The notes: generated by a model not told the origin, from the sequence alone. A stretch of 63,986 bases of DNA, filler included, from Lenisia limosa (GCA_001655205.1; 10 parts of 10 records of this genome joined end to end with filler, not necessarily neighbours in it), one strand, 5' to 3'; positions 1 to 63,986 are shown, numbered from the whole stretch's first letter. Made by a program: numbers and translations.

Positions 1-2475
1 TCCACTGTGCTGGCAACTATGAAGGCCGAATTTCTCAATGACGTCACCAAATTGTCCGACGCTTTGAAAGTGGGTGTGAAAGATTTGGGCAGAGGGGAGA
101 TTATGTGGAAGACGTGGGCAATATGATAACTGAAGGGAGTCACATTCAGCATTATTGATGGTAAAGGACGAAAGAACCAAAGCGTCCGAACTCTCAGACT
201 CCAACAAAACACTTGACTCGCAAAATAAGGTGCGCCATGGTCTTGCTGCTCTACCATGTAGACTCCACCCCGCATCTTGTCTTGGATTGGATATCTATTT
301 TAATCCAAGTTATGCCCCAGGTTCTTGAACACCAAATTATCGCCACCACTGAAGAGATCAAGCAACAAGCCGACAGAGAAAGGAGGGAGGAGGTTGAAAA
401 GGTTGGCTAACTGTTGTTGTCTAAATTGCATAAAGTGACCAGATTACTGGACCATGGTTAGGCTTCACTTCGGTTAAAAAAATACCGGTAAAATATCGAT
501 AGTTTTTGAGGATTTATTGAGAAATTCAGTCTTTTTTTCAAACCGAAGTGCCAACCTGGTACTTAAGATAAGTATACAGATGGTATTCCCAGATTCTTTG
601 TTTGTGGTAAAGTACCGTAACTTCACCCCCCCCCCCNNNNNNNNNNNNNNNNNNNNNNNNNNNNNNNNNNNNNNNNNNNNNNNNNNNNNNNNNNNNNNNN
701 NNNNNNNNNNNNNNNNNNNNNNNNTTAATTTTTCTCCAAGATTTTTGAATCGCATCAAAAGGAGAAAGCTCAACTTATGGGGCAACTCAAGGACCTGGCA
801 AAACAAATGAGAAAGTCGGCTGAAAACAATGGATTATCTTCTTGACCGCTTCTTATTGTCCAAGGGATGCCTCTTACCCCCCTCAGCCAAGAAAATGATA
901 ACCGTTCACTGGAGCAACGCTGTTCTGATCTTCAGGCGTCTTATGATACTCTTGAGGTTGGTCTGATGTTATTGAGAATAGCGATGAAAATCTCAACAGT
1001 TAATCCGCTCTCTTATTGGCCCTCTTATTGGAATAGGCCGACTTCAATGACACTTTCTGTGTTCATTCTGACGAAAAGGCCGCGGCTGAGGTGGTGCATG
1101 AAAAAGAGGTTTGAAGGCCGTGTTCTTACGTTTATATTCAGTAAAGGCTGTTGGGGGTTTATAACGGTTGTTGGGGGTTTATATGTTTTCATTTTCACCC
1201 CACCCCTGTAGCTAAATGAGCTTCGAAATCATTTGGCTTCAGCAGTGTCCAAAGCTGAAGCAGCAATTGATCAAGCAAATGGTNNNNNNNNNNNNNNNNN
1301 NNNNNNNNNNNNNNNNNNNNNNNNNNNNNNNNNNNNNNNNNNNNNNNNNNNNNNNNNNNNNNNNNNNNNNNNNNNNNNNNNNNNNNNNACGCTCAGGTAA
1401 CTTATGATAAGTATCAAATAAACAGACCCATTGCTTCTCACTTTTCAGAGTTTAAAATCTTGTCGATTGATATTTGTGATGTAATATGCCGCAGACCTAG
1501 ACCGCATGCTGCAGACCGAATCAGCCGGGTTCTCAGCTCTCAAAGACCGTGCACGTGACCTTGAAGACTGTGTCTCCCAACTGGAGGCCAGAGTGGGCTG
1601 TCTCCATCAATGCACATATACGATCTCATCATCTAAGATCTCAATTACATTTTCCAAACATATAAGGATTGACACTTGTGTAGTCTGTGGAAGATGCCAA
1701 CAACATTGCCACTTTGAAGGGTCTAGTTCTCACAGCCAAATATACTGCAGAAGAGGCTATCCAAGACAGAACTTCAGTGAGGAGCATTTCTATTAAATAC
1801 CAACGTCATACTCCCCTCAGTCCTGTCTGTAACTTCTCAGTCCTGTCTGTAACTTCTCAGTCCTATCTGTAACTTCTCAGTCCTATCTGTAACTTCTCAG
1901 TCCTGTCTCTTAACTGATTTGAATTGTCAAAACTCCAGAATTGTCACAATTTATACCTTCACCATGACAGTTGGAAGCAAAGCTGGCTGCTTCCCGCGAG
2001 GAGTGTTCGAATCATGCCAAGGAATTGGAACGCACTAAGTCCGAAGTCACAAGTGTCAACCAAATCAAGGTGGTCATGGAGGAGATTCTTTTGCATTCAC
2101 AACTTCCACTTCTGTTACCATTATGGGGAATTGTAGGTTCTCAAGACACTTTACTGACTCCGAATGAGGACATGCTTGGATTTCATCTTAACCACCCAGG
2201 ACCTTATTCACCAGCTAACGGGAGACGACCCATCATCAGTCCACCTTGCTGATAGAAGGTTGCTGTAAATCCTGAGGTGTTTTATGTATACTATTGCTTT
2301 CTTNNNNNNNNNNNNNNNNNNNNNNNNNNNNNNNNNNNNNNNNNNNNNNNNNNNNNNNNNNNNNNNNNNNNNNNNNNNNNNNNNNNNNNNNNNNNNAAAA
2401 CAGCAGGTTGACGTCTCAAAAAAAACCTTGAGACAAATGGAAAATATTGATTGTATTGCCTCCACGCTTTTCTGA
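1..2475 (+). CDS. Multi-exon coiled-coil protein, 5'-partial, function unknown
   Basis: GT-AG-bounded exons give heptad-like E/K/Q/L-rich peptides (LLMVKDERTKASELSDSNK, QENDNRSLEQRCSDLQASYDTLE, LEAKLAASREECSNHAKELERTK). Last exon ends ...IASTLF, TGA at 2473-2475. Confidence 0.7.
459..552. mobile_element. hAT-type MITE family A, degraded right end
   Basis: GGCTTCACTTCGGTT...AACCGAAGTG with the family core GATAGTTTTTGAGGATTTATTGAG. Confidence 0.75.
1821..1915 (+). repeat. 20-bp tandem repeat, 4 full units plus a partial, intronic
   Basis: TCCTRTCTGTAACTTCTCAG repeated head-to-tail. Confidence 0.95.
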
Positions 2476-2764
2476 ATCACATGGAGTATATATCCCATGC
2501 CTTACCTGTTACGTCATTGGTGGGAGGTGAGGTACGTCAGGTACTCCCGGAACGATGGACATGGGGCCATGGAAGGTCATGATCGGGTGGGTGGTGAGGT
2601 TGGCCGTGATGCCCCTGGCAATGTCAAAGTCGAAGTCCGTGGGTGTCCGGGGTTGGAGGCGGTGGTGAGGTCGTTTAATAAATGTAGAAAACAATATCAA
2701 AATAACTTTAGATGCAATTTTTTGACTATGCTCGGCTCTCAAATATTTTCCCTAACAAATGTGT

Positions 2765-2855
2765 TCCCTTATAGTGTAGTCGGTAACACTGTTGGCTTTC
2801 AAGTTCTTCGGAACAAAGCCCCCAGCCACCCCGGGTTCGATTCCCGGTGAGGGAG
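2765..2855 (+). tRNA. tRNA-Glu(TTC) with a 19-nt intron (2802-2820)
   Basis: Acceptor stem TCCCTTA/TGAGGGA, D stem GTGT/ACAC, anticodon stem GTTGG/CCAGC with TTC at 2798-2800, T arm CCGGG-TTCGATT-CCCGG. Intron lies after position 37. Oligo-T Pol III terminator follows at 2856. Confidence 0.92.
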
Positions 2856-3260
2856 TTTTTTTTGCTTCTCTATTGTCAGTTTTTTTTTCTTTTTTTGTCA
2901 GTTTTTTTTTCTTTTTTTGTCAGTTTTTTTTTCTTTTTTTTGTCTCAGTTTTTCTTCTTCCTTTTTCAGGGACGCATGGACTGCGTCTTTTTCTTTACTA
3001 TTGCAGTATACCCCAGAAAAATGATGGGAACGGTCACCATGCTTATCGCCTTTCCGTTTACAATCCTGAGTGCCTCCTTCCCCGATGTCTGGGAAGTGCA
3101 AAAGCGACTCAGTATAAGCGAGACGATGGCAATATTCAACCAGTTTAATAGTGTGTTTTTTCAAGGTGTAATACGCTGGTAATACGTGATGTGATTTGAC
3201 AAGATAATGGAAAAATAAATAAATAAAAATACAACTACTTAATACCTGACCATAAAAGCA

Positions 3261-5750
3261 CTAACCACAGTCGCTATTAGGAGGTAGGCCTGAACGGCCA
3301 TTTTCACAGGACCCACAATGGTGTCCATCGCCACTGTTTCTCCCAAGACGGTAGCCGCAAAGCTTGCAACCTGATCCAAGAACACCCACCCAAGAGCTAC
3401 TGCAGCCGTCAGGGTAGTATGAGCTGGTGCACGTGCACTCTACACAATATTACGTCGATATGGGGAACATTGAATTCTCTTCCAGTACATGTGATGTATT
3501 ACAGAAGATTTCATTTCAAAGACTGCAAAACGGTTTCATTTTCGTTTTCAATTATTACTTAGTCAAATCATAATTCCAAAAGTGAAGGGGGCTTTTTGAG
3601 GAAAGGGGTATTACTTGAAAATTTACAATAATAACAGTGTATGCCTACTGGTGCATAGATTCAACCCTGAGTTGTCTCCATAAGATGCAACAATACAGGA
3701 ACCACATTGTTCAGGGTTTGTAGACGGCTGCCTGTAGATTGTGTCCTCACAGTCTTAGGCGTTAGTAGAAACAAATGTAATTAAACTGGTGCAGATATTT
3801 ACCTTGGCAGGAGGACGTCGTTGATAAAGCACCTTCAGTTGTATGATAGGCAGAGTCCAGACATGTTCCACAGGATGTTCCTGGGGTATCCTTCCTTAAC
3901 AACATTCTACAACTGTTTTGACACCTGAGTAGTTATTTGAAACAACTTTTGCTTCAAACTCACTGTCGGTCAGCGGATTCTGTACACGGTGTGGTCTCGT
4001 AGGTACTGTCATAGCACTGAAAGCAGTCTGGAAGTTACCAACAAAAGTACTTCACCCTACTGAGACACTTGGACACGCCACCATGATACTCCCCCGCCAG
4101 GTTATATGCTTCATCTTTGCATCGTCCACAACTAGGTCCTGTTTGTCCAATCCGATTTTGGGCACTGCATATCGAGCACTGGCCAGCGTGAGTGTCTGTT
4201 GAGATTACAACGTTACTGACACAGGCCTACGCGTGCAATTGTACTTCTGATAGTAGTTTATAGCCGTGCAGTCCACGCATGCTGGAACGTAAGTTCAGTC
4301 AATAGAGAAGCTCAACCTACCAGTGCATGAGGTGTTGCCTTGGAGGTAGTCTTCTTCAGTTCCTTCTGAGCTATAGAAATTGTCCTTACACTGCCCGCAT
4401 AGCACCCCAGCCTGGGGCTCGCGATTAAGATCGTTACATAAGCCACATACGTCCGATGAATCAACTATGGTAGTGTCAAAACGGGTGCAAGTTCGAGTGA
4501 GACGGTTTCAACTCATACCCGTACACTCTTGTAAACGAAACTCGGGGAAACCTTGACATTTGCTACAGTCTACAGAATAAGACCACCACCGAGAAATGAA
4601 TTGCCACCTGAGTAACACAGCAGGTCTTTGTCCCAGGTTCCATTAACACAGCTTGCATTTTCGGTGTAGAATGGAATGCTTTGGCTACCACAGGCCCCCT
4701 AATTAAGTCAAAAAAAAACTTGCCCAGGATTGGTGGTCACTAACCGTGAGGCTGACAGAAGCCGATAAACTGTCGGCTGAAAATACAACATTTGTCAATG
4801 TGACGGTCAGTGTGGTCGCCGGGTGTAGACACGTGTAGACTGGATTATCAGACCAAGACTATTGATATGCAAGTATGTAAGTTGATATTTGGCTCAATTG
4901 CATTTTTAAGGGTGGCTTCTAGTTTGGAGAGAGTTGTTTTGCGGCTTTGTTGAGTTACATAACCACCCATAATTAAATCACAAAAACATGATATGGCAAT
5001 AAACTAGCCCCTTACCTAAGTCCTTTTGGTTGGAAAACTCCTGGATAGAGTTAGTATGAAAGCACACATAATCGTAGTAAATGACGTACTGTTATATTTT
5101 GGAAGTCATCAGTAACATGGTTATTGAATTCACTGAGCTAAAGTGTTAGAACCTTGTAGCATCGTATGACAAGACCTCACGTTCTGATTGACAAAGATCG
5201 TTGTGCTGACTTGCAAACTCCTTTCTGACCCCAACACTCCAACTTTGTGGAGTCTACGGTGTAAAAACCCATCTTATCAATCTACCATTCTATTTTTTTT
5301 GAAAATACGAAATTAAAAAACATTTTATCCATTGCGAGGGACTTCCTCAAAACAAACCTCAGGCTGCAAGCTTGCGAGACGTACAACAGAAGGACCCATA
5401 TGATGATAAGGCCCTTATTGCCCATCATGCCAATGGGCAGTCCTGCCCTGAATGGTGAAGGCTGTTTGACTGTTCTGGCTTCTGGGGGTGGTAGAATCAC
5501 ACGGAATAAAGAAATAAAATATATGTGCAGTACGGAGGATTTACATGACAACTGTCCGGATTATGCATATTCTTGGTAAGAACAGGTATAACATCTCAAC
5601 TATAAAAAACTATTACCATGAGTACGTCTCTCTTTAGCAGAAGTAAATGCCAGTGGTCAAGACGCCCAAAAAAATTCAGATCCAGCAGAGCCTACCGCTT
5701 ACCACGATATGACGACAGACAACAACGACAACAATCTCGAGCAACAATCT
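3261..5750 (-). CDS. Multi-exon cysteine-rich, probably secreted protein (TNFR/laminin-EGF-like CxxC repeats); 5' end approximate
   Basis: Minus-strand exons: ACGSQSIPFYTENASCVNGTWDKDLLC, GVLCGQCKDNFYSS, GPSCGRCKDEAYN, CFQCYDSTYETTPCTESADRQ, GTSCGTCLDSAY, HHCGSCENGRSG...DCG*. Stop at 3261-3263. Confidence 0.7.
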
Positions 5751-6362
5751 TGAGCAATCAATCCCAATTTTAATCTTTCTATCTTTCTATTTTTCCTCCA
5801 TCTTCTTTCAACAAAGAAGAATGGTTCCCGAATGATTTCCTCAACAATTTCTCTTCTACAGTCAGTGTTCCAGATACGGTATGACTGATAGTTGTAGGGG
5901 GGATTGTTTGGTCTCCCTATTTCAAATTTCAATAATTTCTTTGATTTATTTATTATCTTATTATTTACTTGTTGAGTAAGTGAACTGTGGATAAACTGCA
6001 CACAAACCACACAAACCACGTTAGCGTACACTGCGTCCTCACTGCGTCCCCAGAAAAATTGATAATAATCGAAACTCATTTCCTTTTTTTGCACAGGTTT
6101 TTTTTTCTTCTTCCGCCTTGAATCGCTTTATATTAAAGCCTTAAAACTAGAAAAGTGGCAAACTTTTGCGCTGGTTACTCTCTTTTGCCAGGTAAGATCA
6201 CACGCAGTCTGCCTTCTGAGCTGTACTTGTGAGATACACATACTCTAAAATACTTAATAGCTGGATCACTGAAGGATTGGCCCTAACAAGCCTGAAATCT
6301 GTTCATTCTCTTTAATATGATTTGCTCTTCAGTTGTGTACCTCCCCATGTAACCCTTCAGGA

Positions 6363-9300
6363 ATGTCTTACGTCCAGCTGCAAGATCCTTCGCAGGTGGA
6401 GGATGAGGCTCCTCGTTCAGAGTTCGCACTCGCATCACACCCTCTCTTATACTCTTATACTATATCTATTTTTTAGGGTTGTAAGGCAAATGATTGGGTG
6501 AATTAATATTATACTATAATCCAATATCTCTTATAAGTGTGATGGTGTGGACTGCTTCGGCCAGATACTACCTTATTTTTTTTTTCTCATTGCTAAATAA
6601 GAATAATTGTTTATGATATATCTTCATAGCGTGCCATCAAACTACCAACTTGTGCATAAACATCTCTTTAGTTTGTGTAAGTTCTTGTGCGTAGCCTCCT
6701 TTTTACACCCAGTTCTTGTGTGTAGCCTCCTTTTGGCTGAGACAGAGCATTCTTCGCTTTTTACACCCCAGGCTGAGACAGAGCATTCTTCGCTTTGTGG
6801 ACAGTCTTGGGTGTCAGGTAAGTTGAACCCAAGGAATTAACTTTCGAATAATTACTGGTCACCATACCACCCTCTTTTTGTATTGACTTATCCCTAAATG
6901 AACTTAAAAAGCTTAATCTTCTCCTACTCCTTTCAAAGAAAGTAAAATTTTCCTTTTGTGCCAAATTTCCAGTAACATTATTTTAGGTGTTCGTCTTCTT
7001 AGTTGTTCTCCTTGACGTTTCCCTCTTGTTATATGATGTATGCTAGGGGGCTTCACTTTGGGTAGAAAAGAGTATTGTTATGCATGTCGATGTTTTCAAA
7101 AGTATTTATCCATACATACCTGCTATATGTTCACAATTTGTCTTTTGGAAACAATATTGCATCAAAGTACCAACCCCCAGGTGTTCACGAATAGCGACCC
7201 TGGGGACCATCAGGTGATCTTTTCGATCTTGATCCTTACCGTCCTCTCGTGTGAAGTCGTACTAAGGTGAAGGGAGATGGGTTAATGTCTGGTTGTTGAT
7301 ATATTTCTTCTACTTTTTTTTGTCAAACACCAAAAGGGGTTTAATGAATGCAGATGGTTTGCTCTTGGAAACGATGACTTCTTCAAATCAAAATGGAACG
7401 TGGGGGGGGGGGGGGNNNNNNNNNNNNNNNNNNNNNNNNNNNNNNNNNNNNNNNNNNNNNNNNNNNNNNNNNNNNNNNNNNNNNNNNNNNNNNNNNNNNN
7501 NNNNNNNNNNNNGACATTTTGTAGATTGCGGACCTGATCATTATTCTCCTGTCCATCATCTCTTTCATCACAACGTTCTTCATTTCGCGCCTGGCTATCG
7601 CGGGTCGTGTTGTGCGTGGTGGCATCAGAATTTCCAGAATCCGTGGGAGGGGGATAAGGTACGACAGTTCTCGTCTTTTACGTCAGGACTGGGTGTAGGA
7701 GTGAAAGGAGTTAGAATTTTGTTTATTTTGTAGTTCTTCAAATCCAGAGGAGACGGGCCAACCTCAACCAAGCAACAAGATCCTTTGTTACTCAGGTGGG
7801 GATAAAACAGGTGGTCCAAAAAATAATACTTGATACTGCCGAAGACAAATTATCACTTCGTTTATCCGTCCTCCGCTATGGTTAGATTTCAGGGAGGGCG
7901 TGGACTTATTTAGCTGGGTTTTTTTCTGTATTACCTTGTCTTGACCGGTGTAGAATAAACAGCGGTACCAGCAAGATGGGTTTGACCTTGACCTCTGCTA
8001 TTTGAACAGTGGGGCAGGCTTTTTCCTTTGGGTATAACTAGAGCTTCACTTCGGTTCGAAAAAAGACTGAATTTCTTGATAATCCTCGAAAACTATTGAT
8101 ATTTTCCCGGGTTTTTTTGAACCGAAGTGAGGCCCTAGGTACAAATGACAATTCCTTGATGTATTGATGACATAATACTTGATTATACTGAGTTTCTCTT
8201 TTTGCCAGTGAGAGCACTCTCATTATATCAATTGAATAATTCTATCACTATGGGGTACTTTGCTTATAGGGATTCACTTCAGACAAGAAATACTGATATT
8301 GTATGGGTATTATTTATCAATAGTGCATCAGATGTTAGGCTCTTTTTTTTGATATGGAAGCGAAACCTCATTGAGACCCTTTTCATCTGTGTCAGCCAAG
8401 GTGATAGTCATGTCCTTCCCAGCTGAAAGCGCCAAGGAGCGCATCTATCGAAACGATATCAAAGGTGCGTTACCTCTCCTGTTCCCTCCACCCTTCCTGC
8501 TTTTCCCTCCACCCTTCCCCTCCACCCTTCCTGCTATCCCTCCCACCTCTCAATGGTTCGTAACTGTTTGAAACTTTGTTTTATCTCAGGGTTTTGTTTC
8601 TCTTTTGTTTATTAATTCAAAAGCGGTATTTTACTCCCCATACCCATCGTTACATTGTATTTAGGGCTTCCCTACGGTCCGAAAAAGACCGTTAAAATAT
8701 CGATATTGATCGAGGATTTATCAAGAATTTCAGTCTTTTTGGAACCGTAGGGAAGCCCTAATTGTATTCTATTTGTTCTACCCTGCCTGTTTCCATTGGA
8801 CAACACTCAGTGCGTTAGAGGTTGCGCGGTTCTTCAACACGAAACACCCAGGAAGATACCAAATTGTCAACACCTGCATGTTCAAGGACTACTCCACAAC
8901 TTTGTTCAATGATAACGTGGTAAAGTATGGGGGGGGGGGGCNNNNNNNNNNNNNNNNNNNNNNNNNNNNNNNNNNNNNNNNNNNNNNNNNNNNNNNNNNN
9001 NNNNNNNNNNACTGAGGGTTGAATAGGGCTTCACTTCGGTTCAAAAGACCGAATTTCTCGATAAATCCTTGAAAACTGTCGATATTTTACCGGTCTTTTT
9101 CGAACCGAAGCAGTGAAGCCGCACCCATACATAAGTGATATGTATCGACTTCATTACGTTTATCTGGGTACAATACAGCTGCTTTGCGTTTATCTGGGTA
9201 CTTAGCTTTGCGTTTAACCAACAACCGCGTATTTCACACTGTAGGTTTGGGATACAGGATCACAATGTGCCGTCTCTCAGCCTTATGCTGGATTTTGTCA

Positions 9301-11912
9301 GATGGGCTATGGTAAGAGGCTGCTCACAATCAGTCTTTTTTTATGCCGAGTCGGTGGTTGCCTCGTGAATTTGGTCTTCCAAACCTGTGAGGGTTAACGT
9401 GCAGCTATGTGGACGATATACATTATGATATCATTATAGTAATATTCAGGGATACACATAAAGTGGGACCCAGGACTCTAACCTATTAGGAGTGGCTACA
9501 AGAGGACATGGACAACGTAATGGCCATACACTGCAAGGGCGGCAAAGGTTTGATGCTAAGCTGGAGCACCATAGGGTGAATATGAACAAGTATGTGCTCG
9601 GTAATTAATGCATAGCCATTGAAGTAAGGACAATCTTCAGACTCAACTTTTTTTGCCATTTTGAGCCAAGGTCTTTCATTATCAACATCAGCACCATTAC
9701 CCATTAGGCCGAACCGGGAGCATGGCGTGTGCGTGGCTGCTGTGGAACGAGGACGTTGCCAATGCTGATGAAGCTTTGGACACTTTTGCAAAGAGACGCA
9801 CCGATGCAACAAAGGGCGAAAGACAGCAGGTGGGTGGGGTCTTTACTTTGATGTATTATACGGTGGGCAGTCTTATTAAAACAATATCACTACTTTTCTC
9901 CATTTTCTACCTTTATTCTTATTACTAGGGCGTTGAAACGGCCTCACAAAGACGCTATATCCGCTACTTTGACAGAATGCTATCAACTCAGGGCAGAACA
10001 GAAAACACAGTGGGCTTGTGTTCACTGCTTCAAATTTGCCCTCTTTTGCAATTCTTGCACTCAGTATTGTGTGTGTGGATGCAACAATTGTTCGTATTTT
10101 TGTTTTTCCACCCTTGCCTCAAGCCAAGAGAGTTAGTCTTATTGTATTATGTGTATATGATATGCTGGGGAGACACGTAGAAAGCTGTGAGTATTAATAT
10201 TCTATAATTCAACATCTCTATAAATATATCATATGATATATTATAGTATATTATAAATATAATATTATTATGATATATTGTATACATACTATATATCATA
10301 TCATATATTATAAAGTATATCACATTTATTATTAATCCTCCTAGGAGCCACCCAGCCACACCTTGATGCTGGAGTCAGTATCTATCCATATTGCACCCTT
10401 CATTGACGACCCTGCTCTTGGCGTTGAGGACTGGGGTGCCTTGAGGGTTGTTGNNNNNNNNNNNNNNNNNNNNNNNNNNNNNNNNNNNNNNNNNNNNNNN
10501 NNNNNNNNNNNNNNNNNNNNNNNNNNNNNNNNNNNNNNNNNNNNNNNNNNNNNNNNNNNNNNNNNNNNNNNNNNNNNNNNNNNNNNNNNNNNNNNNNNNN
10601 NNNNNNNNCTTGTGCCTTGAGGGTTGTTGTCTGTGGGGTGCCTTGAGGGGTTATCTCAATGGAAGTGCACGGCAAGATTTCATCAATATTCTGTTCACTC
10701 TTCCAGGACAAAGCACAGTGGTGATCTCAGGTCATTTGGCACTTATATGCTCCCACGAAACGGCAATAGAGTGAGTCTCAAAAACAAAATTTATTAAAAT
10801 TGATTACTGAGAATTAACTTTCGTAATTTAAGGGTTGTCATTTGATTTGTTATTCTTGCCAACATTTCTGCTGCCAGCTAATTATATTGTTTTCCCTCTT
10901 TTTCTGTCCTTTTGCTCTGTATCTCATTTTCAGCTTTCATTTTAAGCTCAANNNNNNNNNNNNNNNNNNNNNNNNNNNNNNNNNNNNNNNNNNNNNNNNN
11001 NNNNNNNNNNNNNNNNNNNNNNNNNNNNNNNNNNNNNNNNNNNNNNNNNNNNNNNNNNNNNNNNNNTCGGCCTTCCGAAGCCCCTTGAAATTCAGTAGGT
11101 GCTTTTTTTGATCACTACCTGAGGCTGAAATATTGTCTAATGATTTAGGGGCGACACACGCATAGAATTAGTTGGTAATCTGAGAGGCAAGGGAGAGACT
11201 TTCGTCATTGGATTATGGCTTCATGCTGGTATGTTGTCTTCCTCTTTTTTATTCTATGCTAATCGCAATACCCTTCTTCTTACCCTTCTTCTTTGACTTT
11301 AGGCATGGAATTTGAGTCCCTCACAGCTGATGGTAACGTTGTGGAGCCTGCTTTGAGGTACGTAGGGGCTATTATGAAGAGTTATGACATAATATGCCAC
11401 CCGTAGCCCCCTCTTACCCCCCTCCCCTTACCCTTTTTGACCACCTTTTGGGTTTAGTATCTTTACGCCAATATTCATCGAAATTTCCTTCGTTTTACTC
11501 CCCCCAGATTCACGAAGGGCAACATCGACCGCAACCGCCACCTGCCAAGCGGGGTAAAGAGCCCCTGGGTGAACATTTCCGATGTTGACGTGGTGACTCA
11601 GTTCTCGTCATTGCCAACTCAGGTGTAATGGTTTATGGTTAATGGGGGTAATGTATTTCTGTTTTCCAGTCTGGGCTGTAGGGCTTCACTTCGGTTCGAA
11701 AAAAGACTAAATTTCTCGATAAATCCTCAAAAACTATCGATATTTTACCGTTATATTTCGAACCGAAATGAAGCCCTACTGGTCTGTCATTGAAAACCAT
11801 TTAGTATTTCTCGGTTAAGAAGCAAGAGAAACCTTTCGCATATCAGCTGGAAGTTACCATCAGCGTCATGAACGGGGTGGGCTCTGACATTTGCTTTTTG
11901 CTCAGTCAGTGA
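6363..11912 (+). CDS. TPTE/VSP: Voltage-sensing phosphoinositide phosphatase (VSP/TPTE family): voltage-sensor domain, PTEN-like phosphatase, C2 domain
   Basis: Spliced reading gives S1 VFVFLVVLLDVSLLLYD, S2 VIFSILILTVLSCEVVLR, S3-S4 IADLIIILLSIISF...AGRVVRGGIRISRILL, linker VTQNKQRYQQDGFDLDLCYLN, VIVMSFPAE...IYRNDIKEVARFFNTKHPG, IQDHNVPSL, catalytic IHCKGGK|GRTG (9529-9547 joined to 9708), GVETASQRRYIRYF. C2-like exons continue to a probable stop at 11910-11912. Confidence 0.92.
6484..6590 (+). repeat. Intronic dispersed repeat family C (reference copy)
   Basis: AAGGCAAATGATTGGGTGAATTAATATTATACTATAATCCAATATCTC...GTGATGGTGTGG...TTCGGCCAGATAC...TTCTCATT; recurs at 16735, 41655 and 44145 and in reverse at 36935, 49545, 53735 and 59530. 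Confidence 0.85.
8039..8137. mobile_element. hAT-type MITE family A
   Basis: TA(G/A)GCTTCACTTCGGTTCGAAAA...GAACCGAAGTGAGGCCCTA; flanks GGTATAAC/GGTACAAA (6/8). Confidence 0.85.
8662..8760. mobile_element. hAT-type MITE, subfamily A2
   Basis: TIR TAGGGCTTCCCTACGGT...ACCGTAGGGAAGCCCTA; perfect 8-bp TSD ATTGTATT (8654-8661 and 8761-8768). Confidence 0.92.
9024..9120. mobile_element. hAT-type MITE family A
   Basis: Near-consensus core; right TIR has a small insertion. Confidence 0.85.
11679..11778. mobile_element. hAT-type MITE family A
   Basis: Full 100 bp TAGGG...CCCTA; TSD CTGGGCTG/CTGGTCTG (7/8). Confidence 0.92.
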
Positions 11913-11982
11913 TTTCTATGATCCAAGTTTCAATAGAGATTGTACTGCAAAAAAAAATAATAAAAAAAAAATATATATATGA

Positions 11983-13399
11983 TATGCTGCAGCGCAGAAA
12001 TCCCACCGTTAATTCAAAAAATTTCGAAAGATATAAAAATGGTATCCCTGATAAATATTGTTTTGTTACTGTATTTTAACAACAAGGTTCAGGCAAAGTA
12101 GAGCAAAAACTGTAATACTGAAAATATCTGACAAATCTGGGATAACCCGTGATATGAGTGGTACAAATCTGCATTGTTTTCTTCAAATAAATTACCTTTT
12201 TTTTAGCTTTGACCTTTCCAGTAGTAGTGATTTTGGTTGTGTTCTTCTTCACTTTTGGAGTCATTTGCTTTTTTNNNNNNNNNNCCAGCAGTTGGGCCAA
12301 CGACCCCACCCAGATAGGGTGGGTTCTTCTTTTTTTGCAGATTCCTTCAATTCCTGCTCCAGAGAGAAAGTCTCTAGTTTCTTGATAGATTTCAGTCAAT
12401 CGCTGGTCACTTTTAATGGCAGATTGTGCTTGGAGGGCGATTGCTTGACCAAGAGCTAAATCACCACCATTTTCCAATATTTGAAGACACTTTCTAAATT
12501 CCAATGATTCCAACATGAGGGGCTTTTCAAGCCAAGCTGGTCGTCCAGGAACTGGCAAATAAAGGTTTGGGGCACAAGCAGGGGCGTTTTAATTCGGAAA
12601 ACAATACAAAGCCTTAAGGTATTGATGGGTGACTGTTGGATAGCCCTCACTTTCCAAAGGCCTATAGACTGAGCCCTTATCACATTTTTGAATATTTAAG
12701 TTTTTAACATTAAAGCCATCAGCAGAGTATCCACAATCTTTCTGTGAAGCCTTAATAACAGCATGTGATGGTTCTCTTAAAGACTTAGCAATGATTGCAG
12801 CAACCTCGTAATCTTTCATATCACTACTGTATTTACAATCATTGTTTTAAAAATCCATACCGCTTCGAATTGACTGAAAGATACTTCATTAGCTCGAGCG
12901 TCTGGTGTTGAGTTGAACAACACTTTCAATTAATTCTTTTGCAGATTTCTCGTTCATTTTTTGCAAATGAAACTCTCACTAACCTTAAAATTGGAATTTA
13001 CGCTGTTCACAGGCGGCTTGGTTCGGTAGAGTACACAATTCGGCCAAATTATTTCTCAACACAGCAAAGAGTTTTTCCAAAAAAAATCAAGAAATCAATA
13101 GTACGCGAAAAAAAAATTCACCGAAAAATTATTCTATCCTGATAAAACTCAAACTTTAAAAAGACCTGAAAAATTAAAAAATATTTCTCAAAAGGGGGGG
13201 AACTGAACTTTGTTCTAAACATTCTACAATATTTTTTTTTCTTTAAACGCCGAAATATCCCTGATAAACACTATCTTAACAGGTGTTTTGTGAAAACTAG
13301 AGCTAATGAGGATTTATCAGTGATGTTTTTGTATTTTCGAATGGCTATTGAATTAACGGCGGGATATCGAATTAACGGCGGTTTCTGCGCCGCAGCATA
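11983..13399. mobile_element. 1.4-kb element with imperfect terminal inverted repeats and a decayed intronless minus-strand ORF
   Basis: Left end TATGCTGCAGCGCAGAAATCCCACCGTTAATTC matches the reverse complement of the right end (TATGCTGCGGCGCAGAAACCGCCGTTAATTC), with weaker similarity out to about 80 bp. Internal ORF pieces at 12589-12819 and 12076-12558 are in one frame, separated by a single TAA. Confidence 0.75.
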
Positions 13400-13949
13400 T
13401 ACAGTATATCATACAAATGATATGATATAGTCATAACAAGGTAATTAATCTGTTGACAAACAAATCTACGCTACCATTATCGGTCGTAACAGCGCTTGCA
13501 GTACAAAGGTATGACCGAGGCCCGAGGCTTTGCGGGTACGGCCTAAATTTGAGTAAGGCCTTACGTACACCCAAATATTTATATTGGAGGTCCTTGAGTA
13601 GGTAGTCATAGAAAGCTGCTATGCAAATGAAACCATTGAACGAAAATCAAAGGCCAACTGGAGTTCACCGAAAACACATCAAAGAGGTGGCAATTTCAGG
13701 ATTTCAGGAGCAGAGAAAAGTCAGAGAATCTTGGAAGAGCTCCACAACAAAGGCACAAGAGAGGTCCAGATCCGCTGAGATGATCTTGGGTGTAAAATTA
13801 AAACCCAAGTTTGTAATATGTTTGTATATTACTTTCTCATCATGTAGCAGAATACCAGACTGTTATTAATAGTATTTTATTAACATGACATGTATTACTA
13901 CTATTTATATGATAGTACATAAAGACAGGAGAAATGAGAAATATAAGCA

Positions 13950-15911
13950 CAGAGACATCTTTGTTTGGTAAGATTGCTTACATCTAGGTCTGATGTCAAT
14001 TTCTCCACAATTTGGTCCAATTGAGCATTGAGCCTCCTTAGTTGAACCTCAGGCAACTAAGATGTCACATATCAACACTTCTAACATCCAATTACCTTCT
14101 CAGAGGAAAGGGGTGCTTGAATCGGTTTTCTTCGCAGCGAGTCAAGAAGAACTGACCGTAGTGTTTGGGCAATAACTGAGTTGTAATTGGAACATAAAAT
14201 TGCTGCACAGTGATAATACATTAATCGATACTCCAATGTTACCTCAATACGAAAGTCACCCCATTCACCACAATGGCCCTGTTTGGCCCATGAGCCGACT
14301 GCCTTCCTAAGGGCGAGGTCCACCTGGTGCAGCAGCGACTTCTGTATGATCTGCTTCTGCCGCTCCTGTGAGTCAGCAACAACTTCGCTTCTAGTTCTCG
14401 TATTGGGTATTGTGTATATTTTTCCCCAATGGTTTTTCACAGTATGAGATTGAATTGAAGGCAGCCAACCAGATCCGCAGCATCAGGTTCCGGCGTCGGT
14501 TCTAGTAAATGTGATTGCGCGCTACTAATTATCTGAGAAATCTGGTCGAAAGGCGGTGTCGTCCTGAGTAGGTCACCTCCACGCTCCTCTCAATTATTTG
14601 AAAACGATTCGTGTACCACGCCAGGACTGCAGAATTATGCTTACATGAAGACATTTGAATGGAGGCGCAGCAATGCGTCTTTCGAGTATTCTCGGGGTAG
14701 AATGTCGTCAAAATTACTGGGGGGGGGGGGNNNNNNNNNNNNNNNNNNNNNNNNNNNNNNNNNNNNNNNNNNNNNNNNNNNNNNNNNNNNNNNNNNNNNN
14801 NCAAGATGAGTTTTATGACAAAAAAAGAGCATACAATTATCAAAGCATGATGGAAAGGGCCCACCAACCAAGCTATTTTGGACAGTGCCGCTGGCGTCAC
14901 CTCACTTTCTCTGTGAGCATTCCTCTACGCAATAAGATGGAAGATTTTTCCGAGTCAAATTGTTCAAAGAAAATCAGCCAAGCTATTGGTGCTTACCTCT
15001 AAAAGGGTATCCAAATCTGCACTTATCTGAACCACTGCAAGCCCGGTGTGCCCTAAAGAGTCCAAAAACAATAACAAATACACATTGATCTTTGACAATC
15101 ATAAGCACAATGTTCTGATCAATATCAAAGCCGTCTCACATTGTTCACATATTGTGCGAATCTGCCTCCTCATTGCTTTGAGATGGAATGTGTCCTCTAT
15201 TGCTATTACGTCGCATCCAGACTGGAGAGCGTTACCAACGGTCTCAGCTGGGTCTAAGAGGGGCCCATATATCACCACTCCTTTAGTCGCAAGTGGGGAT
15301 CAGCTGGTAAAACGGGGTTCATGGAAATACACATATCATATATAATTGGCTTCACTTCGGTTCGGTTCGGAAAATATCGATAGTCTTCGAGGATTTATCG
15401 ACATATTCGGTCTTTTTCGAACCGAAGTTTTTTGATATTGTAAATGCCAAAGCAATTGATTCACCAAGAGCAATTGAAATCATAAAACTCACTCCAGGTA
15501 CTTCAAAATTCCATTGCTAGGCCCCAAACCTTTAAATGCCCTCGAATACTCTCGAGAAACTGCTTTCGACCCGCAGCATATGTGAGTGGACTGAATTCTG
15601 CGGTAAACGTTAGCATCATCAAAACAATGAATCGGGTAGCATAAGCTCCATCACTCCCCAACCTTGATTGTGACGCAAGTTCCTCTCAATGTCGTCAAAC
15701 GAAACAGATGCAATACCCTGTCAGGTCATTCACAACAACAATAGAACTCATTTTGATGATTTTGAAAATTGCAAACCAGTTCCTGTGCTAATCAGCATAT
15801 TAATATCATGACATTACTACTCCACCCCACCATCTTCGCAGCAACCTTGCTCATGAGCCACGTCTTTCCTGAAGCTGGAGGCCCAGCAAACATCAGCACT
15901 GTCTGTGGCAT
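13950..15911 (-). CDS. PSTK: L-seryl-tRNA(Sec) kinase-like P-loop kinase (PSTK/KTI12 family, PSTK-like); 3' end approximate
   Basis: Start MPQTVLMFAGPPASGKT (Walker A), VSFDD, VIAIEDTFHLKAMRRQIRTICEQ (compare PSTK LDDNFYYxSMRY), CVEECSQR, and C-terminal QKSLLHQVDLALRKAVG (compare PSTK LHxxDxxLRRxVS). Confidence 0.7.
15348..15428. mobile_element. hAT-type MITE family A, partial
   Basis: GGCTTCACTTCGGTTCGG...TTTTTCGAACCGAAGT. Confidence 0.75.
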
Positions 15912-16244
15912 GCTGCCAATGCGTCCAATAATACGTGTAAGTAGGGTTCAACCTTTAATTATTGTTTATAACTCAATTTCGTGTCAATTTCCCACCACCA
16001 CATTACTAAAAGAATGAAGATAATTAATGTGAATTTGGGAGGGATTTGTCTGAAGAGCATCATCGGCGTGATTATCAGCCCGTACCGGATTCATTATTTT
16101 ATTTGGCCGAAAAACATTCAAGGAGAAAAACAAAAGGGCAAGAGGCAGAGCGTTTTTGGCATCAATTTGGAAAACTAACGTGATTAAACAAGAAGAGTAG
16201 TTCGGGGCAGTGTTGATTGTTTTGTTTTCGAAGACTTCTCTACG

Positions 16245-19200
16245 ATGAGCGCCTCTCCGATCAATATTGAGGAGAAAGATGGGCTGAAATCTGTATTGAA
16301 GGCGGTCATGAAGAGCTCCAAAGGACTTGGTGGGTTCCTGGCTTAATTGTTGTGAATTAGTCTTCCGCTCTGACATTCTTCTTTATACACAGCAAAATGA
16401 GAAATAGTGAATTAAGTACTCGTATCAACACAATAAAGTTATTTTGATCTCATATCCGTATATTGTGGTTTTTGTTCCCCTTTTATTATCTTAATATGAT
16501 GGCTTGTTTTTATGGCCCAGGCGAGTGGTCAGTTGGTGACGTCACTGTTGGGCTCAACTACCTTATCAAGGCTAAACAGAGGGAAAAGGAGGAGAACATC
16601 GACAAGGTGGATCTATCGTGGGAGGGTATTACCTCTTTTCTTTCCTTGAGTTGTTTTTTGGGGAACTTCAAAACGATTCGTTTTTCATTCTCCAGGATCT
16701 ATCATGGGGGGATTATTGTGTATAACATCGTAGTATGCTGGGGAGGCACGCAGAAAGCTGTGTGTCCAGAGTTCTAAGGCAAATGATTGGGTGAATTAAT
16801 ATTATACTATAATCCAATATCTCTTCTCAGCGTGATGGTGTGAACGGCTTTGGTCAGATACTTTATTTTCTATTTCGCATTTATATAATAATGTCAAGGT
16901 GGATCTATAAACAGGGGGCGTATTGCTCATATATATCCCTCTTGTTTGTAGTGTTTTTCTTGAGTTGTTTTTATTTTGTAATTTCCAAAAATTCACATTC
17001 CATTCTCCAGTGAAGCCGTCCTCTCATCTGCAATTGTGCACCCCCTTAAGGTGCCGCATTATGTCAAACTCATCTCAGCATCGTACTCCAAGGTTTGGGG
17101 TCCTTTCTCTCCCTCCATGTTTGGGGTCATAGAGTTCATGTCGATAGGGCCATTGTATATTATGTGTTTTTTTATGTTTGTGTTTGTCTGGAAGCTAGTT
17201 TTTTTTAGATTCTCGTGGTATAATCCCCTCCCAGGATATACCAGAGCTTCTCAAAAGAGCACCAGGTTTCAACAAGGGGGATATTGTCAAACATGAGGTC
17301 AAAAGCACAACCACCAGACCAGCCTACTATATTGCCGTTGATAGGTGGGCAACATATATTGCTCTATCGCTTTATTATCGATAAAACATCATGGCAATCC
17401 ACCCCCAGTTGCCTGTTTCACTGTCCTAACCCCTTAGATACTGTGAGAATGTGGTTTTGGGCATTAGAGGAACCGCGACACTTTCAGACATTATGACCGA
17501 CTTATGTGCCGATACGTGCGAAGTGGGTGCCAATTTCAATTCCCTGACTTGGCTTCTGTCACACATATAAATCATGGCTTCCACGGTCCCAAAAATTACT
17601 AAATGTCTCGATATATCCTCGATAAATCCTCGATAAATATCTATATTTTACCGGTCTTTTTTGGACCGTAGGGAGTCCCTGCTCATTATAAGCCCTCACG
17701 TTGCAGTTCTTATCAGTGGACTGTTACGCTCATCGTGGCATGGCTAAGGCGGCACTATACTTTGATACCAAAATCATGCCTGGTGAGATAAGGAGGCGTT
17801 TTTTGGTGATTCAAACAAACATTTTTCTTCATTACTGTATTTAGAAGTGGAAGCTGTTTTGAATAAACACCGCGGATACAACCTCAGAATAGTTGGACAT
17901 TCCCTTGTTGGAGGGTTGGGTGTTTCCTTTTAAAACTTTTTTTTTTTTCATCCTTTGTGTTTAATAGTCTTTTTTATCCCTTACCTTTTCCTTTCCGTTC
18001 TCCAAGTCGATATATTGAGCAAAGTTCCTTTATTGACTTGACAGAATTGGCACCNNNNNNNNNNNNNNNNNNNNNNNNNNNNNNNNNNNNNNNNNNNNNN
18101 NNNNNNNNNNNNNNNNNNNNNNNNNNNNNNNNNNNNNNNNNNNNNNNNNNNNNNNNNNNNNNNNNNNNNNNNNNNNNNNNNNNNNNNNNNTTGCTTCTTT
18201 TATGAAATCAAATGTTAAAATGATTTCTCTACGGCTCTTCCTGAAAAAAGCTACAGATCCTTCACCTTAATGAGTATCATATACTTACCCATTTCTTCTC
18301 TTTATGCAACATTTACTTTAAATTTTAGTGTTATTATTTGTCTTTCTTCTCTCCTGGGAGGCCACTAACACAGTAGGGCGCTGGCACCGCCTGCTTACTG
18401 ACCATGTTGGTCCTTCCGAGGCTGCCTAATACCAGGGTGGGCGGGGTGGGAGCAAGGCTTGGAAGAAATCCGATCGAGACTGGGGGGGGGGGNNNNNNNN
18501 NNNNNNNNNNNNNNNNNNNNNNNNNNNNNNNNNNNNNNNNNNNNNNNNNNNNNNNNNNNNNNNNNNNNNNNNNNNNNNNNNNNNNNNNNNNNNNNNNNNN
18601 NNNNNNNNNNNNNNNNNNNNNNNNNNNNNNNNNNNNNNNNNNNNNNNNNNNNNNNNNNNNNNNNNNNNNNNNNNNCTTACCTAATTTAGTGCGTTGCGCT
18701 TGCGCCACCTGCGTGCATCTCTCCAAACCTTGCTGACAAAGTATGCTCAGGATAATGCTGTTTTTGGACTGTAAAAAAGCCAATATAGCGATATATAAAC
18801 TATATGTGGCAAATCGTTCTTTTTTTTTCTCATTGCTATCTATCGATATGTGGTAATATATCAATATGATAGAGAATTGAGAACGCTCCTGTGTATTCTC
18901 ATCCTTTATTAGTTCGACAATGTCATGATCTCGTTTGTGCTTGAAGATGACCTGGGTATGGGGGCAATGGTAGTGGGCTGTGATGAGTAACATATTTAGC
19001 TGGATGGGGGTTTAATATGATAAGATAATCTATTTGTGCTAAAGGATATTTACTTATGAATATATGGGTGAATGCAAATATGCTCGCTGCTTCCCCATTT
19101 GCTGCGAAACACGCGAAATCAAGATATGATATCTTATCCAGGCCAAATGACAGTCAATCTGCTTGGATATGGGTAGGGTTTCACTTCGGTTCGAAAAAGT

Positions 19201-21071
19201 TCGCTAGAATATCGATAGTTTTCGAGGATTTATCGAGAAATTCTGTCTTTTTCCAAACCGAAGTGAAGCCCTAGATATGGAGGATGGCCTTTGAGGGATG
19301 CTTTGACACTTTAGTTCCTCGTTTCCAGCCATACAGCGCTGAAGTTGTCCGCATTGAGCTTGTGGAATACCCCTGGGGCAAGGAGGCTCGAGAAGACATC
19401 ACTAACACCAAGGTGAGATAGTCAACCCTCCTCTACGAGTTATGGGATACGGTACTGCAGAAGCTGGGATTATGGGATACGGTGCTGCAGAAGTGACTGG
19501 CCTGGGCTTTGTTTGCTTTGTGGTTATCAACCCTCGTGTGTTGTCATCCAACAAAGTTGATTTTGATCTCTTTTCCCCCCCTNNNNNNNNNNNNNNNNNN
19601 NNNNNNNNNNNNNNNNNNNNNNNNNNNNNNNNNNNNNNNNNNNNNNNNNNNNNNNNNNNNNNNNNNNNNNNNNNNNNNNNNNNNNNNNNNNNNNNNNNNN
19701 NNNNNNNNNNNNNNNNNNNNNNNNNNNNNNNNNNNNNNNNNNNNNNNNNNNNNNNNNNNTGAAGCTCTCAGCTCTCACCTCTGGTTTGTCTTGATATTTG
19801 GTCTTGTTTTTGTAGTACTACGTATATAAATTAATACGGCTTCCGCCAGATACATCTTTATTTTTATTTTCCATTGCTACAGCTATATATAAATGAATAC
19901 TATTATTTGCTTTACTAACTACTTCAGCTGGCATGCGGAAGACCCAGGGAACACTCTATTGTAGGCGGTGAGGGAATCTGATTCGGTTGTGGATGTTGGC
20001 TTTTTTANNNNNNNNNNNNNNNNNNNNNNNNNNNNNNNNNNNNNNNNNNNNNNNNNNNNNNNNNNNNNNNNNNNNNNNNNNNNNNNNNNNNNNNNNNNNN
20101 NNNNNNNNNNNNNNNNNNNNNNNNNNNNNNNNNNNNNNNNNNNNNNNNNNNNNNNNNNNNNNNNNNNNNNNNNNNNNNNNNNNNNNNNNNNTTTCAGAAG
20201 AAATCTGACCCGCTAGAAGACGAAGACACGCTTCAAATGGACGATAAGAGAATGGTGCAGGGCTGGGGTGCCTGGGACGATAAGAGAATGGTGCAGGGCT
20301 GGGGTGTCTGTGAAGTACACTAACTATCCGTATTATATGTTACTACATGTCATCCTTTTAGGCTGAAGCAAGAGCAAAGGAAGGAAAGGATAAGAAAAAA
20401 AAGAGCGGAGGCTTTATGAGCACGTATGTTGAGGGTTGTTATTGCAATATTTGACAGTATATTACTGAACGTGTCTTCCCTAAACTTCTCTTAAAAACAG
20501 AGTTTCTCAAAACCTTAAACTAGTTCCAATAGATGCAGTCGTAATATGGCTTGTCTTATTTAACTCTTTGTAGCTTCCGATGGAACAAGAAGAGGGCGGA
20601 TGAGGCCATGGAAGAGGAGGAGACAAAGGTCGAGGAAGAGAAGAAGGCGGAGGAGGAAGAGAAGAAGAAGGAGGCAGAGGCAGCTAAGGTGGGCTGGTTT
20701 TCAAGTGTCCTTTGAGGGGTTGAATGCCTTATTTTTATAGGAAGAGATCAAGGTGCTGCAGCCTCCTGGGCGGGTCATCCACATCGTCAAAGGTACTTCA
20801 CCAGCATCACAAACTGAACAGCTTACATGTCACGACTAATACCTTAACAGCTTGTATGTTACTGATACCTTAGGACCCACGGGCGACCATTTCTTCATTG
20901 AGAAGCCCAATGCTGCGTTCGAAACCCTTAGTCTTTCTTCATCGTGGGGTAACTCCTGGGGGTGAAGTTATATTACAGCTGGTTTTGCTCATTACCCTTA
21001 GGATGATATCGGATCACTCAATGAACAGCTACATTCCTGCTATTGAAAATGCACACTACCAATTGGTTTGA
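16245..21071 (+). CDS. Class-3 lipase (DAG-lipase-like alpha/beta hydrolase)
   Basis: Exons: EWSVGDVTVGLNYL, RPAYYIAVDR, VVLGIRGTATLSDIMTDL, AHRGMAKAA, nucleophile motif VGHSL|GAG, CVALAPPAC, LVPRFQPYS, LQPPGRVIHI, MISDHSMNSY...LV* (TGA 21069-21071). Confidence 0.9.
16735..16885 (+). repeat. Intronic repeat family C, long copy
   Basis: CTGGGGAGGCACGCAGAAAGCTGTG...AAGGCAAATGATTGGGTGAATT...TTTGGTCAGATAC, in a lipase intron. Confidence 0.85.
17574..17681. mobile_element. hAT-type MITE, subfamily A2
   Basis: GGCTTCCACGGTCCC...GGACCGTAGGGAGTCCC. Confidence 0.75.
19174..19273. mobile_element. hAT-type MITE family A
   Basis: Full length; TSD GATATGGG/GATATGGA (7/8). Confidence 0.92.
19442..19580 (+). 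repeat. Intronic repeat family B (reference copy)
   Basis: ATGGGATACGGTGCTGCAGAAGTGACTGGCCTGGGCTTTGTTTG...TATCAACCCTCGTGTGTTGTCATCCAACAAAGTTGATTTT...CCCCCC, starting about 27 nt after a GT donor of the lipase gene. Confidence 0.85.
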
Positions 21072-21427
21072 TCGTTTTATCTCATTTTGATATTGATGTA
21101 TTTATTGAGAATTGTGTTGTGTTTAGGCCGATAACTGCAATACCTTAAAAATCCATAAAACCAAATCTAAAAATACAGTGAAACAGAAATTTGAGTGAAA
21201 TCAGAAATTAGAAACAGAAACATGGGGGGACTATGGTCCAAAGTTCTTCGAAACAGAGCCTTGCATTGAATCAAGAGGGTCGGTGTCCTCCAGCCAGGCA
21301 ACGGGGATGAGGGGGGGAACCCGCGGTCCTACCCAGGTACATCGATCCTAAGTGTCAGTGATATAATAAAACAGAAGCGACATTGCCCCGAATAAAACAG
21401 CCCCTCACATGGCCAACACAGGTCCAG

Positions 21428-24400
21428 TTAGAGCGCGTGGTTATGATGTCCAACGTTCGGGCTATGGACGGAAGCGGCATAAGGGGTGGCGCTGATTCCG
21501 ACGTCACCGTATTGGACCTGGGCTATTAGACCAGGGGGGGGGGGGGCTATGATGAATTTATTGCTGTTGTTGTTGGAATTGGATAGCAAAGGAGCAGACT
21601 TCCTAATATCAGTGGGATCCCAGCGATCTTTCACTCAAATAAAAAAAAGAGCTTACCNNNNNNNNNNNNNNNNNNNNNNNNNNNNNNNNNNNNNNNNNNN
21701 NNNNNNNNNNNNNNNNNNNNNNNNNNNNNNNNNNNNNNNNNNNNNNNNNNNNNNNNNNNNNNNNNNNNNNNNNNNNNNNNNNNNNNNNNNNNNNNNNNNN
21801 NNNNNNNNNNNNNNNNNNNNCAATGTTATAAGAGATACTAATGATAGTAGACAATTGGGGGTATAAGCCAGGCTCGGGCTATGATATGGCAGACAAGTCA
21901 TATTATGAACACTTCAGGCCACAGCTTGTTACCTACTTTTGCAGTTGGTGTTGAAGGTTCGGAAGGCTCAATGATCTCGGGGGTGTGGAGAGAGGCCAGA
22001 CTAAAGGATGCCCCTTCGAGGTCCGGTCGCTGTGCGGGTGAGATATCGCGAAAATATACTGCTGAAACATAACAATGACCAAAACAAGAATGATGGAAAT
22101 TGGACAAATCAAACAAAAAAGCCCAAAATCAACTCTGTTGGCTGATAACACACTGGGGTTGATAACANNNNNNNNNNNNNNNNNNNNNNNNNNNNNNNNN
22201 NNNNNNNNNNNNNNNNNNNNNNNNNNNNNNNNNNNNNNNNNNNNNNNNNNNNNNNNNNNNNNNNNNNNNNNNNNNNNNNNNNNNNNNNNNNNNNNNNNNN
22301 NNNNNNNNNNNNNNNNNNNNNNNNNNNNNNNNNNNNNNNNNNNNNNNNNNNNNNNNNNNNNNNNNNNNNCAGCGTTCTCTGTTCACTGTCAGAAACATAG
22401 AAAGTGCCTTGGGCTGAACAGACTGTGTCGAAATTGATAACAGATGGACATATGATATGTGTGTCCCAGAAAGAAGTAAGGGGGAGGGGGGAGTAAAACG
22501 ACAAGGAAATTTCGGGGGTGAATATGATCGCATAGCTTCAAATTGACAAATTAAAGTATCACAAATGAGCACACACTCTGAATAGCCCTCTCCTGCCCCC
22601 ACACACCGCAACAGGTTCCATCCTGGGCGGCATTGGAGACATGGGTGCCGTATCTTGCACAGGGCCAAGAGTGAACTATAAAGGTCGGATAAATGAAAAG
22701 AAGAGCTGTGGCACAGATAGTTTCATTGTATGTGCGTTCATTACAATAGTCCCATTAGTTCCTGTTGCTTCGATATTTCTCCGTCAGTTATGTATCTTCA
22801 AGATACTCCTTGAGATAGCCCTGTCATTTGCATGTCAAATATCCACGTAATATATGGAGCAAATGATAATATGAAGAAGATGTAATTGTGTCAGGGGCTC
22901 AAGATAGTATGACAGGGCAAGAACCTACGTTGAACTTCGGCGATGGCATTTGTGGTGTAGGAACGGGGAGGGAGAGGGGCTGGAGCAATGAATTCAAATA
23001 TTGTTTCACATGTACAGTATATCTTGAGATTTCAATATTGTTAAACGTGTATATCTTGAGATTCTTCCTTACACTCTACCCCCCACAGTTGGCGGGTCAT
23101 TTTCGCGGCAGAACGATGGGATGAAAGCTTTGACCACTTCGATGCCGACAAGAATACCGCCAGGCCGACAGTCTTGCTCCATCGCTGTCACCCGGGCCAG
23201 GGCCGGGCCCCACTACACCGTCAGAAGGGGGGGGGGGGAAATTGAACATTGGAAAATGTATGAAACAAAAAAAACNNNNNNNNNNNNNNNNNNNNNNNNN
23301 NNNNNNNNNNNNNNNNNNNNNNNNNNNNNNNNNNNNNNNNNNNNNNNNNNNNNNNNNNNNNNNNCTCGGGTTGAGGCTGGATATAACACCCGCAACAGCA
23401 GCGTCAATGGCGACTCCCACTCGGATGCGTATAGGCGGCAGGCACCGGTCTACGAGGAGCTGCGGGGGGTATAAGTAGGGATTCATTTCGGTTCGAAAAA
23501 TATCGGTAAAATATCGACAGTTTTCGAGGATTAATCGAAAAATTAAGTCATTTTTTTGAACCGAAGTGAAACCCTAGGTATAAGGAGCTGCGGGGGGGGG
23601 GGGGGGGNNNNNNNNNNNNNNNNNNNNNNNNNNNNNNNNNNNNNNNNNNNNNNNNNNNNNNNNNNNNNNNNNNNNNNNNNNNNNNNNNNNNNNNNNNNNN
23701 NNNNNNNNNNNNNNNNNNNNNNNNNNNNNNNNNNNNNNGGGAAGGGACACAGTGAGAGCGGCGGCACAGAGCCCATGGTTTTGGAAGTGCTCGGGCTCAG
23801 ATCCTGGGGGTAAAACTAGCATTTGTACAGTGACCGGGATAAGTCTTGACCGATTTTCCTTTGGAAATCACATAGCAAAACGGTCAAGACTTATCCCGGT
23901 CACAGTGCATGCCAACTCCATTTGCTAATCACCGAGCCTCTGGGACAGTGTAATGGCTGAAGCTGGTGTCCACATTCGGGAAACCTATTTATTACCCCCA
24001 TAAAATGGTCACTGTAATGCCCCTTCATCTGACATCATTTGTAATGTCTCCAAGTTAACCCATTTGCTACTAATGGGGACGCCACCAACCCGATTTAACT
24101 GTGGACACTTTTGACATGGCCGAGGCTGCCGCGAGACCAAACACTCCAACCCACGCATCACCTAGGGGTGGAGTTATCCAATTAAGTTCCACTCTCCCCC
24201 TCCTGGGCGCATACCAACAGTGTAGACTCTCCTGCCGCCTAGGGCTTCAGCTGAGAGGTCCACTAACTCAACCAAGTTGGCCAAGATTGCAAACAAATCC
24301 TGGGGGGGAATCTGGACCGTCAAGGGATAAAAAGGAAAGGTGTCAGGCAGTTTATTGGCTGATCATTTCAACGGGCGCCCCCCCAGACCAAAGTAAATAA

Positions 24401-27400
24401 TTCTGAGACTGCCCCCCTCACTTTAGACGATATCATGGTGAAATCGACCATGTCTGTCTGGACAATTGCGATGTTGGCATCCAAGTTGTCGGGTATTCCG
24501 TCTTGGCACCGTTCATGTCGCGACCTATGGCGTCATGCATTATAAAACCTATGACGTCACATAAAAGACCTATGGCGTCATGTATTATAAGACCTATGGC
24601 GTCGTGCATTATAAGTTGGCACTTAGAGACCGAACAGTCAACACCCGTCCGAACCGGAGTAAACGCTTCACCATATGGTCGGGAACCAGCGATTGAATCA
24701 ACTTCTCTGACACTTCATGCTGACTACTCCGGATGACCTTGGGGGTAAGACGTGAAGTTGAGAAATCCAGTTAAATATCGGCCTAACAAGGGCTTTGGGT
24801 GTGGTTGGTCTACCTGGGTATGGTGCGACACTTTAAAAGTGGAGAAGATGCCGCGTGCAACAATGATAGAGGCAAAGCCAACGAAAAACAGCACCACAAT
24901 CCTGCAATGAACTTAAGAAAACCAAATTAAAAAGCAGTTGGCTCTCTAAAAGGCTACTGGATACAAAGGACCCCCCCTCCCACTTGATACTGAAGGATGC
25001 GGATAAACCAGTCTGGATGAAAGCACCGACAAGGAAAATGAGGGCGAGTGAATAGGTCGCAAAGTAGCTAGGTCATTAGAGTGGCAAAGTATCCAGGTCA
25101 TTAGAGGTGACAAAGTGTCATAAGAGTGGCAAAGTAGCCGGGCACTAGTAGCTATCGCCATTTATAGAGAATACTGCGAGAGGCATTTGATATACGGCCG
25201 GTCTGGCATACCTGAGAGGGAGTCCAGCATTGGTATACGCGACCGTCGTGAAGAGCAGCATGAAGCAAGCAATACCTACAATGTCATACAGAACCAACCA
25301 AGGCCAAGCACTATACCAATCCAAGCCTATCAAACATGCCATCAGGGCTTCATATCGGCTCAAAAAAACTCGGGAAAATAGAGATCGTTTTCGAGGATTT
25401 ATCGAAACATTCAGTCTTTTTCGAACCGAAGTAAGCCCTACACACCGTTTTGTGGGTTTTCATCAAGGTCAAAGGGCTGCGACTGCGCGGATAGGAAAAC
25501 TAAATGGTAAAACAAAAACGACAATTTATGATGCAAGAACCCCAATAATAACTATTGCAAAACAAGTGAGACACACAAAAGAGTTTGACAAATGAACATC
25601 ATATCCGCCCACTCATGAACATCATAGAAACGTAGCGTAGGGCAGTATCAGAGAAGATGGAGTGGGCGAAGTAGAGCAGAAAAGAGCCGACCGTGATGAA
25701 CAGGAAGATCGATGTTCGAATCTAGTGCGTGATAAAGGAGGGGCTAAAGAGCAAACTGGTAACTTTTCAAAGATTTGTTCTTTGTGTTATTGTGTCATTC
25801 CTCAATTGAAAAAAATAGTAGGACTACGAGAAACACAAATTAGGGGATGCTCTCATCAGAAATATCCCCCTCACATAGTTGAGGGTGTTTTCAGGGCCGT
25901 ATACGTAGTACAGGATAGCGAGGGGCAAGTAGACAATTCCAAACGTCAACACCAGCACTTGGAAAATGGGCTGGGCGGTGAGTTTGGATGGAGTAATGCT
26001 TAAAAATGTACACCTTTCTGCAGACATTTTCAAGATAGCCATTAAGTATGGTATGATATATAATAGTAGTAATATCTTACACTGATAAGAAAGAAAAAAA
26101 AAATAGAAATAAAATTTTGAGAAACTGTCCACCCCTGGGGCTTAATCGTATATGATATACTTGTTGACTCCCGCTTTAATAGTGTGCACTATTAATATAT
26201 CATAATATCACAGTACCGCAGCTTTCTCCTCTATTTGGCTCTTTTTCAAACGCAGATACCCCCCCCCCCCNNNNNNNNNNNNNNNNNNNNNNNNNNNNNN
26301 NNNNNNNNNNNNNNNNNNNNNNNNNNNNNNNNNNNNNNNNNNNNNNNNNNNNNNNNNNNNNNNNNNNNNNNNNNNNNNNNNNNNNNNNNNNNNNNNNNNN
26401 NNNNNNNNNNNNNNNNNNNNNNNNNNNNNNNNNNNNNNNNNNNNNNNNNNNNNNNNNNNNNNNNNNNNNGGCAGATACGACTGTGAGATGGGGGGGAGGT
26501 ACCCTCCTCGAGAATATTGATATGAGTAAAGAACCCCCACCCCCCAACTGATGAAGTAACAGGCTTATGGAAGCTGTAGGAGAGTGGTATGGCTGCTGAG
26601 GTTCGTCCTTTAGTGTGAGTAAATGATACTCCTTTGAATTTAAAGAAAAAGGACTTTTGTAATTCCTGCAATAAAGATACTATATGTAGATATTTGAAAC
26701 AGACAATCAGGTCGACTTCTAAATATGACCCTCTCCCACGTTTGACTGAGTGTAGAATACTCTCCTCATTTGTTCGGATGGTCTCGGATTGTTTCATGAC
26801 CGACTTGATTGCTGAGCGGAATGAAGGCTTCGGCTTAGTGGTCTGTCGGGGAGTAAAAATGGAAAATTTATGAAATATGATAACATCAAATGAGGGTGGG
26901 TGCATGGTAGGTTAATTGGGCATGTATAAGCTCAAATGAATGTTTTCAATTCTTGTAATTCCACACCAGGGTCTTATGACCCCCCACCACTTCTGGGGTG
27001 TACACAGGGCCTCCAGGACTGGCCTCAGCTCGGAACGTCGTCGTGTCGCCTGGACTGTTAACTAAACTGTCTATGCAATACCCTCACATCACAATACCCT
27101 TTTACCCAGTCCCTTGAGGGTGATGATTTTGAACTTGAAAACTGCGAGCGGTGTTCCTTTCACTTCACACACTCTAAACGGGGCAGTAAGTACTATTATA
27201 CATACATATGATATATAATAGTATATGATCGATAGAAATGAGAAATAAAAACAAGGTTTTATGAGTATCTGGCCGAAGACGTCATCTCATAGTTTGTTCC
27301 TAGTCTACCAATATTATTTTGACCTCCCCCCACTGTCCATTTTTGAGCGCCGTCAGGTCGGGAGTGTTCCATTTAGGCCCGGTTGTTCCTGTAGCCTCTG

Positions 27401-27690
27401 AACTCAGATTTGTGGGGGCCAGGGCTGGGGGGTGAGGGATGAGGATGTTTCCAAGATATTCTATAGAAATACCGAGCAGATATTGCGAAAATGGGAATAT
27501 GTACATAATTATATAGTACACAAAAAACATACAAATAGAGATATGATATATGTTACGGGATTGATTGGAATGAAGTTATGATTGATAAGGATGTGCAGAA
27601 ACCAATCACGTACGCTCACTGGGAGATCTGTCAGCATCACTGAGTGTTTCAGCCTCCTCTGAAATGGGACTTGAAATGGAGAGGTCTACA
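21428..27690 (-). CDS. Multi-pass membrane class III nucleotide (adenylyl/guanylyl) cyclase-like protein with one visible catalytic domain; 5' truncated at a linker, 3' end uncertain
   Basis: Hydrophobic exons at 24850-26000, then SEKLIQSLVPDHMVKRL, NIAIVQTDMVDFTMISSK, IPPQDLFAILANLVELVD, RRVYTV|GDAWVGVFG, PPIRIRVGVAIDAAVAGVISSLNPR and WGPALARVTAMEQDCRPGGILV. Confidence 0.85.
23476..23576. mobile_element. hAT-type MITE family A
   Basis: Perfect 8-bp TSD GGTATAAG on both sides. Confidence 0.92.
23828..23905. mobile_element. Tc1/mariner-like MITE, 78 bp
   Basis: TIR CAGTGACCGGGATAAGTCTTGACCG...CGGTCAAGACTTATCCCGGTCACAG, preceded by TA. Confidence 0.85.
24521..24613. repeat. Short imperfect tandem repeat of about 23-26 bp, 4 units, intronic
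   Basis: GACCTATGGCGTCATGCATTATAA variants. Confidence 0.85.
25343..25440. mobile_element. hAT-type MITE family A
   Basis: CAGGGCTTCATATCGG...CGAACCGAAGTAAGCCCTA; flanks CATGCCAT/CACACCGT. Confidence 0.8.
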
Positions 27691-27714
27691 GTGTTAGGGG
27701 GGGGGGGGTAAACG

Positions 27715-27814
27715 NNNNNNNNNNNNNNNNNNNNNNNNNNNNNNNNNNNNNNNNNNNNTTAATTAATTAANNNNNNNNNNNNNNNNNNNNNNNNNNNNNN
27801 NNNNNNNNNNNNNN
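27715..27814. other. Artificial contig linker; the same linker occurs at 30639-30738, 36798-36897, 42109-42208, 50391-50490, 52148-52247, 53824-53923, 59690-59789 and 62884-62983
   Basis: Exactly 44 N + TTAATTAATTAA + 44 N nine times; genes are cut off on either side. Confidence 0.97.
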
Positions 27815-28760
27815 ACTTGGCATTTGTTATGGTGCTCAGTGGCTTGCTGAATACTTCTATCGTTTGCAGGGCGTTTCATTGAGAACTATATATAATATGA
27901 TATGATTTTAAAAAATTAATAATACTTCAAAAATTTCTAATATTAACAAACATCGATAATATTGGATTAATAAAGCCCGAAAATATTTGAACAGTTACAC
28001 ATTTGATCATATCTTACTGCTCAGCCGGCTCTGTTTTCACACCGCCTGTGCCCGAAGTTGGACTCACAACTCTCCGCCCAACTAATGATGCCGCAAACGA
28101 CCCATTGTTCTGTAGCCTTCCCGACAGTTTCGTTGCTATTGAAACGCACTCGCAATCTTGGCACTTTGATAGAGTGTTGCTAAAACCGCCTGCAAAAGGA
28201 GAACAAGTTTGAGATAGCTATTTGTGCCTATCACCCAAATAGTACAGTATTAATGGATAGTTACACTTTTCATATTCACCTTGAAATGAAATACATATTT
28301 CTGCATCACAGATTTCACCACCCAGGGCTTTGTGACAACAGATCAGTATAGGAATCGTTTAAGTGTGTTCCGACAAACGAGACCGATGGTGACGTCATCA
28401 TTCACCACGGGCTGGGTGGACCAGGCGTATAGCGTACCGGGGTTCAAGGCCTGGGGTGTACAGGTGAGGTTTGGGTGGGGTACCCTGGAGGCTTGGGCTC
28501 ACTTTCATTTGAAAAGTGATTTGATAATTAACGATCGTTTTCCAGCCTTTTTTTTTCTATGACTCCCAGTTTCACCCTGAAATGACTATGGAACTCGCTG
28601 AGCCTGTTTGGAGGCTCTTAAAGCTTGAACCTGTACATGACAAGGGCGTGACCGAACCCTCCGCTCTTGCCACGGAGCTTTTATCCAAACAGTATGCTGG
28701 ACGGTTCCCAGCCATCCATCATCTACTGTTTCAACTGAACAACATATCAAATAGTATGAA
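27815..28760 (+). CDS. Class I glutamine amidotransferase-like protein; 5' truncated, 3' end uncertain
   Basis: Nucleophile elbow LGICYGAQWLA (from 27816), PEVGLTTLRPTNDAANDPLFCSLPDSFVAIETHSQ, and the His-x-Glu motif AWGVQ|FHPEMT across an intron. Confidence 0.88.
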
Positions 28761-29738
28761 TTCTATTAATATTGGAAACCTTCCAGTTGTATTCGTAGGC
28801 CCCGTTATCTCAATTTTCCTTTTAAGGTTTGTGAGAATATGCCACCTCAGTACAGCACGACCCTGGACAGACAGATTTCCCGAAGACCCCATTGACGTCG
28901 TAAGCTGGCCATATTTAATTACTTGCAAAAGAGAAAAGAGGACACCTTATTTGAGAAGCCATAAGAAAAACCGTTGTGAAATGATTAGTCCTCAGTTTTG
29001 CTTGTCAGTTTCTGCATTCCTGTAACTGCATTCAGGTTAAAGCCCAAATGAAAGCTTTAGCCAAAGAAAATGAGAGGAGTCAAGAATTCCATGAAAATGA
29101 GAGTAATATTCAAGAAGAAGGTGAGTTCACCTTTTGGGACTGATCTTTTTGACCTTTTCTTTAAAAGACTGTTAAAATATTGATTGGTATCTTGGTTGAA
29201 ATATTTTTGTCTTTTGGTTCCCTATGTTAGAACTAATGGTGTAAGTATTTATATCTGGCGAAATCTCATTAATTATTAAAATTTTGTCCAATAGTGCCGT
29301 AACTCTTCAGAACCACGGATGGAAGAAGATTTTGACATTTTGGTGAGCTGGCATGCCAATGTGTCACCTACATGACAAAGGATATGATAAAATGAGAAAT
29401 AAATAATAGATAGTACCGAGTCAACGCCGCTCGCAGCTTCACGTTTTCGCGAGAATGAATTCTTATAATCATCATTTGCCTAACAACTCTGTGTACACCT
29501 CTTTCCATATCTTTTCTGTACAATTCACCCATCGAAGCAGGGCAAAGGAGAACCTAACTCACGTAAGAAACCGCGTATGTTATGAACAGCCCCCACTCCT
29601 GCTGTCTTTGAAGGCGCTTGTGCTTGTTATTAATTGTGTTTTGTATTCGTTCTATTTATGGATGAAGTTTGATTCCTCCAATATGAAAGAAACAAACAAG
29701 GAATAAATAGAAGAAACGAATCACGGAACTATAAAACC

Positions 29739-30624
29739 CTATCGTCGTGAGCTGTAAGTAGGCATTACAGGTGCCGATTCTGCCGCTGCAGCCTGCTGCT
29801 CTTTTACTCTTGAGGATAAGTCAGGGGTGTTAGACCAACAGTATGGTTGTTTCCAATATTTCAAAACCAACAACATCCTAAGAAATATGTAATCATATAC
29901 CTTCTAAGACCACCAACGATTGATGATATCGTTGATTTGTCGAGAAAAAAAAAACCCTCAAGGAAACCATTGAATCCATCAGAACCCCAATATCCAATGT
30001 AAAACTCTGTTGGCTCAAACATCCAAAAATCTCAACAACAACATATCTTCCAAAAGACAACTATTACCCTGTGCTGATCCCACTCAGATTATCAATAAAA
30101 TTTCTTTGTTTTCAAGGTGGAAACCCGTGATTACCTGTAAATGAAGTCTTGCACGATTTGGCTAGGCTCCTGGGGCTGAATTGAGGCAAAATGATGACCA
30201 ACCGCTTCCATAAGCTCTAAAATTTGATTGCTTAAAAAAGATAAATAACCAACGGACGTTTTCCAAGCCGAAACCATGCCGAAAACCATCCACATAAGAA
30301 ATATCATAATCATAAAGTAGATCCAAAAACTCCGAATTTCTCCCAATGATCATTGATCAATATCCAAAATATAAAAATAAATGGTCACCCGTAGAGCACG
30401 TGAAGAAACGAGGAAAAACAATACCCCAGTATTTTCTAAAAGATATGAAATGCCTGGACTTCCCCTAACCAGTCAATCCAACTATACGTATGGGCTTCCA
30501 ATCCAGAGTTGGCCAATATTGCTTGCCACAAACCTGGTTTTGACTGGGTGTTGCCGCATCTGACCCTGAATTTGGCCTGGTAGTCCTTGAGAAAGTTCAT
30601 GGACATCGAGTTGAAGTCCACAAC
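29739..30624 (-). CDS. SAP30-like Sin3-binding domain protein, 5' truncated at a linker
   Basis: VVDFNSMSMNFLKDYQAKFRV...KP|ELMEAVGHHFASIQPQEPSQIVQDFIYR|VKEQQ...* resembles the SAP30 C-terminus (VDLxxLxxxTLRRYxxHF...LxExVxxHFxS...FIYxVK). Confidence 0.75.
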
Positions 30625-30856
30625 CTGGGGGGGGGGGGNNNNNNNNNNNNNNNNNNNNNNNNNNNNNNNNNNNNNNNNNNNNTTAATTAATTAANNNNNN
30701 NNNNNNNNNNNNNNNNNNNNNNNNNNNNNNNNNNNNNNTTCAGTGTTTATGATTCCTTTACGCCAATATTTTTCATAGAAATTTCTTTTGTTTTGAGTTG
30801 ATTTGTTTTTTGTTTTTGTTTCATAAATTTTCCAATTTTACCCCCCCCCCCCCAGG

Positions 30857-31722
30857 TTGACACTTTGGCCTCAACTATTCCGGTTCCGCAGACGATGATA
30901 TCAAAGTCACTTTCCAACCAAACAGAGNNNNNNNNNNNNNNNNNNNNNNNNNNNNNNNNNNNNNNNNNNNNNNNNNNNNNNNNNNNNNNNNNNNNNNNNN
31001 NNNNNNNNNNNNNNNNNNNNNNNNNNNNNNNNNNGGAGTGTTTCACGAAAAATTGAAAGCAAAGTCAGGAGTTTCTCATCTTTATTTTTGATGAGTCTGG
31101 TGAATTTTTAATATTGATTGGAACTTTGACTGAAATTACCAATAACAAGGTATTCATCTTAACTCACAACTTCCCAGGCCCATTTTGACCATTTTAGACA
31201 GAAGAATTGGGAGGTGACGCATGAGTATTGTATTTGGAGCGGACCAATGCCCCAGGTTTGTATTAATATTGTTATTTTGTTTTTATTAGTTTGTAATAAT
31301 AATAATCCTCTTTAATAAGCGTGATGGTATTGACAGCAATATCCTCAAAAAATTAATTGCCGGAGTTTTAGTTTTTCTAATCTTTATAGGGGGCGCGACC
31401 AACCTCAGCGTCACCCGAACCAAAAAGTGGGTTTGTTGAAATTTCCTTCGAATTCCAGACTGGCCTGGGCTTTGTTTGTTTNNNNNNNNNNNNNNNNNNN
31501 NNNNNNNNNNNNNNNNNNNCACAGAGGAATAGTTCCGTCCTTGATCCTGAACACCAGCAGGGACCTCACCCAAAAGCTCGCGAAAAAGTGGGTTGAGTTG
31601 TTTTGTGTGATTTTGAGGACAAGTGGGCGATGTTATTATTTGATATAATAATACTCTTGAATTGGACTTTGTTTTGAGTTTATTTTGTCCATGACAGAAT
31701 GAATCCCTTTGAGCAATAAAAA
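30857..31722 (+). CDS. Multi-exon hypothetical protein fragment
   Basis: Several short GT-AG-bounded exons (QKNWEVTHEYCIWSGPMPQ, RDGIDSNILKKLIAG, HRGIVPSLILNTSRDLTQKLAK); no family recognised. Confidence 0.4.
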
Positions 31723-32473
31723 AGATATTGATAAAGAATAACCAAAATTGAAATGGTTTAAAGAACCAGTGTTCTTTGGAGTGTTTCTGGATTTGAAAAA
31801 AGTTTTACTCTTCTGTCCCTCCCAAAGCCCTGTGTCGTCTCACTCTTTAGGGGGAAAACGCATTTTTGACACGGTTTCTTAGTCTGTATATGGTAGTAGA
31901 GTTTCTTTTTCTTTCTTGTCTTTCTTTTAATTTATCACATGGGATTTTTCATTGTTGGAGTGATACTTTAAGGCAACTTAGTACAGAGGGTATTTTAAAA
32001 TACTTAGTTGGGCTCCGTGTAATTAATAATAGCTAAATGTGATTGGGATATGTTATTCCCTTTTCAGACACAAAATTTCTAATTTTGTCAATATTCAAAA
32101 ATTTAATTACACGTAGTACAGAGAAACTTAGCCCCCCTTGCGCCCAAACCAGAATTATTAAAAAGCNNNNNNNNNNTTTACACGTAGTACAGAGAAACTT
32201 AGCCCCCCTTGCGCCCAAACCAGAATTATTAAAAAGCTGACAAAGCAGCGCGACCGGAGCCTTCCATGCCCTCCCGAACACGGTCAGCCCCAGCCGCAAT
32301 AGCCGGGCCAGGATCTATTGATCGAAAAAAGGGGTGCAACCCCCCAGAACTCCAATAATAACAAAAGAATACTAGGGGGCCCCGATACGCTTGCCCTTGG
32401 GAAGATCCCACAACCCAGGGGGGCGCACCGGGTGCTGTGCGGCTGGGAGGCACCGCACAGTGCGGACGAGGAT

Positions 32474-34925
32474 CTACTCCTGGAGGGGTCAAAAGTGAAC
32501 AAACAGCATCAAGCTTATAAGATATATAGGATATAGTATTACACTTCCCCCCCCCCCATGTATATGATATAATATCAGAGAAAAGAACCAAAACAATATA
32601 CATAATACCGCCAACCTCGGCGGCGGCCTTGGCGAGGGCAGACTGAATGATCTGCTGAGCGCGGGCGCGACGAGTGACGCGAGTGGTGCGGAGCTTCTTT
32701 TGGACCTTCTTGTACTCCTGAAGGGTAAAATATTGTTTTTGAATAAATAGACAAAAGAGAAACAAAACCCTGAGATAACATATTGTAACAAATTGCCCCT
32801 TTTCGAGAGTCCCCACCTTCTTCTCGGTGAGCTTAGCCTCGGGGTTGGCGCGGATGGCAGCGTGGGTCTTCTTGTAGATCTCCTCGAGGTCGTCAGCCTT
32901 AACACCGGCCTTGACGAAGCGAGAGAACTGCTTTGCGTAGCGGTCCTTGTCTTCCTCCTCAAGTTGGCGCATGTAGTCAGCAACGTGGCCGCCGAAGATG
33001 TACCTGCCGAGGGTCTCGGAGTCCATATTCTGGAGGGTGAAACGTTGTATTCAAAGAAAAGGGGCTCAAAACAAACAAAGAAAGGTGCTCACCTTGGACT
33101 CAGCGTCGTAGCCTGGGAAGCGCTTCTCGTTGTGGGGGATGAGGATACCAGCATCACAGGCACCCTGGAGTGGTGGGGGATAAGATTGGATCATTTATGA
33201 AACAAAAAAAGCCCAAATCAACTCTGTTGACTGATAACACACGAGGGTTGATANNNNNNNNNNTTTGCACCACCAACCTTCATGGCAGCGAAGACACGAG
33301 CACCGGTGGAGGCGCGAGCAAGGCCCAGATCGAGGTTGGCAAGGAAGGGGCGGGGGCCGTCTCCAGCCTCAACAGTGTAGTCCTCTCCAACGTTCTGATG
33401 ATGGTGAAAAATGTACATGAATTAAAAGGGGTGAGAAATGTGAAAAACACGCATGAAATAAAAAGGATTGAAATTGATGGGATGAGAAATGTGTAAAACA
33501 TGCACTGTCTACAGGGTAAACTATCCCGGATAGTTGCCATTTATTCCTTGAATGTGGCCTTTTATAACGGTTTTTGCTTGTTTTTGACCGTTTTTGGACC
33601 GTATATAGAGAGCTTAGGGACTTAATTTGGTTTTTACCCGATAATATGTTAAATTGGGGTTTCATTATTTGATTAAAATAGAGATTACTTTCAAAAACAG
33701 AAGGGAAATAGGGAATTCTGGGTGGTTTATGGTGATTTTGTATGGAAAACTCAAGCTATCCGGGAGTTTTGATGTGTCCGGGAATTTTGAATGATGTCCG
33801 GAGCTTTGACTATACATANNNNNNNNNNTGAAATAAAGGGGAGAAAGGTAGGGCTCCGTGCAATTAATTGCAAGGTGCCCTAAAAAAAGGATAAAATGCA
33901 TGATAGGGGTGAAAAATGAGCATACAGTCAAAGGAAACGATGAATTTCGTTTAGTGGAGTGTGTTGCTCCTGATAAGAATCCTATATCATATTGGTTTCC
34001 CGACGGTCCCAAAAAAGACTGAATTTTAGATAAATCCTAGATAAATATCGATATTTTACCGGTTTTCGGACAGTAGGGAAGCCCTAATCATGTCCTACCC
34101 CCCCCGCAACCTCGGTGTTGCCTTCGTAGACCTCGTCCATCTTGAGGGTCTTGAGAAGACGGCGTCCGCAGAGGAGCCCGGTGGCGTAGCAGGCGGCCCA
34201 GTTGGTGAGGCCGAAGCTGAGCCCGTAGCGGGGGAGTTCTGGAAATTAGGGATGGGGACGTTATGAAATAAAAAAAAAAAGCACAATGCGCAAAACAATG
34301 TGCATGTGTCATACAATGTCAAAACAATGTCCATACAATGCAAGCAATGGGTAAAACAACGCCCCATACCGTGGGCGTAGGCGGCACACATGACAACGTC
34401 ACCGACAACCTTGGCGTACACAATCTGTCAGAGTTAAGCGAGAGAAAAAAAGAAGAGGGAGGGAGAGTGTCTGCATGTGCAAAAAAATGTGAGAGCCAGC
34501 TGAGTATGCCATGATCATTTAGAAGGGAGAGAAGCGCAAATGGGTGCCTTTGGCGACGAAGTCATTCGCGGGTTGGAGAAAATAGTTAAGTCACTGCCCT
34601 TCTCTACCCTACAAACTTGGCAGATCACGTCCTTGTTGGTAATACGAACAACAAAGCGGTACTTAGGTGAAGAGTACTTGTTCTTGGCCTGAGCGGTCAG
34701 ACGCTTGCGGGCATAGTAGTCAGTCTTGCCCTCTAAAATTGTTAGTGCGGGCAGCCATCATCAAAAACATTGACTGCTGTAAAACTAACCGCGACGACGA
34801 CGCTGCTTGACCTGGAAGCGCTTGAAGTAAGCCTTGTTCTTAACAATTTTGATATTCTGAAGAATTAGGCAAAAAAAAAAGTAAAAACTGAAAGTCCATA
34901 AATTTCTTCACACTCCGCATACCAT
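32474..34925 (-). CDS. RPL5: 60S ribosomal protein L5 (uL18)
   Basis: M|[22 protein letters not shown]|[12 protein letters not shown]..., VVCAAYAH|[32 protein letters not shown]|[44 protein letters not shown]. Stop TAG at 32474-32476. Confidence 0.97.
33175..33253 (-). repeat. Intronic repeat family B copy forming the 3' end of an RPL5 intron
   Basis: In transcript sense, TATCAACCCTCGTGTGTTATCAGTCAACAGAGTTGATTTGGGCTTTTTTTGTTTCATAAAT...TATCCCCCACCACTCCAG| joins directly to the GGT GCC TGT codons. Confidence 0.85.
33992..34086. mobile_element. hAT-type MITE, subfamily A2, in an RPL5 intron
   Basis: GGTTTCCCGACGGTCCC...GGACAGTAGGGAAGCCCTA. Confidence 0.8.
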
Positions 34926-35132
34926 AGTAAATTAGACCCGGCAGAGTCGAAAAAGGATTTTTTTCAAAAAAATTTAACTTAAATAATAAGTTATACACCC
35001 TACAGGTTTCATAATATTAAGCCTTTCGTTTCTAGCAGTTATCTGGCTAATGTATTTAGAAGGGTTTGTAGTTATAAAATGCGAATACCTTATTTGATAA
35101 AATAACCTTTCCAATTTTGTGAATCAGATACA

Positions 35133-36551
35133 ATGCCCATTTTCACCTTTGCTGATATCAACAACCTCAATGGCAATCTAGGAGGAGCAGGAAATGGGAC
35201 ACAGCTTTCGGGAAATTCTCAGTCTTATTTGGATTCTTCTAAAAGCCATGGTTACGGCTCAGATCCTCTTCCTGACGTCTTCAAACTCTTCAAAATATAC
35301 AACCAGAAGGTAGGCATCTTCGTTCACTCTCATTTTTCGAATCTTCTGACCTCCCTACAGTACTTCCGAGGCTTTCTTGGCGATGTGAAGCTTGAATGGA
35401 GTTCAAAAATGACGCAATGCGCAGGGCTTTGCTATTATCATCGCAACCGTAAGCCTTTAATGTTTGCTATATTAAGATAGGATAAGGGTTTATTTATTTT
35501 CGCTGCTTGGCACGTTTGTGATCTACAAATTATTTTTTTTAAATGAGGGTTTATAATGTTGGCATGATTGATATTTCTTTGAGAAATCTGAATAATGTTG
35601 ACAGATACAGATGAGTCTTATTTTCACATTTATGTTGACCAGATACTTATGTTAACAAATATGTTACTGCCAGTGGTGAGGTCGATTATAAAGAATTAAA
35701 ATTTTTCTGCGTTTTTATTTGCAAAAAAATGTTGTCAGATTACTCATCTTGTAGCACAGATATATATAATCCATATGATATTATGTCTATTTAGCATGGG
35801 TATACAGTCACACTGATATTGATACATATATATATGTATGTACTACCTGTATTATTTTAATACTATTAACAGATCAGTCTTTGCAGCCTTGTGCTCACTC
35901 TCATTCAGGCCAGACAGAGAAATGTGTTGTTCGACTATCGGAAGCGCTTTTGAAGTTCCGACCCGCTTCCGACACCATCAACACCCTCGCTGTTGGGGGG
36001 AGGGGTAAATTACACCTACCTCCACTGTGATACGGAAGCGACCGGCCCGGGCTTTGTTTGTTTTGTTGTTTTCAACCCTCGTGTTTTGTCGGCCGACAGA
36101 GTGATTTGGTTTTTTTTTGTTTTTGTTTCATCNNNNNNNNNNNNNNNNNNNNNNNNNNNNNNNNNNNNNNNNNNNNNNNNNNNNNNNNNNNNNNNNNNNN
36201 NNNNNNNNNNNNNNNNNNNNNNNNNNGAGATGATTCACGCCTACCTCTTCCTTTCTGGCACAAACACCGATGACGACGACCATGGTATGTTGGGAGGCTA
36301 TTTCGATGCTTATTGTTGGGAGGCTATTTCGATGTTTCGCTTCCAAAAGATATTAAAAAAATATCGATATTCATCGAGGATTTATAGAGGATTTGGTCTT
36401 TTTGTAAAGTGAAGTTTATCTTGCCTGTTTTGTTTCACTATTTTTCCATGTTTAACCCCCCACCCCAGGTCCGATGTTCTGCTTCCATATGGCCAAAATC
36501 AATCGCGAAGAGGGCCTCAATATCACAGTCTACCACACTTTCCATAACGAG
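35133..36551 (+). CDS. SPRTN: SprT-like metalloprotease Spartan, 3' truncated at a linker
   Basis: LFKIYNQKYFRGFLGDVKLEWSSKMTQCAGLCYY, CVVRLSEALLKFRPASDTINTL, (H)EMIHAYLF...DHG|PMFCFHMAKIN...NITVYHTFHNE. The first His of HExxH falls in an N gap. Confidence 0.92.
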
Positions 36552-36567
36552 GTGAGGGGGGTGATGA

Positions 36568-36578
36568 GTTGTTGTTGC

Positions 36579-36612
<34 letters not shown>

Positions 36613-36790
36613 GATGATGATGATGACGACGACGACAATGATGATGGTCATGTTGATGATGTTGATGTTGATGACAATGATGGTCATGATGATGATGGTA
36701 ATGATGGTAATGATGGTGATATTGATGATGATGACGACAATGATGATGGTAATGATGATGACAATGATGATGGTCATGATGGTGTGGAGG
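36568..36790. repeat. Compound trinucleotide microsatellite (GTT)n/(GAT)n/(GAC)n
   Basis: Seen directly, downstream of the SPRTN GT donor at 36552. Confidence 0.95.
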
Positions 36791-37128
36791 TTGACATNNN
36801 NNNNNNNNNNNNNNNNNNNNNNNNNNNNNNNNNNNNNNNNNTTAATTAATTAANNNNNNNNNNNNNNNNNNNNNNNNNNNNNNNNNNNNNNNNNNNNTCA
36901 CCTCTAAATATGAAGGTCTTATACATATGATATATCGCAAGGAGAAATAAAAAACAAGGTGGTATCTGGCCGAAGTTGTCAACAAACACCATTACGCTTA
37001 TAAGAGATATTGAATTATAGCATAATATTAATTCACTCATTTATTTGCCTTACAACTCTGTGCACGCAGTGCGTGCCACGGTCTTAGATCAAAAACAAAC
37101 CGAAAACAAAAACGTCAACCCCACACAC

Positions 37129-38830
37129 TCCTGCGGCAACTTGTCGAGAATGAGGAAGTTGTCCTTATTGACACCGATGAGATCGGAGGGAGCAAGGTCC
37201 TTGGTGGGGACCAGGCCGGGGATGGGCAAAAAGACCGTCTGAAACATGAGCTCATGTACACAATATCATTTAGTATACATAAATATACTATGTATCTATG
37301 TGGCTACATAGAAATGCAAAATAAAAACAAGGCTGTATCTGACCGAAGCCGTCCTTGCATAGTAAGATCTTCAGTTTCTAACTTTAAATATTGTATGGTA
37401 TGCGTAATATCTGTGATTGTTCAAAAATCTGTCTGGATAGTGAGCTTTTGTGCAGGTTAAAGTTCCACACAATACCTGTCTGCTAGTCTTACCACCACCC
37501 ACTCACTCCTATGTCCATAATTAGGCCTGACCCACTCCCCTGTCTTTACACAGTCCAACCCCCCTCACCTGTCTGTTAGTCGTCTTCACGACAGCGGCTT
37601 TGTCTTTGGTCTGAGACTCCATATCTATTCCGCCCTCGTCAAGCTCGTCCGCCTCCTCATTGTCCAAATCAAGAAGCTGGGGAGAGGGTAAAAGAAGCTG
37701 GGGAAAAGAAAAAAGTTCAAAATTAACTCTGTTGGCTGATAACACTCAAGGTGTTGAAATAAAAAAACAATGCCCAGGCCAGTCGCTCTGCAGCACCGCA
37801 TCCCATCAGCGGGGACGGGGGAGTAAGATAGGAAAATTTTATGAAACAACAAAAGAAGACAGCTTTAAAAATGAACGTTTTTATTGGGAAGGGAATTATT
37901 CAAGTTTGTGAAGGATATTATATTTATCAAATGTTGATAAATATTAGCTGATTTTGTACAAAACCTCCAAAAAACTTGAGAGATATCGAAAAATACGATA
38001 TGTAGAAAGTAGGGCTCCACTTCGGTTCGAAACAAAGACTGAATTTCCTTTTTTAAACCGAAGTGAAGCCCAAGTAGAAAGGGACAAACTGAAGGGAATT
38101 ATCAGGGAACATCTCTCTCTGCCGTCCTTCATGCCATGGTTGATTATATAATATTAAAAGGGAAATAATGTCTGGCCGACGCCGTCCATACGATAAAATC
38201 ATGACACAAACACCAATTTGCCTTAAAACTCGAACTAGGGTGATGCGTGCAAGATAAGAGTGAAAATCTCAAAACATAGCTTTCACCATTCATCTTACGT
38301 CTACACAAACAAACAAACATCAACGACAACCGTCTTTCCCACATTCAAGTCAAATAAGGAAACCATCCACAAAAGGTTTGGGTTGGATTGTGGAAAACAC
38401 ACCAGCGGGTCTTTTACAAGGCGATTAACTATTTAACTAAATGATTACAGAGCTCCTGCTAACCTCCACAACGTTGGAAACAAGGTAAGGAAGCGACTTG
38501 CCAAGAGCAACCTTGGATGTGTTGTCGTCCAAATGCGCCTTCATTGTCTTTTGTATGTGGATCAGCCTGCTTGTTTTAGAGTGTTTTACGGGTCAGAAGG
38601 CAAGGGAACGAGGGAGAAAACCGATCAGGAAACATTCAACAAATGTTTCGAGATATTCTAAATCTAATCAAAGCCTAAACTAACCTGTTAACCTCGCTTT
38701 TGAGGATAGCAGTTTCGTTTGTCATCATCTGCGCTCTGTTCATAATCTCAGAGGCCGACAACGCTGTGATTTCTTCAGGCAGTCCTTCATCCTTAATATC
38801 CTCCCAAACATCTCCACCCTCAGCTTCCAT
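37129..38830 (-). CDS. PSMC3: 26S proteasome AAA-ATPase subunit RPT5/6A, N-terminal part only; the AAA domain is lost at the linker
   Basis: [58 protein letters not shown]|[25 protein letters not shown]|[10 protein letters not shown]...[19 protein letters not shown]. Confidence 0.92.
38010..38073. mobile_element. hAT-type MITE family A, internally deleted
   Basis: Both TIRs present; perfect TSD GTAGAAAG. Confidence 0.88.
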
Positions 38831-39134
38831 AATGAAGCTCTAAAATTTAGTGAACAGCAATCCAAAAATATAAACTCTAAAACTTATTAAACTGGCACTC
38901 TTATACACTCTAACACGCTATATGACTCAGCAATGTCTAAAAAGTTGAACAGTTGAACAAATAAAAAAATAAACATTTATTTATATTTTTGTGGGGTGGC
39001 GGCATCATTAATGTAGCATGATGTAAAAAAAATCCCAGCGCGGAAAAGCAGAGAAACAGCATGTAAGAAGTTTAGCAAGCTATACTAATTGTATTACTGT
39101 ATTAAAGGTATCACTAAAATGTAGATATCTGAAA

Positions 39135-40884
39135 ATGTCAAACGGTTGGTTTCCTGAGGACGCTTCCTCCCCTCATTCTGATTTATTAGATCCAAAAAAA
39201 GACTTTGATGCCGTGTTGTACTCGCCACACGCGTCTTATGACGTCTTCGCCTCCGAAAGCACTCTGATCGGAAGGAGTGATGATGCAACAATTCATATCT
39301 CAGTGAGTTTAGGGTTGTTTTTGGGTGGGCCGAGTAATAATCATTAATAATGCTGATATTTTTGAATGGTGTTCAAGTGTTTAATACTTTATCCAAAGCA
39401 GTCATTCTTTATTTGCTTTAGATAGTATCTTAAGCCTTTTAAGATTGCTCATTCATACCCAGTTCAGCAACATTGAATAGTACCGCAAACAATCATTTGG
39501 TTCTTTCTTTGTTCTTTTGTACATTCCGCTCACAGCTCAGTCAAAGACAGTGTGTCCTTCTCACGCGGTTATCACGACGGAAAAGGACGCCCTCAATCCC
39601 AACGAGGTGAGTTAAGGGTTGCAAGGTGCAGAGGCGGTAATACTCACCGCATGTCTATAGAGATTTGTTCTGAACACCCCCATATTTTTTGATAGTAAGA
39701 ATACTATATTATTCATTAAATGAAAATATTGGAGCGTAAAAAATGCACAGGGATAGCATAAGCCATATTTATGCGTTGATAATTGTGTTTTTGCTTCGTT
39801 TCTGTCATCTCTATTCGTTGCTGTATAATGCCTTTAAAGCTAGAAATACTCGTTAGTATATGAGATGGTCTGGAAACTCCCCTTTAACAGTATTACTAGG
39901 GATTCCCTATGGACCCAAAAAAGACTGAATTTCTCGATTTGACCGGTCTTTTTTGGACCGTGGTGAAGCGGTAGTTACTACATACAGTGCCTAATCAGCT
40001 GAAATCACTGCAAATGATTGAGTGAATTAATACCATATCCAGTATCTCTTATGAATGTGTTTCTCCCTCCCACATAGCATATTATATTAACATATTCCAG
40101 GTGGTCTGGCGTCTCAAGGACTTGAACACCCGCAATGGCACGTATCTCAACGGGAGGAGAATCCAGGGGTTGGCAGCTTGACAGTTCATTCTCAATATAC
40201 AGTGACCGGGATAAGTGTTGACCGATTTTCCTTGGGAAATTACATAGCAAATCGGTCAAGACTTATCCTGGTCACTGTATATTAACATATGTGTATATTC
40301 CAGGATTTTTTAGCATCGAAGGGCCCTGAATATCATTGATATTCAGCGCTGTCAGGCTATTTCTTCGGGATACCTTATTTATTTCTCATTTCTATAATAT
40401 ATATTATATATGTATACATATAGTATACTAGATAGATATCATACATATCATGGCTGATGAAACTCATGCTAAAATGAAAGTCTGTTTTGACCAGTTTCTA
40501 GGGTTACAGTTAACCTTCAGTCACATGACAACATTCGATTTGGTTTTGGTGAGGGGGGAAGAATGGAAATTTGTCGCTTGTTATCGAGGTCGACAGAATT
40601 ATGTTTTTTTGGAGGCAATGAATTATTAAATAGTTCGGAGGCCTCAGTCATTGGGGCCATTGGCAATGAAATTGGGAAAAAGGAACTCTTTTTTTACCAT
40701 CCTTGAAAAAGGACTCTTTTTTTCTCCAACACTCACTCCGACTTCAGAACCGAGGACATTCCTCTTCGCTCTTGCTGAAGATACTGACGCACAAACGAAC
40801 TGTTTGTTGGAAGCCCTCCCTCCTCACCTGCTTCAAGCCTTATTATCCCCCACCCCGCTATCAACTCTCGCCTCCTTTTTTTGA
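39135..40884 (+). CDS. FHA-domain protein
   Basis: TLIGRSDDATIHI, SKTVCPSHAVI, WRLKDLNTRNGTYLNGRRI, LQSHDNIRFG match the FHA motifs (GR, SxxH, NGT). The 3' end is tentative. Confidence 0.8.
39897..39973. mobile_element. hAT-type MITE, subfamily A2, internally shortened
   Basis: TAGGGATTCCCTATGGACCC...GGACCGTGGTGAAGC. Confidence 0.7.
40200..40277. mobile_element. Tc1/mariner-like MITE, 78 bp; further partial copies at 42746-42799 and 45260-45329
   Basis: TA-CAGTGACCGGGATAAG...CTTATCCTGGTCACTG-TA. Confidence 0.9.
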
Positions 40885-41077
40885 ATTCACTCCATCTACA
40901 ACCATTTTGATTTAAGATACGAAGCACACAAACAAAAAAATAACGATCTCCAACTTGGGCTACAGTTTTTCTTTTCGCAATTAACGTCTGCCTTTCTGAC
41001 ACATGAGTTTTATTTCAGTCACGTGTCACGTTTTGAAAAGTGGAAATTCCTTACAGTAAATACTTATATAGTGTGAT

Positions 41078-42030
41078 GTGACGAATATTGGTATAAATAC
41101 CTTTTTTACTTCAGATTTCAACATATCTTTAGGTTTTGTTTCGGGTTTTTCTAGAAACATTGTTAATTTTTTAGTACCCAAAACCAGCAAAACATCGCGA
41201 AGGCAGTACGATGGTGGGTTATCTATGGGTGATTTGGGGTTTTTTTTTGTTGAGATTTTCAGAATATTGTAGGGGGAACATGGAGTTTGGGTTGGGGTAT
41301 TTGTATTTTTATTTATTTATGATATGTATCATATGTATACTGAGCTTTATCATCAAGCAAGATTCTTAAAAATGTAGCGCCGGCAGGATTGCGGTCTTCA
41401 ATGGAATCCCATCAGGTTGGTGCTTTCTGGGGCCTCACTCCGGTCCGGGGCTGAACTTTACTATTTGTTGAGAACTTCAGTCTTTTTTTGGACCGAAGTG
41501 AAGCTGAATGTTATCAACCGCTGTTCATATGGCAGCACATATGATCTGGTATATTATTATGAAGGTAGCCGTGATGGTGGCTTTTTCTTGCTAGGTGTTG
41601 TGTTTTCTTCTTTTATTGCATTCATTTATCTCTCGGGTCTATGAGCCACATTTTTTTAAGGCAAATGATTGGGTGAATTAATATTATACTATTATCCAAC
41701 ATCTCTAATCAGCGTGATGGTGTGGAAGGCTTCAGCCAGATAATACCTTGTCTCTTTTATTGCATTCATTAATCTCTCGGTTCTATCAGCAACTTTTTTT
41801 GTCTCCTCTACTGAATTTTCACCTCGTTCATCGAAGATATATTTGTTCATTGAAGATGTACGTCTTCTTTTGTGTTCTTGAATTTTCATTCTATATCATA
41901 TCATTTGTTGATTCAAAGCAAACAAACAAAACAAAAACGTTTCCCTGAATCTTACACTCCAGTTTGAAGCTACTGCCGGAAAAGGGCCTCTTTTAAATGA
42001 CCAAAACGACTCCACACTTGACAGGTTTGT
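41078..42030 (+). CDS. Possible 5' exons of an unidentified gene cut by the linker
   Basis: Short AG/GT-bounded open segments (APAGLRSSMESHQ, FEATAGKGPLLNDQNDSTLD). Confidence 0.3.
41429..41505. mobile_element. hAT-type MITE family A, degenerate
   Basis: GGGGCCTCACTCCGGTCC...CAGTCTTTTTTTGGACCGAAGTGAAGC. Confidence 0.65.
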
Positions 42031-42237
42031 CTTTTCTAAATGACCTTATTGTTGAGAGGTTTCTCTCTAAGTAGTGGTTTGCCCTTATTTGTTGAGAGTT
42101 TTCTCTCTNNNNNNNNNNNNNNNNNNNNNNNNNNNNNNNNNNNNNNNNNNNNTTAATTAATTAANNNNNNNNNNNNNNNNNNNNNNNNNNNNNNNNNNNN
42201 NNNNNNNNCCCCCCTCCCCCCATACCAGCATTTGGAC

Positions 42238-45200
42238 CAGGGACAAAGAAAGAAGGTTCGTCGCTCTCGTCTTCCCAGTACACGATGTTGTCCGCTAGCT
42301 GGTCAATGACATTCCCAATGGGGAAGGCAGCGTGCCAGGATTCGAACAGCGGGTAGACCTGAAAGGGGGCGGAGTGAGAGACATGAAACTTAATTAATAT
42401 CTAGAAGTGTAGAGGGGCTGAATTAAAATATGGACAATTTTAAGAAATAAGGGGGTGAGCGACTTGAGTTTACATTTTTTGTAAAGTATCAATTGAAACT
42501 AGGATCATAGAGATCCGGCAGCTGACTGTACACAAAGAAAAACACCCACAGAAAACGACAGAAAAGAGTTACAATAATCATGTGGAAGGGTAAGGGGGCT
42601 GAATTAAAATCTGGACTTTTAAAAAAATAAAAAGGGGGGNNNNNNNNNNNNNNNNNNNNNNNNNNNNNNNNNNNNNNNNNNNNNNNNNNNNNNNNNNNNN
42701 NNNNNNNNNNNNNNNNNNNNNNNNNNNNNNNNNNNNNNNNNGAGAAAGTCTTGACCGATTTTCCTTGAGAGCAAGTCGGCAAAGACATCCCGGTCACTGT
42801 ATATAAAACAAGTATTAAACACATGTAATTTTTTAATGCAACAATATTTGTTTAAAAGATAGGAGAGGCGAGCTGGAAGGGGGGTTGGTGAGAAATTAGA
42901 GGGTTTGGGGTGTTCATTGAAAATCAGTAATAGATTGACTTCAACTACTGTTTTTTTGTAATATGAGAGATAAGAATACTACAAGTTGTTATGAAATAGA
43001 AGGGAAAGGGTGAAGAAACATACCACAAATTTCAGGAATCCAATCTGCGACTTGGCGATTTGCGAATCCTCTCGGTCCATAAAGGGCGAAATTGGGAAAG
43101 ACTTCTCTCGCTCCTTATCTCCCTTGAGTGGTCAAGAATAAGCTAGCAAGAAAAGTAACCCATTCATTACTTTAATTACAAATCTAAAGCCCCATTTTAG
43201 AAGAATATTGGTATTTATTATGATAGTTTAAGTAGAGAATATAAGTGGGACATATTCAAACACAAACGCAATAATAGACCCTTCTATTTCAAATTACATG
43301 TATTATGTCAATTAATGACATAGTGCACCCACTTGACTGTAGAACTCCATCATGAGGCTCTGGACCCATATTTGGTGCTGGTACAATTCCTTGCAGTTGT
43401 GCCCAATATCTGCCATTTTGATAATCACCTGGCGAGGGGGGGATAAACTTGACAGATTTGAAAATAAAAACAAAAGGCTCATAATTAACTTTGTTTCTTG
43501 CAACAAAGTAGGAGGCAAACAAAACTCAAACTTTGATGTGTGTGTTAGTAAGGAGGGTTGAAAATAACATAAACAAAAAAAAACGAAGCCGAAGTCAGTC
43601 ACTTTTGCAGCACCGCATCCCATCACTCCATCGTTGTAGGGGGGGGGGGGNNNNNNNNNNNNNNNNNNNNNNNNNNNNNNNNNNNNNNNNNNNNNNNNNN
43701 NNNNNNNNNNNNNNNNNNNNNNNNNNNNNNNNNNNNNNNNNNNNNNNNNNNNNNNNNNNNNNNNNNNCAGCAATCACAAAACTTTTATATCACTTTGACA
43801 CGCGCATACTGTCATATTCCACACGTATCCACCCGCATGATAATTGACTGACAATAACATTGAAGTAAACTCGCGATAAACTACCATGTTATCTTTATTC
43901 ATTATTTGGCCTCCAAAGTCAGTCATATGATCACTTGTAGAGACGGGTCAAATTGGGTCTGTGATCCGAAAAGGGCGATAACTATCGATAGTTTTCGAGA
44001 ATTTATCGAGAAATTATGTCTTGATGCTCTAGGGTCAATAACCTAGCATACCTGCAGTGCCAAAAAGCGATCACCATCATCGTTTAGCTGGATGGCTGAA
44101 ATCGTTAGATTTTGTCTAGTCACGGAAAATATTATTTAACGAGTTTTAAGGTAAATGATTGGGTGAATAACTATTATACAATGATCCAAAATCTAATAAG
44201 CGTGATGATGTGGACCGCTTCGTTAATATACAACCTTTTTTTATTTCTCATCTCATAATATAATGTACTATAATATGCTTAAAAGCCACATAAATCCCTT
44301 TTAAAGCACCTACAAATCCCCTTAAAAGCCACTTAAATCCCCTTAAAAGCCTACCATTATCAGCGTGTGAGCGAGCGTTCCATTTTGATGAAATCTCAAA
44401 GTGTTGGGCCATGTCTGTCGATAGCACTGCAAAGAAAGTGTGATGTGATACTCTGATAAGTCTGATAAATAATGACAAGTCAATGGCTGATTGAGTAAAA
44501 ATAAAAAAAAAAGGGGGGGGGGTAAAANNNNNNNNNNNNNNNNNNNNNNNNNNNNNNNNNNNNNNNNNNNNNNNNNNNNNNNNNNNNNNNNNNNNNNNNN
44601 NNNNNNNNNNNNNNNNNNNNNNNNNNNNNNNNNNNNNNNNNNNNNNNNNNNNNNNNNNNNNNNNNNNNNNNNNNNNNNNNNNNNNNNNAAAAATAAACAA
44701 ACAATAACAAACACGAGGAACCAACGGGACTTGTCATTGAAAAGAGCATGATCAGTCCAATACTGGCCACGATAAGTTCTGACACGGATTTTGAACTCTT
44801 TCATAATCAATCGTGTCAGTACTTATCGCGGGTAGTGTATTTACGCTCTTTTGGCTTGGTAGGGTACGTCAAGGCCAAATATGAATATTTATCATCTGCC
44901 TATCAAAGAAGCACGGCTGCCCCCATTTCACAAAAAGTCCCCCCACCCATTTCAATAACAAGCTTCCTAACGTAGACGTTTTGTTCGTCATTAAGGTTGG
45001 CCAAAATGTTACAGTTTGGGCGTTGTTCCATCAAAGTGAAGGCTCTAAAAGCTTAAAATAACGCAGTAAAGCTTGCAATAATGCAATGTAAAGGTGAAAA
45101 AGAAAGCAAACAGTCCAAAAAAGAGTAATTGTTAACAACAAAATCTAGATTACCCCCCACCCCCTTCCCTCATAACGCCATCCCCTCTTTTTACTGAACA

Positions 45201-48200
45201 CCCTGTCCTACCTAGATAAATGGATATTTCCCCAACTAAAAGTACATATAGAATGTCCACTATGACCGGGGTAAGTCTTGACCGATTTATTTCCCAAGGA
45301 AAATCGGTCAAGACTTATTCCGGTCACTGTATGTATGTACCACTCTACATACCTGGATACATGGACATTTTCCAAGACCGATCGGTCGTTGTACATAACG
45401 GCTTCGTTTGCCTTACTGGGGTGTGAGGAGGTTCAGAAGGGAGGTAAAACACTTGTTATGATCGACAACAGGGAATCAAAACACTGAGCTAACACAAGGG
45501 AGGGGGGATAAAATTGGGAAATTTATGAAGCTAAAGACCAGAATCAACTCTGATGGCTGATAACCATCGAGAGTTTATGACAATAACAAAACAAAAAACA
45601 AAGCCCAGGCCAGTCGCTTCTGTAACACCGCACCCCATCGGAGGGGGGAGGGGGGTGAAACGAAAAGAAATTTCGATGAGCGTAAAATTTTTGATAGCGA
45701 ATTTGCCATTCCCCAAAACACTCACCATCGAATCAAAAAGTTGTTGTTCACACCAGGGTGGTAGTAATCGTGTATTGAGGCTGCAAGGAGGGCTGAGAGC
45801 CTAGAGGAAATGGGGAGTGAAACTGGTTTTTTTTTGGGGGAGGGGCAAAAAAATATAAATAAATCCAGGGAAATATCATAAGAATACATAGGGTACCAGA
45901 ATAAAATTACCATATGAAACAAAAATAAAAACATCAACACCAATGGTACTCGTCCACGGACTAATGTCAGTGGGATCCCAGCGATCTTTCACTCAAACAA
46001 AAAATAACATAAACACCAGAATTAACTTACTTAAACATGACACTAGATGTACATATCCCCCGCACATATCCAGGGCACTCCAGCCGTAACCGGTTCGAGT
46101 CATGAGGTACCAAATGGACACCATCTGCAGGGTAAATGGGGGGGGGGGTGAATTGAATTGAAAGAGTTAAGCAGAGAGAGAGATAGAGACTAATANNNNN
46201 NNNNNNNNNNNNNNNNNNNNNNNNNNNNNNNNNNNNNNNNNNNNNNNNNNNNNNNNNNNNNNNNNNNNNNNNNNNNNNNNNNNNNNNNNNNNNNNNNNNN
46301 NNNNNNNNNNNNNNNNNNNNNNNNNNNNNNNNNNNNNNNNNNNNNNNNNNNNNNNNNNNNNNNNNNNNNNNNNNNNNNNNNNNNNNNNNNNNNNATATAT
46401 GCATATATATCATATATATATATCGATATATCATATCATATAAAAAAACAATAGGTAGTATCAGTACGAAGACGTCCACACCATCACGGATAGAGATATT
46501 GAATAAACGCTTGGAATTCATTATAAATTTTCTAATTTTGCTTCAAAAAACAAACTCAACTCACCACGTCAGCCGCATGGACAGCGTTGTGATAGGGGTT
46601 GTTGTTGTAACCTTTCTCGATCTCTCTGAAGAAACGCCGACACACCATTCGATCCTATAGAGGTTAAATAGGACGCTTCGGCCCTGTAGAGTCTTCAATC
46701 TTCTATGGGTTCGACTGATATTATGTAATCCTCTCATTAACACTTAATAAAAGTTGAAAAACGCTCATCAAGGGAGCAGGGATTGTTCTTCCGTCGCACG
46801 AATAGTGTTATAGTGGTTAAATATGGTTGAAAAAGAGAGTGGTTAAGCCAGCCATACTCTAAGACATCTCTCCCGTCACCTACCAAGGTCAGTTCGGTGA
46901 AGAGATTGCAACGTCCAAAGATATACTCGGCTAAAACAGAGAGCGAATGGCCTGCTGAGTGAGAGAGACGGGAGTTATTATAAACGATGGATCCTATGAT
47001 TAGAGCTCCTCCTCCAAAAAACAACCACTGTCAATTTTGAAACCCGTATGGTAGTGTGTTTATGGTATCCCTATGTGTATATTTGTTTCCCTGTATTTTT
47101 AATGTAATATATTATTTCTCTTCCTCAAAAAAACCTCATTTTGACAGTTGTTGACTCCCTCCCCCCACCATTCGACTCCTGGTGTAGCTCGAAGACGTTG
47201 AACGAGAAATCGCCAAAGCCGTTTAATATGGAGGAAGCAGGGGTCATGAGGTCAGCCTGGGGGTTATTCAGTACGGATGATACGGGTTATCCTTGAGGGA
47301 GTAAAATTGAAAAGTTGATGAAACAAAAGGTAGCCCAAAATCATCTCTGTTCGCAAGACACAAACTATGATTGAAAACAACAAAAAAACACATCTTTGCA
47401 AGTAGGAAAATCCATATTATCGGTCTTTTTCGATAATCTTGCTCAAGTGATTCAATGACTAAGAAAAGGTCTAATACTTTTTCACAAATTGTACTGAAAA
47501 AAAAAAACAAGGACAAAAAAAATTGGAAACCATGGGAAAAGACAGGAAGTTACACTCGTCTAACCTGGGAGTCTTGAGGAGTAGTCATTTTCAGGGCTTT
47601 TAGAAGGTGCTCTACAATGGTTAAATAAAGAAATACGGTATAGCTGAAGAAATACGCGGTATAGCTGATTAAACTTTTTAGAGAATTCCCATCACACAGG
47701 ATGATACTACTACCCCTCCCCCCATCCCCAAATAAAATAACCATTTCATGCCCATCCCCCAATATCATCCATCCGGGCACCTTTCCGTCCCCTGCTCGTA
47801 TTCAACTGCGCAGGCGAAGATGACGNNNNNNNNNNNNNNNNNNNNNNNNNNNNNNNNNNNNNNNNNNNNNNNNNNNNNNNNNNNNNNNNNNNNNNNNNNN
47901 NNNNNNNNNNNNNNNNNNNNNNNNNNNNNNNNNNNNNNNNNNNNNNNNNNNNNNNNNNNNNNNNNNNNNNNNNNNNNNNNNNNNNNNNNNNNNNNNTTAT
48001 AATATTGACTAAAAAGTAAGGACAGATCAAAAACAGGTCAATAATTTTAGAGGCAGCACAGCACCTATTAAGACTATCGGCTAGCCAGGTGCGGGTCATA
48101 TCGTCCATTTTGCCACTGGGCTTGTCCAAGTTAACGGAATGGAGGTCACGGGTGTTTGACAGCGTAAATATGGCCTCCGAAAGCAATTCTAATGTATTAA

Positions 48201-50345
48201 ATATGATGGAACAAAGAAACAAAGATTGTTCTTCATATTTTCCTGAAGTAGATTTCATATTGTGACAGATCATCATTCAAAAGTTAACATCATTTCGGTC
48301 TCTGCAGCTCGGTAGATGGTACTTGATATCAACGTACTTTTTGATTTACTGTCTTTTATTCAATGATACAACATAAAAAATAATTGAGAATTTGGCAAGA
48401 AATAGGATTCGGGATTTTGGGACGTGAGCCTTCACGTCCCATCTGTCTGAAGGACTTGTCAAAAAAATCCCAAAATCCCAAAATCTATCATCTTACCGAA
48501 AATACACAAGGACGTCGCAAGCACCAGTATCTCACCACCTCCAACCATACAACCACTATTTTTAACCACTAATTTTCCGCTTTACTCTTCTTGTTCGCTT
48601 TTACAGACACTTAAACTCCCTTTTGTTAATTTTTGCTTGCATGTGATCAATAAACCAGGATAAACCAGAGATAAACGATTAAAAGTGATGGATAATATTT
48701 GTGGAAAGACAAAGACAACGAAATGTTTCCCACCCATTGGAACCGTTTTTTTTAAGGAAATCATTTTTGTAATTTGAAAAAATAGGACGCGAACCGAAAT
48801 CCCATTTTTTGCCATATCAAACACACCTTGGGAGGAAATAGTGCAGCTCTGCTCCACCGTTCGCAGTTTATCAATCACTGTCTCCAGGGGGGTGTTGAGG
48901 GAGTTGTTCTTTGTTTTGTCCATTTTGAAGAGAGATAGTCTGGGCAGTGAGGGGTGAAACTATTGGAATTTTCATTTCAAATAAAACAAACAAAATCAAT
49001 TGGAGGTACAATAATTCACTCAATGTGGCTTAGGGCTTCACGCCGATCCAAAAAAATGACAAAATTTTCGACAAAACACCGAAAGACATGTTTCAATGGT
49101 TTAATAATCCTTTGAGAGCAGGAGTAAGCCCTGGATATAATGTTGCAGTAGGCTATGCCTAGGGCTTCACTTCGGTTCGCAGAAAGGACTGACTGAGTAA
49201 CAAAAAGCCTACTCGTTTTTGAGGGTATTGGTTTTCTTCTTTTCCGATCTGAGAACCTTCATGGCCTTGTTTGCCCTTCGAGTTGCCATGGAGGTGTTAC
49301 GCTGGGTGGTCAAGGTTAGACATTGAGATACCCTATATCAAGAGTGAAAAGTGATGAAACAACAAAGTATTGCGCGNNNNNNNNNNNNNNNNNNNNNNNN
49401 NNNNNNNNNNNNNNNNNNNNNNNNNNNNNNNNNNNNNNNNNNNNNNNNNNNNNNNNNNNNNNNNNNNNNNNNNNNNNNNNNNNNNNNNNNNTATAGAACG
49501 TTTTAAAAAAACAACACAAACAAAGCCCATTTGGATGGTATAAATATCAAGATGAGAAATAAAAATAGGCTTTATCTGGCCTAGGATGTCCACATCATCA
49601 AGCATATAAGAGACATTGGATTAGTATAGTATTAATTCACCCAATCATGTTACGTAATCTTATGAAAATTGGAATGTTATGCTGTGGTAATAGTATGCTA
49701 TGAGGCTACTCATTGATTTTACAAAAAAAATAGAAATCCTATTTGGGGGTTGTTTAATTGGGAACCAGTTTCAACGTTTTCCGAATGGGGTTATTTTTAG
49801 GACTTTGTGAAATTAATTTTGAGGAAGTTAATTGAAAATTGTGGAATAAATATATTACCTGAAATGAAGTTTTAATTTCAATATGTCACAGTTCACATTA
49901 TTAATTCTCACTTTATTGCATAGAGCCCGATATTTTAGTGTCGAATTATAAGAAGCACATCTTTGTAAGAAATAGAAATGCTATCATTTCCCATGAATAT
50001 TCGAAGATTATTGTTATTGTTTGAATGCAATACCTCCGCTACTCACCTCGTGTCTCCATCTCCACTGATCAATGAGATAGAGGCTGTACACAATCGCAAC
50101 TATACAGATATCTGTAGAGTAAATACTAATCATATATAAGAGATCCAGAGATTACATGGAGGGAACAGCAATACCAGGGCTTTTACTCTGATCCAAAAAA
50201 CGACTGAATTACTGTTTACATCTTTATATCTATGTAGTATATTATAAAGGTCAAGATAAGAAAACAGAAATCAGACAGATTCACTCTAGACCCCACAATT
50301 TCAGCAAAATCGTAAGAGCATCAATATTTAGATTAACTGGGATAG
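42238..50345 (-). CDS. Class I 3',5'-cyclic nucleotide phosphodiesterase with an N-terminal hydrophobic region; truncated at both linkers
   Basis: FSFNVFEL, IEKGYNNNPYHNAVHAADV, AASIHDYYHPGVNNNFLI, MYNDRSVLENVH, LSTDMAQHF, IIKMADIG...EFYSQ|GDKERE...ISPFMDR...SQIGFLKFV, VYPLFESW...NIVYW. Upstream TM-like exon ICIVAIVYSLYLIDQW. Confidence 0.93.
49031..49195. mobile_element. Two adjacent hAT-type MITE family A remnants
   Basis: Degenerate full copy at 49031-49133 and a 5' fragment at 49160-49195. Confidence 0.65.
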
Positions 50346-52389
50346 CAAAGCCGAGGTGTTGGTTCCGAGTTGAGATACAAATCGAACCCCNNNNNNNNNN
50401 NNNNNNNNNNNNNNNNNNNNNNNNNNNNNNNNNNTTAATTAATTAANNNNNNNNNNNNNNNNNNNNNNNNNNNNNNNNNNNNNNNNNNNNCCCCGCACCC
50501 CTCCAAAACATAATATAATGTCTGGAAATAACATAAAAATTTAAGCTAAAAACTGGAACCGGAAAATTCGACTTCGATTCTGGTTCTACTAACCGGAACC
50601 AGATTTATAAAGAGGACATTAATCACTAAATATGTCTTTCTTTGAACTATATCGATATGTATCATAATTGAACATGTATTTATGCAATATTATATGCAAG
50701 TATCACCTCCTTTCATCAGCTATATTGTATTTTACAATTTCTCCAATATTGTGTTGAAAGAGAGAAAAAATGGAGAGAGAAAAAAATAGAGAATCACAAT
50801 GACCAATCTGGGTATCGAACCCGTGATTCAATTCCGGTTAAATCTGAGAACCTAGAACCGGAGAAAAGACCAGTTCCTCCCGGTTCCGGTTCTTGGTATA
50901 TGATCATATGATATAAAATGTTGACCCCCTCTAGTACTGGCTGAAAGAAGGTCCCTTTCAAGACACCAACAGAGAAAACGTGGGGCATACATTTATCAAT
51001 CCTATATTGTTAGGTATCATAAGATGTTATTAGTTCATATTTCTAACATAATCCAGTTCAAGAATGCTCCAAGCCAGTGGAGTGGGCGAATATACTTCCT
51101 ACACGTCCCGGTAGGGAAAAGGCTCTTGTTCACCTTTCTTTTCCCTCTTTCTTTGTTTCTGGGCCTGACCTTTACAAATAATTGAGTTTAAATCTGATAC
51201 TATGATTAAGTCTTCATCATACAGTGTGTACTCGTTACCTCCCCCCTCCCCCCGCAGCAAAAGACGGACTTGACTGAGGCCATGAAGCGACTGGAAAATG
51301 ACAACTTTCTCATCATCCCTGTCATATTTATGGATTATGACCCGTGTGTGGGTGTGCGCTTGCGGAACGCAAAATAGAGAAATTTGCACACCACATCGTA
51401 GTATTCAAGAGATGTAAAACGTTGATGTCTAGTCTTTACAATAGGGCAGATCTCTCTCAATTGTGCTCTCTATTTTCCTCGAGTTTTATCCAGTTCCTCT
51501 TCACGTAATTATATTTTTGATCCTCATCGTATTCACTTTTCTTTTTGTTCATTTCTCATTGAATATGAATAGTATGTTAAAATAATCTCACAGTTTCAGA
51601 GAGAAACAACTGCCAAAACGGTGTCCTCTTTAGAGCCTTGCTCAAAAAAAAACAATAAAAAAACAATAAAAAAAAAAGGTATTCCTCTTTAAAGGAAACC
51701 TCCTCCTGTTCATCATCTATTTAAGTAAACTACAAGCCACTGTGTTAGATTGCTTTTTTTTTTTTCAAATATGTTGTAGTAGTATTTTTTCAATAAGCCC
51801 TCAGCATATTTTGTGTAATACATCTTCATGACTGTTCAGTGTAAGGAAGTATGGGGGGAGTTGTAGAATACATAGTACATTGATTGTATTGATAGGCTAA
51901 GCATCACAACAAAATCTGGTTACCCTAGGGGGGCGGGGGCACCATTAGTATCCCGAGAAGATGAGGGTGGAATCGAAGGTCGTGATCATCTGGGTGTTCT
52001 TCAGGCCTATCATGAGTTCATAGAATCAAGAATTAAAGCAGGTTTAGTTCGACAAAACTGTCACGGATATCCAAACATAACATCTTTAGTTTGTAGTATT
52101 GAAGAGTGCTCGTAAATAAGGGTATGTGACCTTGGGATAATCATCAGNNNNNNNNNNNNNNNNNNNNNNNNNNNNNNNNNNNNNNNNNNNNTTAATTAAT
52201 TAANNNNNNNNNNNNNNNNNNNNNNNNNNNNNNNNNNNNNNNNNNNNAATTAATAATGGGGAGAGAACGACATGTTGCTATGTTGAGGTATTTGGTCTTT
52301 CTTGATTATGATTATATTTGATTAATGTTCAATCTGTCATAAAAAAAATGCAAAAAGGTGAAATAAGACATGAACTCACCCCCCCCCCC

Positions 52390-53700
52390 CGAACCAAGAG
52401 TCTTCCTTGAAGAAGACTTTGTCAGTTGTTGTTCCTTTTCTCTGAGTAACTTCTCGAGTTCTTCCTCCACCTCAGCCAGGCGACGGGTCAGATTATCGGC
52501 TTCATTGTGCGCCATTATCGACTCCGACTGGGGAGGGAGGGGGGGGGGAGTAAAACGATGAAGGATATTGGCGTAAAGGTACTAATCACGAACCGAATAT
52601 TCTGAAACTCCAAACAAAAAACAAAAAACATGACAAAAACACAAAAACAAAAACAAGGATTAGGAAACAAATAACCAAAACATGGAGACGCAATCAAAAG
52701 CCAAAAGAGACATGAAAAAATGGCAAAAACAACGATCCATCTGGATCTTTGATCTTTGATGCACCCACCACAGCCTCATCTTTGGCCAAAATGGCTGCGT
52801 CCGCGCGCGCGCGTTCACTCTCTTCAGCCGCCCGCACTTCCTCCAAACGCTTCTCCAGCACAGCAGTTGCTGATAGAATGTGGCTCTGTTCTTCTTCTAC
52901 GGCGGTGAAGAGGGTTTTGAAGGCTATAATATGCACTAAAGAAAGCGAAGATTATTTGGTGAATGTTATTGCCTCTTTTTAGCAACTGATTGACCTGATA
53001 TCACATTTCACATATCATCAGTGCAATAACACTCTGCTGATCCACCTACCATTGGCCTTCATGTGCTCAGTCATTCGGGCAATATCAGCCCGATGTGCTG
53101 ATGAGGCCTTGAAATGTCAAACACCACCGTTAAGACAAAATGAAATGGAAAATAATGATTGAAACCTTTTTGTAGAATTGAAAAGAAGATATGCGGTTGC
53201 AGCCGTCCACATCCTCACATTTACAGAAAATGTTGTCGAATAGCAAAATGAGAATACTACTACTAATTCCAAATACGACCGCCCACCTGTCTGAGAAGAG
53301 GAGCCGTGCCAGCCATGAGAACCGCGGTATTTTCGAGCACTGTGTTGAGAACGGAGCCGAGTTCAGGATGTTGATACGCCATAGCAGCTGCCATTTCTAA
53401 TATTGTGACAAGGGCTTCAGACCAATGTCCAAGATTTCATATTTTTTTTGTTAAAGAAGAACTCAAACTTAAGGTTCACTTTTTGATCAATTATCCCAGC
53501 CTCTTTCGGATCTCATCGTAAAAACCAAAGATTCAGCAAAGAAAGCGTAATCACGCTCCACAATTCGTTTCATTATTTAGCCAGGACCCCCCACCGCTGT
53601 GAATGATTTCGAACAGGCCATGACGGGCTGAAATAACCTCAATTTTCCTGACATGTGGGTCGGATTCGGCCTTCATGCGATCGGCAAGGATCTGCTCGGG
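52390..53700 (-). CDS. Multi-exon coiled-coil protein fragment, truncated on both sides
   Basis: AFKTLFTAVEEEQSHILSATAVLEKRLEEVRAAEESERARADAA|SESIMAHNEADNLTRRLAEVEEELEKLLREKEQQL. Confidence 0.65.
52535..52670 (-). repeat. Intronic repeat family D (reference copy); others at 30739-30790 (+), 45655-45700, 59790-59950 and 60230-60300 (-)
   Basis: In transcript sense, TTTGTTTGGAGTTTCAGAATATTCGGTTCGTGATTAGTACCTTTACGCCAATATCCTTCATCGTTTTACTCCCCCCCC...CCCAG| ends at the acceptor. Confidence 0.8.
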
Positions 53701-53989
53701 TTAGGGCTGTGAAGCGACGATTATGTATAGTGAAAAAAGAATAAGAAATAAATCCACACCATCACGCGATCAGAGATTGGATTATAGTATATGATATTAA
53801 TATCACGATTATAAAATAGTATCNNNNNNNNNNNNNNNNNNNNNNNNNNNNNNNNNNNNNNNNNNNNTTAATTAATTAANNNNNNNNNNNNNNNNNNNNN
53901 NNNNNNNNNNNNNNNNNNNNNNNGGGGGGGGGGGGTGAAGATCTACAGATATCCTCTCATACTGGTGGTATCTATGACAATGCTGGTCG

Positions 53990-56900
53990 TATCTATGGCA
54001 ATAGCCTCACCTCATCGTCGAAGAATACCGGAATCAAGGGCTCCAGAGGGGACGGCGACCTATGCGTCATCAGCATGGCGATGGAGGCTGACTGGGGGGA
54101 TGAGGAGTGAAATTGGAAAATTTATGGAACAAAAAAAGCCCAAATCAACTCTGAAGGCTGACAACACACAAGGNNNNNNNNNNNNNNNNNNNNNNNNNNN
54201 NNNNNNNNNNNNNNNNNNNNNNNNNNNNNNNNNNNNNNNNNNNNNNNNNNNNNNNNNNNNNNNNNNNNNNNNNNNNNNNNNNNNNNNNNNNNNNNNNNNN
54301 NNNNNNNNNNNNNNNNNNNNNNNNNNNNNNNNNNNNNNNNNNNNNNNNNNNNNNNNNNNNNNNNNNNNNNNNNNNNNNNNNNNNNNNNNNNNNNNNNNNN
54401 AACAAATAAAAAACAAGGCAATCAATCTTAAAAACACACGCAAGAATGTTGACATAGACCCAAAACGGTAACGGTTTTGCAGTTTCCAACCTGAGCTGAG
54501 AAACACGCTTCATGCACGGGGTAGAGGCCCTCAGCGGACCTGACAGACACGTCGGCCCGGGCCTTGAGANNNNNNNNNNNNNNNNNNNNNNNNNNNNNNN
54601 NNNNNNNNNNNNNNNNNNNNNNNNNNNNNNNNNNNNNNNNNNNNNNNNNNNNNNNNNNNNNNNNNNNNNNNNNNNNNNNNNNNNNNNNNNNNNNNNNNNN
54701 NNNNNNNNNNNNNNNNNNNNNNNNNNNNNNNNNNNNNNTGATAGGTTACACACTACGTCAGCAAAAAAACAATGGTTAAACCGGAGGCACCATTACAGAA
54801 TGTGCTATTCAACAAATGGGTATCAACCAACCCGTGCCGGAGCAGAGATGTAGGGCACATAGTCCGTCATTTGACACGGCGTTAATGTCCGCCCCAGCCT
54901 CGAGGAAAAGAGCAACACATCCCATCGGGTCAACCACTTCCTCAGCTGCATCGTGAAATAAATACAACTCTCCTAGTTTGAACACATTGGAGGAGGAAAG
55001 GTAAGGGCCATTTATACAACAGACATCATGACGAGGCTTACCAAGGGCTAAATGATGCAGCGGGGTCAGGCCAGCCTCGTCGTATACTGACACGTTTGCC
55101 TGGGGATGTCAATAACGAAGGAATATTTGACTGGGGAATATTTGATGCTGTTTGTCGCTAAAAAGGAAGATTGACGTCATGTGCAGCCCACGTTATTGTG
55201 TACCAGAGCGGCAAGTAATGGTGGCGACGGCTTGCCGGCACAACCTCGGTGCAAAGCTGGGCATGATGAGGGGGTTCACTCTGAATGTCCATATGGAATA
55301 ACCATTATTTGGTATAGTATGTCTACATGTGATGATTTATCCGCACCAGTGCATCCTTCTAGATCTTGCGAGTCGACATCAAAGCCGTTCTCAACCAACG
55401 CTAGGACGGTCTGTTCGGTTAAAGGTGAAGCAAAAGAAGGTCTGTTCAGTTAAAGGTGGAGCAAGAAAGGTCTGTTCGGTTAAAGGTGAAGCAAGGAAGG
55501 TCTGTTCGGTTAAAGGTGAAGCAAGGAAGTCTGTTCGGTTAAAGGTGGAGTAAGGAAGGTCTGTTCGGTTAAAGGTGTCGCGCGATATACATATAAAAGT
55601 CCCAACACCTCACCTCGGAAGACCCATGAGACGCTGCAATGATCAAGGCGTTTTGCTCCAGTGTCTCCTCCATCCCCTCTGTATGCATGGCCTGGAGGAT
55701 AAACGATCCCGTAGTCATATAAGTAAGGCTTCACTTCGGTTCGAAAAAAAGACTGAATTTCTCAATAAATCCTCGAAAACTATCGATATTTTACCGGTAT
55801 TTTTCAAACCAAAGTGAAGCGCTACACAAAAGGCCCCTGCGGTCCAAAAGACCAGGTAATATCGGCAGTTCTCTCAGTATGCAAGAGCATCGAAAAGGTC
55901 TATTTAGGACGGTGGGGAAGCGGTATGGTGGAAACCCACGTTTTGGTCGAGAGCTAAAGGCGCGGGGCTGAGGCCGATTCCACAGGCCTTCAGAATGGGC
56001 AACAAATCGAAGCGGTTCTACATCAGTGAACATGGACAAAATGCAATAACACATGTTTCCAGTCAACAAAGCCGATTATGTCCGGCAAGACCGCCTACAT
56101 AGACTGCAATATCGTAGATAAGAGCCGACCACCCGGCCGGCCATTCAACATCAGCATCAATGAGGTGCAGGTCTCCTTCGTCGGGGCTGGGGGGGGGGTC
56201 AGATTTATGAAACAAAAAAACAATACGTGTGTTCGTCTTGAGGTATACAAGTAGGGCTTCCCTACGGTCCCAAAAAGAACGAATTGCTCAATAAATCCTC
56301 GATAAATATCGATATTTTAACGGTCTTTTCGGACCATATATACAAGAGATGAAAGGCCAACATTTGGCCCTCTGGTCCGCAGAACATGACTGAAACATCG
56401 GGGTAACGGGGCTCTCGTCCAAGTTTGTCATCCACAATGCCCGCCTAGAGTGTAAGGTCCAAGACAGGGCAATAATCTGTCTGTGGTTGTGAGCTCTTTT
56501 TTGTTTTGAAAGTATCCAGGAAAAGCTAATAATGGAAGCCCACCATAGCGTTTCTAAGAACAGCGGTGAACAAGGACCTGGTCGTTCCTGGTGTTTTGAT
56601 GATGTCCTTACACAGCTCCAGTCGGTCGAATGTGACCCTATACGGTTGGATGGGAACAATAAGTGCCTATCAGCCCACACCCACGGTGCTCGATATCCTG
56701 ATAGCCTATAAGCCCACACCCACGGTGCTCGATATCCTGATAGCCTAGAAGCCCACACCCATATAAGCCCACACCTACGGTGCTCGATATCCTGATAGCC
56801 TATAAGCCCACACCCACGGTGCTCGATATCCTGATANNNNNNNNNNNNNNNNNNNNNNNNNNNNNNNNNNNNNNNNNNNNNNNNNNNNNNNNNNNNNNNN

Positions 56901-59450
56901 NNNNNNNNNNNNNNNNNNNNNNNNNNNNNNNNNNNNNNNNNNNNNNNNNNNNNNNNNNNNNNNNNNNNNNNNNNNNNNNNNNNNNNNNNNNNNNNNNNNN
57001 NNNNNNNNNNNNNNNNNNNNNNNNNNNNNNNNNNNNNNNNNNNNNNNNNNNNNNNNNNNNNNNNNNNNNNNNNNNNNNNNNNNNNNNNNNNNNNNNNNNN
57101 NNNNNNNNNNNNNNNNNNNNNNNNNNNNNNNNNNNNNNNNNNNNNGTCGTCATTGTTTTCTTGGGGCTGATGCTATGAAGAAAACCCAATAAAGAAGTAC
57201 ATCATAATAGGCTTTAATCATACACAACAAGGATTAAGGATAGATGCAAATAGGGCTTCACTTCGGTTCAAAAAAGCCCGTTAAAATATCGATAGTTTTC
57301 GAGGATTTATCGAGAAGTTCGGTCTTTTTCCCGAATCGAAGTGAAGCTCTAGATGCACATGCAAAGCCCCTCCGTACCGGTCTGACCGAGCCTGTATCCG
57401 AGGGTTTGACAGCGAGCACCATGTTCTTTGGTGGCACCGGGTGTGCTCCAGAGAACAGCAGCATCTAAGGCGAAGATAAGAACATGTCAAAATCTTGAAC
57501 AAATACAAAAATGCACCACTTGAAACAATAACAAGATTTAGCTGAACCACTTTTTATCGAGATATGTCACCTTACCACAGTATCACATAGAAGGAAGTTA
57601 GAATTTGTGTGCAATAACAAGAAGAATAAAACAATCCCCCCACTTCAAAAGCAAGGTCAACCCCCCACCTCGGCTGATATCATATCGTTGCCTTCAAAAG
57701 CAAGGTCAAGAGCCCTGACGGATTAGAGTTTTAACTGACGAATCGAGAGAAATACGAATCGCGTACCGAAGTACCCCGTCATCCGAGGGACCCGTGCCGT
57801 CAGGAGGCGCCTTGTTGTTGAGGAGGATGCGCAGACAAGAAGGCTGACACGTGGCCACAGAGTTGAACACCGGTGTGCTGCCGTCACGTCCAGCCGCCCG
57901 CATTGTGTGGGGTGCTGCTGTGTTATTCTTACCCATGCAATACCGGTTCAAAAAAGTCAAGGAATGGATAGCGATACTTATCTGGTTTATCGATTAATGT
58001 GAAGCTCTATCCCCACCAGCTTGGACCAGGGTGAAGAGAGCGTCAGAGTGGCCAGCCTCTATGGCCTCTAAACAGGGAGGGTACCCGGAGGTCCCTGAGG
58101 CAGCCACGTCCGCGCCGGCAGCTACAAGAACCTGGGGTATGACAAGGTACTGTATAAAAGTATTGGGCAACGTCAGGCCTTGTACCTCTATCATGGCCAA
58201 ATTGCCCTCCATGACCGCGATGTGCAGTGGGGTGGTTTGGAAGGCTAATTCGTCACCAGGCTCTTCTTCTGGGTAAACATTATACGTTGTCATGTCTATG
58301 ACCCGTGGCTAGGGCTTCACTTCGGTTTGACAAAGGACGGAATATCTCGATAAATCCTCGAAAACTATCTATATTTTACCGGTCTTTTTCGAACCGAAGT
58401 GAAGCCACACCCGTGGCGTACCAAGAAGTGCCAGGACTCTGGCCTCGTCTGTCGTGTCATCTTCCACTACCTCAATGGGCTCCTGCGGGGCTGACGGGAA
58501 CGTCATACTGCATTCTCTGGGGGGGGGGGGNNNNNNNNNNNNNNNNNNNNNNNNNNNNNNNNNNNNNNNNNNNNNNNNNNNNNNNNNNNNNNNNNNNNNN
58601 NNNNNNNNNNNNNNNNNNNNNNNNNATAGTAGTAAAAAATAAACATAATAGAATATACATATATTACATATGATCTTGTATGATGTTTATAATACGAATA
58701 ACAAAAAGAGTGAAATGGGATGGGGAAAGCTCGGCCGGAGCCTACCTTAATTTGAGAATGTGGATAATGGCTGCGCGGTCCTCCATAGATCCCTCCGGTG
58801 CCACCGCTGCGAACACCTGTGGGGGTCAGCAGCAAGGTTGGTAAATGCCAAGCCTGAGGTGTGGCAGGGGTAGGGCTTCACTTCGGTTCAAAAAAAGACT
58901 GAATTTCGCGATAAATCCTCGAAAACTATCGATATTATACAGGTCTTTTTCGAACCGAAGTGAAGCCCTAGGAAGGGGGTATGATGTTGCACTATTCACT
59001 CACTTTTCGTTGAGAAAGACCGTTCATAACTTCCAACTCCGATGCATCTTTCTGGGGCGTCAGTGGAGGGTATGGGGTCTGGCTGAGACAAAACAAGATA
59101 CCAATCTAACCGACGAGGTGAACAAAACAAGATACCAATCTAACCGANNNNNNNNNNNNNNNNNNNNNNNNNNNNNNNNNNNNNNNNNNNNNNNNNNNNN
59201 NNNNNNNNNNNNNNNNNNNNNNNNNNNNNNNNNNNNNNNNNNNNNNNNNNNNNNNNNNNNNNNNNNNNNNNNNNNNNNNNNNNNNNNNNNNNNNNNNNNN
59301 NNNNNNNNNNNNNNNNNNNNNNNNNNNNNNNNNNNNNNNNNNNNNNATCCCATTGCCGGTCCTGGTACCGCCGCCGCACTTCTGACAGGAATGTCTGCGT
59401 GTCGTCGTCATATGTCACCCGGGCTCCCGGGTCTTGCTGCACTGTACCTG
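53990..59450 (-). CDS. Multi-exon ankyrin-repeat protein; ends uncertain
   Basis: TTPLHIAVMEGNLAMIE|VLVAAGADV, DGSTPVFNSV, QNALIIAASHG, AGLTPLHHLA, FLEAGADINAVSNDGLCALHLC, ADVSVRSAEGLYPVHEAC. Confidence 0.85.
55408..55577. repeat. Minisatellite of about 30 bp, 6 units, intronic
   Basis: GGTCTGTTCGGTTAAAGGTGAAGCAAGGAA variants with no unique spacers. Confidence 0.95.
55724..55824. mobile_element. hAT-type MITE family A
   Basis: Full length; flanks CATATAAG/CACAAAAG. Confidence 0.88.
56252..56338. mobile_element. hAT-type MITE, subfamily A2, right end deleted
   Basis: TATACAAG is present on both sides although the right TIR is truncated. Confidence 0.8.
56666..56836. repeat. 39-bp minisatellite running into an N gap
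   Basis: GCCCACACCCACGGTGCTCGATATCCTGATAGCCTATAA, at least 4 units. Confidence 0.92.
57251..57351. mobile_element. hAT-type MITE family A
   Basis: TSD GATGCAAA/GATGCACA (7/8). Confidence 0.9.
58310..58409. mobile_element. hAT-type MITE family A
   Basis: Perfect TSD CCCGTGGC. Confidence 0.92.
58871..58970. mobile_element. hAT-type MITE family A, near consensus
   Basis: TSD GGCAGGGG/GGAAGGGG (7/8). Confidence 0.92.
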
Positions 59451-59979
59451 GGGAGGGGAGGGGTGAAAAAGTCCCTGATATATACTATATATATACTAGA
59501 TAATACTATGTATACTATGGTATATAGAGAGAGATGGCGATAAATAACAAGGTTGTATCTGGCCGAAGCCATCACGCTTGCTTATAAGAGACTGGAAATA
59601 TTGAACCTACAACTCTGTGCACACAGCTTTCTGCGTTCCTCCCCAGATTATATATAATCATAGTAATCAACACCAGAACCCCCCCCCCCNNNNNNNNNNN
59701 NNNNNNNNNNNNNNNNNNNNNNNNNNNNNNNNNTTAATTAATTAANNNNNNNNNNNNNNNNNNNNNNNNNNNNNNNNNNNNNNNNNNNNGGGGGGGGGGG
59801 GTAAATTGAAGGAAATATCGATGAAGAATATTGGCGTAAAGGTACTTCTCACGAACCGAATAATCTGAAACTCCAAACAAACAAAAAAAAACAAGAAAAA
59901 CACGAACAAAAATTAGACAAAAACCAGATGACAAAACACAAAACCAGAGCCAGCAATGAAGGATAAAGCAGGCCGCTAA

Positions 59980-61135
59980 ACCAGAATGAAACCTCGGAGT
60001 GTAAGGATTGTTCCATGGGTACAGCTTTTGGCTACTTTTGACCATTTCGGGCTCAGTTAAGAATACGTAATGAATCTATACAGTTAACCAATCATACCGG
60101 GTGTGGGGGGGACGTAGGCGGAAATGGATCTGAGGGGAGGCACTAAAAAGCGTTATAAAGGGGGGGGGGGNNNNNNNNNNNNNNNNNNNNNNNNNNNNNN
60201 NNNNNNNNNNNNNNNNNNNNNNNNNNNNNNNTAAAACGAAGGAAATGTCAATGAAGAATATTGGCGTCAAGGTTACTAATCACGAACAGAATAATCTGAA
60301 TAGGGGGGGTTGGAATATTTTCTCTCAACAAAATGCCTAAAATCAACACGAGGGTTGAGAACAACGAAACAAATAACGCCTAGGCCAGTCGCTTCTACAG
60401 CAACAATGTTCAAAATTAAATGCCTTTTCATCATTCAAAAGTGTCTTAAAGTGGCGATACCCATTTTCATGACACTTTTGCTGCATATCTTATTGAGTAC
60501 TCCTGCGTACACAGTTGGCCTCAAATAGGGGAGTGATAGGTCTGTGATAGTGAAGTGACAATACCCCCCCCCCCCNNNNNNNNNNNNNNNNNNNNNNNNN
60601 NNNNNNNNNNNNNNNNNNNNNNNNNNNNNNNNNNNNNNNNNNNNNNNNNNNNNNNNNNNNNNNNNAATTGAGGCTGAATTCCGCACCTCCAGTGAGTCTG
60701 AAAATGGTCACAGCTTTTGCAATTCAGTGCCAGTTTTGGTTTACCCAGTTGAATAGTATTTGTATTGAGAAGCTGAAACAATAAAACAAAGTCATGGCAA
60801 TGGTAAACAGTACATAGGTGTTTTAATATCACAAATAAATAATAATGGCAAGAAAAGAAAGTTCTCTTTCTCCAAGCTTCCAAAATGAAAGTTCTCTTTC
60901 TCCAAGTTTTCAAAAAGGTATTACCAGGTTCCTAGACATGATACATATCTACCCATAATATGCCAAATTCAACCACTGTATGCTATTATAAGAGACCAAT
61001 ATAATATGTCCCGATATGGCACCGAATGAAAGAAAGAGACCCCGGCCTACCAAAAGCAACAATGTCGTTGTTTCTCAGATCAAACGCGCGGACACCAAAA
61101 GAAAGCCCCAGAAGCAAGAAGATCACATGAATCAT
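59980..61135 (-). CDS. Putative secreted protein with a signal-peptide first exon (61135-61051); downstream exons tentative
   Basis: MIHVIFLLLGLSFGVRAFDLRNNDIVAF G|GTAGG. Confidence 0.5.
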
Positions 61136-61901
61136 AGTGACCAGTAAGTCAGGGTGGGAGAGGGAGGGAGGCGGTTATTAAGTGGATATTATGGCTTTTA
61201 TTGTTGTCAACAGGAAAATTTAGGTCTTTTCCATGGCAGAAAAGGCAAAAAGGGGGGAACTGAACGAGGTAACCCAGTTTTTACCCAATTTTCGAACCTT
61301 TCTTCTCTGCCTCTTGCTCACTTTTATCTTTTTTGGACGCAATAAACTGTTTTATAGAGGGAATTAGCACGAAAGACGTATCCTTCTTATTTGTTCCAAC
61401 TGATCCGAGGTTTGTGGCAGCTTATCAAGGTTTCTCCGGTTATCTATTAGCAAGGGGTTTTATTTAGCATCATACACCAGTAGAGATAAGAAGATATGGC
61501 ATATTTTCGTGTAAGTGAAAGGGCAGTTGAAGAGTGTCTGGATCAGGACTTAGGTCGATGAAAGTCGGTCATATTGTCAAATCACTAGTGATATGATTTG
61601 CAATATTGTTCCATATTATATCGACTAGTGATATGGTCGTGGCCGACTTTCAAGTCGAAATGATAAAAGATAACACGAGAGTTCATCCCAAGTGAATCAG
61701 AATATATCATTGGCACTTGGTTTTTTTTTTTTTTTGCAGTAAAGTCTATTGAAACTAGGATCGTAGAGATAAAGTCTCTATTGAAACTAGGATCATTCAC
61801 GACTATCTGGTGGTTTCATTAATTTGCGTCAATATCGCCCCCTCTATTTTTTTATTAACTTTTTCAAATGCATCAACAGTCCAGTGCCGGCACGGGTGAC
61901 A

Positions 61902-62715
61902 ATGCTACTGTTTCTTTTCATGGCCTTGCTGGCCCCCTTCACTTTGGCTGAGAACGTTTTCCTCGAAGACAACTCGGCAATAATCGGTAGGGAGGGGGGG
62001 AGCTTCACTTCGGTTTTAAAAAGACTGAATTTCTCGATAAATCCTCGAAAACTATCGATATTTTACCGATCTTTTTCNNNNNNNNNNNNNNNNNNNNNNN
62101 NNNNNNNNNNNNNNNNNNNNNNNNNNNNNNNNNNNNNNNNNNNNNNNNNNNNNNNNNNNNNNNNNNNNNNNNNNNNNNNNNNNNNNNNNNNNNNNNNNNN
62201 NNNNACAAGATTGAAACATAAAGGGTGGGGTGGCTGATATTTATTGATTCCTTCGCAGGTGCTTTACAATTGCAGCTGTTTAATAGTACACCATGTTATT
62301 ATTGAAATTTATGTACAATTGGCTTAATTCATACGCAATGCACAGTTGTCTTATTAAAGATAGCATAATACTGACCTGTTTTTAATATAGCTATCATATG
62401 AAACCATTTTCACTCCTTTGTGCATATCTTTTAATTATCTACTAATTTGTGAATATCATATACTAGCTAATATACAATTTACCAATAGAAATGTACGATC
62501 GTCTTGTTTTTCATAATTTGATTTATGCAGATACAGTTGTCTGATTTTTACTAATAGTAGTAAACGCAATAGCTTGACGATCTTAGTTAAAGAGACTTCA
62601 CTGCCAAAAAGAATATTTTGCGCAATTATCCTGAATCTAATCACACAGATGATCTTGAAGTTTCATGTAACACTGTTGTCAAGGGCAAGGTCACTGCAGG
62701 GGGACAGAGACTCGA
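61902..62715 (+). CDS. Putative secreted protein with a signal-peptide first exon (61902-61986); truncated at a linker
   Basis: MLLFLFMALLAPFTLAENVFLEDNSAII G|GTAGG; later exon DDLEVSCNTVVKGKVTAGGQRLDFA. Confidence 0.55.
61998..62077. mobile_element. hAT-type MITE family A running into a gap
   Basis: AGCTTCACTTCGGTTTTAAAAAGACTGAATTTCTCGATAAATCCTCG... Confidence 0.8.
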
Positions 62716-62782
62716 TTTTGCCAGTACGCTGCATTGTGTTACTTATAGAAGTTTTATCCCAATATTCAGTCCTGATATACAG

Positions 62783-62879
62783 TAGAGCTTCACTTTCGGT
62801 TCCGAAACACGTGTAAAGTATCAATATTTATCGAGGATTTATCGAGAATTCTGTCTTTGGAACCAAAAGTGAAGCTCTA
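62783..62879. mobile_element. hAT-type MITE family A
   Basis: TAGAGCTTCACTTTCGG...AAAGTGAAGCTCTA; left flank ATATACAG, right flank ATAT then N. Confidence 0.82.
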
Positions 62880-63164
62880 ATATNNNNNNNNNNNNNNNNN
62901 NNNNNNNNNNNNNNNNNNNNNNNNNNNTTAATTAATTAANNNNNNNNNNNNNNNNNNNNNNNNNNNNNNNNNNNNNNNNNNNNTCATTGCTATATGTAGT
63001 AATGATATATACATGTATATGATTGAGAACACAAAAGGTCCTGACCCGGATATTTAGTTTTTGTTTATCACAATCGTCTCAGCACTTGTTGGGGTAAATA
63101 TGTGGGGTACACCTGTATGTACAACATTCAGTTTATTCTGGTGTCTAACCTCTGACTCATCTTG

Positions 63165-63870
63165 TCTAAGATCAAAGATCATCATATCATTTCACCACCA
63201 TACCACTTACGTCAGATGTATTCGCCCCTTTTTCTAAATACCCCCCGCCACACAACACACACACACATACGAACACACACACACACACGAACACACACAT
63301 ACATATACATACAATTTAGTCTCATTACCTTCCTAAATATCCCCGAGACACCATTTCTTCACATATATTTACTTGACCCCCTTACGCTGCAGATAAAAAT
63401 GGCACGCTTTACGACTATCATTTCACGCACAACCCTGAAAAGCTTTGGACACACGGAAACTGGGGATGGTAGGCTTAGAAATATCTCTTGCCAAGAGTAT
63501 AAGATACATACACTGACCACTCTAAGTCCTTCACGAATATTCAGCTTTATCTTTAGCCAATCATATCAGGACTAATCGCGGTCACTGTAGCTTCAGCAGA
63601 CTTGGGTCTAGACATTATATGTTGTGTCATCAGCCTAGCATATGATTTGACTTTTGGTTTTTCGCTTTCCAAAGTCTCACCCACCAACCCCCCTCCCCCA
63701 AGGAGCCAACACAAACACAGTTGATTTGGGGTTTTGTTTGTTTCATAAATTTTCTACTTTACCCCCCACCCCCCAGGCTACATGAGCATGGCCATAGTCT
63801 CGATGGTGGCAGCAGTGACCCCGAGTGCCCCCATGGCCGCATGCATATGAGCTGGTCAGACTCCGTTGAG
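63165..63870 (+). CDS. Internal exons of an unidentified protein
   Basis: AG/GT-bounded open segments (DKNGTLYDYHFTHNPEKLWTHGNWGW, LHEHGHSLDGGSSDPECPHGRMHMSWSDSVE). Confidence 0.4.
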
Positions 63871-63986
63871 GTTGGAGGTTGCATTATTTTGTGGGAGCAA
63901 ACTTTAATTTCTTATCCATTGAAACAAACTCTGCTTTTTAGAGCAAATATATACATGTAAATAGTAATGTGAAATGTTTCTGTAAG

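Follow-up and report, generated by a model that had tools for sequence, protein, structure and literature searches.

Repeat B is an abundant family that lies in the introns of its hosts in the sense orientation, has a fixed 3' end made of a branch-point-like motif and a C-run, often ends at the 3' splice site, and is repeatedly stacked behind older intron ends. We tentatively interpret B as a non-autonomous, C-tailed retroposon that re-supplies the acceptors of existing introns, a reading to which we give slightly less than an even chance.

The window, i.e., the whole stretch of DNA analyzed (63,986 nucleotides), consists of ten scaffolds and nine linkers (44 N, a 12-nt stop linker, and 44 N each), so that neighbors across a linker are not genuine neighbors. 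It holds 58,516 non-N bases (38% GC) with intron-rich eukaryotic genes, and its assembly gaps cluster at C/G homopolymer runs. A profile built from 11 window copies of B was searched against the window and gave 12 matches at E < 1e-7 and three weaker ones (E = 0.002-0.003). The copy at 43495 accounts for two matches, and the 15 matches thus correspond to 14 loci (Table 1). With the same profile, the best E value in a reversed-window control was 0.74; profile and control together demonstrate that the family is real. The initial annotation had counted about 15 copies, and 14 of its 15 listed loci score by the profile; the other, at 56185, is a fragment of ~20 nt (profile E = 2.1) in which 18 of 18 letters are identical to the RPL5 copy. 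N gaps conceal one end in seven of the window copies. Pairwise identity has a median of 74% and a range of 57-84% (41 pairs).

The host is a breviate, Lenisia limosa, for which one supplement row gives a public assembly of 49 Mb (PMC9860276). A public contig run was taken to be DNA because introns are evenly covered in it. In this run, the bins that hold B have summed depths of 91,462 and 98,664, compared to ~39 on unique DNA; summed depths are not a copy number, and the depth ratio of 2,300-5,600 gives an order of magnitude only. This ratio and the local density in the window (239 per Mb) suggest that B likely exists in thousands of copies. The mapping of contigs, reads, and RNA covered positions 30740-36560, i.e., four of the 14 B loci.

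The 3' motif of B had no match in viral contigs and elsewhere matched just two eukaryotic contigs that were mis-binned in one bacterial genome bin, and the 5' motif had no exact match in metagenome contigs. Among 41 contigs screened from that bin, four contain B. These four extra contigs also carry three other repeat families of the window, namely, a MITE, D, and E, and hence belong to this species or to one closely related to it. Their contribution is further B loci, not independent biology.

Table 1. Copies of repeat B and adjoining intron ends in the window (positions counted from the first letter of the window).
Feature	Position	Strand	Context
B, duplicated 5' start	19442..19582	+	Lipase-like intron 19414 to ~19927, 28 nt past donor; internal, enters N gap
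B 3' half	22093..22167	-	Ends ~34 nt before assigned acceptor; 5' end in gap
B 3' end with C12 run	23227..23275	-	14 nt before TAG acceptor; host intron short, possibly B for the most part (gap)
Family E 3' end	30744..30796	+	Immediately 5' of B, head-to-tail
B 3' part	30793..30855	+	C-run plus AG is the assigned acceptor
B 5' fragment	31458..31481	+	~30 nt past putative donor; rest in gap; profile E = 0.0018
B in RPL5 intron	33165..33277	-	After residue 162, phase 0, AAG/GT...CAG/G; 10-N gap inside; spliced in RNA
B in SPRTN intron	36024..36132	+	~31 nt past donor; 3' end in gap ending at next exon
Full-length B, PSMC3	37677..37808	-	Ends at acceptor of ~790 nt intron
Older B-like 3' end with C-run	37812..37855	-	Immediately upstream of PSMC3 B copy
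Full-length B with internal insertion	43429..43625	-	C12 run before; ends at PDE acceptor
Full-length B in PDE intron	45498..45640	-	Same 10-nt C-rich word on both flanks; 93 nt before acceptor
Family E 3' end	45646..45702	-	Immediately upstream of the B copy at 45498
5'-truncated B	47292..47390	-	~44 nt before assigned PDE-gene acceptor
B 3' half, ankyrin gene	54092..54173	-	Ends at assigned acceptor; 5' end in gap
B-like fragment, ~20 nt	56187..56221	-	At acceptor; not significant by profile (E = 2.1)
5'-truncated B	60303..60402	-	Then family E head-to-tail (60232-60300)
5'-truncated B	63700..63776	+	Acceptor-like C-run before; ends at assigned acceptor

All 15 window matches are in the sense orientation and none is antisense. 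They are spread over 10 host segments, and a sign test with the segment as the unit gives p = 0.002. No antisense intronic copy was found in the window or in the four extra contigs, consistent with the earlier claim that B occurs only in host-sense orientation. The host strand is backed by protein homology at eight of the 14 loci (RPL5, PSMC3, SPRTN, three in PDE, ankyrin, and lipase), with E = 0.011 for SPRTN and a weak match (E = 0.038) for lipase. At 22095, 23225, 30793, 31458, 60310, and 63715, the strand assignment relies on the open frames, the splice signals, and the T/A skew, the last of which lends little at 60310 and 63715. The gene at 22095 and 23225, presumably a cyclase as judged by its motifs, had no database match. 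The initial annotation had named frequent antisense or intergenic copies as the pattern that would make B an ordinary repeat. This pattern was not seen: none of the intronic copies is antisense, and two copies that have no clear host intron (L088:1449 and L091:3168) are possibly intergenic, the latter being a degenerate B in a C-rich tract between convergent genes.

The other repeat families provide controls. The palindromic MITE has 10 sense and 15 antisense copies in the window (one unassigned), whereas the non-palindromic families E and D are in sense orientation in 6/6 and 18/19 cases. B is thus not alone in its bias, and D, of which one antisense copy exists, has no link to C-runs. That three unrelated non-palindromic families are biased and the MITE (10/25 sense) is not would be expected if B were a short retroposon of the ordinary kind, with random insertion in either orientation, and if purifying selection removed antisense (A-rich) and exonic copies but spared those after whose insertion a branch point and a pyrimidine tract can still be used. 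The age of the copies, as indicated by their median identity, would have allowed time for such filtering, and the antisense D copy and the two possibly intergenic B copies point in the same direction. However, selection would have to purge nearly all antisense B even in the middle of long introns, and it does not by itself predict the placement at acceptors described below. We consider selection as the whole explanation unlikely, and favor a contribution of selection alongside the retroposon mechanism.

Insertion at C-runs does not by itself account for the orientation either. Sense-strand tracts in the window include 31 G-runs and 46 C-runs (4.3% vs. 4.9% of 20-mers), yet no antisense B occurs at G-runs (p = 0.0007 for 14/14), and C-run targeting alone is thereby ruled out. 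The same counts bear on an explanation that has no RNA step, in which breaks at fragile G/C homopolymer runs are repaired by template switching to a C-run at another place in the genome, so that the stretch between two C-runs is copied. C-runs often occur on either side of B, B lacks any promoter-like, repeat-end, or tail feature and has the same kind of end as E, and the clustering of assembly gaps at C-runs is also in line with such breaks. However, template switching predicts ~40% antisense copies at donor G-runs, where none was seen, and leaves the ragged 5' ends without a C-run (7/13 flanks) and family D unexplained, which makes this explanation quite improbable.

The position of B within introns was determined for 17 copies (window and extra contigs) in which the 3' end is visible and an exon could be assigned. 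In 10 of them, a C-run plus the acceptor CAG follows within 12-17 nt of the B core; four end 30-44 nt and three 64-180 nt upstream of the acceptor. This count excludes three copies in the window whose 3' ends are concealed, the fragment at 56185, L088:1449, L091:3168, and three degenerate fragments. Exon starts are supported by homology for RPL5, PSMC3, and PDE and were assigned by eye for the others; a search for a transcript protein of the PDE gene gave none. B had been proposed to be the acceptor itself at 30853, 33175, 37685, and 63776, where it indeed abuts the acceptor, as it also does at 43429 and 54092. RNA, which covered 30740-36560, supports the splicing of RPL5 as the sole junction.

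Upstream of B, there is often an older intron end, namely, an E end (30744 and 45646), an older B end (37812 and L084:5313), or a bare C-run. The left flanks of B are C-rich in six of 13 copies (background 4.9%, p = 2e-5) and not C-rich in the other seven. A C-run is also the majority sequence on the upstream side of B in the contig run (113 records), where many contigs have a B 3' end joined straight to a B 5' start, an arrangement seen gap-free at L084:5313-5489. Selection alone predicts neither the 10 of 17 copies flush with an acceptor, nor the C-rich left flanks, nor the repeated stacking. At the donor side, B begins 28-655 nt past the donor in six of the seven introns with a placeable donor, and 3 nt past it in RPL5. 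Published screens, in the parts of the papers available, define an introner by similarity that reaches both splice boundaries (PMC9860276; PMC12130899). B does not show such similarity except in RPL5, where the intron holds a gap.

Gap-free copies in the extra contigs give a full B unit of ~135 nt, which has a 5' start near AGTGATGGG, a GC-rich head, a U-rich middle, and a 3' end of the form TTTCATAA...TTTTAC plus a C-run. The 3' end, i.e., the branch-point-like motif and the C-run, is fixed, and the 5' starts vary. On the profile of 134 positions, seven copies start at 2-3 and others at 7, 8, 11, 23, 40, 48, 76, and 82; among the 13 copies with a visible 5' start and a 3' end outside a gap, 11 end at 126-134. 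B thus combines a fixed 3' end with variable 5' truncation, as in a SINE or non-LTR retroposon. This RNA-like anatomy agrees with the RNA-mediated origin that the initial annotation had considered possible. Several full copies begin with a donor-like GTGATG or GTTATG. Family E shares the kind of end that B has.

Terminal inverted repeats are absent from all four full copies, of which two have just an internal 9-nt arm pair. The initial annotation, which saw no clear inverted repeats, was right in this respect, and a MITE identity for B is ruled out. Its statement that there is no clear target duplication stands for duplications of fixed length, for which 13 copies with both flanks share no common length or motif, and may need qualification for short flanking direct repeats. 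The latter are weakly enriched (permutation p = 0.04, 13 copies), an enrichment that rests largely on one copy, with the best repeat (13/14 nt) found at L084:110; C-runs blur the remaining comparisons. The head of B has no tRNA, 5S, or 7SL sequence with an internal Pol III promoter as in SINEs, and tRNA prediction found no tRNA in B. There are no consensus pairs across nine copies, four copies fold no better than shuffled sequences (z from -0.7 to +0.9), and Rfam has no match over B at E <= 5. A structured RNA or snoRNA is thus ruled out as the identity of B.

Target-primed reverse transcription, with the end of the RNA paired to its target, agrees with the invariant 3' end of B, its ragged 5' ends, its C-rich targets, and the stacking of copies. 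Priming by target complementarity without poly-A is described for mammalian tailless retropseudogenes in the accessible part of one paper (PMC5322556). For B, we infer an RNA intermediate, priming by complementarity, a borrowed enzyme, and a source RNA as follows. At an acceptor that is already present, the C-rich end of a B RNA would pair with the G-rich template strand, and B would be reverse-copied there by the borrowed enzyme. Each insertion would displace the old intron end upstream and supply a working new one, and for this reason copies would be tolerated, abut acceptors, and become stacked head-to-tail. The RNA source might most simply be the spliced-out intron of the host, which would end in B, the C-run, and AG and make a promoter unnecessary. 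Because C-run targeting alone fails, AG pairing or selection must be added; an RNA that ends in a C-run plus AG would pair at acceptors alone and in the sense orientation alone, and antisense B would be seldom made and also selected against. New introns, perhaps including that of RPL5, would be an occasional by-product. The strict form of this reading, in which the RNA is released by splicing, appears rather unlikely. The sense bias of D, which has no C-run link, points to a more general cause and is left unexplained by the retroposon reading. As for a partner enzyme, no suitable reverse transcriptase or partner LINE turned up; of two reverse transcriptase hits in G001, the inspected one, on C55, was rejected, as it reads as a bacterial group II intron.

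The introns of PSMC3 and RPL5 are informative about whether B enters old introns or founds new ones. The B intron of PSMC3 lies between human-equivalent residues 95 and 96 in phase 0, a position that we take to be a human exon boundary, hence shared and ancestral. If so, B supplanted the original end of an ancient intron. In the RPL5 intron at residue 162, B-like letters appear 3 nt past the donor, B continues to the acceptor, and AG/G is found on both sides. This intron is spliced, as RNA contigs span the junction and its flanking exons are contiguous in the transcript protein P0002. Human RPL5 presumably has no intron at this position. This is the lone case that looks wholly B and resembles a whole-intron insertion; the site has no C-run to prime on. 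One RPL5 exon has a 100% match to a 292-residue protein, whose 90% cluster includes a Lenisia limosa record that is 99% identical.

A second copy of RPL5 has similar depth in the contig run and is dominant in RNA. It lacks intron 3 (joint 34236-34387 in both the contig and RNA runs) as well as introns 7 and 8 (P0123 is unbroken on a 34-kb contig), the latter two of which carry other repeats in the first copy. In the contig run, pieces of this copy extend by 3 nt into intron 4 and by 7 nt into intron 2, whereas its exon-5 piece stops exactly where it stops in RNA. This suggests that the B intron is likely absent from the second copy as well, although a GC donor would look alike; no genomic fragment of this copy that spans the B junction was found. 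AG/G context is present at three of the four missing introns and at none of the three apparently kept ones, a pattern that fits gain with AGG duplication and also loss by microhomology. The outgroup is silent on these positions, as all 80 RPL5 loci returned were intron-free. A gain of the B intron is conceivable for RPL5 if the second copy lacks the intron, and would not apply to PSMC3 if the position is ancestral.

These observations are relevant to the main rival, namely, that B is a true introner (like a Micromonas IE or fungal ILE) whose master intron, GTGATGGG...C-run AG, spreads by spliceosomal reverse splicing into transcripts or R-loop DNA, founding introns within exons and leaving nested or incomplete copies inside older ones. 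Reverse splicing would directly result in sense-only orientation, and the donor-like starts of several full copies, together with an RPL5 intron that is nearly all B, lies at AG/G, and probably has no counterpart in the second copy, are what such an element would produce. The absence of introns 3, 7, and 8 from that copy, two of which hold other repeats, adds to this. There are also precedents in the available portions of two papers: Micromonas IEs are sense-only, with 32 remnants inside conserved introns and with nested or merged IEs (PMC3879977), and attack of a lariat 3' OH on R-loop DNA has been proposed (PMC4540971). On the other hand, B starts 28-655 nt past the donor in six of seven introns, buried copies are the majority, the majority context 5' of B is a C-run rather than an exon, and the RPL5 difference may have arisen because the copy that is more highly represented lost introns. 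We thus regard this explanation as unlikely, while ranking it as the main rival. The initial annotation had offered either an intron-generating element or one tolerated only in sense orientation; the orientation and the supply of acceptors stand, and the buried and stacked copies speak against an introner as the main identity.

Returning to the retroposon reading, its strict and rather doubtful form is that B is a promoter-less retroposon freed by splicing that homes from acceptor to acceptor: no copy other than a sense copy at the very end of an intron would give an RNA terminating in B, the C-run, and AG, and this terminus would pair with nothing but another acceptor. Such homing would serially rebuild intron ends genome-wide and now and then found an intron at an exonic AG/G. 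If true, B would be a genome-wide natural record of spliced-out introns that were reverse-transcribed into DNA, bridging SINEs and introners. Whether introns spread via an RNA intermediate is a long-standing question for which the evidence has been indirect, according to the parts of the literature available (PMC9860276; PMC4540971). B provides likely thousands of strand-locked copies with a fixed terminus at intron ends in a breviate. In addition, the MITE serves as an internal control of the DNA-transposon type, D and E are two more families with a sense bias, and there is a pair of RPL5 copies between which three or four introns differ. With this combination, the RNA route may be tested with one long-read genome. 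Published introner screens, as described in the accessible sections, discard elements that do not span whole introns (PMC9860276; PMC12130899), such that elements which replace acceptors could be widespread but overlooked.

No description of this repeat was found in the literature within reach, from which most subscription papers and some supplements were excluded; Lenisia occurs once, in a genome list, in the searched part of a 2022 supplement (PMC9860276), and is absent from 12 of the 14 files of a 2025 supplement. Compared to known systems, as far as the available parts of the sources describe them, B is similar to Micromonas IE-A to IE-D in being repeated, non-coding, sense-only, located in transcribed regions, and in some cases buried or nested (PMC3879977; PMC4540971). 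It differs in that each of those IEs makes up an entire intron at a new position, often with near-identity between copies, whereas B is mostly a 3'-end piece of longer introns, 5'-ragged, C-tailed, and ~74% identical. The AG/G context of the RPL5 intron resembles the AGG-type duplication classes among the TIR/TSD introners reported, in the portions consulted, for Aureococcus, Symbiodinium, and Polarella (10.1101/2020.10.14.339549; PMC9860276). In contrast to these introners, B has no TIR or fixed-length duplication and carries its own branch-point-like motif and C-run. With LINE-mobilized SINEs and tailless retropseudogenes, as partly documented, B shares a fixed 3' end, 5' truncation, possible variable duplications, and poly-A-free priming (PMC5322556). 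Unlike the SINEs covered there, the end of B is C-rich rather than A-rich, no tRNA, 5S, or 7SL match exists, and the insertion supplies an acceptor. Antisense Alu elements donate polypyrimidine tracts, and Alu elements create cryptic exons and occur in both orientations. B resembles them in using a retroposon end as a 3' splice signal, but it replaces or extends constitutive acceptors and its copies are sense-only. Taken together, B is a real variant of intron-associated mobile elements that is partly introner-like and partly SINE-like.

Among the other non-palindromic repeats of the window, family E shares the type of 3' end found in family B, namely, TTTTAC followed by a C-run, and all six window copies lie in the sense direction of the host gene. 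Copies of E and B are also stacked, with either one first. Family D is host-sense in 18 of its 19 window copies, the antisense copy being that at 44135, and these copies have no link to a C-run. The palindromic MITE-like family served as the orientation control. For the second palindromic family, the hairpin produces an Rfam microRNA score that falls under the cut-off and is put down to chance.

Positions of repeat families, genes, and other elements (window coordinates unless a contig is named)
Feature	Position	Strand or orientation	Description
Family D	6473, 16760, 37067, 41644, 44135, 49656, and 13 fragments		Non-palindromic, ~135 nt, AT-rich tail at end
Family E	11446, 30744, 45646, 52530, 59791, 60232; L105:314-417; L083:3017		At acceptors
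Palindromic MITE-like family	461-62879 (26 loci)	Both	~100 nt, intronic
Second palindromic family	23826-23907, 40197-40280, 42746-42796, 45258-45332		~80 nt
Repeat close to intron 3' ends	8581-8634, 32725-32778		91% over 54 nt
Repeat within RPL5 intron 4	33470-33818; L094:4045-4359	- (window)	~330 nt
RPL5	32480-34860	-	Two copies, with P0122/P0123
PSMC3 acceptor	37677-37710	-	Doubled acceptor
tRNA-like gene	2765-2855	+	Insertion in anticodon loop
Element interrupting a B copy	L084:1415-3758		2.3 kb, terminal inverted repeats
Gene with intron	L091:2130-2780	+	In-frame stop in first exon

In many window introns, G-runs follow the donors and C-runs precede the acceptors (e.g., 7402, 8929, 18482, 34098, and 35995), and the assembly gaps in the window are concentrated at these donor-side G-runs and acceptor-side C-runs. 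In PSMC3, an alternative acceptor may be located upstream, because the acceptor and the initial letters of the exon are present twice, in frame and 21 nt apart.

The two RPL5 copies encode nearly identical proteins, and their exon DNA is ~12% apart. Their gene structures diverge at introns 3, 7, and 8 and likely also at intron 5, three or four introns in total, and the intron-poor copy predominates among the RNA contigs. One copy of the 54-nt repeat (32725-32778) sits in RPL5 intron 7, which is absent from the second gene copy. In the contig run, the summed depth of the intron 4 repeat was high.

The bacterial species-representative genome G001 contains several mis-binned contigs from this eukaryote, namely, C39, C43, C46, C69, and others (L083-L116). 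On one of these (L084), the element with terminal inverted repeats leaves the interrupted B copy in two pieces, and its broken frames read as transposase-like. For the tRNA-like gene in the window, the Rfam score was above the cut-off and ARAGORN made no call. A Pfam search with the L091 gene gave no match; based on a motif, we take this gene to be an SLX1-like GIY-YIG nuclease.
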